The notes beneath the pieces were generated by a model. The model had not been told where the DNA came from, searched no databases, and saw only the letters and a list, made by a program, of their open reading frames with translations. This document shows positions 1 through 64,000 of a DNA stretch of 64,000 nucleotides, piece after piece (within the stretch, counting starts at the first letter, position 1; each line of letters opens with the position of its first letter). Origin of the DNA: Escherichia phage UB. Where the stretch lies: the sequence record MH383160; one strand, written 5' to 3'. A program made the translations under genes and the position numbers.

Positions 1-106
1 GTACAATCCTGACGAACTAAGTCTTTTGCACTAAACCTGCCGTCATCATTACATGCTGTAAGAAACATTGTACTGCACACAATGATTCCAGTCAAGAGTT
101 TTTTAA
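1..106 (-). CDS. Partial CDS (N-terminal part only; 3' end lies beyond window start); putative lipoprotein
   Basis: ATG at 106 on minus strand; translation begins MIKKLLTGIIVCSTMFLTAC, a signal peptide with an LTAC lipobox. Confidence 0.4.
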
Positions 107-477
107 TCATTTAACATCACCCCAACGGAATCCATTCATATAATTCAAATTCACCTCAACGAGTTCATTTGTTTTTGTACACCAAATTGATAGAGTTTTT
201 GTAACATCACCAGGTGAACTTTCATACTTCACACAATACCCTTCAATGCGAAGAGTTTTGTTAGTCCAATGTTGCCACTCAATCCAAATTTCATTAGGAT
301 AATAAACCATATCTTCCTTGAACCTATGGTATTGATCCATCGGTAAGTGACCTTCAACTTCAATTACTTCAGCACTTCGAACAAGTTTGTCAAGCTTGTA
401 CTTTATCTCAGCAAGATATTCTTCATCATTCAGACGAGTTAATAAATCTGCTGCACGTGTTGTATCAAGGCTCATTG

Positions 478-723
478 TTATTCTCCATGAATTACGGAAG
501 TGTTGATTCGTGTTTTACCGCTAGTGTATCCAGTACTGGTATTTGCATTAGGGCAATAAACTGTATACAAGGTTACGCCAGCACCATCCTTTTGCATACG
601 ATAAATCTTACATCCTGCTTCTTGTAATTCAATAGGGAGAATAAAATCACTTGTGCGTTCTTTGGTTGAAGCATCACATGCAGTGAGTAAAAATGCGACG
701 AGTACTGCTACAATGTATTTCAT
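478..723 (-). CDS. Small putative lipoprotein (81 aa)
   Basis: N-terminus MKYIVAVLVAFLLTACDAS has a hydrophobic signal and an LTAC lipobox. Confidence 0.5.
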   Translation of the reverse strand: MKYIVAVLVAFLLTACDASTKERTSDFILPIELQEAGCKIYRMQKDGAGVTLYTVYCPNANTSTGYTSGKTRINTSVIHGE

Positions 724-2007
724 TAACGAACCTCCACTTCTTGAGAAAGAGCATGAGTCAGTGCATTTGAATTCGAACTATTCATTTCACGCTGACATAC
801 AAACATAATGGCATCTTGTACTGAACCTGCGATTTCATACTCACGACCTTCTGGATCAGTTACCAGATGTTCAACGATACAACCACCACGCAGTACAGAA
901 GCACCAGTACTTACACTAATTCTGTAACCTAAGAAATCAAACTGCATACATGCGTCAGTAGGTTTCATCCAATAACCGCTGTTTTGATTCAAATCGATGA
1001 TTACAAAACCTTGAGTGTTAGTTTGAAACATAGTTAATTCCTCATTTAATTTAAAAGGGCGGGAACGCAGTGACGAGTACGATTATGCTGTCTTTCCTTT
1101 CACTGCATTCCCTTTTATATAAAACATAATACTGCTATTATTCAGTACTGTCAATCGATATAAGTACCTTTTTTAACATCACAGACTTCTTCCATCCAAT
1201 GTGGATTTTCGTTTTTATCAGTGAAGATTTGTTCTGCTTCTTCTTTTGTTTCAGCTAGGACAATACGATCCCCTTCATCCAAATCACGGATACGATACAC
1301 TTTCAGTTCTTGTTTCTTCTCAAGAATATTACACAGTTCACGTGCTTTTTCTTCATCGCACTTCCCTTCATTAGCATAAAACCAAATTGCTTTTTTAATA
1401 AGGTCACGTTCTTCTTTAGAAAAAGACATAATATTTCCTATCATTTGTTAAAGTGGATTTCGTTTGATATAAACATTATACAGTACTGATATCTTATGTC
1501 AAGTATTAATCACCAAAAACCATCAGATACCCAAACCAACCCACACAGACGACTAAGCTAACAATACCAAAGACAATCTCTAAAGTCATGTTGTATCCTT
1601 AATCAATGATTTTATATTCACGATGACCATAGAATCCAGCCTCAAGGATGCGATTACCATCAGCATCTTCCAAATCCCACCCACGGGATGTTTCGGCAAT
1701 AATAGTCATGATGTGACCTCTTGGGAAAATTCCACTCATGGTGGATACATCTTCAAGTAATTGAACTTTCTTACCAACATTGGAATTCGGTTTAAACATT
1801 TTATGGCCCTTATTCATTGATCACATCAAGTACTTTATCCAGCTTTTTACCAATGCTTTCCTTTGGTTTCTCACCATTCTGGAATACATTAGTACTGCAA
1901 TATTCAGGACGCGTATTAGGAAACTTCTCGTTCATCCATGAGTGACCATAAACACCCAACATGATACCAACGATAAGAATGATGATTTGCATGATAATTT
2001 CCTCTGA

Positions 2008-2796
2008 TTAAATGTTAGTAGTATAGTACTTGATTTCGTGTTGAATTGCAAGTTCTATTTGTTTATTGAAAAGAATTCCAAACTCTTTGATTGATTCACA
2101 ATCGAATTCAATAGAAAAAGTATACTCTGGTACACGTAGATTGTCAATCCCCAAATACTCTTTTATGTAAATTTTAATGAGTTTACATAGTGCAGTACTA
2201 AGACATTGAATTTCAAAATGTTTTGCACCTTTGTCAAAATACTTGAATGCATCAATATCACCTACAATAAAACTATTCTTTAATGTAGTGAATAGGTTCT
2301 CAGGAAACACGGTAATAGGTGACATTGATTTAAGAATGTATGTATCTTTGGCATTCTTAATGTACTCAATGAAGCAGTAGTTAACGTCAGGCTCGATTGA
2401 ACGATCCGCGTTATGATACCAGTGTTTAAACTCACTGTATTCAGCAAACTTATGCTGGCGTAATGCGTTACATTCTTCACACAGTGCAGTCATGTTCTCT
2501 TTATCATTACCGCCCTGAAGACAGTCCAGTACATTATGGTCTAACGTCATGCGTACAAGGCGTTTCCCTTTAAGTACATAAGGTCTGAATTTATAACGAT
2601 CTTTAGTACTGTGCTTGTGTAAAGTGAATACTACATTTGATTCACCACAACAATCACATTTAAAGCCATCACGTGACATTACATGAATGAGTTTGCGTGT
2701 GTTCGGTCCAAACTCAGATTTAGTAATGTTATCCACAATTTCTGATGGTTGGTAATATTTTGAATTCCGTTGAATCAGTTCATCGATAGTGCCCAT
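2008..2796 (-). CDS. HNH-family endonuclease (262 aa)
   Basis: CDCCGE zinc-knuckle followed by TLDHNVLDCLQGGNDKENMTALCEECNALR, the HNH pattern D-H...N...C..CN. Confidence 0.65.
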   Translation of the reverse strand: MGTIDELIQRNSKYYQPSEIVDNITKSEFGPNTRKLIHVMSRDGFKCDCCGESNVVFTLHKHSTKDRYKFRPYVLKGKRLVRMTLDHNVLDCLQGGNDKENMTALCEECNALRQHKFAEYSEFKHWYHNADRSIEPDVNYCFIEYIKNAKDTYILKSMSPITVFPENLFTTLKNSFIVGDIDAFKYFDKGAKHFEIQCLSTALCKLIKIYIKEYLGIDNLRVPEYTFSIEFDCESIKEFGILFNKQIELAIQHEIKYYTTNI

Positions 2797-3233
2797 TTAC
2801 ATTATTCCTTCTATGCAACAACCAAGAATTACTTTTTTAACTTCAACAACTCGTACCAAATAGAATCCATTTGAAAAGTTAAAACTATACATTTGTACTA
2901 AGGCATCTGCTTCAGATTTCGCACGTATACATGATAGATAAATTTCACGTATATCACCATCTAACGATACTTGTTTCTCTGCATCAATGACAATAGAACG
3001 AATCTCAAAACGAACACCATAACTCATTGAGTTTGTCCTACAATAAGCTTTGTGTTAGTATTACTATTGTAACACCACATTTGTTCTTTATTAACTGTAA
3101 TCCAAATATCTTTGTTTACTTGTTCGTATGTACTATCACGTACTGCTATACATTGATTCATGGAATTCATTGGGGTTATTTGTACACCGGAATTAACAGA
3201 AAAAGCTATTACTAAAAAGATTACTGAATTCAT

Positions 3234-3820
3234 TGGATATTCCTTAATGGTTAATCATCCATCTCTTCGAGATGTCTGTTCGCTTCTAATACTACGTATT
3301 CTACGCGAATGATTAATAACTGTCAAGGACTTTTAATATTGACGGGATTTGAGGAAGGGATTTTTCTTCCCCCCACAAGGAGGGAAATTTGACGCTGATG
3401 GTATCAGAGCTATTGCATTGAAGATTACTCATAAAGAGTGCGAAAGCGGGTCATCCTGTTTCTCTCTACTTCAGTTTCATATGACGGTCTACACTTTTAA
3501 ACATAGTGTATCTTCATTAAGTATCTATGCAATCAAATACTTAATGTGAGTACTCAAATTTTGGACGCAACTTTCCTGTACAAAATTCGATAACTCTCCC
3601 TTAGATAATTCGTAAGGTGTTATCCTTATATGTCTATCAAGGAACCACCAGCTATCCTAACGTGGTTCTTTATACAGCCGCATTGCCGTGAGGGGTTCAA
3701 ACTATGCCCACATCTAACGGGTTTCTTTTGCTGTTCGCACTGTCGGACTGCTCAACTGCCCTCTACGTTTTCGAGTGGATCAGGTACATAAATATCATGC
3801 CAACAGAATTGTACAAGATA
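3234..3820 (-). ncRNA. Candidate structured non-coding RNA (ORF-free, GC-richer segment)
   Basis: About 590 bp with no minus-strand ORF of 60 aa or more in an otherwise gap-free gene array; locally higher GC; promoter at 3821-3849 and terminator at 3851-3876 flank it; several hairpin-capable segments. Confidence 0.3.
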
Positions 3821-3849
3821 ATTATATCACAAACTTTTACTTCATCCCA
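3821..3849 (-). promoter_or_regulatory. Extended -10 promoter (TGTGATATAAT) reading into the ORF-free segment
   Basis: Minus-strand sequence GTTTGTGATATAAT; the -35 element is weak. Confidence 0.35.
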
Positions 3850-3850
3850 T

Positions 3851-3876
3851 AAAAAAAGGTTGGCATAAGCCAACCC
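3851..3876 (-). terminator. Intrinsic terminator after the sigma factor gene (bidirectional in appearance)
   Basis: Hairpin GGTTGGC-ATAA-GCCAACC flanked by an A7 run and a T-run. Confidence 0.55.
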
Positions 3877-3883
3877 TTTTTCT

Positions 3884-4849
3884 TTAGAAATCTTCGTATT
3901 CGTACCCTTTTGCAAGTACTAGCTTCTTAAGCTTTTGCATAGCTTCACTGTACTTTCGATGTATTGATGAACGGGATTTAACATATTTTCCATTATCATC
4001 AACAAAACCATTATCAGCAATCTCACGAAGCGTTTCAGGTTCATATTCACCTAGACCATGAACACGCTGGATAATCTCACGTTCTTTAGTACTCAATTCG
4101 TTAGTCAGTTCATTGATAGCATAACGTAAAGGTGCACGAATACTATCAACATTGAGGTTAAAATCAGAAGCAGGTGAATGAATAATGTCACCTAGTGTAC
4201 CATCGGTAACACCGTCTAATGGTGCATCCAGCGAAGTGTATTCGCTTTGAAATAACAAACAGTTATTAACATGCTGAATCTCAATCCCAGTACCCTCTGA
4301 GATTATTTCAGGAGTTGGGCGAACACCATGTTTACGCATATATTCCTGACAGAATCTTTTTACTTTGATCTTATGAACACTCATATAACGTGGGAAGTGT
4401 ACCATATAGTTAGCGTCAGAACTTTCGTTATAGACTGTCATGTAAATACTAGAAGAAGCATAGGTAATGAACTTAACATTCTTATTAAGATCAAAGGTTT
4501 TTAGTGCTCTCATGAACCCCTCAACACCATATGAAATCTTATCTTCAAATGGGATATAACAAGTACATTTACTTGCTACATCAATAATCAGTCCATAATT
4601 GTAACGAACTAACAGTTCAGTGTTTTTCTTTACATTGATACCAGCTTGAATATCACGAATTAGATCTTCATTGGAAACATTTGGTGGTCGCTTAAGTGTA
4701 ATATTATATTTGAAACTGCTTTGTACTTTACCTTCATTTTCATCTTTATCTTCAACGAAATCTAAGGCTTCTAGTGTGTTGACTTCTTCATTAGCAAAAC
4801 ATTCATCCAGTACTTCTTCGGCAATTGTATTTAAATCAAGCTTTTTCAC
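3884..4849 (-). CDS. RNA polymerase sigma factor, sigma-70 family (321 aa)
   Basis: Region-2-like LLVRYNYGLIIDVASK...GFMRALKTFD...KFITYASSSI and region-4-like LSTKEREIIQRVHGLGEYEPETLREIA...SRSSIHRKYSEAMQKLKK. Confidence 0.7.
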   Translation of the reverse strand: MKKLDLNTIAEEVLDECFANEEVNTLEALDFVEDKDENEGKVQSSFKYNITLKRPPNVSNEDLIRDIQAGINVKKNTELLVRYNYGLIIDVASKCTCYIPFEDKISYGVEGFMRALKTFDLNKNVKFITYASSSIYMTVYNESSDANYMVHFPRYMSVHKIKVKRFCQEYMRKHGVRPTPEIISEGTGIEIQHVNNCLLFQSEYTSLDAPLDGVTDGTLGDIIHSPASDFNLNVDSIRAPLRYAINELTNELSTKEREIIQRVHGLGEYEPETLREIADNGFVDDNGKYVKSRSSIHRKYSEAMQKLKKLVLAKGYEYEDF

Positions 4850-7800
4850 TTACATCTCCTAATGACGAAATCAAAATCGATATACATTAATATTATCATC
4901 TGTGAAGCAATCATGGTTGTGCACATCCATGAAAGTACTAAACACTTTATCATATAAAGTTGTATGTTCTTCATGAATAGCAGCATCTAGCATGTATTCT
5001 CCACCACTTCCCATAAAGAAAGTGTAGTCTTCATGTAGATATTCAAGTTTTTTAATAAACTTTCCTTTAGTTAAAATCATATGAATAACATAATCTTTAG
5101 AAAGAAGCACACAATGGCAACTTAACTTTCTGTCAGGTATAACTGGTACTTTATTAATTAACCAATCCAGTACTTTATCAATTTCACTTACTACCCCACT
5201 AGCACTGAATAAACGGTCATGTACATATAAAGTTTTTTGATTAACAACTCCATATTGATATTTTGGTCTTAGTGGGAAAAAACCAAATAAGTTTCGTGGT
5301 ATAGTTGACGTAACTCTAGAATCGGTAATCAATAAATTTAATCGTTTATCAATATAAACAGTTGTCATATTAAACCTTATCTAAGAATTTATCGTATATA
5401 TAAAATTCTTTATCGGTGAATACATTAATTCTAGTATCGAATCTTTGCATTGTGTTCATATACAATGAACTTTTTAAATAAAAATACAAAGCAACAAATT
5501 CTGATATATGCATATTCTTTTTATTGTTACATAAATTCTTAAGCATTTTGATGCTATCAAATTCTTTTTCATCAAATCTGTATTGGTAAAAATTGTATCT
5601 ATTGGAACGGCACTCATAGATACGAAGTGCCATTATATCAATACATGCTTTAGATTTACAGTACTTATTCAATACGTCATAATCACCCGTACATAATGCT
5701 ACAAAGATTCTATGTGCGAGTGTAGCTTTGCCTTCAATCGTATAATAGCCAAAAAATTTAATGATTAAGTACTGAATGAATGTAATCATTTGATTTAGAA
5801 TTTCTCCGAAATTACTAGAGTGTCATCATAATCTTCTGCAATATCATGAAGAACTTTTAAGTTACTTTCACCAGAAACGCTTTTTACTTCGTTCAAAAGA
5901 TAGTTTAGATCAACTTTAGTTACTTTTTCTGAATCAAACACACAGAAAGTTAATTCAGCGTTTGGACAGATCTTCTTCAGATTATCAGCAACAACTTGTT
6001 TGAAGTTGAAAGATGGGGAAGCAACCAGGTTAACTGCAACGAGAATAGATTTCATAATGTTTTCCTTTTTAGCTGATAATTAAATTAGGAGCACATTGTA
6101 CTCCATATTATTTGTTATGTCAAATACTTTTAGATACCAAGTGCAGTAGATAACTCTTTACGTTTGTTATATGAATCAGATTCAATCTTACTTTTCTTGT
6201 TGAAAAGGGATTCGATATCCTTATAGATTGCTTCGATAGATTTAGTTACTACCCATTCTGATTCTTGAAGCATACCTTGGAGTCGTGCGTACTCAACTTT
6301 GATAGTACTGCGAAGTTCTTCACAAACTTCTTCATTCTTAATTAGTGCAGCACTAAGTTCTTTGACCTTATCGATGTTCATAAGTTCCTTACTCTAATTT
6401 GTTTTTAACAAAATAATTATATATAACATACTAAATTATGTCAAGTATTTTTAGTACCTTCTTCTGCCATTTTTGTGATATACCAATTAAGTATTGATTT
6501 GTGTACCATAAAAAATGTGAATGCAAATATAGCAATAGCTGCTGATGTAACACTATTAGATAATGACCCAAGTTGGATGTTAGTACCTAAAATAACAATA
6601 AATGGATACAACACAATCAATCTACTGTAAGGTTCGTCTCCAGTATCACGGAGAAATCCAAGCCTTTCATGATCAGTATCCATAGTGACAATTGGACAGA
6701 ACATAAGTGCAGACATAAGAGCAATACCAATTTGTGCTACATTGGAAATTGTAAACCACAAAGGATTTAAACCATATGAAATATTATTTTCTGTACAGTA
6801 GTAACCAAACGAATTGAATGCACAAACTAAAAATACAAAAATACAAATCTTATTATAGCCTCTCATTTGTTTAGCTCCGTTAATTTTCGTTTAACTTCTA
6901 GATCATGAAACTCATCGGCATATGAGTTTTGAACAGTTCTGATGTATTCCAACATAACAAACATAGTTCCACATACCCATAGATATGTATAGTAATCAAA
7001 TACAAATGCATATAACATACACGGTACTAAAATGAAAGTGTAAACAAAACTATATCGTGTAGTTCCAAATACTTTCAGATATAACAAACGTCGATAATCA
7101 CGGGCAAATGTATTGATGCACACTGAAAATGTAATTAATGTATACCATGAAATACCCTGAATTAAACCTGAAACATTTAAAAGTTTATGTTCATCGGAAA
7201 ACCCCAGTGCATTTAGCACTGGAGCCATAACCCAACCAATAATACTAATAAGAAAAAGATATTTTGCATTACTTAGTGTGAACATATTACTTTAGTCCCC
7301 ATGCTTTTTTGATTGCATCAACAGAGTTTTGGTCCACTACTTCCTTTTTTTCTGATGTAGTTTGAAGTTTATTAATTACATATTCCTTTGCATCTTTTTC
7401 TATCATAAATTTACCATCAACCAACACACCAAAAACTTTAGAATTTCGGGCTGGATATGGATTAATTTCATCAAGAGTACGGACTTTCTTATCAACTATA
7501 ATGGCTTTGATGTAACCAGTTTCAAGTACTGTTGTAATCACAGTCATTTCAATTGCAACTGGTGAATCTTCCCAATACGCAATCCATTTAGTAAAGCTAC
7601 GATCAGGTGAATCTTTTGTGCATTTTAATTTAATTGCACTATTAAAAATGTATTGTTTAAAATTGTCATCGACAACTTCACTAATACTAAAATAACCTTC
7701 ACGCTCTTCAACATTACGTTTGAAATTTGTAGCTAATACATCCATTTTCCATCCCCCTTGGGTTACTTGGTGTGTTAATTATAATACTAAGAATCTTTGT

Positions 7801-8262
7801 TGTCAAACTTTTCCCTCAAATATTTTTCTATTAATCTAATTTGTGTTGGTGGTAAGATAAAGTAATCGTACATAGATTTACTACCATGTATCGAACAACC
7901 TACACTAATACTATAATCATATGGATATAAGTATATTGGATCTTGTATATCAGGTATGAAAACTATTCTTGATATATTACCATTTCCTATTCTTACTTGG
8001 ACGTTATCATTATTATTAATATAATTTCTTATACAGTACTCAATTATACCATTTACTTTAGAATCATAACCATAATTTTTATATTCAGGAAAAATGAAAT
8101 AGCGTTCATGGTATAGATATGAGCATAGTAATGCTGGGAAAAAATTCCAAAAACCTTCATGCTTTGCAATTGTTTGTGCATATTTAAAATGATTAGCATT
8201 ACTAAAAATATTATACAGCACAAAATACACAAATGGACTTACCAACAACACTATTGTTAACA

Positions 8263-8724
8263 TCAGAAGCCTCTGTATTTTTCATACACTTCAACGCATT
8301 CCATGATTTTGTCATCGTCCATCATATCATAGCCTTGTAGAAATTCTTCTTTATCAACCTTCCCTGCCATCATATCTGTGTCAGAAATTCTGGAGTCATA
8401 GAAGTAATACATATCTTTATAGTACTGGTTTTTGTGCTGCTCAATCTTTACTTTAGCATATCCAGCACAAAATGAAGGAGATTTAACAACTTCCCATTTA
8501 TGCTTCTTGATGGGTTTATCATTAGCATGTTTTTCCCTGTATGTCTGACGATAACGTTCACGCATTTCAGGCATGTATTCTTCAGCAGTACGTTTAGGGG
8601 GAGTTTTACCAGTCCCAATAGTTTTAATAGTTTGACGTTGTTCTTCTGCGTGTACTGGGTAAATAAAACATGATGTACCAAACAGTACTGCTACGATAAC
8701 CATAAAATTCTTAAACATAATCAA
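8263..8724 (-). CDS. Secreted or periplasmic hypothetical protein (153 aa)
   Basis: N-terminal signal peptide MIMFKNFMVIVAVLFGTSCFIYPVHA. Confidence 0.45.
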   Translation of the reverse strand: MIMFKNFMVIVAVLFGTSCFIYPVHAEEQRQTIKTIGTGKTPPKRTAEEYMPEMRERYRQTYREKHANDKPIKKHKWEVVKSPSFCAGYAKVKIEQHKNQYYKDMYYFYDSRISDTDMMAGKVDKEEFLQGYDMMDDDKIMECVEVYEKYRGF

Positions 8725-9594
8725 ACCTCTTTTACAATAATATCGATTGATACTGGAATTGCAATTTCACTATTACATGAATATACATCAGCACAGTACT
8801 CAATATCTAGTACTTTAAAATATTTCTCAAAACCACAAATGGTAAGATTCAACGTTGACCCAACTGCTGGGAGTACAGGAAATGATAAGAACGCAATTTT
8901 AGAATGAAATTCTTCATTGATATCTTGATATACAGTTGCAGTAATCACAATGGTAACTCCTGTAGTGGTTTCATAATACCGAGTACTGGGTGATTTTCAA
9001 TCATTGGTCGCCCTGGTACACCAGTGAGGATAACTGGGATAGAACTAATATCTTTTACATAGTTGAATCCCTCAAACGTGAACTCTTGTTTTTTCTCATT
9101 ATACAATACCCATAGTATTACGTCAGCTTTTTTCTGGATATTTTTTAACTGTCGAGTACTAACACATGGTCCAAAGTCAGTCCATGATTTATACTTGATA
9201 CCTTTTACTTCAATACGAAGGTTGTTTACCTTAATATCACATTCACCGTCACGTGCTTCATTTTGGAATGCTGGATCGATATTAAGTTTAATACCAGTAT
9301 TGTTTTCAATTTCATTAAAAAGTACTAAAGATGCGTGCTCACACACCATACCAACAAAATGACTATGTGCATGATTAAAACCATATGGCGATTTACTTGC
9401 TGGAGCCAAAAGTTTATATCGTTCTGATTTTTCAATCGCTTTTGCCATAAAAGAATCAGCTTCATCTTTATATAACTTAACAGTCATTTTTCCATTTTTC
9501 AGTACTAATCTATTATCAATAACATTCATAAAAACACCTCATTATTCATTCACTACATGATAACACCAAATCATACACCAGTCAAGCTCATTTT

Positions 9595-9623
9595 TTGGAT
9601 ATGCATAATAAATACGTTATAAT
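9595..9623 (+). promoter_or_regulatory. Sigma-70-type promoter for the only plus-strand gene in the interior
   Basis: TTGGAT - 17 nt - TATAAT, followed by GGAGGG RBS and ATG at 9646. Confidence 0.55.
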
Positions 9624-9645
9624 AATTATACCAATGGAGGGATAA

Positions 9646-10800
9646 ATGTCAAGGTCAATTGCTGCGGCTGGACGCTATAAGTTTGGTGAATGTGGTTATG
9701 TTGTTGATGGTGCAATCCTCAATGATGGAACTAGACTAAAAAATATTAGAATCTATCGCCAAAGAAGCCATAGATTATATGATTTAGTTGATCCAAGAAC
9801 TAATATAATATATCGTAAAGTACAAATAACAACTAAAGATAATAAAGGTTATCTATTAAATTACAATAAAACTAATGACCAACTATTAAGTGAAATTAAT
9901 AAAAATTGTTTCTTTGTTCGTGGATATTCTGAAGAGCCACAAGAAACTGATACTGGATTTGTATATAAATTCATGCTACATAAAACAATTTTAGGTAGTT
10001 CACAAACCTTGTATCATATGTATACACCTGAATGTGGTATTATAGATCGTGATATAGATAATATTCTCATTTCACCAGTATTTGTTGGTAATGACTCAAT
10101 TAGTGGTAAATTATTCAACACTGGTTCAGAAATTGATACTAACGGTATGGTAATAACAATCGTATTACCAGACGGGACAGAATACTTTACTACCCAATTT
10201 GTTAATGATGCATTTACAATTCCAGTTGATGTTATCACACAATCAGGGAAAGGTACTGCTACACTCACTTCTCCATATTATAACACTAAAGTGGTGGAAT
10301 TTGATGTTCTTGAAAGTGGTGAGGATATTGATTTTGTTACATCAGTTCTTCTATCCCAATTTGAACCTGTTTCGGAAGGTGTATTTTCTGCGGTTGTTCC
10401 ATTTGATGTTCATGATCGTGGACAGTACTTAGCACTTCAAGCATACAGTGGTGACTTATATCAAGTTGGTGTAGATCTTTCTGTAGACGCAGAAGGTAAT
10501 ATTACTGTGTATCAAACTGACAATTTACCTGTTTCTTTGAGTATAATCGGAAAAACACTGCATACTACTCCTTTCCATAAAGAATATACTTTAAGTGAGT
10601 GGGTTCTCGGTGAAGACTCTATGTACTCTATCTCAGTTCCAGTAACTGAACATGGTAAAGCACTACCACAAGTTCAATTATATTCTTCAGACAATCATGT
10701 AGTTCATAGTGAAATACAAGTGGATGAAGATGATAATGTAATTCTTAAAGTAGTAGAACCGCTTGACTGCTCAGTCGTAATAGTTGGTTACAACGCATAA
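9646..10800 (+). CDS. Hypothetical protein (384 aa), beta-rich, opposite-strand gene
   Basis: Long ORF with strong RBS, own promoter, and terminator immediately downstream. Confidence 0.6.
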   Translation: MSRSIAAAGRYKFGECGYVVDGAILNDGTRLKNIRIYRQRSHRLYDLVDPRTNIIYRKVQITTKDNKGYLLNYNKTNDQLLSEINKNCFFVRGYSEEPQETDTGFVYKFMLHKTILGSSQTLYHMYTPECGIIDRDIDNILISPVFVGNDSISGKLFNTGSEIDTNGMVITIVLPDGTEYFTTQFVNDAFTIPVDVITQSGKGTATLTSPYYNTKVVEFDVLESGEDIDFVTSVLLSQFEPVSEGVFSAVVPFDVHDRGQYLALQAYSGDLYQVGVDLSVDAEGNITVYQTDNLPVSLSIIGKTLHTTPFHKEYTLSEWVLGEDSMYSISVPVTEHGKALPQVQLYSSDNHVVHSEIQVDEDDNVILKVVEPLDCSVVIVGYNA

Positions 10801-10801
10801 T

Positions 10802-10837
10802 AAAAAAAGCCACTACAATGTAGTGGCTTTAATTTTA
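10802..10837. terminator. Bidirectional intrinsic terminator between convergent genes
   Basis: A7 run, hairpin GCCACTAC-AAT-GTAGTGGC, then TTTAATTTTAT. Confidence 0.65.
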
Positions 10838-10842
10838 TCTAA

Positions 10843-11655
10843 TTATTTGAAATTGTCACGTAGAACTTCTTCAAGTGTTTTATCTGGATTGCTAATGGCT
10901 ACATTATAAATCAATTCTTTAAATGCAGTTAGTGCCTGCTCAGTTGCTTCTGGACCAAAGTTCTCACTAATGCTTTTAAACATACTTTGTGCACGTTCTG
11001 ATTTGATACAACTAGTTACAAACTTGTCAATTTCATTACGAAGCTGCTTAGTTGTCATGTCACCAATGAGCATCTCACTAATTTCTTTTGGTTCATCTGC
11101 ACTTGTTCGGACATTCGTAAAACCAAACACATCATCACCTGAGCCAAAGCTACGTTTTTCTTTTTTAGTTTCTTTTACTGGTTCTTCTTCAACTTCTTGT
11201 TCGTATTCTTTAGTAAAGAGATGAGATAGTACATCATCAAGATTTTTAACCATACCGTCAATACGAGATTCAGCATTCTTGGATACATGTTTGAATGCTT
11301 GCTCTAGTGCTTTTTCTTGAATCTGGTCACGAACATTATTAACTACATTACGAAGTTTTTCATTACAGTTGTCTAAAATTTCTAATACTTCACCAGTTTT
11401 GATTTTTTCCAAAAGTACATCTAAATCAGATTTTACATGTTGTTTTTGACTTACTTCACCATTAAGAATTGAATTCAATTCTTTAGCACCTTCAACTGCT
11501 TCTTCATGTGTTTTAAATTCAACTGGTACGTCAACACCATCCAGTACAATATTAAGCACTTTACCATCAACGTAGGCGTAGGAGTAAGATGCTTTTTTGA
11601 AAGAAATAGTTTTGAAGAAAATGTTGCTCATATTGATATACTCCTTAATGCCCAC
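10843..11655 (-). CDS. Hypothetical protein (270 aa)
   Basis: Long ORF; no recognisable motif. Confidence 0.5.
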   Translation of the reverse strand: MGIKEYINMSNIFFKTISFKKASYSYAYVDGKVLNIVLDGVDVPVEFKTHEEAVEGAKELNSILNGEVSQKQHVKSDLDVLLEKIKTGEVLEILDNCNEKLRNVVNNVRDQIQEKALEQAFKHVSKNAESRIDGMVKNLDDVLSHLFTKEYEQEVEEEPVKETKKEKRSFGSGDDVFGFTNVRTSADEPKEISEMLIGDMTTKQLRNEIDKFVTSCIKSERAQSMFKSISENFGPEATEQALTAFKELIYNVAISNPDKTLEEVLRDNFK

Positions 11656-13389
11656 TAGCTGGGAAGGTTTTAAACATATAGTGACATTGTACTAAATCAT
11701 CGAACTTCAAGCCGAAGTCTTTAGTACCCATCAGTGTGTGGTAAAAATAATGCGAAATTGTATTAGTTTCAGCGTCTTTAATATAGATACCAAATTCGGT
11801 ACAGCAAAACTGAACAACTTCATTATAACTTTCTAACTTGGAAATTACAAGTACTTGATCATAAGAATTTTTATCAAATCCAATGATGTACATTTCCTCT
11901 GTTTCTGGGTGTACAATCATCCCACCGCGAGAAATAATTTTCTCGAAGTTACTGCTCAAGTACTGAATTGTTGAACTTAAGTTCATTTACAACTCCTTAC
12001 GTATTACTCGTCCGGTAAGATGTTCATCTGTACAGAACTTCATTATAAATGCTTTTAGATGGAAGTCTTCTAAAATTCTATATGCTTGCTTTTTCATAAC
12101 GACTTCCTTCTTCTCCACATCAACAATTATATCATGTTTCTCGTGAAGTTCCTGGATCATTTGATATGAATTCAAACTTAGTACGCTCATAACCACCAAT
12201 GTCCTCCATCTCCCACAAAATTTGAACTGCCACTTCTAATTCGTGGTGAATTTGAAAATAACCATTACTTGCAGTATAGATGTAGCCATTTTTAGTAATT
12301 GCATAACCCCACTTTTTACTTTGAGAATGCATCTCACGTTTCAACCCATAAGGTGATGGTGGCTTCTTGACTGGTTCTGGTTCTCGGTTTTCGTTGTAAA
12401 TCTCTTGTTCGATTCGCAACGCTTTATGATATGAGTATACATGAATCAGGCGACAAAGTACAATAGTAATGCAACAAATAATTGTAAATGTTATCAAGCT
12501 CATCAATTTGCCCTCTGCCTAGATACATATTCATTAATTGCATCTTCCAAATCATACCCTGACATTTTTACATTATCAATTGAAACATGATATTTTTTCA
12601 GCACTTTTTGTCCAGCAGTGTTCTCCCATATAGACCCATCAGGCTCAATATGAACTTTATGGTTCAGGATGAAATCGAACATTTCTTCTTTTGATAAGTT
12701 TGCTTTACGGGTTTCAATGTGATTAGTATTAAGTAATTCACGAGTATGTTTAATGCCATATTCAGTGTACTCACCAATACTACGATGCAAAACTTTTAAC
12801 TGCTCGGCAGCAGTCTCTTCATCATAAACATGAATAGTTTCAGTACTGTACAAAATATCCTGAATATTACCAGTACTCACTTCTGTCCATGTGTCTTTGA
12901 AATGCACTTTGATTGTTTTCATGGAAGCTCGTATTAGTTATATGCTGTGAATAGGTCAATGTTTTTATCATCTACACTGATTAATTTACCAGTTGAACTA
13001 ACAAACACAATATTACCACCAGGGGTGATTTGAACACGCTGGTTTACTGAATATTGATCACTAAGGTTATAATTAGCCCATTCAACTACATAACGCTGTT
13101 CAACACCGTTAGTATCATATAGATAAACGTGTGTAACGTCACGCATTTTTAAACGGTCTAACAGTGTAGAGTTGTCCATGAAATCCGATGGTGTATTGCT
13201 GCGTAATGCAATACCGAACTCACCGATAACAGTACTAATTGTCAGTCCGTTTGAAAAACGGCTACAAAGAGTTTTCTCATCAGCAATATGCATCCATAAA
13301 ACATTCTTTACATCAATATCAACAAATTCACAGTTTTCAAAAACCAAACCTACTTTGGAAACTTTACCATTAAATTGCATTAGTAACTC

Positions 13390-13824
13390 CTATTTTTTAT
13401 ATTTTAAAATTAAATCACTCACGGCTTTCATTAGCTTATATGGAATAGCTAATTCTTGAACAGTACTTTCCATAAAATGTTCTTCTTCTGTATCATAAAA
13501 TGTTGAACTAAAGTGTTCACAATCATCTATACTATCATAAAAAGAAGACGTAAGTTTATCAACAATGACAGTGATTTGTTTGTCAGTTTTGGCACATCCT
13601 ACCTGAACGGTTAATCCAATATCATCAGCCTCTACACGAATTATAAACGAATTATTAGTATAGTTCAGCCAACAATCTTCACCAAAGTATACAACACTGT
13701 GTTTCTTCTGAAATGAAGTTGCGGTGTTAAGAACACCAATAACAACATCAACTGTTTTTTCATTTAAAATATTAGACATTTTTATTCCTGCTTCGTATGT
13801 TTCGTGAAATCTCAAATATTCCAT
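13390..13824 (-). CDS. Member of C-terminal EExFFQxS-motif paralogue family (divergent)
   Basis: C-terminus TEEEHFMESTVQELAIPYKLM; start probably internal to the listed ORF. Confidence 0.4.
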   Translation of the reverse strand: MEYLRFHETYEAGIKMSNILNEKTVDVVIGVLNTATSFQKKHSVVYFGEDCWLNYTNNSFIIRVEADDIGLTVQVGCAKTDKQITVIVDKLTSSFYDSIDDCEHFSSTFYDTEEEHFMESTVQELAIPYKLMKAVSDLILKYKK

Positions 13825-14200
13825 TCAACTGCTCAACAGTTAAACCCTGTAAATCGTAAACTGTTGATAGTTGAAAGAACATCTCTGAATCTATAGTATC
13901 ATGTTCAATTGGAAGACTCAAGAGGTCTTTATTAATAAAATAATCATATGTTCGAATTGTCAAAGAATCACCAAAGATATCAATGTAAAATTTCGGAACA
14001 TTATGTAACGAAACATCTATTAATATGTTTTCAGCATATCTACAAGAAATTTTAGAATTATTTTTATAAGATTGGTATGAAAAATTATAAGGTTCATCGA
14101 CCGATGTGTATGATGAGGTATCACCTTCGGAAAATATTACACCACATTCAATAAGATGTGTTAACGACTTAGGTGGAATTTTTAACATTTCACTTCCCAT
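13772..14200 (-). CDS. Member of C-terminal EExFFQxS-motif paralogue family
   Basis: C-terminus SEMFFQLSTVYDLQGLTVEQLNGIF. Confidence 0.55.
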   Translation of the reverse strand: MGSEMLKIPPKSLTHLIECGVIFSEGDTSSYTSVDEPYNFSYQSYKNNSKISCRYAENILIDVSLHNVPKFYIDIFGDSLTIRTYDYFINKDLLSLPIEHDTIDSEMFFQLSTVYDLQGLTVEQLNGIFEISRNIRSRNKNV

Positions 14201-14618
14201 GCTTACTCATATTACTACGGATCACCCCACTAAGAAAACATATTTTCCTTAATGTATCATAACTGATATTTGTAAGATCATGTACAAAATTCAACTGCAA
14301 GTACATTTCTTCAGTTAATTGATTAAATGTATCATCAACATGAATGTTAGTATGTTCCGTTATATCTATTTCTATATTATTTTCCCAAATATCAATGCTA
14401 ACAGCATAGTCTGATGTATGTCTGGATTGAACTGAAATAAAAATATTATTACTGTTGTATAATGTCTCTGTGTATCCATTCAAAAATGATCCAACGACAA
14501 CATCAAAAATGCCATCTCTAATTGGGTTTTTTGTTTCAAACGTATCACTACAAACTTGACGGTATACAATGTCAACATACTTATCAATTAAAGTAAACAA
14601 ATAACTCATTGCATTCAC
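14190..14618 (-). CDS. Member of C-terminal EExFFQxS-motif paralogue family
   Basis: C-terminus TEEMYLQLNFVHDLTNISYDTL. Confidence 0.5.
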   Translation of the reverse strand: MNAMSYLFTLIDKYVDIVYRQVCSDTFETKNPIRDGIFDVVVGSFLNGYTETLYNSNNIFISVQSRHTSDYAVSIDIWENNIEIDITEHTNIHVDDTFNQLTEEMYLQLNFVHDLTNISYDTLRKICFLSGVIRSNMSKHGK

Positions 14619-14626
14619 CTATATAA

Positions 14627-14657
14627 GAAAAAAGGCCGATTCATCGAATCAGCCTTA
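14627..14657 (-). terminator. Intrinsic terminator (minus strand)
   Basis: Minus-strand hairpin AAGGCTGATTCGATGAATCGGCCTT followed by TTTTTTC. Confidence 0.5.
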
Positions 14658-15328
14658 AGTATAACACAGTAGAAGTTAAAAAGTCAACTTCTAAATTACA
14701 GCATCCAAGAGGAATAAAAAGATACTGTTAGAGGGTAACGAATATAATGAATTTGAGGGTAATATCATTATACGTAAAAAAGTGATAGCTTCTATACATA
14801 AGGAGGAATCAGTACTGACTAGAAGCTATCGGGTTAAACGATTTCAGTACTGAGTGTTTAGTTTAGGATGAGTATTTCCATCTTCGATTTGTTTTAGAAT
14901 CGAGTCACGAATTTCTACTGCCCCTTGATAACTATATTTATCTTTTGGGATCACCCATGTATATTCGCCATCAGTGGTTTTAAAATCAATACATGGATTA
15001 TCCCTGTATTCAGATGCAATGATTGCAATAACATGTAATGAATTCAATGAATGATTTGTATAAGGATAATTGTTATTATCTCTGAACGTGAATGTTTTAA
15101 GTTCATCAGGTGCAACAATGAATTCCATTATTCATCCTCGTACTTCTTGAATGGTGGAACATCTACCTTGAAGTCTTTGCACATCTTAGTTGTACGAACT
15201 TCAGTATTGTTGTGATAATTTTTCTTAAATTCATAAGAAACATAATTACGAATACCAGGTGTATGAATAATAGCAAGAACCAATGTACGACCAAACAAGC
15301 ATAATAAATTCCAGAACATATGAATCTC

Positions 15329-15694
15329 CTAATTGTGGGTTTTAACCAAACGTGCGACAGCTAGTATAGCATTAACCTCATCCAATGTCAACCCACCAAT
15401 GTCATTAATCATTGAGTACTGAAATAGTGATTCTTCAGTGTAATTGTAATCATGAGAAGCAATAAAGATTGCTGGTTTAGATGCATCCAAAATTATCTTT
15501 GTCATTGTAGTATATATATCAAATTGATACAATAGATTTTCACCTGTATATGCTACGTAGATATTATTTGAATAGGATGGATGTACCATTGTAAAACCAT
15601 CATAACATAATATTTTTATGTTCGGATCGTCAAAATTGCCTGTATAAAGGTTATTACAAACATCTTGCATTATACGTACTATTAGACTAGTCAT
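15329..15694 (-). CDS. Member of C-terminal EExFFQxS-motif paralogue family
   Basis: C-terminus TEESLFQYSMINDIGGLTLDEVNAILAV. Confidence 0.55.
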   Translation of the reverse strand: MTSLIVRIMQDVCNNLYTGNFDDPNIKILCYDGFTMVHPSYSNNIYVAYTGENLLYQFDIYTTMTKIILDASKPAIFIASHDYNYTEESLFQYSMINDIGGLTLDEVNAILAVARLVKTHN

Positions 15695-16112
15695 TTAAAG
15701 GATTTAGAACCTCTTCTGGAATCAACTTTTGAACTTTAAGTATAGCTTTAATGTCCTCAAATGTTAATCCTAATGTGTCGTTAAGGAGGCAGTACTGGAA
15801 GAATTTTTCTTCAGTATCAATATCGTTAACATTCAATTCAATTGATTCATCATCATAATCATAATCTTCATTATCACATTCATAACTTCTGAATATAACT
15901 TTTTCAAAATACACATCAAATGAATAAAAATGATTATTGAATTCATAACCAAGAAAAATATTAAAACATTTACTCAAATCTGTGGTTTGATTCAAATCTG
16001 GATCATAGCAAAATACTCTAACTTCACCAATATCTTCTAATTGTACATCATGCAGTGACCATGCGTTGTTTTTTAATACATAGTTCACCATTTTAACAAT
16101 GTTGTATGTCAT
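15687..16112 (-). CDS. Member of C-terminal EExFFQxS-motif paralogue family
   Basis: C-terminus TEEKFFQYCLLNDTLGLTFEDIKAIL. Confidence 0.55.
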   Translation of the reverse strand: MTYNIVKMVNYVLKNNAWSLHDVQLEDIGEVRVFCYDPDLNQTTDLSKCFNIFLGYEFNNHFYSFDVYFEKVIFRSYECDNEDYDYDDESIELNVNDIDTEEKFFQYCLLNDTLGLTFEDIKAILKVQKLIPEEVLNPLND

Positions 16113-16118
16113 AGTGTA

Positions 16119-16208
<90 letters not shown>

Positions 16209-16229
16209 AGAAGTAAGATAACCAACAAG

Positions 16230-16393
<164 letters not shown>

Positions 16394-16436
16394 ATTGACC
16401 TCTTTAGATTAAAACCCCCAGTTTTCTTCTTGAACC

Positions 16437-16955
<519 letters not shown>

Positions 16956-16967
16956 TTATAATACCTG

Positions 16968-17413
<446 letters not shown>

Positions 17414-17414
17414 T

Positions 17415-17452
<38 letters not shown>

Positions 17453-17453
17453 A

Positions 17454-17521
<68 letters not shown>

Positions 17522-17522
17522 A

Positions 17523-17558
<36 letters not shown>

Positions 17559-17588
17559 CGGTAATCATCAATATCAATTTTAGTTTTG

Positions 17589-17643
<55 letters not shown>

Positions 17644-17656
17644 TATATCATGTGAA

Positions 17657-17903
<247 letters not shown>

Positions 17904-17904
17904 A

Positions 17905-18041
<137 letters not shown>

Positions 18042-18065
18042 GTACTATTTTCGGAAAAAACCTTC

Positions 18066-18100
<35 letters not shown>

Positions 18101-18436
18101 CGGAAACACATTTTCATATACTGTTCGTTTCTGGAATTCATCTGCTTCATCAGCACATAGCTTGAAAGTAATGTATTCAGTACTTAAACTATTTACTATA
18201 TCTCGTAACGTAGGATATTTTAGTTTTTTTATTTCTTTATTTTCTTCTAATGATTCAAAAACAATTTCGTTATCATTAATAATAAACGATTCATCGTTCT
18301 CATTAAAAACACGGATTTCTGGGTTATCATCACTCCAATTTTTAGAAGCTTTAGATGTTAATTTGGAATTTAAAAATGATTTAAGAAACTCTTCATACTT
18401 TGAAATGTCTTTAACACTCATATACCCAACTTTAAT

Positions 18437-18497
18437 TAAAAAAATGGATGGTGACGCTTTTAAACGCCGCTGTTAATTCAGCTTTATAACCATCCGT
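18437..18497 (-). terminator. Putative intrinsic terminator with long hairpin
   Basis: Minus-strand ACGGATGGT ... ACCATCCAT arms followed by TTTTTTTAATT. Confidence 0.35.
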
Positions 18498-18499
18498 TT

Positions 18500-18775
18500 T
18501 AACTTGCCTTTCGGCTACCTTGACGTGGGGCGTACAGGCTGCTAAAAGCAACTTCTGTAAACATATTTCCACGCCTTACCCTTTTAAATAAAAGTCCATC
18601 CGGTTTTCCAGTTTGGTGAAGGACTGTCACCTCTAGTTTCAACCTGCTAGTCAAGTAATAATTGCCTATCGTCCAATTATCAAACCCGTCTAGGTTAACA
18701 TTCACCACTTCCTAGAGTACCAGAGATCTTGTTCTGGATAGCATCGACGTAACTTACACCATATACGTCTGATTG
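18500..18775 (-). ncRNA. Candidate small non-coding RNA inside the tRNA cluster
   Basis: GC-richer ORF-poor segment between an extended -10 promoter (TGATATAAT at about 18781-18795) and the terminator at 18437-18497; the only listed ORF has no RBS. Confidence 0.25.
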
Positions 18776-18800
18776 TGGAATTCATTATATCAGTACTGAA

Positions 18801-18992
18801 CTATTCATCAGTGCTCAAATAAATTGTATCAGTTTTACATTTATACTGAATACGATGATCAATAAACGTACCTTGTTTATAAAGATCTGCATTTTTTACA
18901 TCAGTAATGATTTCAACACCAACATATTGTTTAAAAAGAACTTCTGCTTCTGGATATTGTTTAAGAATTTTAATCAAATCTTTAGCTTTCAT
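18801..18992 (-). CDS. Small protein, MKAK(E/D)LIK N-terminal family (63 aa)
   Basis: N-terminus MKAKDLIKILKQYPEAEVLF. Confidence 0.45.
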   Translation of the reverse strand: MKAKDLIKILKQYPEAEVLFKQYVGVEIITDVKNADLYKQGTFIDHRIQYKCKTDTIYLSTDE

Positions 18993-19022
18993 TTAATCCC
19001 ACTCGTTTATGTGTTAAGATAC

Positions 19023-19229
<207 letters not shown>

Positions 19230-19232
19230 GTT

Positions 19233-19390
19233 CGTACCATTATTTCAATAAAGAACCACGGATACGCTTCATGGTTTATAAGTTTATCGTATTCTGCTGG
19301 GTCTGACATGATTTCCCAATGATACTTTCTCCAGTTACCGAAACCTGCATATCTAAAATTAATGTCATTCATCCATTCTTCATGCGTCAT
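19233..19390 (-). CDS. Small protein, MTHEEWM family (about 52 aa)
   Basis: Manual translation MTHEEWMNDINFRYAGFGNWRKYHWEIM.... Confidence 0.4.
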
Positions 19391-19441
19391 GGTTTTAACC
19401 TTTAATTAAAATTATCATAGGCATAAATTTAATTACTATCA

Positions 19442-19984
<543 letters not shown>

Positions 19985-19998
19985 AATATTATATTTTA

Positions 19999-20070
19999 TA
20001 AAGGGCCGGAGAATCGAACTCCGATTGGATTCTTAGAAGGAATCTGTTTTATCCATTAAACTAGCCCCTC
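19999..20070 (-). tRNA. tRNA-Arg (anticodon TCT)
   Basis: D-arm GTTT-AATGGATA-AAAC; anticodon stem GATTC/GAATC with loop CTTCTAA; T-arm CGGAG-TTCGATT-CTCCG; acceptor has two G-U pairs. Confidence 0.65.
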
Positions 20071-20080
20071 AGTACTAATA

Positions 20081-20108
20081 ATTATATCACATCTTTATGT
20101 GATGTCCA
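20081..20108 (-). promoter_or_regulatory. Sigma-70-type promoter upstream of tRNA-Arg (TGGACA-N16-TATAAT, extended -10)
   Basis: Minus-strand TGTGATATAAT lies 11 nt upstream of the tRNA 5' end. Confidence 0.45.
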
Positions 20109-20673
20109 ATTATTTATGATTCGGTTTCGGGATTAAATTTTATAAATTCATCTTTATATTCATCTTCAATCGCAATATCTTCTACTTCTTCAGGCCAAAT
20201 CGTAGTGTCTCCTTGATAAAAGCGATAATTATCAAATACTGCACTACGCGTTCTTCCCTGTTCCCAGCCAATCGTACAGTCATGATATACATCCCCACTA
20301 CTTGTACGAATACTAATGGTGTCTTGAGTTTCATAAAGAACTTCAATGCGTGTGTTACGATTTACGTTGAATTTTTCAAAATGCATAATATTATCCTCAT
20401 CTAGAACCAGTGATAATCATTATATAATGAATTAATGATTTATGCAAGTGTTTTAGATACACCGACACCAATAATTCCAGTGATATCGATATGGATATTG
20501 GCAAGTTGATTACTATCATATGGGTTTGTTTCTGTAATAACCAATGTTGTATCATTGACTAAAACCACAGTACCTTTTACACGATAACCATGTAGTAGTA
20601 CTTGAACCTCATCTTCAGGTTTTAATGATTGAATAACTTCAAATAAAGTTGTTTCCATTTTTGTATTCCTTGT

Positions 20674-20874
20674 TTAGTTTTGATTATTTGACTTTCTAAA
20701 TGCCAGTTCGCATATAAACCAGGGTTTTCTGGTATCCAAAACATATGACCTGAAAAGATTTTCATCTCTTAATATATCATAATGTACCTGACGAATGCCA
20801 TTCCCAAAGCAGTCATGTTCTTTATGCTGTTTGGACATCCATTCTTCGTGTGTCATTTTATGTATCCAGTACAA
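20674..20874 (-). CDS. Small protein, MTHEEWM family (66 aa)
   Basis: MYWIHKMTHEEWMSKQHKEHDCFGNGIRQVHYDILRD...WFICELAFR. Confidence 0.5.
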   Translation of the reverse strand: MYWIHKMTHEEWMSKQHKEHDCFGNGIRQVHYDILRDENLFRSYVLDTRKPWFICELAFRKSNNQN

Positions 20875-21091
20875 TTAAGTGCTGCATCTCTTCTTTTGTA
20901 AAGAAAGCACTGTCATGAACAATAGAACCAGTCTTATCAACTACATAGTACAGGTTTCCATATTGTTGAACATCAATTCCGTCAATTTCAATTCGTGGAA
21001 AATTTTGGACAATACAGTCTGCACCGAAAACCTCACCAAAAAAGTTTCCTGCTGGATTGATAATGACTTTCATATTAAATCACCTTTATTG

Positions 21092-21193
<102 letters not shown>

Positions 21194-21198
21194 TCTTA

Positions 21199-21393
21199 CT
21201 ATTTTTTGTCTCTAATAGCAAGCTCGTAGATGAACCAGTGGTTGGAATCTTCGTCCAAAACCAATGATTCGAACGTTTTTTTATCGTTCAAAACATCATA
21301 ATGGCCTTGGCGTATACCAAATCCAAAATGATCATGTTTATATTTTAGTGACTCTATCCATTCTTCATGTGTCATTTTATGTATCCAGTTCAA
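21199..21393 (-). CDS. Small protein, MTHEEWM family (64 aa)
   Basis: MNWIHKMTHEEWIESLKYKHDHFGFGIRQGHYDVLND...WFIYELAIRDKK. Confidence 0.5.
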   Translation of the reverse strand: MNWIHKMTHEEWIESLKYKHDHFGFGIRQGHYDVLNDKKTFESLVLDEDSNHWFIYELAIRDKK

Positions 21394-21455
21394 TTAAGTG
21401 TTTCATTTATTCTTCTGTAAAGAAAGCATTGCAATGGACAATGGAAAAGGTTATT

Positions 21456-21633
21456 ATATTTTTTTGTCTCTAACCGCAAGCTCATAGATGAACCAACGAT
21501 TTCCATTCTCATCTAGTACATATGATTCGAACTTATATTTGTCTCGTAAAATATCGAAATGACCATCAATAAATCCATTTCCAAACTGGTCATAACGTTT
21601 TTTCATCATTGCCATCCATTCTTCATGTGTCAT
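21456..21633 (-). CDS. Small protein, MTHEEWM family (59 aa)
   Basis: Manual translation MTHEEWMAMMKKRYDQFGNGFIDGHFDILRDKYKFESYVLDENGNRWFIYELAVRDKKI. Confidence 0.4.
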
Positions 21634-23716
21634 CTCTTAATATCCATAACGGCTATACTAAAATATGTACCAAAATCATCACAATTGATAATGTTGTTAT
21701 AGTACTCAATTGGGTTACGCAATGATATATACAATTCAAGCTTAAAATAGTATATATCTGCTGCATTTATATTATAGTGTAGATTAAACCACTCATCAAA
21801 TGTCTTAGGCTGCATTATATTTATCTTTATAAAAATCCATGATTTTAGTCAACAGTACTGCAATCGTATAATCTAAATCAGGATAAAGTAAATTGTACTG
21901 AAATTCTTCCTCAACACTATAGTTAGTGGTACAGTACTGGTAATCTTTATAACCTATTGAAAAATAATTCGGATACAATGTACAACGAAAGCGATAAGCT
22001 TCATCTGTCATATAATCATTGTATTCAACACAGAAGTATAGTGATTTTGAATTTAATTCGATAAGCTCAACGAATCCATCAGGTAATGAATGGTTATAAA
22101 TTACTGAATCTTCATTAAACCATTCATAGTATTTTTCCAAAAAATCACTAATGGATACATCCAGACTTTGTATAGGTGGAGTTATGATAATTTGAACTTC
22201 TTTATTCATTTCGACCCCTTACTATATTTCACGTATGGGCTATCATACAGATCATAACTTTTTTGTGCACGTTCTTTTCGGCGTTCATACATGATTCTAT
22301 CATACTCTTTAGCTTTCTGATTTGCTTCATTATACAATTTTAAAATTAGCAAAAATGCATCAAGATCGGGATAGTTTACTGGATTGATAGTACTCAGCAT
22401 AAATCGTTCTTCTTCAGTTCTAGCTAAGTCAAATTCATACTTAATAGTTTTATACCCACTCCATTTATATATATGCGTTACTTTATTAGTAAGTACATTA
22501 TATTCAACGAAGTCAGTACTACCATCAAGTACACGAGTAATCTTAATAGATGTACCAATGACAATCTGCACAGAACTCATTTCTGAAGTTTTAAAGTAAT
22601 AAATGTTATTACGGCGAAGATTAACTTCTCGATCTCCAATGCGAACATGCTTAATAACTTCCATTAATGGTTCTGGGACACCACGAATCGGCATGTTAGT
22701 ATTCCTCAATAACGGTTAGGAATCTATCCCAACCAGTATAAGTGAAATGATCAAAGTATTGTTTTTCGCCACCTACCATATATACTTCAATTAAACCGTG
22801 GTCGAAATAATTTTTTGGTTTTTTAACTTCAGTTACGATTGCTTTATGTCTGAAACCATTATAATCAGTATATGTTACAATATCGTGAATTTTGATATTA
22901 TCAGGTGTATAAGTGTTGGCGTTATTATTGAGAACATGAAGATGATGGTCTACGATTTCTTTACTGGAAATTACTCCAAATATGTTACCAGAAAATACTT
23001 TATTACCATTACAGGTCAATGCCCAGCCATCACCAACTTCAATAGATTCAAATACATAATGTGTGCAAATTTTAGATACATCTGACGTATCCCAGTAATC
23101 ACCATCAAGATTGGTGAATTTATAAACAGTTTTGAGTTTTTCGCCATCAAATGAAAGCAATGATACTCCGATAACAACCGTTCCGTCTTTAAGAATAATA
23201 TTAAATTTATTATTTGTATTAAAGTATGCTTCTGACTCATATGTGTTGAATTTAATAAAGTTCATATGTTCTCCTTAGTAAGTCATAGTATTATATCAGA
23301 GTTTCATTGCACTTACCAGCATGTTTTCATAACTTCTGTGATGTAAATCATTTTATCTTTTAGTGTGTAAGGGATGCAAATTTCACCTGGGCTTAACGTT
23401 GTGTTCTTTTGAAACTCATCTTCTTCGGAATCAGCCAGGTAAAATGGGTGTGTCACAAAGGTATCATCAACTGGACGATTATGTGGTTTCATTAATGCAT
23501 CATGATTGACAAAATAATAAGCATCAATATCAGGACGGAAATACAAACAATCAACCTTAATGCACGGGTGTAACCATAAGGACAAAGAATATGTTATTTG
23601 GTTACCAATTTGTCTTGGGCCTGATGCAATTGCATTGATGTTATTTTTATCTTGTACCATTTCATAAATGAAATCTATCATTTCGTGTAGTTCTGATTCA
23701 GTCATTTTATTTCCTT

Positions 23717-23746
23717 AAAAAAATACCCAGTACTTGACTGGGTATT
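23717..23746 (-). terminator. Intrinsic terminator (minus strand)
   Basis: Hairpin ACCCAGT-ACTTG-ACTGGGT flanked by an A/T run. Confidence 0.5.
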
Positions 23747-25086
23747 TACAAAGTAACGTTTAATCAGATTTCTTTTCGTAATCTGTAAAAACAGTCAGGA
23801 TTGTTGCACATAGTGAATCAACTACTGATGCACGTGTGTTATCAAGGTCTTTAGCTAGTGCTTGAATCTCTTGAAGTTTTACTACTAAGTCGATTTTTTG
23901 ATTACTCATTACTTCTCCTATTGGATGTTTTTTAGATATTAATTTTTATACCACTAAGGTCTAGAACTTTTTTATTAGATACTGTTTCTGATTCTAATTT
24001 AGTTTCTTTTACCTCAGTGTTAATATTTACGTCATCTTTGAGAATATCAGGGATAATACCATGTTGAATATCATCGTACATAGAAACAACGGTTTCGGCA
24101 CAAGATAACATTTCACGAACTTTGTACTGATAACCCTGTGGTAACTCATTGATGATTTCCATAATATCTAGTAATTTAGTTTGGACATCAATAAGAATTT
24201 TTCTTGATTTTTCTGGTTCCATTACTCCAACTCCACAACATTACTTTTTTTGGATTTAATCACTGATGGTGGCTCATTAACGCTTGTTTGACCACGAAGT
24301 GATTTTTCCAACGCAATGATGCGTTTTAAAGTTTTTATTGATGGTCGCTTCTTCGTCAACTCAGCTTTTGCTTCTGAATAATATTTTCTTACATATCCAT
24401 AGGCATAATATTTTGAACCAATGAAAATTTCAGCAACTACTGGATTTGAGTATTGTGTATCAATTCCATCTAGATCCGTGTCTACCGAGTAGAATGAAAT
24501 ATTTGTATCACATGCTGAAATTTTAGCCACCAAAAGATTTGCATCGAACTTATCTAAAATTAGAGAAATTGTTTTTTCGGCATCAGCACTATATGGCATA
24601 GCAGACATTAAAAGTTGGAATGTCTTAAAGTACTTACTTCCACTAATCATGGTATTGAAAATCAATCCAATGGTGATTAATGCAAGTGTACCAATACACA
24701 CAAACAAAAACCAATATTCAACACTCATTTATAAATCCTCTTACTTTATATGATTAAAATGCCCCATCAAAAATGATGAGGCGGTAAGATAAATTACTTA
24801 CGATTTGCTTTACGCAGTTCAGATAGTTCTTCTTGAAGACTTTTCTTCCATGCAATCAAGTGAGCAAAACGGATTGGCCTTGCACCAGTACCGTGGAATA
24901 CTGCTAGAGCTTCTTCTGCTTGATGAATCTGGAATTGAATGTAGTTCACAGTGCGGTCGAAGTCGGTGATATCTAGTACTTGTGCGTTAGTTTCTTTAGC
25001 CATTTTAATACCCTTTTATTTCTTTTTTATGAAAAACCCTCATCATTGAGGAATGGTTTGCATTTTAATATCTGCCGATAACAAAC

Positions 25087-25114
25087 ATTATATCACAATA
25101 TCTGTTCTTGTCCA
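25087..25114 (-). promoter_or_regulatory. Sigma-70-type promoter (TGGACA-N16-TATAAT, extended -10)
   Basis: Minus-strand TTGGACA...TGTGATATAAT upstream of 24794..25003. Confidence 0.5.
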
Positions 25115-25963
25115 ATTTTTAATTATTAGAAAGAACAATTTTTGAAACTGGTAAATCTGTATCATTTACACGTTGTTCATTATATCCATTCTGTACAAGA
25201 ATGTCAATAACTTTAGACTTATCAATTGTAAATGATTCTAACATATCATATCGGTAATAACCAATAGTCTGACTGAACTCATATTTTCCTGGCTGTTGAC
25301 GACAACACGTATTTGTTTCAGCCATAATCTTATTGATTAGGTAATATGTTTCAGTACTATCAATATTTGGAATATAGATCTTATCATCAAAATGAATTAC
25401 TTCATGTTTATTCATAGAGTGATTCAATCTCCGCTTTAAGAATGGAAATGATCTCTTTCTGAAGGCCAGTAATTTCACTGTTCAAAGATGATAGTCGCTT
25501 CGATAATGCCATGAATTGCTTTGCATCTTCTTTAGAACGGTCATTTCGTACTTTATCAGAACTCCAGTTAGCATATGATTGCTCATCTTTCCTGTTAAGG
25601 ATATCCCAGTCTAAACGTACTAGTTTACGTTCTTTCTTCAGTTCGCTTAAGCGAGATTTCATTTCGTCTTTAGTCATTAGATTGTTCCTTTCATGAAGTC
25701 TGGAATAACGATTACGATAGGAGGATTATACTCTACATAACCATTTTTTGTCAATAGACTTTTAATATCTGAAATCACATTATCATGCTGTTCAATATCT
25801 TTATCACAAAAGATTTCCAATTCTTTCTGAAACGGTTTTTTAACCGAGATGTTTTGAGTCAGTGTTTGGATTCGCTGTAACATATCAATTGGATCTGGAC
25901 TGAACTCATTACCAACATAAAGAGTACCAGATGCATCTTTTTCTAGCAAGACTTCTAAAATTT

Positions 25964-26800
25964 TCATTTCGTATCCTTCAATTTACTAAAGTTTTCTCGT
26001 GTAAATCCAGGAACTGGAAAATATACATCACAGTCAACATCAGGATTCATAATTACCATGTCATTACATATTATATCACGAATTTTACTGCCGTCCACGA
26101 TTTTTTGCATTAAATCATTCCATTTTTTACGAGAAATAACGAATGTACTAATTATACATAAATCATGTCCACGTTTTGAAATATATCCTAGTACTTCATT
26201 ATCGTAAACAACACGTATGGTAACTTTTCCAATTGTAACCCCTCTTACTGGATTAATACTAGTATCTTCAAAAATTAATTCTAATTTAAGTTTACCATTC
26301 GAAATAAGTGATGAAGTATATCTAGAAACCATTTTATCAATTTCTTGAGTCAAATCATCTCTATTTAGATATTCAAATACAGAATAAGTTAATTCGTCTG
26401 CACCTAGTTCTTGGATAGTTGGAAGCTGTGCCACCATATCCAAAGATACAGGTTCGATATATATTCTTTCAATATCAGAAGATTGTACAAATAGACAACC
26501 ATCAGGTGTCGTATCTCTAACAATTTCGGCATAATATGTATAAAGATAAAAAACATTAGACTCTGATGAGTCAGTTTCTACCCAAATCTCAGATTGTTTC
26601 ATTTCATCTTTATGAAGAATTCGTTGAGTAAATCCTATGTAAAAACCAAGATATAAATCATCATCAGTTTCAAACGGATTAAACATCAAATACGGATATT
26701 TGTCAAGGTACTCATTGAACTTACGCTGTACATCTCTATCACAATCCATGATATACTTTAGGAATTCAGAAATGATTATTTTTTCTAATGACATAATCAA
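25964..26800 (-). CDS. Hypothetical protein (278 aa)
   Basis: Long ORF; no recognisable motif. Confidence 0.5.
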   Translation of the reverse strand: MIMSLEKIIISEFLKYIMDCDRDVQRKFNEYLDKYPYLMFNPFETDDDLYLGFYIGFTQRILHKDEMKQSEIWVETDSSESNVFYLYTYYAEIVRDTTPDGCLFVQSSDIERIYIEPVSLDMVAQLPTIQELGADELTYSVFEYLNRDDLTQEIDKMVSRYTSSLISNGKLKLELIFEDTSINPVRGVTIGKVTIRVVYDNEVLGYISKRGHDLCIISTFVISRKKWNDLMQKIVDGSKIRDIICNDMVIMNPDVDCDVYFPVPGFTRENFSKLKDTK

Positions 26801-26980
26801 TCCTCAAGATGCATGTAGTACATAAACATCGCCAACCATATAAAAAACCCGAAACAACGAAGTAAAATATCAATTGTTGGATCTGTCCCACCATTAACTT
26901 GGTAAACGATTACTGGGATTAAAGCAATAGTAATAGATACAGCACATAAGATGAATGCAACAAACACCTCAAACATAAAC

Positions 26981-27553
26981 TTAATCGTTTCCATTATTAT
27001 CCTTCAATGTGTAGTGTAGTACATCTAAAAAGTTATACATTGATTCATTACGCACAACCTTGATTGTTAAATTACGACAACCCAACATACGTTTGAGGCG
27101 ACGCTTCACCGCAGTTAAATCATGTGTACTATTCGTATACAGACCATTAACCTGACCTGGAACAGTTGGCACATGAAGAATGTAATCATAATTCATTAGT
27201 AAGCGTTGATTATATTTCTTTAATGCTTGCTTGTATTCTGAAATATTTTCAAAGAATGTACAATAACGGTCGTAACGATTCATTTTATTCAAAATTGAAA
27301 TACGAAAAGCGTTACCACTATTCCAATCATCTTCAGTTGGGTTTGGGTTGATATGTGCCATGTTAGCTGTACTGTACCCACCACTTGTGAAAACTTCAGA
27401 ATATCCATTCTCAAAAACATACAATGTTGCTTTGTGGCCTCTGAATTTTTTACGGTACTTTGACAGTACTTGAATGTGATTACGCTTGGACTTGTACATC
27501 TCGTAACCTTCATAATCTGAACTGAATTCACAAATTTTATCAACACCAGCCAT
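26981..27553 (-). CDS. Hypothetical protein (190 aa)
   Basis: ORF with GAGGA RBS and consensus promoter immediately upstream. Confidence 0.5.
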   Translation of the reverse strand: MAGVDKICEFSSDYEGYEMYKSKRNHIQVLSKYRKKFRGHKATLYVFENGYSEVFTSGGYSTANMAHINPNPTEDDWNSGNAFRISILNKMNRYDRYCTFFENISEYKQALKKYNQRLLMNYDYILHVPTVPGQVNGLYTNSTHDLTAVKRRLKRMLGCRNLTIKVVRNESMYNFLDVLHYTLKDNNGND

Positions 27554-27585
27554 TTCGTATATCCTCGTTTAATTAATATAGGAGT

Positions 27586-27614
27586 ATTATACATACTCCA
27601 TTTTCATGTGTCAA
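27586..27614 (-). promoter_or_regulatory. Consensus sigma-70 promoter (TTGACA-N17-TATAAT)
   Basis: Both hexamers are perfect consensus on the minus strand. Confidence 0.6.
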
Positions 27615-28084
27615 GCTTTATAATACGGAAGACTTTTTACTAAAGATTCAGACGTATTATTTTTTACCCATGTACTACCGTTGTCATTAGATACGTATCC
27701 AGTACCATTAATAAATTTACGCATAATACCAGTAAAAATATTAGTATACACCATTACTCAGTATCCTTTGGTTTAGAATGTAAACCATACTTTTCATCAT
27801 AACGATCATAGGTAGTACCATTAGTACTAGCTTTGATGCTTTCAGTACGATTGATTGGTTCAATCTTAACACCACGATAACCAATCTCTTCTTTAAATTG
27901 TTCCCATGATTCACGTAGACTCATTTTAGCCCCTTTTGTTATTTCATACACTCACGTAGGTCAATCTTTTCTACTGACCCACCGAGTACTAGATAGTGAA
28001 AATTAGAATCTTTGTTTGCCATATTCAAAAGATCTGCTTTCTGTTGAAGCGTAAAGCGTGAAGTACTGTTACGTACTGGCATAG

Positions 28085-28528
28085 TTACTCCTTAAAGTAG
28101 ATATCACGAATTTGTTTAATCATCTCTAACTCTTGAAGTCCTATCATACCAAAGTCTTCTTGTATTGTCAACTGCTGAAAGTACATTTCTTCTAAATTAT
28201 TGTACGGAATCTCAACAAGATTCAAAGGCTCACTTTCCACACGATAAATTGTATCTTGTACATCATGTTTTTCGATATGAATACTAAATGTATCTTTTTG
28301 AATTCTAAATTTATAAAATGTTTGATTTGTTGTAAACAAACCAACTTTAGGATGGAATCCCATTTGAATACACAAACAATCTTCATCCTTATATTTCAAG
28401 TATATAGCTTTTGACGTTGCTAGTACTTTAGATTTTGGGAAATAAAAATCACCCATCAGCTTCTGACGTTTCCAGTCCTCATATACAACTGGATGCTTAA
28501 CCTTCTTCAATTGGTGCAGTACTGTCAT
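28085..28528 (-). CDS. Member of C-terminal EExFFQxS-motif paralogue family
   Basis: C-terminus LEEMYFQQLTIQEDFGMIGLQELEMI. Confidence 0.55.
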   Translation of the reverse strand: MTVLHQLKKVKHPVVYEDWKRQKLMGDFYFPKSKVLATSKAIYLKYKDEDCLCIQMGFHPKVGLFTTNQTFYKFRIQKDTFSIHIEKHDVQDTIYRVESEPLNLVEIPYNNLEEMYFQQLTIQEDFGMIGLQELEMIKQIRDIYFKE

Positions 28529-28907
28529 AGTTTTTTCCAGTCCAATGAATCGAAATCGATTTGTTCAGGATTATCAACAGCGACAACTCGTGCATTATGA
28601 AGAGTTTCAAAGTAGCCGTTCCACGGTGTACGTACTGGAATTTTTTCATCTCCAATTTTTACAAAGAAAGAGAATTCACATGACATTGGATCAAACCATT
28701 CTTTATGTTTGGCTTCATCGATTATTGTCGCACGTTCGTTACTATATGCATCATCGAGTTTCTTAAAGAATACCCAATGCTCTTTCAAAGACTGTAATGC
28801 TACAACTGCCTCATCCTTTGATTCCCATTGAACATCCAATGTATTGGTAACTGAATCTTCAGTTTCAGTGTCCCCTGTAGTGTAATGTACTTCAATGCTG
28901 TATTTCA

Positions 28908-29363
28908 TTAATCATCGCCTTTTAGTAATTTACAAATTTCAATCATATGATAATAACATGTATTCCAAAATTGTCCATTAGTACTTCCAACATCATGCAC
29001 AGTACTTTGTTGGAAAACATATTCATCGTTGAACATCATTTTAATATCATCAATGTAAAATTCTGGTTTTGAATCATTATTGTATTCAATACTCGTTTCA
29101 CCATCTGGATCAAGTGAAATTGATGATATGTCGTGAATTCCTCTCGGATTTGTTGGATAAATTCTCAACGTAAGAGGATAGAAGTCTGGATCGGTTTCAT
29201 AAGTATATTCGATTATGTAATAACCATCACCAGTAATTGATTGATATTTAAATGTAGTTTCAATTGAATTTGAGATGTTAAATCCCAGTTTCTTTATCTC
29301 ATCTACATGAGATAATATTTTATGTAAAGTTCCTAAAACATGAATCAAATTATCAATTTTCAT
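28908..29363 (-). CDS. Member of C-terminal EExFFQxS-motif paralogue family
   Basis: C-terminus NDEYVFQQSTVHDVGSTNGQFW. Confidence 0.55.
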   Translation of the reverse strand: MKIDNLIHVLGTLHKILSHVDEIKKLGFNISNSIETTFKYQSITGDGYYIIEYTYETDPDFYPLTLRIYPTNPRGIHDISSISLDPDGETSIEYNNDSKPEFYIDDIKMMFNDEYVFQQSTVHDVGSTNGQFWNTCYYHMIEICKLLKGDD

Positions 29364-29902
29364 TTACGAACCTTTGAAAAGTTTAGTTTAAAAGATTTAC
29401 CAAATTCCATTGTAGCTTTACCCAGATTGTTAATATTTTCCTTTAACATTTCTTGCATCTTATTCATACTTTCAATCCAAGCTTCTTCTTCGATACGAAG
29501 AATTGGTCGCAATCGTTCCTGAATATCGATAAAACGTGTATTGAGTTCTACTAATGATTCATATGTGAAATCTTTCATGTCGATAATAGTACTTCGTTGA
29601 AAGAATTCTTCTTCGGATAAATTACTTAAAATGATTTTATCACGACCAATAGATAATGTCAATTCATCATCTTTATTTTTTTTAATTACAATACTAACAG
29701 GTGTTTTTAATGTAATGCAAATATCATGATTATTAAATGTTTCAGTTTGGTTTGACATTCTGAATTGAAGTTTCCCAGATAAAGCATGTACTGGTGATGG
29801 TTTCTTTTTACCAGTAATAACATCTTCCCATGAATCGAGAATATTATTAATAATTTTAACATAAGGAATTGGCATATATGCACCTATGAAAAATCCACGC
29901 AA
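29360..29902 (-). CDS. Member of C-terminal EExFFQxS-motif paralogue family (with C-terminal extension)
   Basis: SEEEFFQRSTIIDMKDFTYESLVEL. Confidence 0.55.
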   Translation of the reverse strand: MRGFFIGAYMPIPYVKIINNILDSWEDVITGKKKPSPVHALSGKLQFRMSNQTETFNNHDICITLKTPVSIVIKKNKDDELTLSIGRDKIILSNLSEEEFFQRSTIIDMKDFTYESLVELNTRFIDIQERLRPILRIEEEAWIESMNKMQEMLKENINNLGKATMEFGKSFKLNFSKVRK

Positions 29903-30399
29903 TGCGTGGATTTGTAATTATTCAAGTATAGTAATTTCAATTAAACGAATTTCGATAAACTCGTTTTCAGTTTCCCATGACGTGCCAAATTTCTTTTCAA
30001 GTTCAGATTTCACATCACTTTTAAATTTTCCCATAGTATTAGGAATAATTTGTTTGGTTAATTTGTCGTAACCACAATAAAACATAGGTTTCTCCCTTCG
30101 AGATATTAGCTGAACAAAATCTTTTGGATATGCAGGTATGTTATGCATCACTTCATGAATACACTCAGTACTTGAATCTTGTACTTTGTACATTACATTA
30201 AGTTTACCTCTGAAATTTGCGGTCATATCAACAATAGTTCCTTTACCCGATTTAAGTAAAGTTCCATTCTTTGAATGAGAGCAATAAAATACCTCATCAC
30301 CAATATTAGGATAATACAAATTAAATTCTAATTCAGATTTTACAGCCAGCCGTTTGAAACTTTCTGTACGTTTTATATAAGTTTGGTATTTGTTTATGT

Positions 30400-31260
30400 T
30401 CAAAAGAATATCTCTCTTAGTAAATGTGATATAACTGGCATAGTCCATCCATTCCCAAGCATTTTGTATGCTTGTGTCTTACTAGACACTTTAAAGAAAT
30501 CTTCAGGAACACCCTGTAATTTACAACATTCTACTACACTTAAGTGTCTATAGTCAATATTTCTTTTGCCATTCTCTAATAGATATTGACGACTGATCAC
30601 TGGGTCACGAAACACCAATTGTCGTCTGGATTTATTAAAGTACTGGTTACAATCACCACCTTTAAAATAGTTAGCATCTATACAGTACGAAGCGGTTCTG
30701 TCAGTGTACCAACCATCTTCAATAATATCTTGAAGTTTAGGTGCATTGGATAATGCAGGTGGTATAAAAAGCTTATCAGTACTGTACCAGTAATATCTCT
30801 GCCTGAAGTGAGGCGTATAATGCTGGGAGTTTATCAGTACTGGCGTGATTCCTAAAATACTATTAATGTATTCTTTGAAATCTTCTTTCATTTTAACATT
30901 TTCAAACAGAAATTTCAAGTTAGGATTAAGACTTTTGATATGATCAAAAATTTCAACCATTACTAAAAATAACTGCCCACGTATATCATTTAAACCACCC
31001 TGTTTACCTGCAACTGACCAGGCTTGGCATGGGAAACCACCCATTAATAAATCTATTTTGTCCCACTCAATATCCCATTCTCTCCACTTAGTTACATCAC
31101 CCAATTGGATAATATCAGGAAAGTTAGATTGAGATTCAGCTATTGCGTACTTATCAATTTCGGATGAATAATATTTTTCAACTGGGATACCAGCATCTTG
31201 CAATGCCATATATCCCACACTCATTCCATTAAAAAGAGAAAGTACTCGGATAGGTTTCAT
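30400..31260 (-). CDS. DNA (cytosine-5)-methyltransferase (286 aa)
   Basis: Motif I-like LSLFNGMSVG; motif IV GGFPCQAWS; motif VI FLFENV; motif VIII-like QHYTPHFRQR; C-terminal LGNGW. Confidence 0.75.
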   Translation of the reverse strand: MKPIRVLSLFNGMSVGYMALQDAGIPVEKYYSSEIDKYAIAESQSNFPDIIQLGDVTKWREWDIEWDKIDLLMGGFPCQAWSVAGKQGGLNDIRGQLFLVMVEIFDHIKSLNPNLKFLFENVKMKEDFKEYINSILGITPVLINSQHYTPHFRQRYYWYSTDKLFIPPALSNAPKLQDIIEDGWYTDRTASYCIDANYFKGGDCNQYFNKSRRQLVFRDPVISRQYLLENGKRNIDYRHLSVVECCKLQGVPEDFFKVSSKTQAYKMLGNGWTMPVISHLLREIFF

Positions 31261-31917
31261 ATAAAATCCTTTTTATATTGTTAAGGTACTATAATATATT
31301 ATAGCATCTTATTTAGAAATCTTCCAAACTTTTTTCATCACACCATCGTGATGTACAGATGATTGCAGATGCCAGAATTGAAGCACTTGCACGTCCTCCA
31401 CCGAGTAAGTACTGGCTAATTACGCCAATCATATTGAACACTTTATCATACTCGGTTAGTTGTTCAAAACCTTTCTTCCAATGCTGATATTCTTCTTCTG
31501 TGACATTAAACTCACCATCAAGTTCCTTTAAAATCTTTTTAAGCACAGCACTATGTTCACTCATCATCATCTCCATATCGTTCGTCATAAAAATCATCAT
31601 CACGATCTAATGGTTCTTTTGGCTTTTCAGACATATATTTCCTCACATGGTAAAGGTATTATCACCATCCATATCTTCATCAGTTGCTTCAGCTAATGTC
31701 TTGATTGTAAGTAATCCACGCTTCACGTACAACATGAAGACCTTTTCATAATTACCAAACATAATCTCAGGTGACATGTAATTCTCTGTTACAATGACGA
31801 TTGGACGGCCCTGTGAAAGCATACGAAACATAGTACGATATTTGTCAAATGTGCGAAATTCATCCATGTTCATCATGTGGCGTTTACGAACTACTTTAGT
31901 CATCTTAATACCTTTAG

Positions 31918-32358
31918 TTAATTGAACTCTACTTCTGGATAATGATTATAGAACATCTCACGAACTGCGTCAAGATGTTCTTGAAATTGTTTTATATCTT
32001 CTAATGATGGTGCATCAATAACAGTACTAAGTTGAAACAACGATTCTTCTGTGTTATATAGTGACATATCAAATGAGTTATTGTTGTCATCAGTTATGAT
32101 ATTATCACAAATTTCGTATGTGTCAATACAAACATCATCAAGTGTTGTATTATCATATACAGTGTATACGAATACAAAAATAAAAGAAGAATGTTCTTTA
32201 CCATAACGCGGTGGGTCATATGTCACATAGCATTTGTGGTCAAATGTATCGAGTTCCATAGACACCACCCCAGCTTCACGATATTCATTAGTTTCACTGG
32301 TAAGATCCGGTATTGATGTTATCGAAAGTAAGTGGAGAAATTTACTTGGATTTAGCAT
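31918..32358 (-). CDS. Member of C-terminal EExFFQxS-motif paralogue family
   Basis: C-terminus TEESLFQLSTVIDAPSLEDIKQF. Confidence 0.55.
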   Translation of the reverse strand: MLNPSKFLHLLSITSIPDLTSETNEYREAGVVSMELDTFDHKCYVTYDPPRYGKEHSSFIFVFVYTVYDNTTLDDVCIDTYEICDNIITDDNNNSFDMSLYNTEESLFQLSTVIDAPSLEDIKQFQEHLDAVREMFYNHYPEVEFN

Positions 32359-32813
32359 TTCACCACCATTGGATTTTGCGACTGTATATTAAAAAGGGAT
32401 AATACAAAAGTACTCAATTTTTCGAAACAATCTACTAATACATTTAACTCATCATAACTAACACCAATTTCACGAATAAGCGATTGTTGAAAGAATCCTT
32501 CTTCGGTTAACGTTAAACTACTAACCTCAGTTATGTTATAATAACTTTGGGATGTTGTGGTTGATATTAGTTGTATTGCAATCGTATCTGATGTTGTGTT
32601 GTACAGATATAAATATTTTGTTTTTCTTTCCAATGGATCTATACATGAAAGATCGATCATGTCATAGGTTTTTCCAATAAAAATATTACAATCATCTGAC
32701 AATTCACAACAAATGCGTATATGTTCTTTCGGGTCATGAACACGTTGTGTGTCAAATTCACATGACATTGCAATTTCAAAATGATTTTTTATTTCGTCAA
32801 CATTCATCTGCAT
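32352..32813 (-). CDS. Member of C-terminal EExFFQxS-motif paralogue family
   Basis: TEEGFFQQSLIREIGVSYDELNVLV. Confidence 0.55.
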   Translation of the reverse strand: MQMNVDEIKNHFEIAMSCEFDTQRVHDPKEHIRICCELSDDCNIFIGKTYDMIDLSCIDPLERKTKYLYLYNTTSDTIAIQLISTTTSQSYYNITEVSSLTLTEEGFFQQSLIREIGVSYDELNVLVDCFEKLSTFVLSLFNIQSQNPMVVKC

Positions 32814-33181
32814 CCACCATTAATTCTTATATTTGTATAGTTTAATGCTTTTTTAATAATACCAATTTCTGTAATTCCTATTACATTTTTCTCAATCAAT
32901 GACAATTGGAATAGTTCCTCTTCGGAAATATCAATACTGTGGATTCTTGTACAATAATCGTTGAAGTCATATACATATCGTATTGTATAGTCGTTTATAG
33001 AAACTGATACAATTGCAATCCCATCATGGATGTAAGTTAGTTCATTTGAGTATCTATTAAAAATTAACCTATCTGGTGAACCTATTGGTAGTTGAAATGT
33101 ATTTCTAGTATCTTGAACAATAACAAAATCATCATCTATATTTTTACTCAGAACACCCAAAATATCATATATAGTAGTCAT
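32804..33181 (-). CDS. Member of C-terminal EExFFQxS-motif paralogue family
   Basis: SEEELFQLSLIEKNVIGITEIGII. Confidence 0.5.
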   Translation of the reverse strand: MTTIYDILGVLSKNIDDDFVIVQDTRNTFQLPIGSPDRLIFNRYSNELTYIHDGIAIVSVSINDYTIRYVYDFNDYCTRIHSIDISEEELFQLSLIEKNVIGITEIGIIKKALNYTNIRINGGCR

Positions 33182-33182
33182 G

Positions 33183-33587
33183 TTATTCTTTACCTTCAGC
33201 AGTTCTGATAATTTTCATAACTTCTCTGGATAGTGCGTATATTTTTTTATAGTACTCAAATGTAACTGAACCAAAATCATTAATAGTACTAGCCATGAAG
33301 AACGATTCTTCTGTATATAGTTCATTTGACAAAGCAACCAGTTCTTGGTGAAATTTTGCGTCCTTCCAATAACGAAATTCAAAAACAAATTGTCCGTCAT
33401 GACCGACTCTACAACATTCAGAACGATCACTGTCTACACAGCTAAACACAATATCCCTTTCAGAGTCGTACCAGATATTTCCAATATTTGTTTCAATAAC
33501 AGCATAATCAATTTTTTTAGAATTTGGAATTAAACCTTTTTTCACCAGCACTAAACTGGTATTATCAATATCTAGTAAACTTACCAT
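33183..33587 (-). CDS. Member of C-terminal EExFFQxS-motif paralogue family
   Basis: TEESFFMASTINDFGSVTFEYYKKI. Confidence 0.55.
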   Translation of the reverse strand: MVSLLDIDNTSLVLVKKGLIPNSKKIDYAVIETNIGNIWYDSERDIVFSCVDSDRSECCRVGHDGQFVFEFRYWKDAKFHQELVALSNELYTEESFFMASTINDFGSVTFEYYKKIYALSREVMKIIRTAEGKE

Positions 33588-33588
33588 A

Positions 33589-33999
33589 TCAATTCCCCAT
33601 TACTAAAGTGTTTTTAATCTCCAACAATTCACTATACATATTCTTCAATTGTAATATATCTTCAAAAGTAATACCACCAAGATCATCAACTAATGAACGT
33701 TGGAATAAAGATTCACTTGTTTGTAATGTATCTAAATCGGTGATTTTTAATAAAGAACTTGGATTAAGTGTTTCGACTAGTAGTATGTTTTTGTATGGTA
33801 CATATGTGATCTTGATGTTCTTTTTATAATTAATCTTATAAAATCGCATAATTGACGATTCATCACTTAGTTGGATAATTGGGTCGTCTTGTTCATTAGA
33901 CCACCATACAGTACTAGTCATATGATTGACGTGGTGGTTCAATTCTGATATGTCCAAATCTAAAAAATATTTTAGTTCATTGTGTAAATCTAAACTCAT
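33589..33999 (-). CDS. Member of C-terminal EExFFQxS-motif paralogue family
   Basis: SESLFQRSLVDDLGGITFEDILQL. Confidence 0.55.
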   Translation of the reverse strand: MSLDLHNELKYFLDLDISELNHHVNHMTSTVWWSNEQDDPIIQLSDESSIMRFYKINYKKNIKITYVPYKNILLVETLNPSSLLKITDLDTLQTSESLFQRSLVDDLGGITFEDILQLKNMYSELLEIKNTLVMGN

Positions 34000-34054
34000 A
34001 AATTTATCCTCAATGCAGCATCATCATGTATTGTAGGATAAACCCACAATAATG

Positions 34055-34450
34055 TCAAGATGTGAAATAATTATACCAGTAATATAGTTCTTTTAATTCT
34101 TCAGTACTGAACAATACTTCTTCTATTGTAGATTGTTGAAAGTGATATTCATCATTTAGATACATAGAAATATTACTATATACTTTCCTATTGTATTGAC
34201 ATAAAAAAGAAGTTTTTTGATTAATGTATTCAGTAAATGTTAATTTATCTAACTCAATATCGAATGATAATTTAATAATATGACTATTATCATTTACATA
34301 CATTAGTTTCTTTGAAAAATGATCAATTGTAATATATTCTTTATGAGAGAACTGAAATATATTATTAAATTTATTACCATTTGTGCTTCTAAATTTTTCA
34401 AGGTAATAAGAAAGTGGTTTAATTATTGAAGTTCCAATATTGTTCTTCAT
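34055..34450 (-). CDS. Member of C-terminal EExFFQxS-motif paralogue family
   Basis: NDEYHFQQSTIEEVLFSTEELKEL. Confidence 0.5.
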   Translation of the reverse strand: MKNNIGTSIIKPLSYYLEKFRSTNGNKFNNIFQFSHKEYITIDHFSKKLMYVNDNSHIIKLSFDIELDKLTFTEYINQKTSFLCQYNRKVYSNISMYLNDEYHFQQSTIEEVLFSTEELKELYYWYNYFTS

Positions 34451-34470
34451 ATATCCTCAATTTTAGATAA

Positions 34471-34496
34471 GAAAAATGCCCCGAAGATCGGGGCAG
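34471..34496 (-). terminator. Intrinsic terminator (minus strand)
   Basis: Hairpin TGCCCCGA-AGA-TCGGGGCA with flanking A5 (T5 on the minus strand). Confidence 0.55.
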
Positions 34497-34610
34497 TACT
34501 AAAATGATTTTGTACCAAAAGGGGAATAAGAACAAAATGAAAATATAATAACGCATCATTATTATGTAAGGGAGGAAAGTAACATGATATGTTAACCATT
34601 TCTGGTATAT

Positions 34611-35162
34611 TTATTTATCATTTAATTCTTTAAGTTGGGTTTGTATATCTTTAGTTATATTTCGAATTTTCTTAAAGCAATAAACACTATCGTCCAATTC
34701 GATTTTAAGTTCATGTGTAAATGCATACAGAAGTTCAGCAAATACTAAATCTTGACGCATCCAGTTTCCATCTTTATATAAAGTCATTACACAATATGGG
34801 CATTCACTATTAGAAGTTTGCTTTCCAATAAAAACACTTTGAATTGATTCATGCTTAAAGCCAATAAAACTTTCATTTATTTTTTTAATTTCAGTACTGA
34901 TATCGAATTTAGCACTGGTGTTGATTGCAAAAATTTTATTCCCACTTTCATCAGTATTGATATTGAGTTCAATATCACTACCTAGTTTACGTACTGCTAG
35001 AGTATAAAGAAGTAATTCATACATGTCGTAACTTGTTACATTACCATTTGGTGCAATTACATCAACACTAACACCGTGCATTTTTACTTCTGTATTAAAT
35101 CCATCTTTATCAGAAAGAAAATCAGTGATTTGCTTTGTAAGGATTTTAATTTGGTCTATCAT
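34611..35162 (-). CDS. Hypothetical protein (183 aa)
   Basis: ORF; no recognisable motif. Confidence 0.5.
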   Translation of the reverse strand: MIDQIKILTKQITDFLSDKDGFNTEVKMHGVSVDVIAPNGNVTSYDMYELLLYTLAVRKLGSDIELNINTDESGNKIFAINTSAKFDISTEIKKINESFIGFKHESIQSVFIGKQTSNSECPYCVMTLYKDGNWMRQDLVFAELLYAFTHELKIELDDSVYCFKKIRNITKDIQTQLKELNDK

Positions 35163-35215
35163 ATTTCATTTCCTTATGTGATAAAAGCCTCCATAATGGA
35201 GGCTTTTGTATTTAC

Positions 35216-35644
35216 TTAGAGAGATTCTTCGTATTCAGCAACAATCCCAACCATTTCATTAATGAACTTGATGTGAGAATGTGTCACTGTACGGAAATCG
35301 TAAACAAGTGACTGTTGGAAAAATACATCTTCATCAAGAGAACCATCAAAGTTCAAATCAATGTTTTCATCGTCATTGCTTGGTGCAACTTTAATATTCA
35401 GAAGATTTTCATCAACTGCAAGTTTTACAACACAACCCAGTGCAATGGCAAGAACATATGCTGGTTTCTTAGCTTTTTCATTACGGAATGGTGCACGTAG
35501 AGCACAAAAAGTACTGCTAATCTCATCATTCGGTTCTTTGTATTTAACATTGACCATTAGTTCTTCGATTTTGACGCTCTCAATAACACGACCAGTTTCT
35601 GGAGCGAAGAAAGAATGTTCACGGATAGTTTGTTCGATATTCAT
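35216..35644 (-). CDS. Member of C-terminal EExFFQxS-motif paralogue family
   Basis: DEDVFFQQSLVYDFRTVTHSHIKFI. Confidence 0.55.
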   Translation of the reverse strand: MNIEQTIREHSFFAPETGRVIESVKIEELMVNVKYKEPNDEISSTFCALRAPFRNEKAKKPAYVLAIALGCVVKLAVDENLLNIKVAPSNDDENIDLNFDGSLDEDVFFQQSLVYDFRTVTHSHIKFINEMVGIVAEYEESL

Positions 35645-36963
35645 ATATTATTCCTTATTTAGATTGCTAAAAATACGAAGATTGCGGTTTGCTTTAAACT
35701 GTTTCAAATCACCAAATCTATCATCAACGATGAAAGTTGCTGATTTCTTTGACTGACATATTGTACAAATCAACATACCTTGTATTGTATACTCAGTTGA
35801 GCAATTTGTACAGTACTTTTTTTCATAAAGTTCAGTACTCATAAAACCTTCACATCAGTACGTTTTTCTCTTTGTTCTTTTTTAACCTCATCAGTTCTAG
35901 TATCTTCTAATTGTAACACAACTTCTTTTAGAATGTCAACATCAATTGTTGCTTCTACATATTGATAGTCGTTTACACCAAAAACATACTTTACTGCAAC
36001 CCATACACGGTTATACCATTTTAAAAAAGGATTTAAACGCATACTTATCAGACATTGACCAAGTTTATCATCTCCATATTCCTCTGTCAAGTCAAATTGT
36101 GCAATGTGAACGCAATGCTCCATTTTATCGCCACAAGAACAACGTAAAATATACTCTTTACTATCTTCACTCATACTGGATAAGCCTTTAAAAATTGTTT
36201 AAGAACTCCAAACTTAGATGAATCGTAATCGTATTGATAGTTAAGCTCTCGCTTATCATTCATACGATACACCATATGAAAATTTGGATAACCAATTCTA
36301 ACAGGTTTTTTAGGATTAGCAAGTAAAATTGCCCATTCTTTTACAGGAAATACGTTTTCAGACAGCATTTTGATATTTGTTTCAAAATACTTCATGGCTT
36401 GCTTTCCGTGCTTGTAATCTTCTTCACTAATCTCTTGACAATCAATTCTATGTGTTTCGGTATCTAACACCCATTGTTGATCTTCGGTATATAAATCAAT
36501 TACATCATCAATAGTATAACTATCAGGTAAATCATAAAATACCCAATGAGATAAACCAGAACTTACACCAATTCGAATTTTAAAGAACTTCATTCTTTAT
36601 CACCTTTTACATAATTATAACACACGACACAGTGAATTACAAGAAGAATTATTTCCACAATATTAAGAGACAATACATGACTCTGCGGTGTGAAAAGTGC
36701 CAATAACAACATTATAGCAGGTATTGTGAATATTTTCCAAGTTTTTTTCATTTTATTCCTTTGTATATGCATATGGTAAAAATAAAACCTCTGCATTAGG
36801 AATGCATTGTGCCAATCCTTCAACAATAGATTTGTTTTTATTACATTGCCAAACTTTAGTAATTTTATGTCTAAATACTTTTTTATCAACAACAATCCAG
36901 TACATGTCCATTTTAACAGTACTGTTATCAGATGGTGTTAGTAAAGTATCGATGTCATATGTA

Positions 36964-37245
36964 TCAAAGATTTTGTCGTTCATATAATCTCCTAATAAAA
37001 TATTCTCGATTCTCTCTTATATACCCAGATACACAGTTAGTTGTGGCTTGGTTAGTGAATGAAATCTCACTATTGGACACGCCATTTGCATCACACAAAG
37101 GACATATTCCCATGTACTTGGGGGTCGGGTAGGTGTCCAATTTGTATTTTCCATTACATACCATGTACTGCTGTGGCAATACATCTAATATTATTTCATA
37201 TTCTTCATCAAACACCTTGAAGCATACCCAACATTTACCCATCAT
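36964..37245 (-). CDS. Small zinc-ribbon-like protein (93 aa)
   Basis: CWVC ... CPLC cysteine pairs. Confidence 0.4.
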   Translation of the reverse strand: MMGKCWVCFKVFDEEYEIILDVLPQQYMVCNGKYKLDTYPTPKYMGICPLCDANGVSNSEISFTNQATTNCVSGYIRENREYFIRRLYERQNL

Positions 37246-37726
37246 AGTTTTCCTTTAACACAGTTCTTATATATTCGAATGTTTTAACAAACCAATCATG
37301 TTCGTCGGATACATCTACAACTTTACCACCATATACATAGTAATGGTAAAAAGGCAACTTGCTTTTTCTTAATCTTTCGGCTAACTCTGGATTTTGAATT
37401 ATCTTAGCACAAATAGCATCTTGAATAATAGAAATACAATCATCCGTCATTTCAATTCGATCATGCATATATTTGTTAGCGGCTGCTTTTGCTGCTGCAC
37501 CAGATACTTTTCTAAGGTCATCATGTTTTTGCCCAGTTAAAAACCAAAAGTAAAATGTTTCAACTGAAGGGAACCAACCATATGGTTCAAGTGTGAAGCT
37601 ATGCGAAGAAAAGTTAGATAGATCTCTACCTAACTTCGTTCTGGCTTTACTATAAATGTTAATATGTCGGTATCCATCATCAGTAGGGTCAATGAAGTTA
37701 AATGACTCTTCTGGGAATTCAAACAT
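37235..37726 (-). CDS. NADAR (YbiA/DUF1768)-like protein (163 aa)
   Basis: LSNFSSHSF...SVETFYFWFLTGQ...VSGAAAKAAANK...NPELAERL matches the E. coli YbiA pattern FSNF...SEHYFQAQKF...NPEL. Confidence 0.55.
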   Translation of the reverse strand: MFEFPEESFNFIDPTDDGYRHINIYSKARTKLGRDLSNFSSHSFTLEPYGWFPSVETFYFWFLTGQKHDDLRKVSGAAAKAAANKYMHDRIEMTDDCISIIQDAICAKIIQNPELAERLRKSKLPFYHYYVYGGKVVDVSDEHDWFVKTFEYIRTVLKENYDG

Positions 37727-39285
37727 AATTATTCTTCTTCTCCTGAAGGTGTTCCACGTAGTTTATCAAAATCAACCCAAATACCATGCTGGTTTTTAAA
37801 TCGACATTTCTCATAGTACCAACTATAGTCCGTTTCAACACCTTGTGAAATAGAACGCACACTACAATCATACATATTATATAAATGTTCCCTGACAATA
37901 TATGTATTAATCAGTACAACGAATAATACAATAATACCACAGATTTTAGGATGGTCCATAATCAAGTCAAGTACTGATCTAGTTTCAGAACTATCAATCT
38001 TACTTCTACAAATAGTAACAATTTTAAGAACAGCGAATGATACCAGTAATGAAATTACAATAACACTTAAATAAATTAGCATAAATTACACTCCTACACC
38101 AAAACGTAAAATAATATTATTAACAAACACTAAATCAAAAGGTGACTTTGGTTCAGATACTGAGTACTGAAATGATTCTGCTGCGAAATTTTCTCTATTA
38201 TACCATGTTTCAGAATTTATTAGCATTTTTTTATCACCAATCGTCACTGAATGTAATGGAACATTTGAAGAAGAATTTATTGAATATGCATTAAGATTAC
38301 CGTTTTCATCTAATGTGATACTAAGATAATATCTTTTCTCAATATCAGGAATAAGTTCTTTTGTATACGAATAGATTGAATCAACCCATTCATCATGTAC
38401 ATTTTCTGCACCAACCAGGTGTCCGAATGACAAATTACGTTTAACTGGCTTTGTTCCAGGACGAGTTAGAATGAATTGTTTTGTTAAGTAAAAATTATTA
38501 TGTTTTACTTCAATATTAACATTTTTAAAATTCACCACTTTATCATATACATTTCGAAAAACTGTTATATCCCAAGTACTAATTTCATCCATAATACTTA
38601 TCACCAGTTCTTCTAGTTCTTGTATAAATGGCAAATCATCTTGATGAAATCTAGTCATGGTTTTCATATACCTTTTTCAAATTCATAATTTCAAGAATGC
38701 TGTATTCTTTATCACCAATCAAATCTTCAGTGAATGCAGTGGGGTCGGCATCGCTATACAACTTACCATTGATGATAACACAACCATTACTAAGATACAA
38801 TGCACTCATGATCTGTTGTCCTTCTTTCACATTTTGTGCTAGACCTGTATTTGTTACTACAAATCCATTTGTTGCTAATGATGATGTTAGTTCTGACCAT
38901 TCAACTGATATTAAGTCGCGATAGTCCTTAGATACTTTTATATTCACAATACAAGCAACTCGTTTAATAGGTGGAGTGCTAATCGTGTACATTTGTGGTT
39001 GTTGGTAATTAGAGTTGTATGTTTGTGGTGTTTTAACAGCAGTTCCTGAATTTTGAGTTGATTTGGTAATTACTGGTTCTACACTGGGGACTGTTGTTCT
39101 TAGTGATATAATACGTCCAGTTTCATCCAATTTAAGGACTAAACGATGAGTTTCATCCTCAGAGTAATAGGGAAACAAGCCACCGGAATTCATATTTTGA
39201 AGCATTTTAATTAATTCATAAGTATTTTTTAAAAACATAGTACACCCCATAGAAAAGGGGAGTACAAAGTACTCCCAACATTTAA

Positions 39286-39840
39286 TTATAGTTTAATTGA
39301 TTCTTGAATACCAGTATCCATTGCTTTCTTGGTACGTGTATCAGATACTACTGTACAAAGGTGTTCAATATTTTCACTTGGAAACGTATTCGAATCAAGA
39401 ATTTTGGAATTCCAGAAGCCTTTGCGGAACTTAGCATAATCAGTACACTGGTCAATTTTCATTTTCTGAAGATTGTTGAACTTTGTACGTCCTGTTTCAA
39501 TTGTCACCATCAATTCCTGATAAATTTTAGGATCAAGATTTGGAACCTGTTGTTGAATCTGTGACATTACAAACTTCTGGTCAACACCTTCACGCCCTTT
39601 AAAGTATGATTCAATCGTTTCTTTCAACGCATCTTTATACTTATCGGCTACTTGAACCTTATCTTGAATAGTAAGAGTATAATTGCTAAGTTGACTTTCT
39701 GATGCATCATAGTACTTTTTAATGTTTCCTTCAAACTCAACTGCACGATCATGTGCACCAACATACATACTAATAGAACCAAACACCATTAGTACGATAA
39801 CTACCAAAATACCAATTAACGCAAGGAGTTTACCATTCAT
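39286..39840 (-). CDS. Membrane-anchored protein, possibly LemA-like (184 aa)
   Basis: Single N-terminal TM helix (LLALIGILVVIVLMVFGSI) and a soluble helical domain; family assignment by architecture only. Confidence 0.3.
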   Translation of the reverse strand: MNGKLLALIGILVVIVLMVFGSISMYVGAHDRAVEFEGNIKKYYDASESQLSNYTLTIQDKVQVADKYKDALKETIESYFKGREGVDQKFVMSQIQQQVPNLDPKIYQELMVTIETGRTKFNNLQKMKIDQCTDYAKFRKGFWNSKILDSNTFPSENIEHLCTVVSDTRTKKAMDTGIQESIKL

Positions 39841-40931
39841 AAATCGTTATCCCTCATATAAAGGCCAATGAAAATAGACAGAATCAACAACACAATGGAA
39901 GCACCGATAAGAACATCTTTTCTAGGTTCCATTTTTACTGACAAGTACTCAAACTCTTTATTAGAGAGTCTCTCAAAATGTTTGTCAATATTATGTACTT
40001 CTTTAACTAGTAAGTCAAGAGTTAATTTTTCATTTAATGCATCAATACGCATCTTTGCATGTAACTCTTCATTCTTCATTCCTTGTGCAAATGATGTACT
40101 GTAAAATTTGACAACGTTACCATCATTGTCAATACCAAAGAACATAATAACATCATTCTTCTTACCACCACGCCACGATGCAAGGGTAGCATCAATAAAA
40201 TCAACATCTTTGTAATCATAAACTAGTACTTGGATGTTTACCTGCTTTCGTGCACCCATCGTTTTTAGCTCATTACGAAGGTATTCATCGTAACCATCAA
40301 CGTTGTAATTTGTAGTGTTAATTACGTGATGTGTTTTGTAATAATCAACTACACTTGGGTATTCTGGAATAGTACTAAGATACTTTTCATCATACATGTT
40401 GTGTAGTTCTTCAGGACTAAACAATGAGTTCTTATCAGCAAATAGATAGTTGATATATGAACTCTCTGCTGCGGCATAGTCACCAATAATAACTTGCTGC
40501 CAACGTGGTGGTGTCATTGTACCTTGACGGTTCACACGTTCAATCTCAAACTCACCTACTGTACTTTTCACATACCAATCAACTTCATATGAGTAATCAA
40601 AAACCTTATATGATTCACACTCACGATGTGATTTACCTTTACTATCATATCGCGTATGGCACTTCTCATGCCATGTATAGTGCTTACATGAACTAGATTG
40701 TGTGCAATATTCTTTGTGGCTGTATTTTGAAGTTACTTGACCATTCAGAATCTCAACATCATAAAGCTGGCTATAGTTGATTGCGTATGAAATACCAAGA
40801 ACAAGAGCCGCACCAACCAGACAACAACCAATATGAATCAATAGTTCTTTAGTACTGATATGCTTATCGTACATGTATTTCATAACGAATACAACGATAA
40901 GAGCAGGTATTAACAGAATAATGAAATTCAT
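39837..40931 (-). CDS. Membrane protein (364 aa), TM helices at both ends
   Basis: Hydrophobic segments at the N-terminus (two) and C-terminus (VLIGASIVLLILSIFIGLYM); Cys/His-rich central part. Confidence 0.5.
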   Translation of the reverse strand: MNFIILLIPALIVVFVMKYMYDKHISTKELLIHIGCCLVGAALVLGISYAINYSQLYDVEILNGQVTSKYSHKEYCTQSSSCKHYTWHEKCHTRYDSKGKSHRECESYKVFDYSYEVDWYVKSTVGEFEIERVNRQGTMTPPRWQQVIIGDYAAAESSYINYLFADKNSLFSPEELHNMYDEKYLSTIPEYPSVVDYYKTHHVINTTNYNVDGYDEYLRNELKTMGARKQVNIQVLVYDYKDVDFIDATLASWRGGKKNDVIMFFGIDNDGNVVKFYSTSFAQGMKNEELHAKMRIDALNEKLTLDLLVKEVHNIDKHFERLSNKEFEYLSVKMEPRKDVLIGASIVLLILSIFIGLYMRDNDL

Positions 40932-40934
40932 GTA

Positions 40935-41624
40935 TTAATCCATTTTAAGCTTGTTTAGACAGAATGAAATCTGGATTGCTTCACGTGCTGCATCAAATAG
41001 TGGATGATGTAACTCCAACCCATTAATCCCACACGTATTTGCATATGTGATAAATTTATCCAACTGTACCGAAACGATTTCATCCATTTCAATACGAGAT
41101 TCATCATTCAATAAACGTTTCAATGTGCGTGCATTTTCAGGTGCATCATACTTCCACAACTCACCAGCGTTCATTAGTTTTAAATGGTTTGCTTGTAAAA
41201 TGCTACAATCGAAGTTACATCCGTTACCCCAGACTGAATGAGGAACTTCTTCGCCATAATCATTGTAACGTAATTCTTTCCAGAAATCAACAATACTACT
41301 GTATGCAAAAAATCGTCGTGATTGACCATTCGGTCCATACAGTTCAGGTGCTTTGAGTTTCATAGTACTGGCAACTTCAGCATATGCATTAGGGTATTCT
41401 TTCTGACATGTATTCATCCAAAAATCCATTGCACCTGCGTCTGATTTTAAACCAGTTGTAACTTGATCCTGGTATGGTAATTTAATATATAAGAACTGAC
41501 GAATGTCATTTTCAGGTTTACTTGGAACTACTACTGCTGCGTAATTTGGGATAATAATATCATAACCGGAAAGTTCAGGTGTTCCAAGAGCTTCAATATC
41601 AACACTAATATGACGACGTTTCAT
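40935..41624 (-). CDS. dexA: DEDDh 3'-5' exonuclease, DexA-like (229 aa)
   Basis: Exo I ISVDIEALGT; Exo III HHPLFDAAREA; size matches T4 DexA. Confidence 0.65.
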   Translation of the reverse strand: MKRRHISVDIEALGTPELSGYDIIIPNYAAVVVPSKPENDIRQFLYIKLPYQDQVTTGLKSDAGAMDFWMNTCQKEYPNAYAEVASTMKLKAPELYGPNGQSRRFFAYSSIVDFWKELRYNDYGEEVPHSVWGNGCNFDCSILQANHLKLMNAGELWKYDAPENARTLKRLLNDESRIEMDEIVSVQLDKFITYANTCGINGLELHHPLFDAAREAIQISFCLNKLKMD

Positions 41625-41703
41625 AAGTTAGTTCCTTATCTGTACATTAAAAAGAGTGCGTTTTCAATAAGATTATATTAAAAACGCACTCATATGTCAA
41701 CTA

Positions 41704-42840
41704 TTACTTGTTAGCTTTTTCGGCAATTTCACGAAGAGTGTCTTCCAGTTCATAGGAAAGTTGTGCAATTTCCTGTTTAGCACGTTCACGTTCCAATTTA
41801 CCTTTTTTCTCTTCTTCAATAACTGCTTCAATACTGTCAATCATCGTTTTATGTACATTACGCAAGGTTTTAATATCCACAATACCACGGTTGTTTGCCT
41901 TTGCTGCGTCCAACATATTTGCTGCAACCATTTTAGAGTTAGTTTCCAAAAGACGGTTTGTCTCATTATCAATTAGATTGCCTAGTTCATTATCCTTACG
42001 TTGACGCTCGGAAATTAACTGTTCAGCCAATTGAGACTTCCATGCTGGAATAACAACAGATTTTAAATCTTCAAACTTAGAAACAGTGTTCAAGTTTACT
42101 TTTTTCATACTCATCAAACGTGGACCACTTAGCTCGCACATCATGATAAGACGACGAATCTTATCTTCTTGTTTAGAAAGTGCTTCACAAATCATCTTTT
42201 GCTCTTGAATAGCAAAAGAGTCTACATTTTTGTCTGCTTGCATTTCTAATAATAATGCATCTTGTGTTTTAGTTACTTCTTCTAATCCAACTAATGTATC
42301 ACGTAATTCAAACAAATATTCTTTGTTTTCATTATATGCTTTATCAAGCCATTCACATTCTCCGTGCTGGCGATTAATACCAGTTTGAAGAGTTTTCATA
42401 ATTTCGTCAATTTGCTCTTTACTGTTTTTGTACTGATCACCTACTTTCTGTTGAGCATTAACAAAGAATTTCTTAATACGACCAACAATTGATTTATCTT
42501 CTTGAAGACTGTCAATATCAACTGCACGAGTCAACGTAAGAATTGTGGTGATTGATTTACCAAACTCGGTATTGTCATCCGTTACATTAACTTTAGACAT
42601 AATTTCATCAGCCAAACGCCCAACAGCAGCACCAGCAGTTGTACCAACAGTATTGATGTTTTGAACTGTTAGAGACATAGTATTTCCCTTAACATCTTTC
42701 AGTACTGGTAGTGATTTTGTAGTTTGGTTAAAAATATCACTTGCATCAATTGTATGACCTTTAGATGCAGTTTTAGTAGTGCGTTTTGCTGATTTAGCTG
42801 CGGTGGATGCTTTTTTAGGATTGATTTCTTTCTCGGACAT
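41704..42840 (-). CDS. TelA-like (toxic anion resistance family) protein (378 aa), tentative
   Basis: Size, Lys/Ala-rich disordered N-terminus and long helical, coiled-coil-like body; assignment by overall pattern only. Confidence 0.35.
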   Translation of the reverse strand: MSEKEINPKKASTAAKSAKRTTKTASKGHTIDASDIFNQTTKSLPVLKDVKGNTMSLTVQNINTVGTTAGAAVGRLADEIMSKVNVTDDNTEFGKSITTILTLTRAVDIDSLQEDKSIVGRIKKFFVNAQQKVGDQYKNSKEQIDEIMKTLQTGINRQHGECEWLDKAYNENKEYLFELRDTLVGLEEVTKTQDALLLEMQADKNVDSFAIQEQKMICEALSKQEDKIRRLIMMCELSGPRLMSMKKVNLNTVSKFEDLKSVVIPAWKSQLAEQLISERQRKDNELGNLIDNETNRLLETNSKMVAANMLDAAKANNRGIVDIKTLRNVHKTMIDSIEAVIEEEKKGKLERERAKQEIAQLSYELEDTLREIAEKANK

Positions 42841-42888
42841 TTAGTGTTCCTCGTTTAATTTAATATGATGTGCTGCTCTGTGATAAAC

Positions 42889-42917
42889 ATTATACGGGCA
42901 GCACGTATGATAGTCAA
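42889..42917 (-). promoter_or_regulatory. Sigma-70-type promoter (TTGACT-N17-TATAAT)
   Basis: Near-consensus hexamers upstream of the TelA-like gene. Confidence 0.55.
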
Positions 42918-42925
42918 GTATTTTT

Positions 42926-44053
42926 TTACTCTTTGTTACCATATGCCAGATTACGAATAATTTCTACAGTACTCTCATCCACAGCTTTACCTGTCTGTGA
43001 TTGTAAACGATTGATAATCAAAGGAATAGTAATAGTTTGAATATCTACCATACGATTCATATCAACTTGATATTGCTTACTTGTTGCAATAATGCTCGTT
43101 TCAGTCATGGAGGTGGTGATTCCCATTTTCATAATACGTTCTAATGTTAATTCATATTCAAACGCATCATCCACACAACGTAGTGCGTATTCACAACCCA
43201 ACTTACCATATTCAAGTTCATTTTTGATTTCATTAACTTCGTTTCTAAGTTCTGAAAACATCGTACTAAGACCACTAAACTTATTAGTGTCATACTTAAC
43301 TGCTTCATTTAGTGCTTTCATCACTTTTGGCAAATCTGATGGTTGCACTTTGATATCAGTTTTACCAAACAATTTCTGTGTAAAGGTCGGCTTCAATGGG
43401 AACAACGTTTCCAACGCAACAGTAAGGTTATTCATAAGCATTCTAATATAATCACTATGCTGTTGTAATGCTGAGTTAAGATCCAATTGACGTTCTGAAA
43501 TTTGTTGAATCTTAGTTCCAATTTCTTGTGCACAAACTGGTAAGTTTACAAACCAGTCTAGTACTTTTACTGAATTCTTTTCAATAGTACTAGGGAATTC
43601 AACCCATCTTTCAATGTCATCAATTCTGCTATCGTCTGGGTTGATAGGTTTTTTCTTAAGAACAATAGGTGCAGGTACATCTGGTGATGTTTGTACCAAG
43701 TCTAAACGTGGTTTGGCACGACCTTCTTTCCATTCACGATATTCACGCTCTAATGGCGGTACTGGCATGTTAGGATCAATTCTAATATTACTAAAATGAA
43801 TTTTATCCTTCATTAAATCAAGAACTTTCAGACGTTTATTATCAAAATAGATTTCATCTAATGACAGAGTTTTTACATCAAATAACGGATTACCCAATGA
43901 GTCATAGGTGCGGCGAACAATTACATTATAAATGTATTTTTTGTTTGATGAACGGTCATATTGTTTCAATAAAGAGTTCAGTACATAATTATAGTTAAAT
44001 TCTTGAATCTCAACTTCTTTGCCATTTTCAATGAAAAAATATTTACCTTTCAT
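42926..44053 (-). CDS. Hypothetical protein (375 aa), helical C-terminal half
   Basis: Long ORF; possibly distantly related to the adjacent TelA-like protein. Confidence 0.5.
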   Translation of the reverse strand: MKGKYFFIENGKEVEIQEFNYNYVLNSLLKQYDRSSNKKYIYNVIVRRTYDSLGNPLFDVKTLSLDEIYFDNKRLKVLDLMKDKIHFSNIRIDPNMPVPPLEREYREWKEGRAKPRLDLVQTSPDVPAPIVLKKKPINPDDSRIDDIERWVEFPSTIEKNSVKVLDWFVNLPVCAQEIGTKIQQISERQLDLNSALQQHSDYIRMLMNNLTVALETLFPLKPTFTQKLFGKTDIKVQPSDLPKVMKALNEAVKYDTNKFSGLSTMFSELRNEVNEIKNELEYGKLGCEYALRCVDDAFEYELTLERIMKMGITTSMTETSIIATSKQYQVDMNRMVDIQTITIPLIINRLQSQTGKAVDESTVEIIRNLAYGNKE

Positions 44054-44149
44054 TATAAAACCTCATAATCAATTAAAATTTACGCGATGGTGATATTGTA
44101 CATACTTCGACTACACATGTCAACACCTGAAAAGAAAAAAGGACGCACC

Positions 44150-44968
44150 TTAGTGCATCCTTTTGTTACTTTTATCCTTGTACCATACAAATGTCTTGAC
44201 AGGTGGATATTTTTCATTCTTTGGTGGTTCAGGCATGTCGTATACAGTTGCATTTCTAAACTTAAGAATGTATGTGTCCATTAAACGGATTATACAATAG
44301 TTTAAACATTTTTGTGCTCTTTCTTTCCAAAAATGTTTATATGGTTCTGGACAACCAAGATAATCAAGTTTATACATACTCATAGCAACTTGCATAAATC
44401 TTTGGGCCGAGAATTTTCGCTTATCAATCTTACTTGCTCTGTGTTGGTCACATGTCCAACTTGATACACCAGGCAAGTGACAAAACAAATCAAAACTAAC
44501 CATACTATCAAAGTATTTGTTATGACCATGTAACTCACCATAAAATACAGCTTCTGACACAGTATCATATAATGAGAAATTTGAATGTATATGTTCATTA
44601 TCAAAAATACTTTTTAAATCTTTATAAGTTTCTGGAACAGGTGGCTCAGGTAATACTTCACCGAATACTTCAACACACCATATCTTCCATAAACCTTTTG
44701 TAAATTTATTTTCTAATTCTCTATCACTATCAATATAAAAAGTTTTTTCATTTATGAAAACTTTTCTAGCCATGTATGCTTTAAAAATTGCATCTGGATC
44801 AATGTCTTCACGATTTACATCATCCCAGCCTTTACCAATTCTTGAAATTTCAAATCTACGCATATACATACGACATGCTAAATCTTTAGTAAGGCTGCGA
44901 CGATACTTTTCATCCTGATGTAATTTGGTTGTTTCGTGAAGAGATTTAAGCATATTTAAAATTCTCAT
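44150..44968 (-). CDS. Hypothetical protein (272 aa)
   Basis: ORF; no recognisable motif. Confidence 0.5.
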   Translation of the reverse strand: MRILNMLKSLHETTKLHQDEKYRRSLTKDLACRMYMRRFEISRIGKGWDDVNREDIDPDAIFKAYMARKVFINEKTFYIDSDRELENKFTKGLWKIWCVEVFGEVLPEPPVPETYKDLKSIFDNEHIHSNFSLYDTVSEAVFYGELHGHNKYFDSMVSFDLFCHLPGVSSWTCDQHRASKIDKRKFSAQRFMQVAMSMYKLDYLGCPEPYKHFWKERAQKCLNYCIIRLMDTYILKFRNATVYDMPEPPKNEKYPPVKTFVWYKDKSNKRMH

Positions 44969-45645
44969 CGCAACACCAAATATTTCCCGTTTCTTCCAAT
45001 TACATATTGATCACCACTTCGTAGTACTGTATAGCTTTCCCCTAGTATGGAACTAAGACGCGAAGTGTCTAATTGTGTATCATTCTTTAATAACTTTTTC
45101 ACATATGTTTCTGAAACAAAACCGCTTCCAGTACTGTAATGTAATTTACCATATGCTGTTTTTAATGTCAACATGTTTCCTTCTTTGATTACTGAAACAC
45201 CAGCATAATCAAGGAACTCACTAATTGAACTAGGAATACCCAAATCAATTCTCTGCTGTATTTCTTCAAAATCAACATCGATTGGATCATTAACACCATA
45301 TAGTTGGATTTTCCAACCAGGGTCTGGGCAAATATTTTCAATTGTTTTAATTAAACGTAATAGTTTTTCTGGGAATTCAGCATTTCGTTCCATTTCTACA
45401 TAAACTTGATAACGACCATCTAGATTTGGTGTTTCTGCTGCTTCAGTATCAACTACGTCAATAGGTGATTTTTCAATAAAAGAAGATAAATCATATGCTG
45501 CATCAAAGTTGTTAAGTACCTGAAACATAATAACAATATTACTATCTTCAATTTTAGGAGTATATTCATCAACACTAATGATAGGATGAATCAAATCTTT
45601 GAGAACTTGCGGACGTAAGCCTTGTTCATTTAATTTCTTTTTCAT
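44965..45645 (-). CDS. Hypothetical protein (226 aa); sliding-clamp-sized
   Basis: Size close to T4 gp45 and located in the clamp-loader operon, but no sequence-level match seen. Confidence 0.5.
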   Translation of the reverse strand: MKKKLNEQGLRPQVLKDLIHPIISVDEYTPKIEDSNIVIMFQVLNNFDAAYDLSSFIEKSPIDVVDTEAAETPNLDGRYQVYVEMERNAEFPEKLLRLIKTIENICPDPGWKIQLYGVNDPIDVDFEEIQQRIDLGIPSSISEFLDYAGVSVIKEGNMLTLKTAYGKLHYSTGSGFVSETYVKKLLKNDTQLDTSRLSSILGESYTVLRSGDQYVIGRNGKYLVLR

Positions 45646-46208
45646 TACATTCCACCTTCTTGTGTCTCATCCGTTACTTCTACATCCAAATCCACATCAT
45701 CACCAGTTACAGGTTCTTCAATATTCTCAGGAGAATTCATTGGATTACTATTGAATTCTGCTGCCATTAGTTTATATTCATCAAAACTTTCTGGATTAAT
45801 CAAGTTTCGTGGAATCTGCACTCTAACCAATAGTACTGGGATTCTTTCATTTTTTGGTATACGTACAGAGCCAGATTGTGTCGCTACACTTTTCATGTCA
45901 GCTTGACGATTTGGTTCTTTAATAGGAGTTATTTCATAATCAGCTTTAACATATACTTTAGTTCCATGTTTCTCTAAAATAGAGAATGCGGTAGGATCGG
46001 GAAAATTTTCACGATAGTATTTAAATGTAACAGTACACCAATACTTACTTACAATTGGCCCCTCTACCAACTCACCCTCAATAATTCCTTTATACGCATA
46101 TAAATCATTATCATCGAAATATTTCTCTACAGCAAGAAGTATATCTAACATACCACTGTTATCATACAACTGCTGAATAGCATTATCTGTATAATCTAAA
46201 TCGTCCAT
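45645..46208 (-). CDS. Hypothetical acidic-tailed protein (187 aa); clamp-loader small subunit not excluded
   Basis: Same length as T4 gp62; acidic C-terminus DDVDLDVEVTDETQEGGM; no sequence-level match seen. Confidence 0.5.
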   Translation of the reverse strand: MDDLDYTDNAIQQLYDNSGMLDILLAVEKYFDDNDLYAYKGIIEGELVEGPIVSKYWCTVTFKYYRENFPDPTAFSILEKHGTKVYVKADYEITPIKEPNRQADMKSVATQSGSVRIPKNERIPVLLVRVQIPRNLINPESFDEYKLMAAEFNSNPMNSPENIEEPVTGDDVDLDVEVTDETQEGGM

Positions 46209-46264
46209 ATTTTATATTATCCTTAAAAACTAGCACATATAATACTATTTACTACTTTTAAAAT

Positions 46265-46293
46265 ACAACAAAAGGGGTTTGAATCAAACCCCA
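46265..46293 (-). terminator. Intrinsic terminator (minus strand)
   Basis: Hairpin GGGGTTTG-AAT-CAAACCCC followed on the minus strand by TTTTGTTGTATTTT. Confidence 0.55.
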
Positions 46294-46304
46294 ATTTAAA
46301 AGTT

Positions 46305-46949
46305 TTATTTGTAATATTTACCTAGTACTGAATAAATTTTCAGTCTAAGTTCTGTCCAGTTTTCGATATATTCAAAACCACTATGATTCTTATACATAGT
46401 ATTATGAGAACATCCCATCATAACTGATGGAATACCAAGACCCATAGCAGTTTCAATATTATTGATATAATCATCAATCATTAGTTTTACATCATATCGT
46501 GTTTGTAAATCCTCTAATGCTTCTTTCTTTGATTCATTCATTTCTATGATAATAATCTCATCAAAGCAGTTTTCACCAAATTCACGCATTAGATTTACAT
46601 TTCGTAAAACTTCACCATAGCCTTTTTTACCACATTTTGTGAGTACTACGAATTTTTCTTTATGAAAACGATCACGTAGCTCTTGTACAATATCAACTGT
46701 ATTTGGTTCGACTGGCTTTAACAACCCAAACAAATATGATTGTTGGTTGAACTGTTCAAGAATCTTTTTAACTTCAGGTTGAGGAACACCCAACCAGTCT
46801 GATAAATCATATTCTAATGGGTATGGTGTTGATGGTGTGATATTATAAGTTTGTTTTACAAACTCAGAAAGCATACCCATATGGTCCAATAGAACTTCAT
46901 CACAATCAAAAACTATACAACGTGGTTTCATTACATGTTCCCCGAACAA
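46305..46949 (-). CDS. HAD-superfamily phosphatase, 5'(3')-deoxyribonucleotidase-like (214 aa)
   Basis: Motif I IVFDCDEVLLDH (DxDxV); conserved K and a late DD motif (LMIDDYIN). Confidence 0.6.
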   Translation of the reverse strand: MFGEHVMKPRCIVFDCDEVLLDHMGMLSEFVKQTYNITPSTPYPLEYDLSDWLGVPQPEVKKILEQFNQQSYLFGLLKPVEPNTVDIVQELRDRFHKEKFVVLTKCGKKGYGEVLRNVNLMREFGENCFDEIIIIEMNESKKEALEDLQTRYDVKLMIDDYINNIETAMGLGIPSVMMGCSHNTMYKNHSGFEYIENWTELRLKIYSVLGKYYK

Positions 46950-47920
46950 ATTAGGTCAATCTCACACAGTAAAGCACTAAGATTCATTTCACGGTCTGAT
47001 ACTGTTGCTTGCTTAACAACTGCATCACGAATTTTAACTTTAATCTTCATCAGTGTGATTTCATCAGTACTGAACATTTCAGCATTTCTGTACAAGTAAG
47101 AGAAAAATGCATCCATCTCATCATCAGGGATATTTTGTACAATTTGTTCACGCATTTGGCGAATGTTGCCTGCCTTTAATGCTTCAACAATTGCAGTACG
47201 ATACCCTGCTGAATTTTCAATACTATCTTCAAGTTTTACTAGCTTACCATCAACAACTGAACTTTGCAATACGTTTAGTGTTTTACGGAAATCAGGATAG
47301 GAAGCATTGATGTACTTTTGAACTTGTTCAACACTATCATCACTACTCAAATCAACACCTTCTGCTAGAAGAATATTATAAATTCGAGTCATGAATTGTT
47401 CCATATCATGCTTTTCGATTGTAATAACTTGAACACGAGAAATGATAGGTTTTTGAATTTTATGTGGTTCGTTACTTGTTAAAATAAAGCGAGCATTTTC
47501 ATGATAGTCTTCCATTACACGTTTCAAACTACCTTGTGCTTTGTGGTTCATCTGCTCCATTTCTTCAAGAACAAAAATACGATATCTACCAAAACATGAT
47601 AGCTTTGCTGCGGCATCGATTTTGTCACGAACAGCATCAATGCCTTCATCGGACATGTTAAGCGTGGTCACATCACTTGGATCAAGGTGTCCATTTTGAA
47701 CTAGTCCATTAATTAGTACTTTGATCGCAGATGTTTTACCAGTTCCTGCTGGGCCAAAAAACCCAATATGTGGAATGTCACCAGTCTTAATCCATTCTTC
47801 CATTTTCTGGCGTAGTGCATCGTTTTTTGATACATAATCTTCCATTGATTGTGGGCGATATTTTTCAGTCCATAGTGTGGTCATTTGTATTTCCTTATGT
47901 GTACGTGTTATAGAATCCAA
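46931..47920 (-). CDS. Clamp-loader ATPase subunit, T4 gp44-like (AAA+)
   Basis: Walker A GPAGTGKTS; Walker B FVLEEME; sensor-1 TSN; SRV (SRC-like) motif. Confidence 0.75.
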   Translation of the reverse strand: MDSITRTHKEIQMTTLWTEKYRPQSMEDYVSKNDALRQKMEEWIKTGDIPHIGFFGPAGTGKTSAIKVLINGLVQNGHLDPSDVTTLNMSDEGIDAVRDKIDAAAKLSCFGRYRIFVLEEMEQMNHKAQGSLKRVMEDYHENARFILTSNEPHKIQKPIISRVQVITIEKHDMEQFMTRIYNILLAEGVDLSSDDSVEQVQKYINASYPDFRKTLNVLQSSVVDGKLVKLEDSIENSAGYRTAIVEALKAGNIRQMREQIVQNIPDDEMDAFFSYLYRNAEMFSTDEITLMKIKVKIRDAVVKQATVSDREMNLSALLCEIDLICSGNM

Positions 47921-48233
47921 TCGGCTGAATTATATAATAAAGCCGTGAAAAGTTCTTCTGTCATTTCCAATTGATTTAATAAAAAATTAAAAGAATTTGC
48001 CTTATTTTTAATCCCAGTACTTTCAGCTTGGGCTGATGCAACTAATAAAACTTTAAACATATCATGTGAAACTTCATATACATATTTGGTATTTTTTCTA
48101 TCTTCAAACATGAATCTTCCGTTTTTAGATACTAATGTTACATCCTTGAAACTAAATTTTCCATCATCAGTTATCATCAAAATCTGTCCAAATAAAAAGC
48201 CCAGATATTCATCCGAGCTTTAATTATATTTTA

Positions 48234-48560
48234 TTAACGACCAAAGGTTAGCATTTTAGTTCGTGGATCTTCATCTGAAACTAAACTAACTGCGGCTGGA
48301 TAATCAACCAAGTTTAATTCAATACCATCAACTTCAATAGTTCTTGACCATCGACCATGATCAATTAAAATCCATTGACCTTCTTTAATATCAGTAATGT
48401 CTTCGCCTACAGAATAAACTTTTGCCCAGCGAGAACGAATACCTCTAATTTTACCGTCATCGTTTGTTAAAACGATACCACCTGCTGTTTTGCGTTCACC
48501 ATGTTCCAGTTCAGTTACCAGTACTTTACCTTTACATGCAGTCATTACTTTATTAGTCAT
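48234..48560 (-). CDS. GroES-like co-chaperonin, T4 gp31-like (108 aa)
   Basis: KTAGGIVLT mobile-loop signature and VGEDITDIKEG...ILID pattern. Confidence 0.6.
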   Translation of the reverse strand: MTNKVMTACKGKVLVTELEHGERKTAGGIVLTNDDGKIRGIRSRWAKVYSVGEDITDIKEGQWILIDHGRWSRTIEVDGIELNLVDYPAAVSLVSDEDPRTKMLTFGR

Positions 48561-48958
48561 TTAATATATTACTCCTGATCTTTGGTTCTAGCTCGACGTG
48601 GTGCTTTCTTCTCTTCAGAAACCTCAGCTTCTTGTTCTTCGGGCTTAACTTCAAAACTCTCATCATCCCATACTTCATCCGTACCATGTTCAGTACTATG
48701 AAGTTGATGTTCAGGGATATAATCAGGAATTTGCATTTCTCGTTCTTTTTCTTGTATCAACTCTTCACGAGTTTTAATAATTGTTCCACCGGAACCGATT
48801 TTATCACCACGTGCGTTTAGATTAGCATTACCCAATGCTACCTGATGTTGATTTTGGTACTTGAGCATATCCATGTCAATTGTTGTACCACGATAAGTTG
48901 TATGTTTAGACATATCAAAATCCTTTTATTGTATGTGTGATATAAGCCTACAATAAAC

Positions 48959-48988
48959 ATTATATCACATGTTTTTCTACCATTTCAA
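48959..48988 (-). promoter_or_regulatory. Sigma-70-type promoter (TTGAAA-N18-TATAAT, extended -10 TGTGATATAAT)
   Basis: Read on the minus strand upstream of 48569..48913. Confidence 0.45.
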
Positions 48989-49495
48989 AAATTCGTTAAC
49001 ATCAAGTTCGTACTTCAATGAATCTACCATATGTAGTCCAATCAAAAACAAACAGTATGATGCAACCGAGCTTCCACGACCTAGACCCCAAAAGATCTCA
49101 TTTTCTTCCATATAATCAACAAGCCATATCATACATCTTAGTAGCTTTGTCATATTATAATATTCATATAAATCAAGTTCATACTCAACACGTTTTCGTG
49201 CTTCATCGGATGTGCATTTTTGTAAGAAAAAGTCACGCAGATTTATATTGTCGTATACTGGATCATATCGCCACAGTTCATGATTTTTATCATGCTCAAT
49301 TGTATAATCCAGCATACGTTGTTCTAAGCCAAATTTTTTACAGTTATCATTGAATTTCAACCTTTCAGGTTCATCAATTTCCTGCAATTGTAAGTACTGG
49401 ATATCTGCACCGCAATTGATTGCATAAACAACTGCGTTAAGATTACATTTCACATCACCATTGGGACTTATAAATCTGTTTCCTTGTACTTTCAT
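48977..49495 (-). CDS. Small protein with a DnaE (Pol III alpha) palm-domain motif (172 aa)
   Basis: C-terminal RVEYELDLYEYYNMTKLL...WLVDYMEENEIFWGLGRGSSVASYCLFLIGLHMVDSLKYELDVNEFLKW parallels E. coli DnaE ...[35 protein letters not shown]. Confidence 0.5.
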   Translation of the reverse strand: MKVQGNRFISPNGDVKCNLNAVVYAINCGADIQYLQLQEIDEPERLKFNDNCKKFGLEQRMLDYTIEHDKNHELWRYDPVYDNINLRDFFLQKCTSDEARKRVEYELDLYEYYNMTKLLRCMIWLVDYMEENEIFWGLGRGSSVASYCLFLIGLHMVDSLKYELDVNEFLKW

Positions 49496-49767
49496 TTTTC
49501 TTCTTCTGGGCCTCTTCGTTGTCAGTTAGATATGAATCCATATCGAAGATACATGGGTCTTCTTCGTCATAAACAGTTTTTTCTTTTTGTCCTTGGCGAA
49601 GTTCTAGTTCAGCATAACATTGATTTAAGACAGTTTGCATATTACCAATAATCATGTCGCTTAGGCCAGCAGCACGAGCAGAAGTTAAACGCATTGACTG
49701 TTCATTAATTTTTAACTGTAGTTCTTTTTCCGTCATTCCAGACGGGTCAAAAAACGGATTAAACATA

Positions 49768-52188
49768 TTAACCTCCTATGTTATTGTTTTGCAATGTAAT
49801 CAAAAATGTATCTGAAACATAATTCACTGATTCATGCGAAAAGTATCCGAATTCAACCGATGTGATTTCGAACTCTACACCTACCATTGTACCATGTTCA
49901 TTGTTCTGAAGTAAAGTGTTGAAAAATGCTTCACCTTTGCCTGGTTGACAATATGCAACTGGAATGATAGGCATGAATTTTTTCTGTATACCATCTTCAA
50001 TGTATGGGTGATTCATAAATCTTGGGACCGTATCAAGCATTTCATCACTGATACTTGGTATCGCATCAACGTATAGACCACGATTTTGTAAATCGGTTGG
50101 GTCTTTTACTAAGTTGGTTGTGTCTTCACCAATAGCCTGAAAAATATTTTGTCGTAAACCAAATAATTCACCAAGCTGACCGTTGTCGATTTGAGTATAT
50201 TGACGTGGATTTTTGGATACAGATACTAAAGAACCTTCAGGTAAAACCTCTCTATATAATAGATCATATTGTAAGTTACCTTGATTGTCAAGTGCTGATA
50301 TTATTTTATAATTACCCATTACCATTTTAAATTTTCCATTTGGAATAGTAGTTCCATTTGGGTTAATTATACTATTTCTCAATACTTTCTTGATATCAGA
50401 AAGGTTAGTATATGGATACGTTTGACTTAGGAAGTTTTCTTTTAATAACATCTTCGGTATTTTCTGAAGACCATATCTATTGTCAGATTGTCGGAAAAAT
50501 AGTTGATTAGTGAATGATGAAGTACTTATACATTTAAACCATTCTCTCTCAAATGCAACCGAAGGTAATACATGTGCACTCAAATAATTCTGTCCGAATC
50601 CTCTTACAATCTTAAGGTTAAATATTTTTCTTGCTTCACCACCTTCAGTACTAAATGCTTTAACATAAAACGATAATTTAATATCATCATTTTCACTAAA
50701 ATCAATACTTTTGGCATATGCAGTTCCTACAAGATATCCATCTGGTGTCAAATCTATCCCATACTTTCTAATGTCATCACCACCATCTAAAACATACGAA
50801 ACTTGATTAGAGCTATCAGTTTCAATTTTAGGATATATACTGTCTCCAAAATATTCACCAACATGTATGGTTCCTAAATCACTATCAGTAATAAAGTTTA
50901 TATTATTACCTTCTTCTGCGTTTATCAAAACCCTGAACATTTTTTGCATACCAATGATATTATCACCAAGAGTAGAGTCATAATATCCTAAATCAATCCA
51001 ATCACTACTATCATAAACGGGCTTAATTGTTCCATTATCGTATTCACCACTAATTACGTATGGATACACAACATTATCTTTTAATTGATATAAATGATTG
51101 GGTAGTGGTTTTTCTGAAATAGAATATATAGTATCTATGTCTTCAGGACAAACCCACATTTGATATGCTTTATATCGTTGATTGATAGCAAACCTTTCAC
51201 TTTCTTCGGTGTATGTACTTAATATATCAACAATCTCAACTTTAAAATATGCATCACAAGCATCTGAGTCATATAAAAATGTTTGCAATAATTGCCCATT
51301 TGGGTTGAACACCATTCCAGTGTCAATTAAATTACCATTTCTATTTTGAATATTAACTTTTACTTCTTTGTTTATACCAGAAATAGGCCATGTTGATTGT
51401 GCTGGCTTGAATACTGCGAAATCATTCGTAATATGTTTATCTGGAACTTCAGAAATATCCATGTCAATCAAACGATATGCTGGAAAAAAGACACGAGGTG
51501 TAATATCAGTAGTCATGTCAGTACCCAAAATGAAAGGTCGTCTTCTTCCAAATCCTTGAACGAACAATGTACTGTTGGAGCCATACTCAACATCACCAAT
51601 ACAATAAAGCTTTTTGTCATCACCAATCTCAACGCCAGGTGTAACCCAAACTTCTTGACTATCATATGTTATTGATGTATCAGTTAATCCTAGAACACCA
51701 CTTGGTGAAATATTTCCAAAATACATAACATTTACTGCTTGTAAATAAAAATTTATAATTTCTGTATTATTATAGGTTCCATCATTTTTACAATGAATTT
51801 TTATAAAATAAACATCTTCACTATTAGTACTTGCAGATAAGTTAAATTCATTTTTGCTGATTTTACACTTATGCTTACCATTTACTAATTTATTACCAGT
51901 TGTACCATCTGAAATAGGAACAAAAGTATTTTCGTCATTACCAACATAAAAAGTATAATGTGGTTCTGGATCAAATACAGCACCTGAACTATCCAAGCAT
52001 TGTATGTTAAGAATCATTTCTAAGTATTCATCTTCATTTAATACATAGCTATCATCCGTTGTGCTTTCTTTATTGATACTCAAACGCACAAGAATGTCTT
52101 GTCCTTCTTGTATATATCGAGCATCGGCTTTTATATCCCATCGTGGGGTAAAAGTTGTCATTATAATTCTCCATAGCCAAGCTGCCAT
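49768..52188 (-). CDS. Large hypothetical protein (806 aa), beta-rich, Asn/Ser/Thr/Gly-rich
   Basis: Longest ORF in the window; no catalytic motif recognised. Confidence 0.6.
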   Translation of the reverse strand: MAAWLWRIIMTTFTPRWDIKADARYIQEGQDILVRLSINKESTTDDSYVLNEDEYLEMILNIQCLDSSGAVFDPEPHYTFYVGNDENTFVPISDGTTGNKLVNGKHKCKISKNEFNLSASTNSEDVYFIKIHCKNDGTYNNTEIINFYLQAVNVMYFGNISPSGVLGLTDTSITYDSQEVWVTPGVEIGDDKKLYCIGDVEYGSNSTLFVQGFGRRRPFILGTDMTTDITPRVFFPAYRLIDMDISEVPDKHITNDFAVFKPAQSTWPISGINKEVKVNIQNRNGNLIDTGMVFNPNGQLLQTFLYDSDACDAYFKVEIVDILSTYTEESERFAINQRYKAYQMWVCPEDIDTIYSISEKPLPNHLYQLKDNVVYPYVISGEYDNGTIKPVYDSSDWIDLGYYDSTLGDNIIGMQKMFRVLINAEEGNNINFITDSDLGTIHVGEYFGDSIYPKIETDSSNQVSYVLDGGDDIRKYGIDLTPDGYLVGTAYAKSIDFSENDDIKLSFYVKAFSTEGGEARKIFNLKIVRGFGQNYLSAHVLPSVAFEREWFKCISTSSFTNQLFFRQSDNRYGLQKIPKMLLKENFLSQTYPYTNLSDIKKVLRNSIINPNGTTIPNGKFKMVMGNYKIISALDNQGNLQYDLLYREVLPEGSLVSVSKNPRQYTQIDNGQLGELFGLRQNIFQAIGEDTTNLVKDPTDLQNRGLYVDAIPSISDEMLDTVPRFMNHPYIEDGIQKKFMPIIPVAYCQPGKGEAFFNTLLQNNEHGTMVGVEFEITSVEFGYFSHESVNYVSDTFLITLQNNNIGG

Positions 52189-52248
52189 TATCTATAGATT
52201 ATTTATATAAAGGACAAGGAAGACCCATAAGGTCTTCCATTAAATATA

Positions 52249-53661
52249 TCAATTGTCTGATTTAGGAGTAAAGTCAATCTTTCTTAGTTCTTTTAGTTCA
52301 GATTTATAAATGTCCCAAATTAAGTCATGATTAGATAACAGTTCGTTGTACTTATCCATCAAATCAAGATTATCTTGAATATCTTGTAGTACTGATTGAT
52401 AATTATCTTGCGTCCAGCGATATGAAGGGAAGTTTACAATGCTTTGAATATTCTCTTCCGTTGCTTCAATTTCGGTATTTAACGATTTAACGAATTCAAC
52501 CATTTCAGCACGGTTTGCAAATCCTTTTACCTTAGCAATCATATCATTATCGAAACATTCTTTAATTAGAATTTTATAACGAACTTCAGCAGCACAATCA
52601 TCAAGTTTCTTTTCATAACGCTTGATGTAATATTTGAAACGGAAATCAACGAAGTCTTTAATCAAATCCATCGTAGTATCGTAAACTTTCACTTTGCCAT
52701 TTTCACCTAGAACAGTTAAATGTTGAGTCATTTTTTTGTTAATGCCAAAATACTCAATAACATCCATCTCTGTCCATTTAGCTGACGTTCCACGTGGAAG
52801 TTTAATGGTAATATCAATTACATCAGTACTATCATTGTCATAATCACGAATCTCACCATCATCACTCATTTTGATTAGTTTTTCAATGAATTTCTCAATA
52901 CTGTAATTGGGTGGTAAGCCTGTTACTTTAACAGTACTTGCATCAATAACCTCAGCTTTACCATAGAATTCATACTTATTTTCATCAAGCTTAGTCACAA
53001 CATCACTTGCACCACATGAAACATAATATGGGGTCATTTCTTTTAGTGGTTTTTTATCAATAGCACGAATGCAATTATCAATAATATCTTCAATTTTATG
53101 CGGTAGAATTGTACTCTTATAACCAACTGACATACTATCATTACCAAACAATGATAATGGAATAATAGGCAAGAAATGAACAGGTTCATATGTTGTACCG
53201 TCATAGTTCTCTTTCATTGGTATAATATCAGCATCACGCAAAACAAGCATCTCAGTACTTTTATTCTTTTTAACATAGGTATAACGAGCAGATGCCGGAG
53301 TACTGTTTACTTGTGTACCAAAACCACCACGCTTACCAATAAGAGGGTAGTTGTTAGCTACTGGCGATGCTAAGTTTTGAAGTGTTCCTGATGCAGAAGT
53401 GTCACCATGTAGATAGATACCATCACTAATCATTTTACCAGCACATGATACTGTTTTGATTTCACCACTAACTTTAGATAGCGTGAAGATTGCTTTACGT
53501 TGCGAACTCTTAAGACCATCAATTCCTGGGATTGCACGATCCAGTGTGTACATTGAATATTCTAGTGATGTGGTATTCACATAATCAGAACTGTTATAGT
53601 CTAGTAGAGTTAGTGTTTGGTTATCGATATTTTGATTTTCAGTTTTTTTACTTTTAGCCAT
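52249..53661 (-). CDS. DNA topoisomerase II medium subunit, T4 gp52-like (GyrA-like, 470 aa)
   Basis: N-terminal YSMYTLDRAIPGIDGLKSSQRKAIF matches the GyrA/ParC N-terminus; directly downstream of the large subunit. Confidence 0.75.
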   Translation of the reverse strand: MAKSKKTENQNIDNQTLTLLDYNSSDYVNTTSLEYSMYTLDRAIPGIDGLKSSQRKAIFTLSKVSGEIKTVSCAGKMISDGIYLHGDTSASGTLQNLASPVANNYPLIGKRGGFGTQVNSTPASARYTYVKKNKSTEMLVLRDADIIPMKENYDGTTYEPVHFLPIIPLSLFGNDSMSVGYKSTILPHKIEDIIDNCIRAIDKKPLKEMTPYYVSCGASDVVTKLDENKYEFYGKAEVIDASTVKVTGLPPNYSIEKFIEKLIKMSDDGEIRDYDNDSTDVIDITIKLPRGTSAKWTEMDVIEYFGINKKMTQHLTVLGENGKVKVYDTTMDLIKDFVDFRFKYYIKRYEKKLDDCAAEVRYKILIKECFDNDMIAKVKGFANRAEMVEFVKSLNTEIEATEENIQSIVNFPSYRWTQDNYQSVLQDIQDNLDLMDKYNELLSNHDLIWDIYKSELKELRKIDFTPKSDN

Positions 53662-53711
53662 TCCATTGTCTCTTTATAAAAGGGGAACACCATGTCCCCC
53701 ATTAGTCTATA

Positions 53712-55676
53712 TTATTCCATCCAGTTCTTACGATCATCTGCACGCTTCTTGTTGAAAATCAAATCAAGAGTTTCTCCAAGACGTCCATCATCGGTAATCG
53801 CTACTGCAACACTATTAGTGAATGCATCACGGAAGTTTGCTTTTTCTAAAGTACCCAAACCTTTTGCACGCGTTGCTTTCCAACCTTTCCAATCATCTGG
53901 ATTATATTCATGTACGTTATGACCATAGAAGTATTTTGTTTCTTTACCTTTCTCAAGAATGATGAATGGTGTTTTGAATACATATACAAATGGATTTTCA
54001 GGGTCTTGAAATAATTCAGGCCAAAATTTAAATAGGAAGTTGCATACTAAAGCACCAATGTTCTTCCCATCCTCATCTTCATCAGCACAGATATAAAGCT
54101 TGCCATAATTTAAGTCGGCACGTTCTGCTTTAACACCTGGAACTAAGTTGATACTAGCCATTATATCATGTAGTGCCATTGAATCCATTAGTTCTTTGGT
54201 CTTTTCAGTACCACTGACGTTCATAATCTTACCACGTAATGGTAGAATACCATGAATACTAGGTATACGAGCACTAGCCATGTTGGAAATTGCAGAGTCA
54301 CCTTCTGCTATCAAAAGAATACATTGTGAGCGGTCAGTACCAGTACTATCAAGTAGCTTTGCAACTTTACCTTTCAGTAGTTTCTTAGCGAGGCGACGGT
54401 CTTCTTCTGCATCTTTCTTATTGGTACGTGCAGCACAACGTTCAAATATTTCATCAACCCATTCTTTGTTTTTCTTAACTAATTCATCAAACCATTCTGT
54501 ATTCATTGCTTGTTGAATTGGTCGAATTACGTTTTCATTAGTTAGTTTAGATTTAATCTGTGAGTTGAATGAAGGTGCTTTCATAGTTGTGACATTGTAA
54601 ATCAACAAACCTTCTTCAATATCAGAACGATTAGGTTTCATCCTACGTTTCTTCGATTCTTTCTCCAATGCAGTTCCTACACCCAATGAAAAGAATTTCT
54701 TGAAGGTGTCAAGATGTGTACCACCATCAAATGCAGGAGCATTATTAACCAATCCATGCATATGGAAGTTTGTATTCATTCCAGATACTGCATTTGGAAC
54801 AATATAAAAAGTACTGTTAAAATTGAAAGAATCATCTTTAACATTCAACTGCATCAATTTAGATGCATTGAACAATGCTTTCTCGGTGTTACCTTTAATA
54901 ACAATACGTTTACCATTCAAAAATATTTTATAAGTTGGGTTGGCGGCTGCCATTTCTTTAAGAATACTGTAAAGTAATTCAGTAGGTAATTTTCTATTTG
55001 GAAAAACTTCTTTACTCAATGTAAAACGAATTGTTGTTCCAGTCTTATCTGTTTGTACCTTTCGAATGGTAGGCTCATGTACATGAAGTTCAGGGAACAT
55101 AATAGTTCCTTCCTCAAACTTCTGATTGAACTTATAAAACCCATCATAACCATCATTACTGCTTTGTGTTTTATATGGACGACCTTGGCGATGAATTTCC
55201 AATTCTGCCTTAGAACTAACAATCATCGCAACTGAACCACCCAATCCATTCTGACCAATAGTTTCATCACGTTTTGAATCATCAAAGTTTCGACCAGTTT
55301 TTGTTTCGGTCATTACCATAGTACATAGGTTTTTTTGATACTCTGGTACATAATCAATTGGAATACCACGACCATTATCACTAATCTCAAATGATAGTTC
55401 TTCTTCATTGAAATCAACTTTCAATACAGGTTCTTTAGTTCCAGCTTTTTTAAATTCATCTAAGCTGTTATCAATAATTTCACGTGTAGCAGTAAGAATT
55501 GCAGGAACCCATTCTACGTTCTTAACCTCATATCCTGATTCGCCAAAAATCAGTACTTGACTTTCATGTACTGAACGAGAACCAAGGTACATCTCTGTAC
55601 GCAAACGAGCATGTTGATAATCATTAAGTCGTTGAACATCATGTTCCTGTAGAACAGCACTTTCTTTCTTAGCCAT
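53712..55676 (-). CDS. DNA topoisomerase II large subunit, fused T2/T6-type gp39 (GyrB-like ATPase plus Toprim, 654 aa)
   Basis: ATPase motifs IIDNSLDEF and SDNGRGIP; Toprim ILLIAEGDSA; single uninterrupted ORF. Confidence 0.85.
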   Translation of the reverse strand: MAKKESAVLQEHDVQRLNDYQHARLRTEMYLGSRSVHESQVLIFGESGYEVKNVEWVPAILTATREIIDNSLDEFKKAGTKEPVLKVDFNEEELSFEISDNGRGIPIDYVPEYQKNLCTMVMTETKTGRNFDDSKRDETIGQNGLGGSVAMIVSSKAELEIHRQGRPYKTQSSNDGYDGFYKFNQKFEEGTIMFPELHVHEPTIRKVQTDKTGTTIRFTLSKEVFPNRKLPTELLYSILKEMAAANPTYKIFLNGKRIVIKGNTEKALFNASKLMQLNVKDDSFNFNSTFYIVPNAVSGMNTNFHMHGLVNNAPAFDGGTHLDTFKKFFSLGVGTALEKESKKRRMKPNRSDIEEGLLIYNVTTMKAPSFNSQIKSKLTNENVIRPIQQAMNTEWFDELVKKNKEWVDEIFERCAARTNKKDAEEDRRLAKKLLKGKVAKLLDSTGTDRSQCILLIAEGDSAISNMASARIPSIHGILPLRGKIMNVSGTEKTKELMDSMALHDIMASINLVPGVKAERADLNYGKLYICADEDEDGKNIGALVCNFLFKFWPELFQDPENPFVYVFKTPFIILEKGKETKYFYGHNVHEYNPDDWKGWKATRAKGLGTLEKANFRDAFTNSVAVAITDDGRLGETLDLIFNKKRADDRKNWME

Positions 55677-55737
55677 TTGAATTCCTTATCATGTCTCTTT
55701 GTCATAAAACATTGTATCACCAATGTTGTTTCTGTCT

Positions 55738-55780
55738 CAAAAAAAATATCGGGACAATATGCCCCGATATATTTTTATTT
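55738..55780. terminator. Bidirectional-looking intrinsic terminator
   Basis: A9 run, hairpin ATATCGGG-(9 nt)-CCCGATAT, then ATTTTTATTTT. Confidence 0.5.
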
Positions 55781-56565
55781 TACTAACATAAGTTGTAGTT
55801 CAGCACTTGGACTTGATTCATCATCACTCCAGTACTTATGAACCTTATCTGGACTCGCCTTTGCAAGTACTTCACCACCACCAACAATATAAACTTGATG
55901 GGAACCAATTAAACGGGTCCAGAATTTAATTGCATCATCAGTATGCAGACTATCACTCAGAACTTTAATACCATGTGATACCATATCCATAAAGATATTA
56001 TAAATTATACCTTTAGTTCCAGTTTTAGAAGCAGTTGCGGCAATTTCAAAAACGTTTTGAACACCAAGTACTGCATCATTGGATAAATGCCCACTAACTA
56101 TAGCAAGCTGTTTACCAGACTTATCGTAAGCGATAAATCCAGTACCGTTTTTGTTCATATATACATCATAGTCTTTATGTTCTGCGAACTTAACCATGTT
56201 GTGCTTACCTGTCATTTCGGCAGTTTTATCGACAAACTCGTCTCGGTCTTGACCTTGAAAACTATCGAAACGTTGTGGCATTTCATCCAACTTATCTTTG
56301 TCGTCTTCACATGAATCCATTATATCACAAGTTCTGTCGTCTGTATCAGCTAATTCTGCATCTTGTACAATATCGACTAAACTACGCATACTTGCTTCTT
56401 TTACTTTATTAGGAAGTTTAGAACTTTTTTTAAGATTTCCTTCCTTTTCATCAGCGGCATTCCATTCTTTAGCAGCACTTTGCGAAATTCCAGCTTTCTT
56501 TGCAAATTCTGGATTGTGTGCGGCGGCTGCGAAGAATTTAGCCTGACTTTTACTCTTACTTGGCA

Positions 56566-56566
<1 letters not shown>
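55775..56566 (-). CDS. Hypothetical protein with DUF3008-like N-terminus (263 aa)
   Basis: N-terminus MPSKSKSQAKFFAAAAHNPEFAKKAG resembles the MPxKSKxQ motif family; remainder unassigned. Confidence 0.4.
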
Positions 56567-59806
<3,240 letters not shown>

Positions 59807-60093
59807 GTAATAAAAGCTCCAATATGATTTTAATGTTTTGTTCGATAGTAATTATAGGATAGAACATTAGTTCTGTCAAGCACTATCATTGTGTTTTTTA
59901 ATTGCTTCACAGATTGCTTGAACTTGAACAAGATAAGTTTTTGCAAATTCTGCTTGGGTTCGCACACGGGGGTTCGGTGCGTCTTTGATCATAAGTTCTA
60001 GGTCATAAACTACCTTATCAAAAACTCCCTTGTCTTCAATAATACGATCATAAAATGTTTTGTCAGTCATGTCAAGAACTCCATGTTATAAAA

Positions 60094-60684
60094 TTATAAT
60101 TTAACGTAAGATACTACAGATGCATCAGAAACAGAAGGAACATTAAGATACACGTTCTCATACTCAATAAAATCAACAGTACTCGTAGTAAGAGCATTCT
60201 TGATACGTTGTATGGTTTTTTGTACAGTAATTTCTTCATTTTCTAGTGCATTAGTGCCATTACCTTTCAATGAATCATTGATTAGTGTTTGGATAATCTC
60301 AGCAGCTTTTGCTGTTTTCATATCTTCAGTAGTTAGTGCTGCTTGTTCTGCAACACTCAAAGTACTAAGAAAAGGTTGATAACTAATATATCCAACGGTG
60401 ATTGTTGCACCAGTGGGAATCGTTTTTGCAGTTCCTGGTGTAGCAAATTCAACATTGCTATAAACTGGTACTGAATAAGTTGAAAGCAAACGAGAAAGTT
60501 GTAGGTAACGCAAAAGTGCAATTGACTTATCAATAGTTTGCTGGTCAGTCGGTGCGGTTGTTGGGGAAGATGAATCATAATCACCATACATATAATATGG
60601 GATATTATCTAGGTTCGTCCCTGCAACTTCAATTTTAAATACTTGTAGTAAATTGTTCATTGTATATTCTTCTCCATAATACAA
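60094..60684 (-). CDS. Hypothetical protein (196 aa)
   Basis: ORF; no recognisable motif. Confidence 0.5.
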   Translation of the reverse strand: MYYGEEYTMNNLLQVFKIEVAGTNLDNIPYYMYGDYDSSSPTTAPTDQQTIDKSIALLRYLQLSRLLSTYSVPVYSNVEFATPGTAKTIPTGATITVGYISYQPFLSTLSVAEQAALTTEDMKTAKAAEIIQTLINDSLKGNGTNALENEEITVQKTIQRIKNALTTSTVDFIEYENVYLNVPSVSDASVVSYVKL

Positions 60685-60743
60685 AACACTTTTGATTATT
60701 TATTATTAAAAATCAAAAATATTTACGTATAACATTTAGTCTT

Positions 60744-62087
60744 TTAGAATCGTGCATTTTGTCTCAACATAACACTATAACGTGGACGTGTCATGGCAGT
60801 GTATAAAATTCTACACTTAGTATCATTTGTACCAATACGTTCAATAAAATCAGTATCAAACCAAATGTTATCAAAAGTACTTCCTTGCGATTTATGAACA
60901 GTTGTTGCGTAAGGATAATTGATAATATGCAATTTATTCTTTATTACATAGTAATCCTGCCACATATATGGTTTCTTTGTCAATGGATTTATTTCTTTTT
61001 TCTCAATATCCTTAACAAGTTTATCTAGTTTTTCGTCCATTGCAATTCTTGTTTCTGGTCCTACGCCTAAAATATAACTACCATTAGGTAAACGGAATTG
61101 CCAACAATCAATCCCCATAAAACTTTCACGTTTCACTTCAGGACATTGTATAATTTGTTGTACTACATATGGACTATTCTCAGTTATGCTTTCAAAAACA
61201 ATTGGTTCACCTTTAGTAAATTCATCTGGTACTTCAAATAGTTGACTTCTAATGTAAATATTAGCCAAATTAACTCTATAGTTAGTATATGCTAAGATTT
61301 TATTTTCATTTACGAAATCAAATATTTTTTTAGATGAACCCTTGTTTTCCATAATAAATTCACGATAAACATCTAAAAATAAATCTTCATCATCAATAGG
61401 TGTAATAGTGCTTAAACCATATGTCTGATGCATAATATCAAATGGATTTTTACTAGTTCCAATACACTCTCGAATAGCAGTTGCAACTGCCAAAATCGGA
61501 TTATCCAATGCTTGACGTAAAACCTCAGTTAACTCATATTGAACAGGTACATCAAACGTAGGAGACAATTTAGTCTCTCCCATTGTACCTTCGGACTCAA
61601 CTGGGGGCAATTGACAACGATCACCAATGAATAAAACTGCTCGACGGACACGCCACAATTGATCCTGAATATGTTGGAATAATTCTTCTGAAATCATACT
61701 ACACTCATCAACAATAAGAATGTCAACGTTAGTATTACTAACTTTACTTTGGGGATCATGTTTCAGTACTTGACGATTCTTTTCATATACTAATTTTAGT
61801 CCTAAAAAAGAGTGTATTGTACTAACTTGTGCATCTTCCTTAGTAAGACCAGCATTATTGATTAGCATATTACGAATAACAGCATTGGCTTTATGTGTAG
61901 GTGAAGTTACTGCAATATTATAGTTTTTACATAGTGCTTTTACAATCTCAGCAGTAGTGAATGTTTTTCCAGTTCCTGCTGGGGCAGACAAAACCGAAAT
62001 GGTCTTACCTGCATAGTTGTAAACACGATCTATAAAATCATCAAAGATTTCTTGTTGCTTATCCGTAAGCTTAATTTTACTCATCAT
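60744..62087 (-). CDS. dda: Dda-like SF1B DNA helicase (RecD-like, 447 aa)
   Basis: Walker A SAPAGTGKTF; Walker B ILIVDECSM; C-terminal YATTVHKSQGSTFDNIW; size as T4 Dda. Confidence 0.85.
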   Translation of the reverse strand: MMSKIKLTDKQQEIFDDFIDRVYNYAGKTISVLSAPAGTGKTFTTAEIVKALCKNYNIAVTSPTHKANAVIRNMLINNAGLTKEDAQVSTIHSFLGLKLVYEKNRQVLKHDPQSKVSNTNVDILIVDECSMISEELFQHIQDQLWRVRRAVLFIGDRCQLPPVESEGTMGETKLSPTFDVPVQYELTEVLRQALDNPILAVATAIRECIGTSKNPFDIMHQTYGLSTITPIDDEDLFLDVYREFIMENKGSSKKIFDFVNENKILAYTNYRVNLANIYIRSQLFEVPDEFTKGEPIVFESITENSPYVVQQIIQCPEVKRESFMGIDCWQFRLPNGSYILGVGPETRIAMDEKLDKLVKDIEKKEINPLTKKPYMWQDYYVIKNKLHIINYPYATTVHKSQGSTFDNIWFDTDFIERIGTNDTKCRILYTAMTRPRYSVMLRQNARF

Positions 62088-62114
62088 TCCCTCGACTGAT
62101 TTTTACATTTCAAG

Positions 62115-63417
<1,303 letters not shown>

Positions 63418-63502
63418 AATACTTCTTTCTCCATATAAACTATGTAAAACGTAAAATTGGGTAAATACTTTATAAAAATAACAATAAGATTGGAGATTAA
63501 CA

Positions 63503-64000
<498 letters not shown>

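Follow-up and report, generated by a model that had tools for sequence, protein, structure and literature searches.

The DNA analysed here, a 64,000-nt stretch of Escherichia phage UB (MH383160) referred to as the window, is ~99% identical to Asteriusvirus jumbo coliphages, e.g., 121Q, PBECO4, and G17. The segment under study, a non-coding cassette, is flanked by the following genes:

3884..4849, minus strand: sigma-70-family gene with Sigma70 r2, r3, and r4 domains, stop at 3884
3024..3233, minus strand: 69-aa ORF, the next gene downstream of the cassette, with a ribosome-binding site at 3245..3240 and its start at 3233
2797..3027, minus strand: 76-aa ORF
2008..2796, minus strand: 262-aa HNH-endonuclease-like ORF, the HNH annotation coming from relatives

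The window's own protein from the 262-aa ORF (2008..2796) has no Pfam match. The initial annotation had placed about 590 bp without a credible ORF next to a sigma factor gene, the identity of which is confirmed by the Sigma70 domains. The longest ORFs within 3234–3883 encode 66, 54, and 53 aa on the plus strand and 39 and 50 aa on the minus strand, and none of these small ORFs is conserved. Homologs of this segment differ by insertions and deletions that are not multiples of three, and the small plus-strand ORFs called here in some records have no PHROG family. The locally higher GC content described at the outset is also borne out: with a value of 0.392, positions 3234–3833 share the top rank among 80 sampled 600-nt windows (range 0.28–0.39), the other being the tRNA cluster. 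Six phage tRNA genes are clustered at 16.1–21.2 kb of the window, among them a 92-nt tRNA-Ser with the unusual anticodon ACT, located by ARAGORN at 17911–18002.

By blastn, the full region is 88–99% identical in Asteriusvirus records. In addition, 27 distant phage records contain, outside annotated features, ~450 nt of it (window ~3330–3785) at ~70% identity, with 3–5 matching places per record, a conservation that speaks against chance. These matches include Serratia phage BF, the Erwinia pEa_SNUABM phages, Pectobacterium phage CBB, Cronobacter phage GAP32, Yersinia phage fHe-Yen9-04, Salmonella phages Munch and 7t3, a Klebsiella phage, and Xanthomonas phage XbC2. Phage ECO103, whose genome is unannotated, carries copies at 18.2, 128.3, 208.0, and 261.4 kb; these four share one strand and are 63–73% identical to one another. 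The window carries only the first of these four ECO103-type copies, and neither blastn nor nhmmer detects a second one within its 64 kb. Paralog groups hold their own gene neighborhood across genera. One of them is always located between an endonuclease VII/gp46–gp47-like region and a convergent T4-type baseplate gene; the eco_c3, Munch, L036, and L164 copies converge on the baseplate gene and have no co-oriented gene behind them. Sequence comparison identifies the region as one copy of a non-coding cassette kept in Rak2-like jumbo phages, with 3–5 diverged paralogs per genome.

In window coordinates, the cassette contains the following features:

3851..3885, minus: bidirectional intrinsic terminator, stem 3858–3875, U-run 3857..3851, with U-runs on both strands
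3849..3821, minus: RNA promoter TGGGAT-N17-TGATATAAT, with the −35-like TGGGAT at 3849..3844 and a 17-nt spacer
3829..3828 (TG) and 3826..3821 (−10, TATAAT), minus: extended −10 element of the RNA promoter
3389..3814, minus: structured non-coding RNA, ~426 nt
3630..3806, minus: 5′ domain of the RNA
3806..3799 with 3746..3740, minus: P1
3783..3756, minus: P1b hairpin
3751..3749 with 3739..3737, minus: P1c pseudoknot
3734..3730 with 3678..3674, minus: P2
3720..3714 with 3690..3686, minus: P3
3709..3707 with 3695..3693, minus: P3c
3668..3642, minus: P4 hairpin
3683..3681 with 3632..3630, minus: PK4, joining the J3/2 strand to the strand before P5
3557..3588, minus: optional module M, hairpin AAUUUUG-UACAGGAAAGUUGCGUC-CAAAAUU
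3412..3546, minus: 3′ domain, the most conserved core of the RNA
3546..3515, minus: P8 hairpin
3533..3527 (P8 loop) with 3418..3412 (3′ region), minus: PK1, 7 bp
3485..3481 with 3454..3450, minus: PK2, reaching into the P12 loop
3466..3462 with 3446..3442, minus: P12
3473..3469 with 3423..3419, minus: P11
3440..3426, minus: P13
3389..3400, minus: motif 1, the 3′-terminal CAUCAGCGUCAA of the RNA, first copy of a direct repeat
3363..3387, minus: conserved GC hairpin UUUCCCUCC-UUGU-GGGGGGAAGAAA
3339..3350, minus: motif 2, AAAUCCCGUCAA, second copy of the direct repeat
3298..3326, minus: downstream-gene promoter TTGACA-N17-TAGAAT, sigma-70-type, 11/12 matches
3259..3275, minus: hairpin D2, ACAUCUC-GAA-GAGAUGG, a palindrome that covaries across the family, in the leader of the next gene

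The terminator follows directly after the stop at 3884, ends the sigma factor gene, and defines the upstream boundary of the cassette. The promoter lies on the strand of the flanking genes, at the 5′ side of the element, which is the high-coordinate end. Both signals had been called in the initial annotation, at the sigma gene boundary and on the 5′ side, respectively, and both stand. The predicted start of the RNA is at ~3814 (G), 7 nt past the −10 element, and its conserved 3′ end, ...CAUCAGCGUCAA, stops at 3389.

IMG/VR was scanned for a motif and nhmmer was then applied, yielding 33 clusters of sequences at <95% identity, which were aligned with MAFFT. The alignments show invariant blocks with helices between them, whose two sides change together. 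A fold model derived from column-pair statistics contains 88 pairs in 18 helices, organized in two domains with four pseudoknots (P1c, PK4, PK1, and PK2). When the model was tested on the plain MAFFT alignment of 33 sequences, all <95% identical, 94.3% of the cells were standard pairs, compared with 36–40% when partners were slid by 1–3 columns. In this set, 65 of the 88 pairs change on both sides (523 cells), and none of 500 shuffles reaches the observed values. A second set consisted of the window plus 23 sequences that had played no part in model building; these came from bacterial genomes and metagenomes, and all are <93% identical to those that had. Here, 92.1% of the cells are paired (35–41% after sliding by 1–3 columns), 62 of the 88 pairs change on both sides, and again 0/500 shuffles reach these values. 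Compensatory changes keep the fold in the copies from jumbo phages, metagenomes, and the chromosomal islands described below.

Cells with G–U outnumber those with A–C (165 vs. 50), several of the G–U pairs showing almost no variation. In combination, this excess and the promoter and terminator signals assign the RNA to the minus strand of the window. The folding energy of the single sequence is only mildly better than that of shuffles (z = −1.64); the case for an RNA rests on the comparative evidence. On this evidence, the segment is a minus-strand gene for a large pseudoknotted non-coding RNA of ~430 nt with at least 18 helices and with an extended −10 promoter of its own. The initial suggestion of a structured RNA, akin to the large ncRNAs of phages, is thereby strongly supported, its 18 helices covarying in two separate sequence sets. 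Both hairpin-capable segments singled out at that stage are real, but they had been read on the non-functional strand: GGGGTTCAAACTATGCCC is the opposite-strand reading of helix P3c, and AGCTATCCTAACGTGG corresponds to the P4 loop and part of the P4 stem.

The helices vary freely, and the unpaired junction nucleotides AUAAAG, GAUAGACAUAUAAGG, UAAGGGAG, GACCGU, AGAAAC, and ACCCGCUU are nearly invariant, the last three being the invariant blocks of the 3′ domain. Module M occurs 0, 1, or 2 times per copy, at two alternative sites within the RNA family. Its loops were considered as kissing loops and rejected, since their palindromic look is not consistent across copies. RNAalifold also proposed a long-range GAUAG/CUAUC helix, which the model omits because 10 of the 33 sequences have A–C there. 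GCGG/CCGU and other candidate pairings are invariant and therefore offer no covariation to read.

An extended −10 element, TGnTATA(A/C)T, is located upstream of 32 of the 33 copies. In RNA copies, a TGGAAC, TGAAAC, or TGGGAC box lies 17 nt upstream of this element, and the family promoter consensus is TG(G/A)AAC-N17-TGnTATAAT. As judged by its sequence, the RNA promoter matches the 'divergent RpoD-like' TGAAACG class of phage CBB, which is found mostly before DNA-synthesis genes (PMC5259590). Because a TGAAAC-like box occurs in this class preceding DNA-synthesis genes, synthesis of the RNA probably begins in the early or middle phase of infection. The extended −10 should allow the host RNA polymerase to start without a −35 element. 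No report on the expression of Rak2-like phages was found in the searchable literature. The promoter pattern TG(G/A)(G/A)A(C/T)-N16–18-TATAAT has two further sites in the window, at 47375–47403 and 48959–48987 on the minus strand; the total of 3, compared with 1.9 expected from mononucleotide shuffles, is not significant alone. In ECO103, the same pattern occurs 24 times, with 20 occurrences on the minus strand.

At the other end of the RNA, an intrinsic terminator directly follows the conserved ...CAUCGUCAG end, between motif 1 and the GC hairpin, in 19 of the 33 copies. The remaining 14 have no terminator, the window copy among them, suggesting that its RNA 3′ end comes from processing or that the RNA remains attached, as a leader, to the operon downstream. 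In one paralog group, a covarying terminator-like hairpin with a U-run separates the extended −10 promoter from the body of the RNA. Members of this group (L006:1990-2044, L087, L018, L061, L033, L068, L084, and ECO103 at ~262.0 kb) are without a 3′ terminator.

Conservation extends past the RNA. The cassette is conserved as a unit of 0.6–0.7 kb, including the DNA past the terminator, also in the islands. Every copy keeps, downstream of the RNA, the GC hairpin, the second decamer, an AT-rich stretch, a hairpin named D1, and the TTGACA-type promoter. The RNA is followed by a GGGGGG run and then by the AT-rich stretch, which resembles a −10 element or a T4 late promoter. D1 is a long hairpin with the conserved loop AACGAAGUGA and precedes the TTGACA-type promoter in most copies, while the D2 palindrome sits in the spacer of a TTGACA-type promoter and covaries between copies. 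Both hairpins are retained even where no co-oriented gene follows.

The decamer at the 3′ end of the RNA is repeated 49–87 nt downstream. In 46 of 47 cassettes, the two copies co-change as identical, not complementary, sequences: CGUCAG/CGUCAG in 22, CGUCAA/CGUCAA in 19, CGAAG/CGAAG in 4, and CGACAA/CGACAA in 1. The A(U/C)C position just upstream of the decamers also changes in step. Mutual information and inspection by eye of the D2 flank and the loops gave no consistent complementary partner for the repeat. In the window, the −35 element of the TTGACA promoter (3298..3326) is complementary to GUCAA of motif 2. The coupled change of the repeat with the RNA 3′ end is among the features that make the cassette worth pursuing.

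The search was extended with a stricter pattern, which gave 75 true copies in metagenome contigs; L133 and other pattern-only matches are chance matches in GC-rich DNA. Some of the 75 copies (L164, L191, L194, L171, L217, and L203), a divergent 'type 2' from T4-like contigs, are recognizable in their 3′ domain and GC hairpin only; L164 has T4-type baseplate and Gp20 portal genes as neighbors. Full-length copies are present in nine Enterobacterales genome assemblies, including a complete Serratia fonticola chromosome as well as Citrobacter, Enterobacter, Silvania, and Buttiauxella. A copy is found in 2 of 5,426 E. coli genomes, and the plasmid collection contains no match to the cassette.

In the bacterial loci whose gene content was examined, the cassette looks to be part of a small integrative island. 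The islands carry one copy each, and in the contexts inspected, integrase genes adjoin the cassette. Usually, an integrase of the large serine or tyrosine type comes first, followed by the cassette, a facing cI/LexA-like repressor gene, a Ner-like gene, and a membrane protein. The only island delimited is that of E. coli LR-29-1 (L219, NZ_AP027515.1 ~3,473,000–3,483,700), which is 10.8 kb long and located at the 3′ side of ffs; in E. coli EEC_W5, too, the island is at ffs. The LR-29-1 island contains a tyrosine integrase disrupted by IS3, an unannotated gap of 1.4 kb that harbors the RNA cassette, a gene trio encoding mSLOG-DUF4326, DUF488, and dual-OB (DuOB) proteins, a resolvase, and a DUF2188 gene. 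The layout in Serratia fonticola NZ_CP183218.1 (L137) is unlike that of the other islands, the cassette lying between a duplicated rof gene and an operon that comprises two ParB_N/RepB-like genes and a large serine recombinase.

Islands and phages share the cassette only, and the island copies retain its promoter of phage type, the GC hairpin, the repeat, and the hairpins further downstream. The fold is kept there by compensatory change, as in PK1 of the Serratia copy, UUUAUGU/ACAUAAA. A tblastn search with the island proteins against phages returned only spurious ORFs over the RNA and no homologs, and no replication or phage protein genes are recognizable in the island DNA examined, mostly 8-kb stretches. 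Judged by this shared content, the cassette is a self-contained unit, common to islands and phages that have no proteins in common.

We compared the element with known RNAs by an Rfam 15 scan of the window copy and 13 homologous loci (paralogs, islands, and type 2 copies) at E-values from 0.5 to 10, which returned only terminator look-alikes. Group I and II introns, RNase P RNA, tmRNA, GOLLD, ROOL, HEARO, OLE, raiA, and known riboswitches are thus ruled out as far as sequence-and-structure models see, which sets the element apart from the families named as candidates in the initial annotation. GOLLD, ROOL, HEARO, OLE, and raiA are absent even among the permissive-E matches in the 14 loci. Multiple copies are also not expected for RNase P RNA, and ARAGORN finds the six tRNAs at 16–21 kb and no tmRNA. 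A small base-pairing sRNA was rejected in view of the length of ~430 nt and of conservation in the junctions of a compact fold. The searchable literature on UE-S1, CBB, phAPEC6, jumbo-phage genomics, and viral structured-RNA catalogs does not describe the element. It appears to be an RNA family new to Rfam and to this literature, with an unusual cassette architecture and an unexpected occurrence in chromosomal islands. The GenBank record of UE-S1 (L001, ON568341.1 80759–80916) has a 158-bp 'repeat_region' within the RNA 5′ domain, on which its paper is silent.

With moderate confidence, we interpret the product as a stand-alone RNA that would bind protein, or assemble on its own, during infection. 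Such an RNA would most likely act through its three-dimensional fold rather than by antisense pairing, in agreement with the discrete promoter, the intricate conserved fold, the near-invariant unpaired junctions, the old paralogs, and the passage of the cassette between phages and islands as a self-contained unit. That it is not a leader in every copy (the eco_c3/Munch/L036/L164 group) points to a stand-alone role. The role we favor is that of a scaffold or decoy for a protein of the phage or its host, or else an assembly made only of RNA, like those of ROOL/GOLLD, and the 3–5 old paralogs could provide dosage or partner specialization. No protein partner gene is consistently found near the cassette. 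The 14 of 33 copies without a terminator, and the group with a terminator-like hairpin before the RNA, argue against a stand-alone RNA. In addition, the conservation everywhere, islands included, of the GC hairpin, the co-varying repeat, D1, and D2 past the terminator argues against an RNA acting only in trans.

ROOL and GOLLD have been reported as RNA-only homo-oligomers (PMC12286853). The RNA described here resembles them in its several hundred nucleotides, its many helices and pseudoknots, its carriage by phages, and its own transcription unit. In contrast to them, it matches neither Rfam model, belongs to jumbo phages with Enterobacterales hosts, has 3–5 diverged paralogs per genome, and is embedded in a larger conserved non-coding cassette. 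The phi29 prohead RNA (pRNA) is likewise a phage-encoded folded RNA particle with a covarying loop–loop pairing, but it is ~170 nt long, single-copy, and unrelated in sequence, and PK1 of the cassette may be intramolecular.

The conserved DNA past the terminator is better accommodated by a cis-acting origin, a possible reading that nevertheless has the balance of probability against it. By analogy with known origins, a structured transcript would prime or organize replication at its own locus, and the islands would have copied the cassette for helper-driven replication. This reading is consistent with the conservation of the whole 0.6–0.7 kb cassette, with one copy that has no downstream gene, and with the 3–5 dispersed copies per genome. 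T4 has a similar number of origins, also dispersed over its genome. The GGGGGG run and AT-rich stretch after the RNA would help it to stay at, or return to, the locus, and the identity of the repeat in 46 of 47 cassettes is the outcome expected if an RNA has to anneal to DNA at a second site. The ColE1 RNA II and T4 oriF/oriG transcripts are also promoter-driven, a few hundred nucleotides long, and associated with a G-run and an AT-rich stretch at or after their 3′ ends. Plasmids with a T4 origin replicate on infection, which parallels islands that, in the DNA examined, have a full cassette with a phage-type promoter and no recognizable replication or phage protein genes. However, ColE1 RNA II and oriF/oriG have no conserved pseudoknotted core and no counterpart to the usual terminator or the co-varying repeat of the cassette, and known R-loop or primer origins need neither four pseudoknots nor invariant junction nucleotides. 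In 19 of 33 copies, an intrinsic terminator stands between RNA and G-run, and no initiator gene is linked to the cassette. Furthermore, the four ECO103 copies have the same direction, and no skew signal separable from transcription direction marks them; most of this genome is one long minus-strand transcription block, GC skew is confounded by transcription direction, and the skew and coding-strand maps carry no information on origins.

In its full form, this proposal is rather doubtful: an RNA-dependent origin of Rak2-like jumbo phages, at which the folded transcript, guided by the repeat of its 3′ decamer, would start DNA synthesis at 3–5 sites, while islands without replication genes would have copied the cassette and would be amplified, and perhaps packaged, by the infecting phage. 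If true, this would amount to a new, protein-free mode of helper hijacking by a satellite.

A cis-regulatory leader is an unlikely function for the RNA. In such a case, the nascent transcript would modify the polymerase (put-like antitermination) or sense a ligand, and would thereby decide whether transcription reads through the following terminator into the downstream operon. The order promoter, RNA, terminator, genes in most copies agrees with this, as do the continuity of the window RNA with its downstream operon and the organization of most of the genome as one long minus-strand transcription block. The convergent paralog group (eco_c3/Munch/L036/L164), kept down to divergent type 2 phages, argues against a leader, as it faces the baseplate gene and is without a co-oriented downstream gene; a riboswitch or attenuation leader would always lie upstream of a co-oriented regulated gene. 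Separate promoters also lie between the RNA and the genes, and no riboswitch or leader family matches. Neither inspection nor mutual information gave a conserved alternative pairing of the RNA 3′ part with the terminator, although the direct repeat could hide one.

The initial annotation had also considered a degenerate intron-like element, with an HNH endonuclease gene nearby. A remnant of a self-splicing intron or mobile element tied to that gene is highly improbable, even though the HNH gene is only 440 nt away, the element is multi-copy, and short direct repeats flank the GC hairpin. The group I model (RF00028) has no match at E ≤ 10 in the window region or at E ≤ 1 or E ≤ 0.5 in the 13 homologous loci, and group II models (RF00029 and related) have no match either, the RNA being ~430–490 nt long with a different architecture, whereas group II introns usually exceed 600 nt. 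The element splits no gene: its flanks are not exon halves but complete reading frames, the sigma gene with stop and terminator on one side and the 69-aa ORF with its ribosome-binding site on the other, and contexts differ between copies. At the same site in ECO103, the HNH gene and the 76-aa ORF are absent, the RNA is intact, and the 69-aa ORF is directly followed by a 60-aa ORF, which makes the HNH gene a separate mobile insertion. No other copy has an HNH neighbor, and the paralogs are old (63–73% identical) and keep their gene neighborhood across genera. Of the initial proposal, the nearby HNH gene is retained, annotated as such in relatives but unrelated to the RNA; together with the 76-aa ORF, the gene at 2008..2796 appears to be a mobile endonuclease insertion of the free-standing kind. 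Several promoter-like elements in the cassette might suggest a mere DNA regulatory region in repeated copies (promoter/operator hub) with no functional RNA, but this is scarcely credible given compensatory changes in 62–65 of 88 pairs, long-range pseudoknots, and the G–U over A–C excess, all signatures of a single-stranded fold.

Large RNAs with so much conserved tertiary structure are rare, and past cases were ribozymes, guide RNAs, or unexpected RNA assemblies. The RNA accounts for a conserved 'empty' region that has been left blank or given spurious ORFs in all published annotations of these 350-kb genomes. The cassette also connects, for the first time at the molecular level, jumbo phages with a set of small chromosomal islands bearing integrases; these islands may be satellites of the phages or sensors for them. 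Since the RNA is present in culturable, engineerable E. coli phages (121Q, PBECO4, G17, and relatives), its function is directly testable.

The jumbo phage PA5oct, of the same wider clade, has four ORF-free ncRNA regions, of which ncRNA001 and ncRNA002 are abundantly transcribed; the 450-nt ncRNA002, a 'putative lncRNA', accounts for ~5% of phage reads by RNA-seq (PMC7318152). It is similar to the RNA described here in being an ORF-free region of ~450 nt. We considered ncRNA002 alone (L126, MK797984.1 21951–22401) as an expressed homolog and rejected it, as nhmmer at maximum sensitivity finds nothing and the invariant motifs are not evident. ncRNA002 contains a long perfect hairpin, CUGCUACAAGCGGG...CCCGCUUUGUAGCAG.

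Follow-up and report, generated by a model that had tools for sequence, protein, structure and literature searches.

A moron-like opposite-strand gene of 121Q/PBECO4-type jumbo phages: an inherited, accessory and probably late virion protein with Ig-like domains

The 384-aa plus-strand gene of the window (the whole stretch of 64,000 nt from Escherichia phage UB, record MH383160, that was analysed) is no moron but a phage gene of long standing, passed on by inheritance, and its product is a known virion protein that is accessory and late. On the virions of 121Q/PBECO4-type jumbo phages this product is probably a surface protein with an accessory role and late expression. The ORF call bears out the coding sequence that had been noticed from the letters alone (9646..10800, plus strand; 384 aa, 42.9 kDa, pI 4.6). 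The window comes from an Asteriusvirus jumbo phage of the 121Q/PBECO4 group; 20 records match its 1.6-kb region around the gene at 99% identity or more, and all 31 records with a DNA-level match to the region carry the gene. The protein is 100% identical in 17 phage records and has a full-length homologue in 60; over 99% of its length it matches 121Q/PBECO4 at 100% and GAP32/CBB at 38% identity (tblastn). Orthologues are 121Q gene 155, annotated as 'virion structural protein; Ig-domain', phAPEC6 gp077 (99.5% identical), CBB_496 and GAP32_475. The match to the PHROG 10468 'virion structural protein' family covers residues 1-383 of the 384-position profile (hmmscan E = 7.6e-184). Is the protein found in the particle? 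ESI-MS/MS detected phAPEC6 gp077 in purified virions with 10 peptides and 37.8% coverage (PMC7247149), and likewise CBB_496, the 38% identical orthologue, with 4 peptides and 17.5% coverage (PMC5259590). The gene is already known, being annotated in more than 20 near-identical genomes with a product twice detected in virions. The Sharanji genome paper contains no proteomic or promoter data.

What gives such a gene the look of an acquired cassette? As the sequence-only reading had stated, it stands alone on its strand: a greedy ORF map of the window has 110 minus-strand vs 9 plus-strand ORFs, the remaining plus ORFs being just 60-86 aa long, and of the 89 features annotated in the corresponding 32 kb of 121Q none but gene 155 is on the opposite strand. 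A search for a paralogue inside the window found none. The gene occupies the boundary between two leftward early transcription units. Its convergent right neighbour (10843..11631, minus strand; PHROG 14991), which lies outside the cassette, is a virion protein, 121Q gene 154/phAPEC6 gp078c, seen in phAPEC6 by mass spectrometry with 4 peptides and 21.4% coverage (PMC7247149). The RaK2 homologue of this neighbour, ORF233, is annotated as a virion structural protein, and a search for a late motif before the neighbouring gene found none within 11-14 kb.

The sequence-only reading took the lone gene for a moron, a cassette acquired independently that brings its own sigma-70 promoter, its own terminator and a function foreign to virion building. 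The transcription unit is indeed autonomous, with promoter, RBS and bidirectional hairpin around a single gene, and it shares with the morons of temperate phages (lambda/HK97 type) a single gene that runs against its neighbours' direction between its own promoter and terminator. The architecture of a self-contained cassette stands to this extent, but the promoter that is conserved belongs to the late type of the phage itself, the phage is a virulent jumbo phage and the product, by mass spectrometry of two orthologues, is a virion component and not a function unneeded for lytic growth. Synteny was inspected in other Asteriusvirus isolates, Mimasvirus GAP32/CBB, Eneladusvirus fHe-Yen9-04, Salmonella phage Munch and Xanthomonas phage XaC1. 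In all 11 of these other genomes, from at least four lineages, the gene keeps its opposite-strand orientation and its left neighbour (PHROG 16175), and the same right-hand virion-protein gene follows 1-2 genes away, except in XaC1, where this neighbour was not identified. The sequence-only reading had itself held that relatives carrying the gene in the same place with conserved neighbours would speak against a moron, and the synteny of the 11 genomes shows essentially this. Its suggestion that presence might vary was half right. RaK2 and its relatives keep both neighbours adjacent with the cassette cleanly absent, and the two neighbours are adjacent without the gene in the distant Vibrio phage 2.275.O, as a moron would have it; but the gene is present in the 31 DNA-level and 60 protein-level records given above and missing solely from the Alcyoneusvirus lineage and that distant Vibrio phage, which is not a sporadic presence among close relatives. 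Loss in RaK2 would be more parsimonious than independent acquisition and is favoured, because the tree of the left-neighbour gene nests RaK2 inside the carriers (82% bootstrap). The gene appears to be accessory, since RaK2 and its relatives do without the cassette between both neighbours. Its composition is native to the phage, with a GC content of 33.6% vs 33.1% for the window and mid-range codon usage; this and its vertical inheritance over several genera again set it apart from temperate-phage morons. Paralogues within the same genomes that share the N-terminal module and the cassette layout (described below) also tell against the label, which we consider very improbable.

From which promoter would the gene be read? 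The sequence-only reading had pointed to a sigma-70-like TTGGAT-N17-TATAAT (9595..9623, plus strand; TTGGAT at 9595-9600, TATAAT at 9618-9623). The letters are present, but the match is of a 10-of-12 class that occurs at chance frequency (59 found vs 65 +/- 8 in shuffled sequence, over 11 kb), and the TTGGAT -35 is not conserved even in relatives of 76-84% identity, while the TATAAT -10 is partly conserved. What is conserved instead is a T4-type late-promoter motif, ATAAATAC, at 9608..9615 (plus strand), 30 nt upstream of the ATG. NTAAATA(C/T) stands 23-34 nt before the ATG in 12/12 phages compared; the sequence upstream of it is not conserved among these phages and has no -35 element. The 64-kb window contains ATAAATAC once, vs 7.8 +/- 2.6 occurrences expected. 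TATAAT as a true -10 was rejected as the main signal because the -35 that goes with it is unconserved, whereas all 12 phages keep TAAATA(C/T) next to it; TTGGAT-N17-TATAAT is probably not the operative promoter. Partly conserved and 2 nt past the late motif, TATAAT could add some sigma-70 transcription. The late promoter of the CBB orthologue is already tabulated in the literature, where the same element is published as Porf_496 (ATAAATACTTTATA) (PMC5259590 Table S7). CBB, a member of the same phage group, encodes a gp55-like sigma factor as T4 does, and the region was placed there among early genes; no gp33 or gp45 homologues were found in CBB, unlike T4 late transcription (PMC5259590). The likeness to T4-type late promoters lies further in the TAAATA core, the missing -35 and the short distance upstream of a late structural gene. 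The difference lies in the consensus, NTAAATA(C/T) here and TATAAATA at the gp55-dependent promoters of the T4 type. From the conservation of the motif and the analogy with T4 we infer that the gene is expressed late. The strong RBS of the sequence-only reading also holds: the Shine-Dalgarno sequence GGAGGG (9636..9641, plus strand) lies 4 nt before the ATG, and a purine-rich, GGAG-like one is present in all relatives compared.

The opposite strand of this spacer carries signals of another kind. A perfect sigma-70 consensus promoter, TTGACA-N16-TGgTATAAT, points leftward at 9625..9652 (minus strand), with its -35 within codons 1-3 of the plus-strand gene and its spacer across that gene's RBS. 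Perfect sigma-70 consensus sites number nine in the window, all on the minus strand, vs 0.36 expected by chance. A second leftward sigma-70-like promoter, TTGACT-N17-TGtTATCAT (9557..9585, minus strand), is a candidate for driving the left-hand early genes; its TTGAC -35 (GTCAA on the plus strand) is intergenic and conserved in 11/12 phages, and its CBB counterpart has been published as the RpoD-like promoter Porf_497 (PMC5259590 Table S7).

At the other end of the gene, the hairpin terminator flanked by A and T runs was read correctly and is bidirectional. It lies at 10806..10830 and consists of an A-run, an 11-bp stem with a 3-nt loop (GCCACTAC-AAT-GTAGTGGC) and a T-rich run on the other side. 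RNA folding gives a dG of -16.6 kcal/mol on the plus strand and -18.2 on the minus strand, with z scores of -5.7 and -5.3 respectively (0/200 shuffles fold as well), and a U-run follows on both strands, UUUUUUUAUUAU on the minus strand and the weaker UUUAAUUUUAU on the plus strand. An equivalent hairpin (dG -16 to -18 kcal/mol) stands directly 3' of the stop codon in 12/12 phages and the annotations of G17, UE-S1 and Munch list it as a terminator. Since the 12 phages have six different stem sequences, it is the structure of the hairpin that is conserved, not its sequence.

These motifs suggest how the locus may be read. The gene would lie antisense inside a long early block that host sigma-70 RNA polymerase transcribes leftward. 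Early transcripts arriving from the right would end at the bidirectional hairpin, and new ones would begin within the 116-nt spacer, at the two leftward sigma-70 promoters, of which one lies across the start codon and RBS of the plus-strand gene. Rightward reading of that gene would occur late only, from the T4-type ATAAATAC, presumably with the phage's gp55-like late sigma factor. Antisense orientation and terminator would thereby insulate a late structural gene from early read-through. As it stands the gene has little significance, but it offers a textbook case of how a large virulent phage may insulate a late structural gene within an early region, by running it antisense, closing it with a terminator that works in both directions and letting early and late promoters overlap. 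An insulated late gene of this kind mimics the layout of a moron, and orientation, promoter and terminator are therefore no proof of a moron without a synteny check.

What does the protein look like? The homology and structure searches that the sequence-only reading had recommended return a PHROG 10468 virion protein built of an N-terminal module and three Ig-like sandwiches. The N-module (aa 1 to about 125; 9646..10020, plus strand) has a conserved KQRS...FDLID core, a predicted beta-rich, SH3-like fold and a presumed role as a virion-binding anchor. In the AlphaFold2 model it is followed by three tandem Ig-like beta-sandwich domains at about aa 137-222, 228-301 and 307-384 (10054..10797, plus strand), with pLDDT above 90 across the Ig-like region. 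The earlier description of a beta-rich protein with no catalytic motif fits: the model is nearly all beta, and a Pfam scan of the protein and both neighbours gave nothing above threshold. The sole Pfam match of the protein was Ig_NUP210_4th, at 15.2 bits vs a cutoff of 25.2, and Big_2 (PF02368) had no match in it at the Pfam gathering threshold. Self-BLAST detected no internal repeat at the sequence level. Foldseek matches the Ig region to tandem Ig-like arrays (the Bap C region, filamin Ig3-5, the Sap S-layer protein and phage Ig-domain surface proteins); with the full model as query against the PDB, it returned generic tandem Ig arrays at low TM-scores, and no phage decoration protein in particular. 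Searching PDB sequences with the family profile brought up chance matches only (E of at least 0.11), with no Hoc entry among them.

The N-module is common to about 70 proteins carrying from zero to seven or more Ig-like domains, and the paralogues and metagenomic relatives that share it have bona fide Big_2 repeats. It also occurs on its own, as the 14-kDa 121Q gp471/phAPEC6 gp347, and phAPEC6 gp347, a virion protein, had a peptide coverage of 75.2%, more than any other protein of that study (PMC7247149). One uncultured jumbo-phage contig encodes three N-module paralogues, each an opposite-strand gene with (T)ATAAATAC or GTAAATAT 30-35 nt upstream; a hairpin and T-run follow both of the two whose 3' ends were examined. 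Because paralogues within the same genomes share the N-module and the cassette layout, the family is native to this phage group. No Pfam family covers the N-module, nor does it have a solved structural relative.

The obvious comparison is with Hoc of T4. The two proteins are alike in size (384 aa here vs 376 aa), in acidity (pI 4.6 vs about 5) and in plan, one non-Ig module of capsid-binding type and a string of three Ig-like domains, the latter here from AlphaFold2. Both are late and non-essential-looking, in both families the anchor stays the same while the number of Ig domains changes (0 to 7 or more here), and the 121Q major capsid protein belongs to the T4 gp23 family. The differences concern the anchor, which is N-terminal here and C-terminal in Hoc, so that the domain order is reversed, and which is predicted to be beta-rich and SH3-like, whereas Hoc has an alpha/beta domain. 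Homology to the capsid-binding domain of Hoc (T4 residues 281-376) was rejected: an hhalign comparison with T4 Hoc gave a probability of 0.13%, and BLASTP nothing below E = 1. The phiKp24 capsid paper concerns a different, self-decorating MCP with T=27 and is uninformative as a source of a homologous decoration protein, and the paper on a Hoc-like protein of Klebsiella phage PMBT63 concerns a T4-like phage and is irrelevant here.

Where on the virion would the protein sit, and what would it do there? We suggest that the N-module fastens the protein to capsid or tail, with the acidic string of Ig domains pointing away from the particle. No single function attaches to Ig-like domains. By analogy with the role suggested for T4 Hoc and for further Ig-domain proteins of phages, the string may give weak, non-essential adhesion to carbohydrate-rich surfaces. 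Phage structural proteins of the Big_2 type (in the sense of Fraser et al. 2006) likewise carry Ig-like sandwiches appended to a virion protein and are thought to mediate weak carbohydrate adhesion; the three sandwiches here differ in falling below the threshold of Big_2 or any Pfam Ig family and are recognisable by fold alone. Could the Ig domains instead recognise the primary receptor, on a short fibre essential for host range? Ig-like arrays do occur in adhesins and invasins, and the fHe-Yen9-04 orthologue is annotated as 'possible surface protein, responsible for cell interaction', but the protein is 100% identical in phages of different E. coli pathotypes and of Salmonella, unlike fast-evolving receptor-binding proteins. 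Such a role is improbable also in view of the gene's absence from RaK2-type phages, the annotated tail fibres and baseplate module elsewhere in the genome, and a model without trimeric fibre or beta-helix features.

For the accessory surface protein that we favour, the tail is an unlikely but by no means far-fetched site: it might decorate sheath, collar or baseplate, or anchor the 'hairy' whisker fibres, and not bind the capsid at all. phAPEC6 and CBB show decoration densities at two tail levels and fibre rings on the sheath, PHROG 3575 'major tail protein' covers the N-module, and in CBB, GAP32 and K64-1 the shorter N-module paralogues bear the annotation 'major tail protein'. These labels, however, very likely derive from the Big_2 Ig domain, which is frequent on tail proteins of lambda type, and PHROG families 10468 and 33171 are filed under 'head and packaging'. 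RaK2, without the gene, is not reported to be hairy, yet neither is GAP32, which has it. As to the capsid, the 10-A map of phAPEC6 assigns no protein to any decoration density, among them one at each hexamer centre, and a literature search found no recent high-resolution Asteriusvirus structure. Tentatively, and as a possibility that goes well beyond our main conclusion, the N-module may be an undescribed virion-anchoring domain of Rak2-like jumbo phages, a functional analogue of the Hoc anchor but unrelated to it and N-terminal, which displays from zero to at least seven Ig-like domains and together with its stand-alone copy accounts for some of the decoration densities of the T=28 capsid. 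In 121Q/phAPEC6 these would be the lattice protein present once per MCP and the protein at the hexamer centre. All inspected Ig-carrying members (the gene and its orthologues and the three uncultured-contig paralogues), and the phAPEC6 stand-alone copy, are antisense late-promoter cassettes in early or metabolic blocks. The shared module provides concrete candidates for decoration densities of the 121Q/phAPEC6 capsid, gp155/gp077 and gp471/gp347, and might serve as a display anchor for the engineering of 121Q/phAPEC6-type phages.

The plus-strand open reading frame of 384 amino acids (9646-10800) encodes a virion protein with Ig-like domains that is already known, is conserved and accessory, and is probably made late. 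The sequence-only reading had singled it out as a lone opposite-strand gene with a strong ribosome-binding site, and both points stand. A Shine-Dalgarno GGAGGG (9636-9641, plus strand) ends 4 nt 5' of the ATG, and a greedy map of the window's ORFs of at least 60 aa has 110 on the minus strand against 9 on the plus strand, the remaining eight of which have just 60-86 aa. The annotation of phage 121Q agrees, as the gene (gene 155) is the sole opposite-strand feature among 89 in the equivalent 32 kb, tRNAs counted. Across the 1.6-kb region, identity reaches at least 99% in 20 Asteriusvirus jumbo coliphage records with genomes of ~350 kb (including 121Q, PBECO4, phAPEC6, G17, slurp01, SP27 and Sharanji), and a further 11 records match it at 76-84% identity. 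What does the gene encode? A Pfam scan of the product returned nothing significant, the 121Q annotation reads "virion structural protein; structural protein, Ig-domain", and PHROG 10468 "virion structural protein" is matched over its full length (E = 7.6e-184). ESI-MS/MS of purified particles detected the phAPEC6 orthologue gp077 (99.5% identical, 42.88 kDa) with 10 unique peptides and 37.8% coverage (PMC7247149 Table 1), and the CBB orthologue CBB_496 (38% identical) with 4 peptides and 17.5% coverage (PMC5259590).

Is the gene, with its own promoter and terminator, an independently acquired cassette, that is, a moron? A full-length homologue was found by tblastn in 60 phage records, with identity down to 31%; carriers are Asteriusvirus, Mimasvirus (GAP32, CBB), Eneladusvirus (BF, fHe-Yen9-04), the Salmonella phages Munch, 7t3 and SE_PL, and Erwinia, Xanthomonas and Klebsiella aerogenes phages. 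In all 11 other genomes inspected for synteny (121Q, G17, UE-S1, BF17, JNE01, A4, EJP2, Munch, CBB, GAP32/fHe-Yen9-04 and XaC1) it is a lone opposite-strand gene adjoining the same ~190-aa left neighbour (PHROG 16175), and a gp078c-type virion protein lies 1-2 genes rightward, not identified in XaC1. Because the locus is conserved, GC content (33.6%; whole window 33.1%) and codon usage (unremarkable) are native and the product is a virion protein by mass spectrometry, the moron reading is not supported and is essentially refuted. RaK2 keeps both flanking genes (the left neighbour, at 72% identity, and that of the right-hand virion protein) side by side on one strand with no cassette between them, and the hit list suggests a similar arrangement for K64-1 and KP13-7. 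The 141-nt RaK2 spacer (185892-186032; 3342-3482 of the examined piece) holds only an early sigma-70 promoter and an A-run/GCCTCC hairpin/T-run terminator; exactly the segment that separates the two in carriers, late promoter and ORF, is cleanly absent. The gene is also missing from a distant Vibrio phage. Was it lost or repeatedly gained? A neighbour-joining tree built only from the protein on the left side and rooted on the Vibrio phage makes RaK2 the sister of Asteriusvirus (82% bootstrap), and the carriers XaC1, EJP2, Munch and Mimas/Eneladus branch below the pair. With RaK2 nested among carriers, a single loss in its lineage would be the more parsimonious history, compared with recurrent gain at one site, judging from this single 190-aa protein. 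Gain or loss alike, RaK2-type phages do without the gene; thus it is dispensable for a RaK2-type virion and accessory. The HNH homing-endonuclease gene (2008-2796, minus strand; 121Q gene 170), whose codon usage is the most deviant among the larger ORFs of the window, would fit a mobile insertion better.

The promoter assignment is the one part of the earlier observation that was not borne out. The proposed sigma-70-like hexamers, TTGGAT (9595-9600) and TATAAT (9618-9623) on the plus strand with a 17-nt spacer, do exist as a 10-of-12 match, but matches of this class occur at chance frequency (59 seen versus 65 +/- 8 in shuffles of 11 kb), and in an alignment of the 116-nt spacer across 12 phages the -35 is not conserved and TATAAT only partly. 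Every one of the 12 spacers carries the T4-type late motif NTAAATA(C/T) 23-34 nt 5' of the ATG, once in 11 phages and twice in XaC1. The window copy, ATAAATAC (9608-9615, plus strand), is single in the 64 kb against 7.8 +/- 2.6 expected, and in a ranking of the permutations of its own letters TAAATAC comes close to the bottom (index 3 of 105), which fits a signal avoided in the early region, apparently through counter-selection against the late-promoter core. Additional late promoters may exist at two more intergenic minus-strand TAAATAC, at 23748 and 35214, which are ~37-46 nt 5' of the starts of ORFs 23313-23705 and 34611-35162. Work on CBB reported ATAAATA 5' of structural genes at 35 sites, pointed out the resemblance to TATAAATA, the late promoter of T4, and described a gp55-like sigma factor; Table S7 of that study includes "Porf_496 ATAAATACTTTATA", the promoter of the CBB orthologue, along with a divergent RpoD-like promoter, Porf_497, and the region is placed among early genes (PMC5259590). 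The gene would be expressed from this T4-type late promoter, insulated inside an early block. The right-hand neighbour, whose phAPEC6 counterpart gp078c is likewise a virion protein by mass spectrometry (PMC7247149), is on the early strand, 13 nt past the preceding gene; its longest ORF is 10843-11655 (minus strand, GTG start at 11655; 121Q annotates an ATG at 11631), and TAAATA(C/T) is absent within 3 kb upstream.

Leftward, the spacer carries a sigma-70 promoter, TTGACT-N17-TGtTATCAT (9585-9557, minus strand), whose -35 is kept in 11 of 12 phages. A consensus scan adds a perfect one, TTGACA-N16-TGgTATAAT (9652-9625, minus strand), with its -35 within codons 1-3 of the plus-strand gene and its spacer spanning the ribosome-binding site. 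The window holds nine perfect TTGACA-N16-18-TATAAT sites (1475-1502, 6416-6444, 7778-7806, 9625-9652, 25179-25207, 25725-25754, 27586-27614, 41672-41700 and 59851-59879), every one on the minus strand and reading in the direction of the genes; with 0.36 +/- 0.59 expected by chance, this argues for real host-type early promoters, and the predicted sites are a strong host-RNAP early-promoter signature of the minus-strand block. Early and late promoters overlap on opposite strands at the spacer and would be mutually exclusive. The early block also encodes a 321-aa sigma-70-family 'RNA polymerase sigma factor' (3884-4849, minus strand; 121Q gene 167), 4.7 kb left of the cassette and in the same relative position in XaC1; its CBB equivalent has regions 2-4 and is distinct from the gp55-like late factor (PMC5259590).

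The hairpin terminator flanked by A and T runs was correctly recognised. It starts 5 nt past the stop codon (10806-10830, both strands), with an A-run, an 11-bp GC-rich stem, a 3-nt loop and a T-rich run, and folds at -16.6 (plus strand) and -18.2 kcal/mol (minus strand), well beyond shuffles (z-scores -5.7 and -5.3; 0 of 200 fold equally well). All 12 phages have an equivalent hairpin after the stop codon (dG -16 to -18 kcal/mol), with six distinct stem sequences (GCCACTAC, GCCTCC, GGCTCC, GGCGACC, GGCACTC and GGAGCC), so conservation is at the level of structure and not of sequence. In Mimas- and Eneladusvirus it overlaps the stop codon of a convergent methyltransferase gene. A hairpin of this kind is also present in RaK2, ~25 nt from the early promoter; the site of the cassette is therefore the terminator/promoter junction where one early transcription unit ends and another begins.

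The homology and structure searches point to a modular protein. In the AlphaFold2 model (mean pLDDT 80), a linker modelled at low confidence (residues 94-134) joins an N-terminal domain to three Ig-like beta-sandwiches (pLDDT >90). Foldseek matches are tandem Ig-like arrays (Bap, filamin Ig3-5, S-layer Sap), and in BFVD the Munch orthologue comes first, followed by paralogues of the same phage group and other phage Ig-domain proteins. When 1.84 billion representative proteins were searched exhaustively with the profile, 160 matched, ~70 of them only over profile positions 1-122, always at the extreme N terminus of proteins of 124 to 1859 aa. Among 10 sampled proteins the remainders are strings of 1-7 Big_2 domains, Invasin_D3/Big_1 domains or HYDIN-like Ig domains, with nothing recognised in 3. 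A shared N terminus with differing remainders thus defines a family with a constant N-module (the ~125-aa N-terminal domain) and a variable Ig string. The N-module also occurs by itself in Asteriusviruses (121Q gene 471 = phAPEC6 gp347, 14.1 kDa, 125 aa), and gp347 tops the mass-spectrometry table with 75.2% coverage (PMC7247149). The 121Q locus (217700-218240; 3370-3910 of the examined piece) is on the opposite strand, accompanied only and preceded by gene 472, a truncated extra copy (43-codon remnant); gp347 (1220-1597 of the examined piece) is a lone opposite-strand gene, and both have the bidirectional A-run/hairpin/T-run on the 3' side. The version in Mimas-, Eneladus- and Alcyoneusviruses has one Big_2 domain added, and its CBB copy has a late promoter, Porf_112 (PMC5259590). 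An uncultured jumbo-phage-like contig (k119_279171, ENA metagenome, 117 kb), which also encodes NAMPT, NMNAT/NUDIX and dCMP deaminase, has three N-module paralogues of 653, 344 and 221 aa (6001-7962, 9332-10366 and 10409-11074), each antisense to its neighbours and with (T)ATAAATAC or GTAAATAT 30-35 nt upstream; a hairpin and T-run follow the 653-aa and 221-aa genes, the two 3' ends examined. The shared layout is therefore a habit of the gene family and not an accident of the locus. The only mildly new point is that the N-module defines an anchor-like family, so far uncharacterised, whose genes regularly take the form of antisense late cassettes.

Where on the virion could such a protein sit? 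T4 Hoc (376 aa, acidic, three Ig domains plus a capsid-binding domain, bound at hexamer centres; PMC10385173) shares the design principle of a constant module and an Ig string, but the two are not homologous (hhalign probability 0.13%), and a Hoc homologue was rejected. The 10-A map of phAPEC6, identical to that of 121Q, has several unassigned densities: a lattice protein with one copy per MCP, a protein of two-armed appearance at each hexamer centre, tail decoration at two levels and long hairs. Hoc is bound in either of two orientations that differ by 180 degrees, averaging to a two-fold shape (PMC10385173), so a Hoc-like role at the hexamer centre is attractive for the gene product, if rather unlikely. 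The tRNA block of the window seems to differ from that of 121Q, since ARAGORN finds six tRNAs at 16129-21171 (minus strand; Thr-tgt, Asn-gtt, Met-cat, Ser-act, Arg-tct, Gly-tcc) and the 121Q annotation has eight in the equivalent region, with Ser-tga and Leu-taa and without Arg-tct, and Gly-tcc is offset by ~260 nt between the two.

Follow-up and report, generated by a model that had tools for sequence, protein, structure and literature searches.

Small minus-strand genes that share a motif near the C-terminal end of their products form, as judged from profile searches and alignments, one large and previously undescribed multigene family, to which roughly one gene in ten belongs in Rak2-like giant phages. 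Our whole explanation, held with about even confidence, is that this Rak2-like multigene family encodes proteins with a one-domain fold, of which the motif is the keystone, and that these proteins are putative host-takeover or anti-defence binders.

The window, i.e., the whole 64,000-nucleotide stretch that was analysed (sequence record MH383160), shares ~99.8% identity with PBECO4, a jumbo phage of Escherichia. The initial annotation had counted 15 ORFs with the motif, five at 13.4-16.1 kb and ten at 28.1-35.6 kb. All are present and carry the motif; however, the count was too low. An HMM of the 35-residue motif module, run against the 253 window ORFs of at least 50 aa, matched 18 with E values of 1e-15 to 3e-9 and none of the remainder. 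When the ORF set was shuffled 20 times as a control, the best match reached only E 0.022. The earlier count lacked three clear members (21805-22209, 22206-22709 and 23313-23705) and a degenerate one, 18032-18421, in which the motif reads DEADEFQKRT. As these add to the 15, the window holds 19 family members, all on the minus strand (Table 1). Leave-one-out profiles regained 14/18 members at E <= 5e-4 and matched no non-member; the four misses were 14190-14618, 21805-22209, 23313-23705 and 28085-28528. The motif had been placed 20-45 residues from the C-terminus, which is the case for most members but not for two, where the distance is 69-84 residues. The arrays are interspersed with tRNA genes, a methyltransferase gene and a likely homing endonuclease gene.

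Table 1. Family members in the window (window coordinates; E values are those of the module HMM unless another profile is named).
Position	Strand	Length (aa)	Sequence	Profile match	Remarks
13390..13824	-	144	TEEEHFMESTVQEL	E 1.8e-11; leave-one-out E 5.8e-5
13772..14200	-	142	DSEMFFQLSTVYDL	E 3.2e-14; leave-one-out E 1.7e-8	annotation gap in both PBECO4 and phAPEC6
14190..14618	-	142	TEEMYLQLNFVHDL	E 1.4e-13; N-terminal-only profile rank 1, E 1.5e-4	weaker motif
15329..15694	-	121		E 9e-15	AlphaFold model 1
15687..16112	-	141	TEEKFFQYCLLNDT	E 1.4e-13	phmmer match to adjoining 15329-15694, E 6e-12
18032..18421	-	129	DEADEFQKRTVYEN	broad family HMM E 2.8e-15, profile positions 11-140; N-terminal-only profile rank 1	degenerate; orthologues P0031-P0047
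21805..22209	-	134	SVEEEFQYNLLYPD	E 1.4e-9; N-terminal-only profile rank 2; second-cluster profile E 1.2e-4	motif one residue shorter ahead of FQ
22206..22709	-	167		E 4e-12	basic (pI 9.3); C-terminal extension rich in Lys/Arg
23313..23705	-	130	SEEDEFQKNTTLSP	E 1.5e-9; second-cluster profile E 7e-4	weaker motif
28085..28528	-	147	LEEMYFQQLTIQED	E 4.7e-11; N-terminal-only profile rank 2, E 3.9e-4
28908..29363	-	151	NDEYVFQQSTVHDV	E 1.2e-14
29360..29902	-	180		E 1.3e-12; second-cluster profile E 1.6e-8 (its top window match)	C-terminal extension of ~50 aa
31918..32358	-	146	TEESLFQLSTVIDA	E 3.2e-9; leave-one-out E 3.1e-6
32352..32813	-	153	TEEGFFQQSLIREI	E 3.4e-13
32804..33181	-	125	SEEELFQLSLIEKN	E 9.6e-10
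33183..33587	-	134	TEESFFMASTINDF	E 1.1e-15	full-length RaK2 orthologue, 30% identity (tblastn residues 4-134, E 2e-8)
33589..33999	-	136	TSESLFQRSLVDDL	E 4.3e-13
34055..34450	-	131	NDEYHFQQSTIEEV	E 8.5e-12
35216..35644	-	142		E 5.5e-14	AlphaFold model 2

The motif consensus is [TS]EE.[FY]FQ.S[TL][IV].D.G..[TS].E, with Met in place of Gln in three window members. As the 42 nt that encode the motif have a mean pairwise identity of 0.50 (at most 0.71) and its conserved Ser is encoded by AGT as well as by TCN codons, the motif is conserved as protein and not as nucleotide sequence, and the description of an old, diversified paralogous family with no near-identical copies stands. The genome has a G+C content of ~32%, and the codons for Glu, Phe, Gln and Ser are AT-rich, as would suit chance similarity in this composition or a nucleotide-level element such as a repeat or a recombination site. 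However, shuffled and reversed ORF sets gave no matches, every member lies in the coding frame of a minus-strand ORF, synonymous codons vary, dN/dS is below 1 and RaK2 orthologues at 30% identity retain the motif; the clean controls and the codon variation rule this explanation out, and we attach practically no weight to it. The motif had not been recognised as a named domain, and database searches agree: none of ten members scored above the Pfam cut-off (best E 0.011) and none of 42 matched Pfam at E <= 0.01, NCBIfam returned scattered matches only (E >= 0.009) with no family membership, and profile A5 had no match at E <= 10 among 177,635 PDB sequences. Only PHROGs gave strong matches, at E 1e-55 to 1e-118, all to families of unknown function.

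When 1.84 billion proteins were searched exhaustively with a family profile, 132 clusters were matched at E <= 1e-3, all of 62-217 aa. Of the 126 new representatives that were inspected, almost every one has the string [TS]EE.[FY]FQ.S; the named members came solely from Rak2-like jumbo phages with genomes of roughly 350 kb. In the complete genome of ECO103 4-12-1, which is 98% identical to the window, the window-derived profile found 47 matches and a broad profile 59 (47-59 members being ~10% of the genes), while the controls from this genome (5x shuffled and reversed) gave no match at E <= 10. These genes are laid out in clusters of 20 and 32 members plus 7 scattered ones. Reciprocally, a profile built from 32 out-of-window members regained 13 window members and no non-member. 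By tblastn, the consensus 35-mer matched 69 of 50,697 phage records; among the matches listed (60 of the 69 records), 58 are jumbo-phage genomes of 310-386 kb, and the other two, of 86 and 94 kb, are partial. The matched phages infect Escherichia, Klebsiella, Salmonella, Erwinia, Yersinia, Pectobacterium, Serratia, Cronobacter and Xanthomonas. The A4 locus holds ~22 copies and the RaK2 locus at least 12, CBB and GAP32 have 2-3 tblastn places each, and copy number varies even between genomes that are 98% identical. We therefore find many tandem-clustered paralogues with full-length homology, as in a viral multigene family, and restriction to Rak2-like jumbo phages with a copy number that varies among relatives, as in a lineage-specific expansion.

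The genes had been described as unrelated N-terminal bodies bearing a shared tail. This description is contradicted by (i) N-terminal-only profiles, (ii) full-length alignments and (iii) a common predicted architecture. Profiles were built solely from the region ahead of the motif, the similarity group under test being excluded. In ~29/49 cases, they ranked held-out members among the first five of ~185 sequences, compared with ~1.3 cases expected by chance. The exhaustive-search matches cover profile positions ~2-125, and the alignments of the out-of-window profile to the 13 window members take in the beta-sheet region. These sequence comparisons indicate that the members are homologous along their whole length. 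AlphaFold models of two dissimilar members have their secondary-structure elements in identical order: model 1 (pLDDT 88.4, pTM 0.81) comprises a helix at residues 4-15, five strands, a helix at 87-96 that contains the motif and a helix at 104-118, and model 2 (pLDDT 78, pTM 0.77) an N-terminal helix, six strands, the motif helix at 105-114 and a helix at 122-141. The C-terminal helix-turn-helix is thus common to both, and the motif helix is predicted with a pLDDT of ~83-93, about 90. The two models have BFVD targets in common, which come from phages of the PBECO4-like and RaK2 kinds, and in Foldseek each matches the orthologues of the other weakly (E 0.2-0.4).

On the basis of these models, the motif is the predicted structural core, a helix-turn-helix, of a single small domain, and no tag on unrelated proteins. 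Each member would be a compact alpha/beta domain of ~120-150 aa, in which an N-terminal helix is followed by a 5-6-stranded antiparallel beta-meander and then by the helix-turn-helix to which the motif string corresponds. The Thr/Ser N-caps, the acidic first turns and the D-x-G turn would be the helix-capping residues of the motif, and its aromatic residues would pack on the sheet; because capping and packing residues would combine in the helix-turn-helix, the motif may act as the fold's keystone, and the domain outside it has probably diverged nearly past sequence recognition. The polar residues E, E, Q and S hardly vary, a sharper conservation than is usually required of a keystone alone, and this would allow for a functional site common to the members.

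A different role for the EE-FFQ-S helix would be to dock all members onto one and the same conserved partner, either a host hub (such as RNA polymerase, a protease or a chaperone) or a phage protein, to which every paralogue would bring a target of its own by means of its variable part. This is a refined form of the docking-module idea put forward in the initial annotation. The motif is by far the most conserved part across ~60 paralogues and 132 clusters, its conserved residues include polar ones (E, E, Q, S and D) for which burial is not required, and dN/dS is 0.17 in the motif region against 0.27 in the less constrained body. However, the helix-turn-helix is predicted to be integral to the fold and no appended module, most of the conserved polar positions would suit ordinary helix-capping, and a structural keystone that is kept by selection is a simpler explanation of this pattern; we therefore consider a hub with adaptors unlikely. 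Potyviral NIa proteases, among them that of TEV, cleave at E-x-x-Y-x-Q|(S/G), the TEV site being ENLYFQ|S. A Gln-specific protease that cuts at E-E-x-[YF]-F-Q would release the C-terminal helix, and the most conserved motif positions do correspond to E at P6 (-6), the aromatic residue at P3 (-3) and Q at P1 (-1). Unlike in the TEV site, though, the conserved Ser is at P2' (+2) and not at P1' (+1), which is variable, and the segment is predicted as a helix integral to the fold and not as an extended, accessible stretch; moreover, 20 further residues are conserved, the Gln itself is replaced in some window members and, of the product names encountered in the annotations of these phages, none is that of a 3C-like or NIa-like protease. 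Cleavage is accordingly very improbable, and the resemblance to the TEV site is most likely a coincidence.

Targeting to the virion or to the membrane, which had also been proposed for the shared motif, is unlikely in both forms. Jumbo-phage virions do contain numerous packaged internal proteins, and the distance from the motif to the C-terminus is similar in most members, as might be expected of a packaging signal. However, none of the 62 proteins of the phAPEC6 virion proteome (PMC7247149, Table 1 therein) is encoded in gp079c-gp148c or gp348-gp548; the comparison covers these two ranges, in which both main clusters lie. With regard to membranes, the 19 window members have GRAVY values of -0.64 to +0.08 and 15/19 have a pI below 5.5; the proteins are acidic (median pI 4.7-4.8). 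As the motif is in addition predicted to be structured and would be partly buried, we regard a targeting or packaging signal as highly unlikely.

Selection on the genes was assessed by comparison with phage TH47. All 14 comparable members have intact reading frames and dN/dS values of 0.03-0.42. At the same time, orthologue identity is low: the median to RaK2 is 29% (7/19 found) versus 54% for neighbouring genes, and identity to phage A4 is 44% versus 75%. These data show that the genes are functional and evolve under purifying selection with fast divergence. Pairwise dN/dS revealed no gene-wide positive selection, and the difference in dN/dS between the family and its non-family neighbours was not significant (p = 0.09); these values therefore do not demonstrate an arms race. 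An enlarged capsid may be filled by a ratchet (PMC5646251), and the genes could in this way be largely neutral padding, tandem duplicates that decay without individual function. The tandem arrays, the fast divergence, the differences in copy number, the occurrence of degenerate members (e.g., 18032-18421 and 23313-23705) and the proposal by Hua et al. of duplication as a route of genome expansion fit this possibility. The constraint on 14/14 comparable members and the retention of orthologues at syntenic positions across the genera Asteriusvirus and Alcyoneusvirus do not, and we judge padding to be improbable.

Returning to the family as a set of diversified one-domain proteins, its members most likely act outside the virion, as binding proteins in host takeover or anti-defence. 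They would be soluble cytoplasmic binders, produced ahead of virion assembly, in which the conserved hairpin would keep the scaffold in place and may also supply a contact surface that all of them share; the target of each paralogue would be set by its variable sheet and loops. The CBB member sits in a tRNA-rich block that has been proposed as an early, host-takeover region (PMC5259590). Promoter-like sites near the arrays were no commoner than in shuffled sequence.

Earlier jumbo-phage papers, partly on the same phages, mention tandem small paralogues of unknown function, in the case of 121Q an array of more than 30 genes, and read them as duplication-driven genome growth; they do so in one sentence each and leave the present family, with its motif, its fold, its ~50-60 copies and its clade-wide distribution, undefined. 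In PHROGs, the same proteins are split into many unknown-function groups (phrog_17453, 24941, 24510, 23322, 30841, 30548, 38573, 23719 and others) joined by weak cross-matches (E 1e-3 to 1e-6), so that the unity of the family is unrecorded there. The MAM33/p32/gC1qBP fold (PDB 3qv0, 3jv1) is a further candidate for comparison: its architecture is a helix, seven antiparallel strands and two helices, assembled as a doughnut-shaped homotrimer, and PF02330 was not matched in Pfam searches of the members. The family can also be set beside two kinds of proteins, to neither of which a sequence or fold match was found. These are the small acidic anti-defence and host-takeover proteins of phages, and the diversified immunity proteins (e.g., SUKH-type) that bacterial conflict systems carry in tandem arrays. 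The members resemble these sets in being small, acidic, fast-evolving and non-virion, in their variable regions and in their copy-number turnover; at ~50-60 per genome, however, the family is far above what is usual for phage accessory proteins.

The initial annotation had recognised fifteen minus-strand ORFs with a shared C-terminal motif, approximately [TSD]EE.[FLY]FQ.S in its first part. All fifteen are real and carry the motif, but the total for the window is 19, as 21805-22209, 22206-22709, 23313-23705 and a degenerate member at 18032-18421 had been overlooked (members are named by their window coordinates). A profile of the 35-residue motif region scored 18 ORFs at E-values from 1e-15 to 3e-9, and none other among the 253 ORFs of at least 50 aa; the best E-value in 20 shuffled copies of the ORF set was 0.022. 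Leave-one-out profiles recovered 14 of the 18 (E <= 5e-4) without once picking up a non-member. The motif is not a chance product of AT-rich composition, which is contradicted by the lack of family-level matches in shuffled and reversed controls. As had been stated, the nucleotide sequences are not near-identical: identity within the motif averages 0.50 and synonymous codons vary, the conserved Ser being encoded by both AGT and TCN, showing that conservation is at the protein level.

The regions preceding the motif had been described as unrelated bodies. Four lines of evidence show instead that the proteins are homologous along their whole length: (i) profiles restricted to the pre-motif region, drawing also on RaK2 (at least 12 members in 40 kb) and phage A4 (~22) and built without the similarity group under test, placed held-out members in the top 5 of ~185 sequences in ~29 of 49 cases, where ~1.3 were expected; (ii) residues 4-134 of 33183-33587 align with the RaK2 orthologue at 30% identity; (iii) matches from an exhaustive profile search mostly span profile positions ~2-125, not merely the last 40; and (iv) a profile made from 32 out-of-window members alone retrieved 13 members of the window and nothing outside the family, its alignments covering the strand region. 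The bodies had appeared unrelated because pairwise comparison (phmmer of the pre-motif regions) detects one related pair only; the held-out profiles identify this as a limit of sensitivity rather than real unrelatedness.

AlphaFold2 models were built on an alignment of orthologues and paralogues. The model of 15329-15694 (pLDDT 88.4, pTM 0.81) comprises a helix (residues 4-15), five strands within residues 26-79 and two further helices (87-96 and 104-118). The second member, 35216-35644, was picked because its body appeared least related; its model (pLDDT 78, pTM 0.77) has a short N-terminal helix, six strands and helices at 105-114 and 122-141. In both models the motif spans the penultimate helix, the turn after it and the beginning of the C-terminal helix, which contradicts a TEV-like cleavage site. 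Judging from these models, two Thr/Ser positions of the motif, the conserved one before EE and the one before x-E-[DE], would occupy helix N-caps, the acidic residues would lie in the first helical turns and D-x-G in the connecting turn, and the aromatic and aliphatic positions are spaced as would be expected for a face packed on the sheet. These data establish the family as a single small alpha/beta domain, in which the helix-turn-helix closing the fold is the only strongly conserved segment. The family is notable for its size and for a predicted fold with no clear solved relative.

Word-indexed protein searches with full-length MAFFT profiles of the family (A1 and A2) returned 28-38 matches only, all close orthologues, and an exhaustive search was therefore needed. 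When profile A5 (window members and their orthologues) was run by hmmsearch against 1.84 billion cluster representatives, 132 clusters were obtained at E <= 1e-3, all of 62-217 aa, and nearly all of the 126 newly found representatives inspected carry [TS]EE.[FY]FQ.S[TL][IV].D[FL]G..[TS][FY]E[DE]. Named cluster members come solely from ~350-kb genomes or contigs (Salmonella phages Munch, SE_PL and 7t3, Klebsiella phage fENko-Kae01, and phage contigs filed as E. coli or Salmonella). By tblastn with the consensus 35-mer, 69 of 50,697 phage records match; among the 60 matches listed, 58 are jumbo-phage genomes of 310-386 kb and two are partial records, from hosts belonging to the Enterobacterales and one Xanthomonas. 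The family is thus specific to Rak2-like jumbo phages.

The complete genome of phage ECO103 4-12-1 (OR844650.1), 98% identical to the window, was pieced together from eight loci. Scanning it with the window-derived profile identified 47 ORFs, and a broader 228-sequence profile gave 59 (Table), with nothing at E <= 10 in shuffled and reversed controls; the family represents ~9-11% of the gene set (against 551 annotated PBECO4 genes). This agrees with published counts, 'nearly 10%' of RaK2 products being paralogues (PMC3622015) and 22 ORFs of CBB being paralogous (PMC5259590), although the family itself is not described there. Paralogue arrays in Rak2-like phages have already been mentioned in passing, and viral multigene families are a known kind of thing; what is new is this family, its motif, fold, size and distribution, undescribed in Pfam, NCBIfam, the PDB or the searchable literature, where full-text searches for motif strings gave nothing relevant. 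The motif is, as first supposed, not a named domain. Separately, about two dozen tiny ORFs (65-85 aa) adjoin the second cluster (28307-34506 of the phAPEC6 locus, gp467c-gp489c); they are a possible further tandem family and may correspond to the '>30 very similar genes' described in 121Q.

Features of the window and distribution of family members in phage ECO103 4-12-1
Feature	Location	Strand	Remarks
Six tRNA genes (Thr, Asn, Met, Ser, Arg, Gly)	window 16129-21171	-	sit between family sub-arrays
Candidate HNH/NUMOD-type homing endonuclease, 174-aa ORF	window 19442-19966	-	appearance by eye; in tRNA block
Cytosine DNA methyltransferase	window 30400-31260	-	embedded in third array
Family member probably missed by reference annotation	window 13772-14200	-	motif-region profile E 3e-14; overlaps both neighbours
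Cluster of 20 members	ECO103 4-12-1, 28-49 kb		the window's arrays
Second cluster, 32 members	ECO103 4-12-1, 267-295 kb		denser; rich in SEEYYFQQST
Group of 4 members	ECO103 4-12-1, 198-213 kb		
Three singletons	ECO103 4-12-1		

Over 28-36 kb the window is 99.8% identical to Escherichia phage PBECO4 (NC_027364, 348 kb, Asteriusvirus); its identity to ~30 other jumbo coliphages is at least 95%, and to Klebsiella Rak2-type phages 80-90%. All genes of the region (G+C ~32%) lie on the minus strand, and every family member annotated in PBECO4 and phAPEC6 is a 'hypothetical protein'. Member 13772-14200 is unannotated in both the PBECO4 RefSeq record and phAPEC6, and was probably overlooked. The 3' end of 13390-13824 differs between the window phage and near-identical PBECO4: the window copy ends ...LILKYKK, and PBECO4 gp375 (151 aa) runs on as ...KYKKIGV. 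Of the 19 first-start codons, 10 follow a Shine-Dalgarno-like sequence (background 13%), and several listed GTG or TTG starts are probably placed too far upstream.

Six tRNA genes, a cytosine methyltransferase gene and a likely homing endonuclease gene are interspersed among the arrays, and tRNAs and family members are likewise interleaved in RaK2, A4 and CBB; the CBB member lies in a tRNA-rich block near a PrlF-domain gene. In the window, the 92-nt tRNA-Ser (17911-18002, minus strand) has the unusual anticodon ACT. The syntenic tRNA block of RaK2 contains an annotated HNH endonuclease, and the A4 methyltransferase homologue (22933-24831 of its locus) measures 1,899 bp compared to 861 bp in the window, being either extended or fused. 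A gene for Pth2, the archaeal/eukaryotic-type peptidyl-tRNA hydrolase, lies within the RaK2 and A4 arrays (20401-20814 and 20413-20823 of the respective loci), between the orthologues of 33183-33587 and 32804-33181, and is absent from the corresponding position of the window. A terminator-like hairpin (11-bp stem, then a T run) at 14632-14656 on the minus strand, between gene 14844-15128 and family member 14190-14618, may mark a boundary between transcription units within the first array. The authors of the CBB study suspect an early host-takeover region, from clustered RpoD-like promoters, in a stretch that includes the tRNA-rich block (PMC5259590). Our sigma-70 promoter scan of the window found 66 sites against 66.3 expected from shuffles, and therefore says nothing about expression timing. 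A literature search found no Asteriusvirus or Alcyoneusvirus transcriptome, and phage PA5oct, which has RNA-seq data, gave no tblastn match to the consensus 35-mer.

The family genes are constrained. Compared to phage TH47, dN/dS for 14 members ranges from 0.03 to 0.42, with a median of 0.225 against 0.15 for non-family genes (p = 0.09) and values of 0.02-0.09 for replication and structural genes; pooled values are 0.27 for the body and 0.17 for the motif region. This contradicts neutral padding, and gene-wide positive selection was not seen in these 14 members. Divergence from RaK2 is marked (7 of 19 orthologues recognisable, median identity 29%, versus 54% for neighbouring genes), and A4 orthologues show 44% identity versus 75% for neighbours. 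Copy number varies even between 98%-identical genomes, since the ECO103 4-12-1 members at 14642-15160 and 33000-33353 have no counterpart among the window's ORFs. Taken together, these results establish one ancient multigene family that is still turning over. Salmonella phage SD-1_S14 and related SD-* records (310-326 kb) show several small deletions and fragmented ORFs in the arrays, which may reflect either genuine loss of dispensable genes or faulty assembly; motif-mediated recombination was dropped as a reading of them because these records look fragmented (677 features in 310 kb).

Rak2-like jumbo phages (PBECO4, 121Q, RaK2, K64-1, CBB, GAP32 and relatives) are under study for use in therapy and biocontrol, yet over 80% of their genes lack an assigned function. 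About a tenth of these genes can now be assigned to a single family that has one predicted fold and a diagnostic motif, so that ~50-60 'hypothetical proteins' per genome, at present scattered among many unlinked PHROGs, become one tractable problem; the profile could seed a new Pfam family and the two confident models can guide mutagenesis. For the growth of jumbo genomes, the family provides a case of ancient, still-active tandem expansion whose members are under purifying selection.

The proteins are acidic: median pI is 4.7 for the 19 window members (above 7 in three) against 5.7 for other minus-strand ORFs, and 78% of the 59 genome-wide members have a pI below 5.5. Virion or membrane targeting had been proposed for the conserved tail. 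The latter is contradicted by hydropathy, negative or near zero in the 19 window members, and the former by the 62-protein phAPEC6 virion proteome, which has no entries from gp079c-gp148c or gp348-gp548 (PMC7247149), the two main clusters being gp083c-gp134c and gp406c-gp466c. Matching predicted molecular weights to the virion list gave coincidences only; gene numbering already excludes both clusters. The likeliest interpretation, which we hold tentatively, is that the family consists of soluble binding proteins, absent from the virion, that serve host takeover or counter-defence; the closing hairpin would fix the scaffold, and the variable sheet and loops would carry specificity. If such a role is true, the repertoire would be among the largest known in a phage. 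The sharp conservation of the polar motif residues is also consistent with a different, rather improbable explanation, in which all members use the EE-FFQ-S helix-turn-helix to dock onto a single conserved hub of host or phage origin. The ~60 paralogues per genome would then act as interchangeable adaptors, using their variable sheets to bring different host proteins to this hub, a possibility to which we give little weight; if true, it would give phages an equivalent of the adaptor expansions (F-box, BTB and ankyrin) known from large eukaryotic viruses, with adaptors built on a fold without a clear solved relative.

What the first reader, a model, noticed from the sequence alone, without database searches (positions are those of the whole stretch)
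30400..31260. Orphan C5 cytosine methyltransferase without an obvious restriction partner
A clear Dcm-type C5-MTase (PCQ, ENV, QxRxR motifs) lies between members of the paralogue arrays. The overlapping downstream ORF (29918..30448) shows no nuclease motifs. A lone methyltransferase is most simply a self-protection device against host restriction.
Basis: partly seen in the sequence, partly recalled or inferred. Interest (0 to 1): 0.45.

Follow-up and report, generated by a model that had tools for sequence, protein, structure and literature searches.

The report
Lone phage cytosine-C5 DNA methyltransferase
This is a real, intact, stand-alone cytosine DNA methyltransferase gene of a known giant E. 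coli phage (PBECO4/121Q group), already annotated as such in public records; it has no restriction-enzyme partner, and the DNA sequence it methylates is still unknown.

Summary
The ORF at 30400..31260 (-) is a bona fide 286-aa C5-cytosine DNA methyltransferase (Pfam PF00145, E 7.5e-38; catalytic Cys78, ENV, RxR and GNGW motifs; AlphaFold pLDDT 94.5). The window is Escherichia jumbo phage PBECO4/121Q (Asteriusvirus). The gene is PBECO4 gp416, already annotated "DNA methyltransferase" and already read as protective methylation in several papers.

It is not an E. coli Dcm orthologue or a supported M.HaeIII. It belongs to a large, mostly viral short-TRD family whose nearest solved structures are DNMT3A/B/C catalytic domains.

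No restriction endonuclease was recognised beside it or among the 115 other ORFs of the window. The downstream ORF is a lineage-specific ORFan.

The target motif is unresolved. Nanopore data on two orthologue-bearing Erwinia phages show 5mC only at CCWGG. Against this, DNA of an Asteriusvirus with a 95.5%-identical enzyme is reportedly cut by dcm-sensitive SexAI, CCWGG shows no C>T hypermutability, and CCWGG is avoided in many genomes whose MTase shares the conserved TRD core.

In passing: the genome has zero GCGC sites (about 155-294 expected), as do all sampled relatives carrying the orthologue. The finding itself is ordinary and known.

The parts
30400..31260 (-). C5-cytosine DNA methyltransferase CDS (286 aa; PBECO4 gp416 / 121Q gp91). 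Catalytic Cys78 in GGFPCQAWS, ENV 120-122, R153/R155, GNGW 269-272. The putative target-recognition region is about residues 160-237, with conserved core DRxxSYCIDANYFKGGxxNQYFNKSRRQLVF.
31267..31271 (-). Shine-Dalgarno-like AAGGA, 6 nt upstream of the ATG at 31260.
   Evidence: read directly from the sequence
31298..31327 (-). Sigma-70-like promoter candidate: TTGGAA, 18-nt spacer, TG-TATAAT (10/12 matches, extended -10). Weak evidence: the number of such sites in the region is no higher than in shuffled sequence.
29918..30448 (-). Downstream ORFan (PBECO4 gp415, phrog_28599, function unknown). The likely real start is TTG 30403..30401, overlapping the MTase stop (TTGA), so it is probably co-transcribed. 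Not a recognisable nuclease. Listed as context, not as a functional partner.
29891..29913 (.). Perfect 10-bp-stem palindromic hairpin (AAATCCACGC-AAT-GCGTGGATTT) just after the gp415 stop. Possible transcript end or processing site for the MTase-gp415 pair. Untested.

Best explanation
The gene encodes a catalytically competent, stand-alone S-adenosylmethionine-dependent DNA cytosine-C5 methyltransferase of a compact class, in which a Rossmann catalytic core carries a very short target-recognition insert. By the established mechanism of this superfamily it should flip a cytosine out of duplex DNA, attack C6 with Cys78, transfer the methyl group to C5 and resolve the intermediate with the ENV glutamate (inferred, not tested here). 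It is made by the phage during infection without any cognate nuclease. Its most likely use is to methylate a short motif in replicating phage DNA so that progeny genomes resist cytosine-sensitive host nucleases. This would complement the phage's main strategy, which is wholesale elimination of restriction sites from its genome, and a second Dam-family methyltransferase (gp148). The motif is not established. CCWGG (Dcm-like, inner C) is the leading single candidate at roughly 0.3, and a site that the phage has purged from its own genome is a real alternative.
For: Identity and integrity. Pfam and TIGRFAM scores are far above their cut-offs. All catalytic motifs are present. The AlphaFold model has pLDDT 94.5 and pTM 0.91. 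Foldseek against the PDB returns DNMT3A/B/C catalytic domains end to end (TM 0.79-0.80, E about 1e-25), and phmmer against the PDB gives DNMT3C/A/B at E 3e-23.

Conservation. The protein is 100% identical in many Asteriusvirus genomes, with 3 synonymous and 0 non-synonymous differences from ECO103 4-12-1. It is 75-78% identical in Mimasvirus, GAP32, EJP2 and Hallingskeid, and 64% in a Klebsiella Rak2-like phage. Adjacent genes are barely or not detectably conserved.

Orphan status.

Restriction pressure on the genome. It has 0 GCGC, CTGCAG, GGATCC, CCATGG, GGTACC, TCCGGA and GCATGC sites where 19-155 are expected, and GATC O/E is 0.51. A second MTase, gp148, is a PF05869 Dam-family protein.

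For CCWGG. Nanopore native-versus-WGA data for Hallingskeid and Kaldavass found GATC, CCWGG (5mC) and, in Kaldavass only, TGCAT. The paper's table of predicted phage methyltransferases lists the orthologues CDS_0275 and CDS_0246 (PMC11780129). The TRD core is conserved between those orthologues and this protein. CCWGG is not purged here (254 sites, O/E 0.85). Phages with an identical or 99.7%-identical enzyme were isolated on E. coli K-12 MG1655. That host carries McrBC, which by established knowledge attacks R-5mC but not the C-5mC made at CCWGG. A different short phage 'Dcm' with a DNMT3A-like fold methylates CCWGG (bioRxiv 10.1101/2023.08.16.553469).
Against: No experiment on this protein exists.

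Against CCWGG, and against methylation of packaged DNA in general:
- fEgEco12 (MTase 95.5% identical) gave restriction patterns 'identical to those predicted' with SexAI (ACCWGGT), and with the CpG-methylation-sensitive SmaI, NruI and ClaI (PMC13070987). That SexAI is blocked by dcm methylation is my own knowledge of supplier tables. The gels could not be inspected.
- In a 330-kb alignment of PBECO4 with ECO103 4-12-1, the inner C of CCWGG is C/T-polymorphic at 1.23 times the baseline (16/952, p = 0.24), so there is no 5mC-type hypermutability.
- Among 34 viral loci whose MTase shares the TRD core, CCWGG is significantly depleted in 11 of 30 testable loci and GGCC in 14 of 31. This is unexpected if those motifs were protected.
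- The authors of the nanopore study say host methylases could explain the motifs they found.
Confidence: 0.55

Rival explanations
1. The enzyme's recognition site is one the phage has eliminated from its own genome (best candidate GCGC). It would then methylate only host or other foreign DNA, for example to mark it for a methylation-dependent nuclease, to interfere with host functions, or as the modification half of a domesticated GCGC system. The phage would be 'self' by lacking the site.
For: GCGC occurs 0 times in 348 kb of PBECO4 (expected 155 by Markov model, 294 by base composition) and 0 times in 350 kb of ECO103 4-12-1. It is also absent from every sampled relative that carries the orthologue: CBB, EJP2, XbC2, Hallingskeid, Kaldavass, an IMG/VR jumbo contig and a Klebsiella Rak2-like phage. 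The E. coli-type 6-mer purges are not shared by the Klebsiella phage. So the GCGC purge is clade-wide and host-independent, as expected for a cause the phage carries itself. A GCGC-specific enzyme would leave no trace in phage methylomes, which would reconcile the nanopore result (CCWGG from host Dcm) with the reported SexAI digestion. The catalytic loop GFPCQAWSVAGKQGGLNDIRGQLF resembles that of M.HhaI as I recall it; this was not tested here.
Against: No TRD similarity to M.HhaI was found: phmmer aligns only residues 4-124. Phages with the same TRD core have ordinary GCGC content, for example Proteus RS51pmB with 213 sites (O/E 0.98), and GCGC is significantly depleted in only 5 of 31 loci with the same TRD core. 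No methyl-dependent or GCGC-specific nuclease was identified. G-5mC-GC on host DNA would be a McrBC substrate, and the consequences of that are unclear. Co-occurrence within one clade is a single evolutionary observation.
Confidence: 0.12
2. The methyltransferase serves the phage's own physiology rather than defence. On this reading it provides epigenetic timing of transcription, replication or packaging, or discrimination of replicated from unreplicated DNA, as orphan MTases such as Dam and CcrM do in bacteria.
For: It is conserved across genera with different hosts and restriction repertoires. It is an orphan. The genome has strongly over-represented short palindromes (GTAC O/E 1.41; AGTACT 891 copies against 119 expected from base composition) that could be protein-binding or modification sites.
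Against: No motif beyond GATC, CCWGG and TGCAT was seen in relatives' methylomes. There is no positional pattern linking any C-containing motif to promoters; AGTACT has no extended consensus. This role is rarer for phage C5 MTases than anti-restriction, which is my general knowledge.
Confidence: 0.1
3. It is the modification half of a phage-borne restriction-modification system whose nuclease lies elsewhere in the 348-kb genome. Chloroviruses use such systems to degrade host DNA.
For: 83% of the genes in this phage group have no known function (phAPEC6 abstract). Type II nucleases are often unrecognisable by sequence. The absolute GCGC purge would fit a nuclease present in every infection.
Against: No REase family appears in the neighbours or in the families listed for the 64-kb window, and none is annotated in the RefSeq record. 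The nucleases that are annotated are HNH or GIY-YIG homing types and repair enzymes. If the genome lacks the nuclease's site, a cognate MTase would be superfluous.
Confidence: 0.05
4. The enzyme makes 5mC only as a precursor for further hypermodification (5hmC, glycosylation), or it methylates RNA such as tRNA in the manner of DNMT2.
For: Phage MTase-TET-glycosyltransferase pathways exist (bioRxiv 10.1101/2023.12.21.572611, listed). One GenBank record labels the orthologue 'DNMT2'.
Against: No dioxygenase or glycosyltransferase appears beside the gene or in the listed Pfam families of the window. Relatives' DNA reads as plain 5mC and 6mA, and fEgEco12 DNA is cut normally by ten enzymes. DNMT2 structures match much more weakly than DNMT3 (E about 1e-9 to 4e-10 against 3e-23). 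The CFT motif that defines Dnmt2 (PMC3227630) is absent.
Confidence: 0.04

Closest known systems
Orphan C5-cytosine methyltransferases of Rak2-like jumbo phages (PBECO4 gp416, 121Q gp91, phAPEC6, CBB_399-type, GAP32_390, Sharanji 'HaeIIIM')
   Same: It is the same gene: 100% (PBECO4), 99.7% (121Q, Sharanji) and 75-78% (CBB, GAP32, XbC2, Hallingskeid, Kaldavass) amino-acid identity, with the same length and TRD. The published interpretation is the same, protective methylation.
   Different: Nothing of substance differs. The public labels 'Modification methylase HaeIII', 'HpaII' and 'DNMT2' are automatic and are not supported by the evidence here.
Catalytic domain of eukaryotic DNMT3A/3B/3C
   Same: These are the nearest solved structures by sequence and by fold, aligned over the whole protein (residues 2-282 against 4-275; E 3e-23; TM 0.79-0.80, 25-28% identity). 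Shared features are the F-x-G-x-x-x-G form of motif I, the R-x-R-Y-(F/Y)-W form of motif VIII, the G-(N/R)-(G/S)-W-(T/S)-x-P-V-I form of motif X, and a very short TRD.
   Different: The phage protein has no PWWP or ADD regulatory domains and no DNMT3L partner, and it is viral. CpG specificity is unlikely, because CpG-methylation-sensitive SmaI, NruI and ClaI reportedly gave the predicted patterns on fEgEco12 DNA and no CG motif was seen in relatives' methylomes. A REBASE-derived Type II MTase model (PADLOC PDLC03272, E 1e-38) fits better than the DNMT3-length models (E 1e-22 to 1e-25). The likeness is therefore to a fold class, not to a sister family.
Phage K42/KarlJaspers 'Dcm' (T1-like phage; trigger of retron Ec86)
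   Same: It is a short, stand-alone phage C5 MTase that its authors superposed on DNMT3A. It is reported to methylate CCWGG and to be common in coliphages. It shows both what such an enzyme can do and that it can be a liability sensed by host immunity.
   Different: It is 236 aa against 286 aa and belongs to a different sequence family: T1-like phages do not appear among the tblastn hits. No evidence shows that gp416 shares its motif.
E. coli Dcm / M.EcoRII
   Same: They share the superfamily and chemistry. CCWGG is the leading candidate motif for gp416.
   Different: Dcm is about 470 aa with a large TRD, and the Dcm subfamily model fails (21 bits against a cut-off of 710). PDB Dcm-like chains match only residues 69-124.
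M.HhaI (GCGC) and M.HaeIII (GGCC), the classical small bacterial C5 MTases
   Same: They share the catalytic core (E about 7e-18) and a comparable small size.
   Different: There is no TRD similarity. HhaI aligns to residues 4-124 only, and HaeIII to 6-204 in two pieces. Both are parts of R-M pairs, whereas this gene is solitary.
Chlorovirus M.CviAIV
   Same: It is a virus-encoded, domain-less MTase reported to cluster with Dnmt3 in phylogenies (PMC3227630).
   Different: It comes from a eukaryotic virus. Its sequence was not compared here.

Membership tests
DNA cytosine-C5 methyltransferase superfamily (Pfam PF00145 / TIGR00675) | Profile score above the curated cut-off | tested here: met
   PF00145 scores 131.2 bits against 22. 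TIGR00675 scores 119.2 bits against 100.65.
DNA cytosine-C5 methyltransferase superfamily (Pfam PF00145 / TIGR00675) | Motif IV Pro-Cys catalytic dipeptide | tested here: met
   GGFP77-C78-QAWS. P77 and C78 are invariant in 59 homologues and align with the PC of DNMT3.
DNA cytosine-C5 methyltransferase superfamily (Pfam PF00145 / TIGR00675) | Motif VI ENV, motif VIII RxR and motif X GN | tested here: met
   E120-N121-V122, R153/R155 and G269-N270 are all invariant in the family alignment. The Gln of the canonical QxRxR is His151 here.
DNA cytosine-C5 methyltransferase superfamily (Pfam PF00145 / TIGR00675) | Motif I SAM-binding loop (FxGxG) | tested here: met
   It is present as the DNMT3-type variant F10-N-G12-M-S-V-G16, with F10 and G12 invariant.
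DNA cytosine-C5 methyltransferase superfamily (Pfam PF00145 / TIGR00675) | Methyl transfer to C5 of cytosine in DNA | not testable with these tools
   Needs expression and methylome or biochemical assay.
E. coli Dcm / EcoRII-type methylase subfamily (NCBIfam NF007772) | Subfamily profile score above the cut-off, with the large Dcm TRD | tested here: not met
   The score is 21.4 bits against a cut-off of 710, matching residues 68-123 only. The protein is 286 aa, against a 472-position profile.
Eukaryotic DNMT3 family | Catalytic-domain similarity over the full length | tested here: met
   phmmer E 3.4e-23 over residues 2-282. Foldseek TM 0.79-0.80, with the top 50 hits all DNMT3.
Eukaryotic DNMT3 family | N-terminal chromatin-reading domains (PWWP, ADD) | tested here: not met
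   The whole protein is 286 aa and is covered by the MTase domain alone.
Eukaryotic DNMT3 family | CpG target specificity | tested here: inconclusive
   The only evidence is indirect literature. CpG-methylation-sensitive SmaI, NruI and ClaI reportedly cut fEgEco12 DNA as predicted, and relatives' methylomes show no CG motif. Both point against CpG.
DNMT2 / tRNA-Asp methyltransferase | [quoted passage not shown] | tested here: not met
   The sequence contains no CFT. DNMT2 structures match at E 4e-10 to 1e-6, against 3e-23 for DNMT3.
Type II restriction-modification system | Cognate restriction endonuclease gene adjacent or nearby | tested here: not met
   The six nearest ORFs have no nuclease family. 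For the 115 other ORFs of the window, no REase model appears among the families listed by PADLOC or Pfam. The downstream ORF is an ORFan with a low-confidence fold (pLDDT 47). Caveat: novel nucleases can escape profile searches.
M.HaeIII-like (GGCC) methylase, as labelled in the slurp01 and Sharanji records | TRD related to M.HaeIII, and GGCC protected | tested here: not met
   HaeIII aligns only to residues 6-204, in two pieces, at E 7e-18, weaker than DNMT3. GGCC is under-represented here (O/E 0.79). It is significantly depleted in 14 of 31 loci whose MTase shares the TRD core.

The most novel reading that the evidence does not exclude
The methyltransferase recognises GCGC (or another site the clade has purged), so it never touches phage DNA. 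The phage would define 'self' by absence of the site and use the enzyme, alone or with an unidentified methyl-directed or GCGC-directed nuclease, to mark or disable host DNA. The host-independent, clade-wide absence of GCGC would then be the footprint of a phage-encoded activity present in every infection, not of host restriction.
Probability: 0.12. Interest if true: 0.8.

Novelty: already known. Interest (0 to 1): 0.3.

Why it matters
As found, it matters little: the gene and its presumed role are already in GenBank and in several phage papers. Three points make it a reasonable small experimental target.

1. Its specificity is unknown, the public labels (HaeIII, HpaII, DNMT2) are unsupported, and the indirect experimental hints contradict each other.
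2. It belongs to a very large, mostly viral family of minimal C5 methyltransferases (more than 8,000 database hits at E < 1e-10) whose nearest solved structures are the mammalian de novo methyltransferases. It could serve as a compact structural and engineering model.
3. Phage C5 methyltransferases can trigger host immunity such as retron Ec86, which is relevant to the therapeutic use of these jumbo coliphages.

The side observation may be worth more than the MTase itself. The whole phage clade has purged GCGC completely, whatever the host.

Tried and rejected
1. Fold of the neighbour gp415.
2. Foldseek against AFDB50, to find characterised Swiss-Prot relatives. The library was not available.
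3. Guessing the GenBank accession of BASEL phage KarlJaspers, to compare the CCWGG-specific K42-type Dcm. The guess returned another phage. T1-like phages are not among the tblastn hits, so that enzyme belongs to a different family.
4. Inferring the motif from site avoidance in 34 other viral genomes with the same TRD core. No commonly targeted C-containing motif is consistently spared. The test only argues against CCWGG and GGCC.
5. Inferring the motif from a deamination footprint. k-mer product enrichment is dominated by restriction-site purging. In the PBECO4 versus ECO103 SNP spectrum the top contexts (GG[C], [C]GC) look like codon-position effects, and CCWGG is not hypermutable.
6. Looking for an R-M-linked close homologue on plasmids. 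The best hit is a phage-plasmid with another orphan MTase pair, and the 4.2-kb enterobacterial plasmids carry only a 29.5%-identical MTase.
7. Checking whether Erwinia aphidicola has Dcm, the confounder of the nanopore result. No usable literature was found, and no targeted genome search is possible with these tools.
8. The CpG-methylase reading, prompted by DNMT3 likeness and CpG O/E 0.74 with TpG/CpA 1.23. I rejected it because SmaI, NruI and ClaI digest fEgEco12 DNA, relatives' methylomes show no CG motif, and GCGC would not need purging if CpG were methylated.
Full report
**What the window is**

A 4-kb stretch around the finding is 99.8% identical to Escherichia phage PBECO4. It is 99.0-99.3% identical to 121Q, phAPEC6, SP27, slurp01, Sharanji and other 350-kb Asteriusvirus ('Rak2-like') jumbo myoviruses. 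The ORF at 30400..31260 (-) is PBECO4 gp416, annotated 'DNA methyltransferase' in RefSeq. Other records call it 'DNA-cytosine methyltransferase', 'Modification methylase HaeIII', 'HpaII' or 'DNMT2'. The phAPEC6, CBB and Sharanji papers already list a C5 and an N6-adenine methyltransferase and interpret them as protective methylation. A comparative survey of jumbo phages notes DCMs in this group.

**Checking the observation**

The ORF is as described: 286 aa, ATG at 31260, an AAGGA ribosome-binding site 6 nt upstream, and TGA at 30402..30400.
- It matches PF00145 at E 7.5e-38 and TIGR00675 at E 2.9e-34, both above the curated cut-offs. It also matches phrog_116.
- Cys78 sits in GGFPCQAWS. ENV is at 120-122, two invariant arginines are at 153 and 155, and GNGW is at 269-272.
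The family consensus is Q-N-R-Q-R.
- The E. coli Dcm subfamily model fails (21 bits against 710), so 'Dcm-type' is true only at superfamily level.
- The flanking ORFs on both sides belong to one paralogue family with an (E/S)E(E/S)xFxQxS motif.

**Fold class**

phmmer against all PDB sequences puts the DNMT3C, DNMT3A and DNMT3B catalytic domains first. They align over the whole protein (residues 2-282 against 4-275) at E 3e-23, ahead of M.HaeIII and M.HhaI (7e-18), DNMT2 (4e-10) and Dcm-like chains (about 1e-3). An AlphaFold model built on 59 homologues is confident (pLDDT 94.5, pTM 0.91). Its 50 best Foldseek matches in the PDB are all DNMT3 (TM 0.79-0.80, 25-28% identity).

The protein shares the DNMT3 forms of motifs I, VIII and X and a very short target-recognition insert. 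This is a resemblance of class, not membership. There are no PWWP or ADD domains. One REBASE-derived Type II model in PADLOC fits better (E 1e-38) than the DNMT3-length models. The Dnmt2-defining CFT motif is absent.

The family is huge and largely viral. More than 8,000 database proteins match at E < 1e-10, as do 787 phage records. These include phi92-like coliphages at 51% identity, a Proteus phage at 48%, and T4-like RB43 and Klebsiella phages at about 30%.

**Is it an orphan?**

The downstream ORF (gp415, 29918..30448) has only four homologous clusters in 5.8 billion proteins, all from close relatives. It has no Pfam, PADLOC or informative PHROG match, and its structure model is unusable (pLDDT 47). 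Weak paralogues lie one or two genes downstream of the MTase in EJP2 and XbC2, and none in CBB, so it is not a conserved partner. Its most diverged homologue begins at the position of Leu16. That suggests a TTG start at 30403..30401 overlapping the MTase stop codon as TTGA.

I translated the 115 other ORFs of the whole window and scanned them together. The families listed by PADLOC (25 of 28) and Pfam (25 of 34) include homing endonuclease, helicase, topoisomerase and similar families, but no restriction endonuclease. The RefSeq record annotates none in the whole genome. The search for R-M-linked close homologues on plasmids found none. 'Orphan' therefore stands, with the usual caveat that novel nucleases escape profiles.

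**Is it functional?**

- The protein is 100% identical across many Asteriusvirus isolates.
- Against ECO103 4-12-1, whose genome is 98.0% identical overall, the gene has 3 synonymous and no non-synonymous changes.
- Across genera it stays 75-78% identical, and 64% in a Klebsiella Rak2-like phage. Adjacent genes have diverged beyond recognition or nearly so.
- All catalytic residues are intact.

This is the pattern of a gene under purifying selection.

**Genomic context**

I assembled the PBECO4 genome from the public record (348,113 bp). It shows extreme restriction-site avoidance.
- These sites occur zero times: GCGC (expected 155 by a Markov model, 294 by base composition), CTGCAG (56), CCATGG (34), GGTACC (34), GGATCC (30), TCCGGA (23) and GCATGC (19).
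- CAGCTG occurs once (expected 36).
- Depleted but present: GATC O/E 0.51, GGWCC 0.53, CCGG 0.59.
- CCWGG is almost untouched (254 sites, O/E 0.85).
- A second MTase, gp148, belongs to the phage Dam family PF05869.

A lone C5 MTase in such a genome is most simply a complement to site elimination.

**Which motif? Evidence for CCWGG**

- Dougherty et al. [quoted passage not shown] They found GATC (6mA) and CCWGG (5mC) in both, plus TGCAT in Kaldavass. Their list of predicted phage MTases includes CDS_0275 and CDS_0246. These are the orthologues of this gene (78% and 76.5% identity), and the TRD core is conserved.
- Two MTases with two motifs, and three MTases with three motifs, is suggestive.
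- C-5mC-WGG is the one common C5 pattern that E. coli K-12's McrBC (R-5mC) tolerates; this is established knowledge. Sharanji and slurp01, with 99.7% and 100% identical enzymes, were isolated on MG1655.
- A different short phage 'Dcm' with a DNMT3A-like fold is reported to methylate CCWGG and thereby trigger retron Ec86.

**Which motif? Evidence against CCWGG**

- The nanopore authors state that host methylases could be responsible. I could not determine whether the Erwinia hosts have Dcm.
[quoted passage not shown] SexAI (ACCWGGT) is blocked by dcm methylation according to supplier tables, which I cite from memory. SmaI, NruI and ClaI are CpG-methylation-sensitive. I could not see the gels.
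- In a 330-kb alignment of PBECO4 with ECO103 4-12-1 (6,468 mismatches), the inner C of CCWGG is C/T-polymorphic in 16 of 952 cases. That is 1.23 times the baseline (p = 0.24). The strongest contexts in an unbiased scan look like codon-position effects.
- In 34 viral loci whose MTase keeps the same TRD core (DR.K[SA].C[ILV]DANY.KGG...YF.K.RRQ), CCWGG is significantly depleted in 11 of 30 testable loci, GGCC in 14 of 31, CCGG in 8 of 25 and GCGC in 5 of 31.

I therefore hold CCWGG at about 0.3. The HaeIII (GGCC) and CpG readings are unlikely.

**The GCGC purge**

GCGC is also absent from 350 kb of ECO103 4-12-1. It is absent from the 6-kb samples of CBB, EJP2, XbC2, Hallingskeid and Kaldavass, where about 42 sites are expected in total. 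It is absent from a 21-kb sample of an IMG/VR jumbo contig (expected 14) and from 50 kb of a Klebsiella Rak2-like phage (expected 16).

In the Klebsiella phage the E. coli-type 6-mers GGATCC, GGTACC and CCATGG are present. So the 6-mer purges track the host, whereas the GCGC purge and a GTAC excess are properties of the clade. An absolute, host-independent purge is what one expects if something the phage itself carries acts on GCGC in every infection.

A GCGC-specific MTase would be invisible in phage methylomes, and that would reconcile the nanopore and SexAI results. I rate a link between this purge and gp416 at about 0.12. Three things weigh against it: there is no TRD similarity to M.HhaI, genomes with the same TRD core have ordinary GCGC content, and no partner nuclease is known.

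**Verdict**

It is plausible but untested, and the sparse experimental hints about own-DNA methylation conflict. The finding is already known as an annotation and scores low on novelty. The open questions are the target motif and the possible connection to the clade-wide GCGC purge.

Noticed in passing
whole window 1..64000 (0 GCGC; 48 expected from base composition); whole PBECO4 genome; loci L002, L003, L004, L014, L015, L030, L099-L105, L107: The tetranucleotide GCGC is completely absent from PBECO4 (348 kb; expected 155 by Markov model, 294 by base composition) and from ECO103 4-12-1 (350 kb). It is also absent from every sampled relative on other hosts: CBB, EJP2, XbC2, Hallingskeid, Kaldavass, an IMG/VR jumbo contig and a Klebsiella Rak2-like phage. 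The purge is absolute and independent of host, which suggests a phage-encoded GCGC-directed activity rather than host restriction.
   Followed up: partly
whole PBECO4 genome; window included: Many 6-bp palindromes are missing altogether: CTGCAG, CCATGG, GGTACC, GGATCC, TCCGGA and GCATGC occur 0 times and CAGCTG once, against 19-56 expected. So are the asymmetric sites CTCCTC, CAGCTC and GAGACC. In the Klebsiella relative GGATCC, GGTACC and CCATGG are present, so these purges track the host.
   Followed up: partly
whole PBECO4 genome; also L107 and L030: GTAC is strongly over-represented (O/E 1.41). AGTACT occurs 891 times against 119 expected from base composition, often as CAGTACTG, with no longer consensus around it. 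GTAC enrichment is shared by the Klebsiella and IMG/VR relatives. The cause is unknown and could be codon usage or a functional dispersed site.
   Followed up: partly
window 28908..29902 and 31918..34450 (minus strand): An array of small paralogous genes of 125-180 aa shares a C-terminal (E/S)E(E/S)xFxQxS(T/L)(I/V) motif on both sides of the MTase block. They match only PHROGs of unknown function.
   Followed up: no
window 30401..30403 and 29891..29913: gp415 probably starts at a TTG that overlaps the MTase stop codon (TTGA), which implies translational coupling. A perfect 10-bp-stem hairpin follows its stop codon.
   Followed up: partly
whole PBECO4 genome: CpG is depleted (O/E 0.74) and TpG/CpA is in excess (1.23). 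C/T polymorphism between PBECO4 and ECO103 is 1.56-fold higher at CpG than at other C sites. This resembles a methylation footprint, but the digests reported for fEgEco12 argue against CpG methylation. It may reflect codon effects and purging of CG-containing sites.
   Followed up: partly
PBECO4 gp009 (L005:8513-9937, minus strand; outside the window): This gene is annotated 'HNH endonuclease' in RefSeq. It matches DUF2201_N (putative metallopeptidase) and a VWA-like domain instead (E 2e-35 and 7e-21), so the label looks like an annotation error.
   Followed up: no
L018 (Vibrio phage Rostov 7, MK575466.1): CCWGG occurs 3 times against 57 expected (O/E 0.05), while CCSGG is two-fold enriched. 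This phage's MTase is a 41-43%-identical relative with a different TRD.
   Followed up: no
plasmid hits H129-H150 (about 4.2-kb plasmids of E. coli, Shigella, Klebsiella and Salmonella): A very common family of tiny enterobacterial plasmids carries a short C5 MTase of about 300 aa, 29.5% identical over the full length. If these are the Kpn2I-type (TCCGGA) R-M plasmids, which I recall but did not check, they would explain why TCCGGA is absent from the phage (0 against 23 expected).
   Followed up: no

Follow-up and report, generated by a model that had tools for sequence, protein, structure and literature searches.

A divergent NADAR-like protein of a jumbo coliphage and its possible role in ADP-ribose conflict with the host

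The NADAR-like Gene and Its Surroundings

The window analyzed here, 64,000 nt of Escherichia phage UB (MH383160), comes from a 121Q/PBECO4-type jumbo coliphage (Asteriusvirus) and is 99.7% identical to JP4 and SP27. It contains a gene for a NADAR-like protein, the boundaries of which were confirmed exactly (Table 1). The product has gp73 (YP_009101667) as its orthologue in 121Q and shares 94% identity, and a 90% cluster, with QAY00367.1; all of its database names are "hypothetical".

Table 1. Coordinates, within the window, of the NADAR-like gene, its sequence motifs, and surrounding features
Feature	Position	Strand	Description
NADAR-like CDS	37235..37726	-	163 aa, ATG to TAA; divergent phage-type NADAR-superfamily domain
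D-G-x-x-H-I-N-x-Y-S motif	37646..37678	-	residues 17-27, DGYRHINIYSK; from conservation table and alignments
NADAR signature L-S-N-F	37610..37621	-	residues 36-39; from alignments
E56	37559..37561	-	catalytic Glu position; 174/174 family domains
L63	37538..37540	-	conserved NADAR Lys position (Glu+7); from alignments
K80	37487..37489	-	172/174 family domains; aligned with PnNADAR K75 and E. coli C7 K115
H128-Y129-Y130	37337..37345	-	strand after last core helix; H128 in 172/174
Downstream CxxC...CxxC ORF	36964..37245	-	93 aa; overlaps NADAR-like stop by 11 nt
Upstream gene	37729..38082	-	117 aa, membrane-like, phrog_8041; co-directional
Rv2179c-like 3'-5' exoribonuclease gene	40935..41624	-	heads block syntenic in RaK2, SE_PL, and BF
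Perfect sigma-70 consensus	41672..41700	-	TTGACA-17-TATAAT, upstream of exoribonuclease gene

The gene is tightly packed, with the upstream stop codon 1 nt before its ATG and its own last 11 nt overlapping the next gene, and neither immediate neighbor has a Pfam match. Homologues of the 117-aa gene also lie directly upstream of the NADAR-like gene in RaK2, SE_PL, and Serratia BF, where the NADAR-like gene is likewise the last of the syntenic block and only the downstream side varies. The initial annotation had assigned the gene to an accessory block, which is correct as far as the variable downstream side is concerned; an accessory island is rejected in part, however, because the gene closes a block conserved in order among these phages and its GC content (0.343) matches that of the window (0.331). 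The sigma-70 sequence, a consensus match only, could serve as an early promoter of the stretch from the exoribonuclease gene to the NADAR-like gene, and we predict that the NADAR-like protein would be expressed early, from a co-directional operon starting at the exoribonuclease gene.

Two small zinc-ribbon ORFs had been proposed as associates of the gene. Both exist and have paired CxxC motifs, but the proposed link found no support: the adjoining 93-aa ORF is not a conserved partner, since the orthologous loci of RaK2, SE_PL, and Serratia BF contain no homologue of it, and the 64-aa ORF, although conserved in RaK2 as well as SE_PL, lies several genes away from the NADAR-like gene. A zinc-ribbon and NADAR module is ruled out on the first of these grounds. 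The Pfam matches listed for the window (25 of 36 families for its second half) include no Macro, ART, SLOG, DUF4326, ARH, or Nudix gene and no DarT/ART domain, and no cognate toxin gene adjoins the NADAR-like gene. Of the ARH matches listed (40 of 51 records), none is from a 121Q-type phage. A tRNA gene cluster is located ~16 kb from the NADAR-like gene, within the window.

Membership in the NADAR Superfamily

The YbiA/NADAR pattern reported by the initial annotation is borne out by profile methods, but it is weaker than was implied, direct scans being empty. At E ≤ 1 the protein has no Pfam match, neither to PF08719, to which that annotation had looked for confirmation, nor to PF08010; it has no NCBIfam match and no phmmer match to PDB sequences, and its two PHROGs matches, phrog_652 and phrog_11222, are both of "unknown function". 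A family profile built from 28 sequences, searched against the PDB, retrieved NADAR chains only (8BAU, 6e-5; 2B3W, 3.8e-4; 8BAT, 0.61). Comparison by hhalign of a 174-sequence family alignment gave a probability of 98.1% (E = 9e-14) against the T4 gp30.3 family and of 96.8% against YbiA. When home-made YbiA and gp30.3 HMMs were run over all six-frame ORFs of the window, the NADAR-like ORF ranked top with both (E = 0.0035 and 0.009, respectively), and no second NADAR was found. Even among relatives, scores against the Pfam models stay below cut-off, at 12.7 bits for P0027 against PF08719 (cut-off 35.1) and 20-27 bits for P0029 and P0103 against PF08010 (cut-off 36). The NADAR signal is visible with profiles and structure only. 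The protein has the NADAR alpha+beta fold, a helix core flanked by small beta-hairpins, and by fold and profile-profile comparison it is a real, very divergent member of the superfamily. We regard the assignment of NADAR fold and enzyme class as highly probable.

Active-Site Residues and Comparison with Characterized NADARs

Conservation was tabulated over 174 family domains with a mutual identity of at most 50%, in which E56, H128, and 18 other positions are near-invariant. E56 aligns with the catalytic glutamates of P. nicotianae NADAR (PnNADAR, 8BAU; E43), the DarG1 of E. coli C7 (E88), and T4 AdfN (E36), the functional roles of which have been described (PMC11543638, PMC11825919). By sequence alignment only, H128 corresponds to H123 of T4 gp30.3 and, in the hhalign comparison with YbiA, to the His of V-E-H, beside its Glu. 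Phage NADARs have a histidine in place of the catalytic acid (PMC11543638, PMC12945103), and it is to this histidine that the acids of PnNADAR (E125) and C7 (D171) align in the protein studied here. The lysine aligned with K80 is required for antitoxin function in vivo and not for catalysis (PMC11543638).

The initial annotation had staked its reading on conserved catalytic residues, which are retained at the glutamate and lost at the lysine seven residues beyond it, one of two superfamily-wide residues. This Glu+7 Lys (K50 in PnNADAR, K95 in C7, K43 in T4) is replaced by L63 here and by Leu, Ser, or Gly in 42, 41, and 40 of the 174 domains, respectively. Most of the superfamily retains this lysine, which makes contacts with phosphate and adenine (PMC11543638), and both E36 and K43 are mutationally important in AdfN-T4 (PMC11825919). 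Other conserved basic residues of the protein, K27, R34, K85, and K135, are candidates to take over its role. The PnNADAR residues that contact ADP (R79, Y84, W89, R93, D130, and W133) are not matched by conserved residues in the protein, the family G-R/K motif reads A83-N84 in it and its subclade, and the pyrophosphate-binding motif D-x-(Y)-W-G (PnNADAR D130 and W133) is replaced by an HYYVYGGKVV hairpin. The active enzyme T4 gp30.3 also lacks this last motif. At the N terminus the clade has a motif of its own, DGYRHINIYSK in this protein, in which D17, G18, H21, N23, Y25, and S26 are each present in at least 95% of the 174 domains; the gp30.3 consensus lacks such a motif, and only its I-N-x-Y-S part resembles YbiA.

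The nearest characterized relative, and best profile-profile match, is T4 gp30.3/AdfN (PF08010, Phage_30_3), an anti-DarTG1 DNA ADP-ribosylglycohydrolase. Both are small single-domain phage proteins with LSNF, the glutamate, G-x-x-A-K, and, by alignment, the histidine, and gene 30.3 lies near DNA ligase in T4, as do relatives of the NADAR-like gene in 7 of 49 locus groups. The two differ in that K43, which AdfN needs for full activity, is L63 in the NADAR-like protein, in the invariant DG..HIN.YS motif and C-terminal HYYVYGGK beta-hairpin added in the NADAR-like clade, in the lack of a PF08010 match (two relatives being sub-threshold), and in isoelectric point, which is acidic (5.66) in the NADAR-like protein as opposed to 8.97 in gp30.3 and 9.55 in YbiA. 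The acidic value speaks weakly against a DNA substrate.

YbiA is a cellular enzyme that hydrolyzes N-glycosides of riboflavin intermediates. The NADAR-like protein shares with it (2B3W; PF08719) I-N-x-Y-S, the catalytic glutamate, and (F/L)SNF, which is FSNF in YbiA and LSNF here as in PnNADAR and T4 gp30.3, and a K/R-x-G-R region is common to YbiA and most family members. Unlike YbiA, however, the NADAR-like protein has no PF08719 match, no Glu+7 Lys, and no E-H-T-x-N-D-x-Y-W-G-D-G-G, and a YbiA-type role in riboflavin-intermediate metabolism is unlikely in a phage. The DarG1 proteins of G. lovleyi (8BAT) and E. coli C7 and the PnNADAR enzyme are alike in the glutamate and the lysine aligned with K80 and differ in the Glu+7 Lys and the catalytic acid; compared with DarG1, the NADAR-like protein also lacks a cognate DarT gene and the N-terminal extension.

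Spread, Fusions, and Gene Neighbors of the Clade

The clade is large and almost entirely viral, comprising 643 clusters (50% identity) at E ≤ 1e-30, 1,630 at E ≤ 1e-10, and 537 phage records, and is not captured by Pfam, NCBIfam, or annotated PHROG models. A search of 185,579 bacterial species genomes found only 12 loci, all of which look phage-like, and the adjacent ART of a toxin-antitoxin context was seen at none of the 12.

Among 73 multidomain relatives, the family domain is fused to DUF4326 in 24, to SLOG domains of YAcAr type in 18 and of DprA type in 10, to Macro and DUF488-N3a domains in 6 each, and to an Rv2179c-like exoribonuclease domain in 2. One relative, P0103, joins a canonical NADAR domain to a domain of this clade, which suggests that the two have differing specificities. 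The DUF4326, SLOG/YAcAr, and Macro fusions are of the kinds described for viral NADARs by Iyer et al. (PMC7824862, PMC9503650).

No neighbor is universally conserved across 49 dereplicated IMG/VR locus groups, the commonest cluster occurring in 10; its representative matches the 117-aa upstream gene of the window in size and position. SIR2, PRPP synthetase, RNA ligase, and DNA ligase recur, with T4-type RNA ligase in 3 of the 49 groups and ATP-dependent DNA ligase in the 7 mentioned above. SE_PL, Serratia BF, and Erwinia Hallingskeid encode an ADP-ribosylglycohydrolase 0.6-2.6 kb downstream of the gene, and one is also present in 5 of the 49 groups. An ART (PF03496) is adjacent to and convergent with the NADAR-like gene in a single locus, L006. 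A DUF488-N3a gene lies directly downstream in L093 and L095, in the former completing a trio with Thg1-like and NADAR-like genes, and a NadR-like AAA_28 gene lies upstream in L094 and L096. This NAD+/ADP-ribose context of the relatives fits an ADP-ribose-processing role.

Predicted Function and Alternatives

That NADARs undo guanine ADP-ribosylation, which the initial annotation took as established, is confirmed by the literature (PMC11543638). All four NADAR families tested cleave ADP-ribosylated guanine (G-ADPr) on DNA and RNA (PMC11125620, PMC12945103), and phage NADARs, namely T4 AdfN, Bas32, and Bas60, neutralize DarTG1, the latter two being canonical NADARs found through a conserved-domain search (PMC11825919); the AdfN proteins assayed there all lie outside the present clade. 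We predict that the NADAR-like protein is most likely an ADP-ribose N-glycosidase that serves the phage in an NAD+/ADP-ribose conflict with its host. It would cut an ADP-ribose adduct at the N-glycosidic bond to C1'' of its distal ribose, which E56 and, if the equivalence by alignment holds, H128 would flank in the manner of other NADARs. Given the precedent of every NADAR family tested, the leading candidate substrate is the guanine-N2-ADP-ribose that DarT1-like toxins of the host would leave on phage DNA or RNA, which would make the protein an AdfN-like counter-defence enzyme.

These predictions differ in strength. An anti-defence role is plausible, and the explanation as a whole, a small NADAR enzyme in phage-host NAD+/ADP-ribose conflict, is one to which we would give a little less than even credence; the specific proposal of nucleic-acid G-ADPr as substrate and DarTG1 as opponent is more tentative. 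Against them stands the clade-wide absence of the Glu+7 Lys, which the C7 NADAR needs for efficient G-ADPr hydrolysis and on which full AdfN activity depends, together with the missing PF08719 and PF08010 matches, the unconserved ADP contacts, the acidic pI, and the two dissimilar domains of P0103. The DUF4326, DUF488 phosphatase-like, SLOG, and Macro fusions fit small-molecule ADP-ribose metabolism at least equally well. A further reading of the same residues, which we consider rather unlikely, is that the clade rebuilt the ADP-binding half of its active site, losing the lysine and D-x-Y-W-G, gaining D-G-x-x-H-I-N-x-Y-S, and keeping the Glu/His pair, so that its substrate would lie outside those of characterized NADARs. 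Such a substrate could be an immune signal derived from ADPr or a different linkage of ADPr to a base or an amino acid.

It is possible, though doubtful, that the same enzyme class acts here on a soluble ADP-ribose derivative instead of a nucleic-acid adduct. Candidates within a host immune signal or toxin are a cADPR isomer, an ADPr-base conjugate, and precursors of ADPr-1''P or ADPr>P, and in relatives the enzyme would act jointly with the DUF4326/DUF488 phosphatase-like, SLOG, and Macro domains. The fusions to these domains (SLOG of either type in 28 of the 73) argue for such a substrate, as do the DUF488-N3a and NadR-like AAA_28 genes beside the gene, the PRPP synthetase and SIR2 neighbors, the loss of the lysine and other ADP- or DNA-facing residues, the acidic pI, the composition of P0103, and the action of YbiA on small-molecule N-glycosides. 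Iyer et al. (PMC7824862, PMC9503650) propose this role for jumbo-phage NADARs including the present cluster, with a prediction that the cluster degrades soluble ADP-ribose signals or toxins (PMC7824862). The NADAR literature, in the portions available, contains no example that degrades an immune signaling molecule, however, and G-ADPr on DNA and RNA is a substrate of every family tested. Moreover, K80, equivalent to the lysine tied to in-vivo antitoxin function, is invariant, and the recurrent enzymatic neighbor in the closest jumbo phages is ARH, which acts on macromolecular adducts.

If the enzyme worked in NAD+-dependent RNA repair instead of against an ADP-ribosylating toxin, processing the ADP-ribose by-products or adducts formed, for example, in tRNA end healing after anticodon nuclease attack, this would account for the trio with Thg1-like and DUF488-N3a genes in L093, the T4-type RNA ligase neighbors, the exoribonuclease, which has its place in the block shared with RaK2, SE_PL, and BF and occurs as a fusion in two relatives, and the tRNA cluster of the window; PMC9503650 also remarks on an association of NADARs with RNA repair. 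We nevertheless find this improbable, as most loci have no RNA-repair neighbor, the association with DNA ligase might just as well reflect DNA repair, and KptA/Tpt1, RtcB, and Pnkp were not found near the gene among the window Pfam matches listed. Still less probable is a self-immunity or timing device that reverses or limits modifications made by the phage's own ADP-ribosyltransferase. The convergent ART of L006, the position of T4 alt ~3 kb from 30.3, and the statement in PMC9503650 that T4-like NADARs are early genes co-expressed with ARTs are in its favor, but ART adjacency is confined to one locus and no ART is among the Pfam matches listed for the 64-kb window. Furthermore, phage ARTs of the Alt/Mod type modify protein arginine, and we know of no NADAR that reverses this. 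A catalytically dead NADAR fold, serving only to bind another protein or a ligand related to ADP-ribose, would explain why the conserved lysine and most ADP-contact residues are gone and the G-R motif has decayed in the subclade, but it is very improbable given that E56 and H128 are near-invariant at the catalytic positions, along with 18 others, and that an active enzyme, T4 gp30.3, has this Glu/His pair too.

Implications

Both the use of phage NADARs in counter-defence and the identification of this protein as a NADAR are already in the literature, QAY00367.1 being the jumbo-phage NADAR example cited by Iyer et al. 2021 (PMC7824862); a SIR2 protein of the same accession series, QAY00582.1, is cited as well. 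The assignment of Iyer et al. is computational and at superfamily level, and the text available has no description of the clade's missing lysine, N-terminal motif, or size (PMC7824862, PMC9503650); a literature search for work following up AdfN found nothing on the clade. If the NADAR-like protein is active, an ADP-ribose-removing enzyme has gone unannotated in 121Q/PBECO4-type jumbo phages, which are therapeutic candidates, and in several hundred other large phages, which would change predictions of which NAD+/ADP-ribose defences they overcome, such as DarTG1-like toxins and TIR/SIR2-type signaling. Should the substrate prove to be a new one, the clade would stand for an anti-defence activity that is both new and widespread among large phages. 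Standard annotation with Pfam, NCBIfam, and PHROGs misses the whole clade, which a dedicated profile would annotate, and, lacking the Glu+7 Lys, the clade is useful as a natural experiment on the residues needed for NADAR catalysis.

Identity and genomic setting

The NADAR-like ORF of phage UB (163 codons) lies inside a long co-directional gene array; the stop codon of its upstream neighbour falls 1 nt ahead of its ATG, and it shares its final 11 nt with the beginning of the gene that follows (table). Over 5 kb, the window matches Escherichia phages JP4 and SP27 at 99.7% identity and 121Q (Asteriusvirus, ∼350 kb) at 98.3%; in 121Q the orthologue, gp73, is labelled “hypothetical protein”.

Features of the phage UB window and of related loci
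Feature	Coordinates	Strand	Remarks
NADAR-like ORF	37235..37726	-	163 aa
Upstream gene	37729..38082
93-aa ORF	36964..37245	-	next gene; two CxxC pairs
64-aa ORF	35648..35842		two CxxC pairs
Small gene	36753..36983		homologue in RaK2
Rv2179c-like 3'-5' exoribonuclease	40935..41624	-	PF16473, E 2e-8; first gene of syntenic block
Sigma-70 consensus TTGACA-17-TATAAT	41700..41672	-	perfect, 12/12; upstream of exoribonuclease gene
Hairpin, 16-bp stem then T-run	41691..41654	-	overlaps sigma-70 consensus, just upstream of exoribonuclease gene
Terminator-like hairpins	39276-39258; 34495-34477
Six tRNA genes (Thr, Asn, Met, Ser, Arg, Gly)	16129..21171	-	among small ORFs and HNH/NUMOD4 endonuclease
C-5 cytosine DNA methylase	30400..31260	-	E 7.5e-38; coordinates via JP4 annotation
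IF-3 homologue	∼59303..59806	-	IF3_N + IF3_C (Pfam, window's second half); coordinates via JP4 annotation (“translation initiation factor”)
ORF matching sigma-70 regions 3 and 4	somewhere within 107..35644
ARH (PF03747), locus L010	5111-6076
ARH (PF03747), locus L011	7074-8003
ARH (PF03747), Erwinia phage Hallingskeid	118267-119175
Thg1-like, NADAR-like, DUF488-N3a trio, L093	5030-6861		Robinsoniella peoriensis contig
AAA_28, L094	5399-5956		directly upstream of NADAR-like gene
AAA_28, L096	5464-5997		directly upstream of NADAR-like gene

The initial annotation recognized a NADAR-like protein, that is, a relative of ADP-ribose-removing hydrolases, and this proves right at the superfamily level, although not through a PF08719 match, the check that it proposed: a Pfam scan of the protein returned no family at E ≤ 1, and neither an NCBIfam scan nor phmmer against PDB sequences gave a match. 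Its PHROGs assignments, phrog_652 and phrog_11222, are families of unknown function. A first profile of 28 aligned homologues, all lacking a precomputed NADAR domain, matched three PDB entries, all NADARs, from P. nicotianae (8BAU, 6e-5), E. coli (YbiA 2B3W, 3.8e-4) and G. lovleyi (8BAT, 0.61). Profile searching of 1.84 billion representatives recovered 2,092 relatives (643 at E ≤ 1e-30), and an alignment of 174 domains built from the best matches was paired by hhalign with the YbiA alignment at 96.8% probability and with that of T4 gp30.3 at 98.1% (E 9e-14). Home-made YbiA and gp30.3 HMMs, run on every six-frame ORF of the window, each put the NADAR-like ORF first and revealed no second NADAR candidate. 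Foldseek against BFVD placed uncharacterized or “DprA-like” phage proteins first, followed by giant-virus “NADAR domain” proteins. Because these profile, hhalign, HMM and structural matches agree, the assignment to the NADAR fold and superfamily is solid.

The identity itself is already in the literature. The protein's 90% cluster, in which every database name is “hypothetical” or “uncharacterized”, includes QAY00367.1 (94% identical), the accession with which Iyer et al. 2021 exemplify a jumbo-phage NADAR domain (PMC7824862). New here are the size of the clade, its altered active site, its association with ADP-ribosylglycohydrolases (ARH) and the refuted zinc-ribbon link.

Domains fused in 73 multidomain relatives are DUF4326 (24), YAcAr SLOG (18), DprA-type SLOG (10), Macro (6), DUF488-N3a (6), Rv2179c-like exoribonuclease (2) and canonical NADAR (1), the repertoire that the Aravind group describes for viral NADARs. 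The canonical fusion is P0103, a metagenomic protein of 1415 aa with PF08719 at 10-143, a divergent NADAR-like domain at ∼548-698 and DUF4326 at 1185-1274. Since both NADAR types occur on this single polypeptide, it suggests that they differ in specificity.

Active site

The catalytic residues defined in published work are a glutamate (P. nicotianae [Pn] E43, E. coli C7 E88), a lysine seven residues on (K50/K95) and E125/D171, the last being His in phage NADARs; ADP is contacted by K75, G78, R79, Y84, D86, W89, R93, D130 and W133 (PMC11543638, PMC12945103). T4 AdfN (gp30.3) requires E36 and K43 for full activity (PMC11825919). The positions conserved in ≥95% of the 174 domains (D17, G18, H21, N23, Y25, S26, G33, L36, N38, G50, F52, E56, G76, K80, K108, L124, H128, Y129, Y130 and W145) are all present in the window protein. 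E56 aligns to Pn E43 and T4 E36, K80 to Pn K75, and H128 to T4 H123, so that H128 is probably the spatial equivalent of the phage-NADAR catalytic His. The expected catalytic residues are retained only in part: the Lys at Glu+7 is absent (L63 here; L, S or G over the family). A beta-hairpin, HYYVYGGKVV, stands in place of the D-x-Y-W-G motif. In the 121Q/RaK2 subclade, A83-N84 takes the place of the family G-R/K (Pn G78-R79). As judged from this residue mapping, the presumed ribose-flanking pair (E56 and H128) is retained and the ADP-binding half remodelled. The protein is acidic (pI 5.66), against 8.97 for T4 gp30.3, 9.55 for YbiA and a family median of 7.9.

Gene neighbourhood

In the related jumbo phages RaK2, SE_PL and Serratia BF, the NADAR-like gene is the last member of a syntenic block (exoribonuclease, 364-aa protein, LemA-like virion protein, three small genes, NADAR-like gene) with a variable downstream side. 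The sigma-70 consensus and hairpins hint that the block may be transcribed early. Downstream, 0.6-2.6 kb away, SE_PL, Serratia BF and Erwinia Hallingskeid encode an ARH (two copies scanned, E ∼1e-66 to 1e-70); this arrangement occurs in SE_PL-type, Eneladusvirus and Erwinia jumbo phages, and no 121Q-type phage is among the ARH matches listed. The 121Q type has small ORFs on this side, the 93-aa CxxC protein among them.

The paired CxxC motifs of the two putative zinc-ribbon neighbours are genuine, but these genes lend no functional support to an anti-defence role: the 64-aa gene, whose four Cys are all kept in RaK2 and SE_PL, lies several genes away, and RaK2, SE_PL and BF all lack a homologue of the 93-aa ORF at their orthologous loci. 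In RaK2 the NADAR-like gene is instead followed directly by the homologue of the next window gene (36753..36983).

Predicted function

We consider the protein most likely to be an ADP-ribose N-glycosidase that the phage would deploy in NAD+/ADP-ribose conflicts. The putative anti-defence role is plausible, though weakened by the missing Lys and the acidic surface. Anti-DarTG1 activity was demonstrated in 2025 for NADARs of T4, Bas32 and Bas60 (PMC11825919), which are gp30.3-type or canonical and fall outside this clade. The leading candidate substrate, at a probability well below even, is nucleic-acid G-ADPr, as for AdfN. A soluble ADPr derivative, only slightly less likely in our estimate, accords with the prediction of Iyer et al. 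2021 for QAY00367.1, that its NADAR degrades soluble ADP-ribose signals or toxins (PMC7824862). That source also cites QAY00582.1, of the same accession series, as a jumbo-phage SIR2 (section 3.4.8), so a 121Q-type genome may also encode an NAD+-consuming enzyme outside the window.

The remaining probability is shared by three readings: that the protein processes by-products of RNA repair, controls ADP-ribosyltransferases (ART) encoded by the phage itself, or binds without catalysis.

Genes recurring near the NADAR-like gene in 49 IMG/VR locus groups, after dereplication, are those for TelA (8), ATP-dependent DNA ligase (7), ARH (5), RNA ligase (3), SIR2 (3), PRPP synthetase (3) and ThyX (3). 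At one metagenomic locus an ART gene is oriented convergently to the NADAR-like gene; in the window, no ART, Macro, SLOG, DUF4326 or ARH gene is among the Pfam matches listed. Cellular genomes contribute just 12 loci, all phage-like in appearance, with neighbours including DUF488-N3a (2), NadR-like AAA_28 (2) and Thg1 (1). The tight L093 trio, which includes a Thg1-like 3'-5' nucleotidyltransferase, gives a hint of a connection with RNA-end repair.

In another such locus, L095, DUF488-N3a lies directly 3' of the NADAR-like gene, and the two AAA_28 genes (NadR ribosylnicotinamide-kinase-like) are on unrelated MAG contigs. Four IMG/VR loci (L043, L044, L045 and L047) carry a tandem pair of NADAR-like paralogues, head to tail with a few-base overlap.
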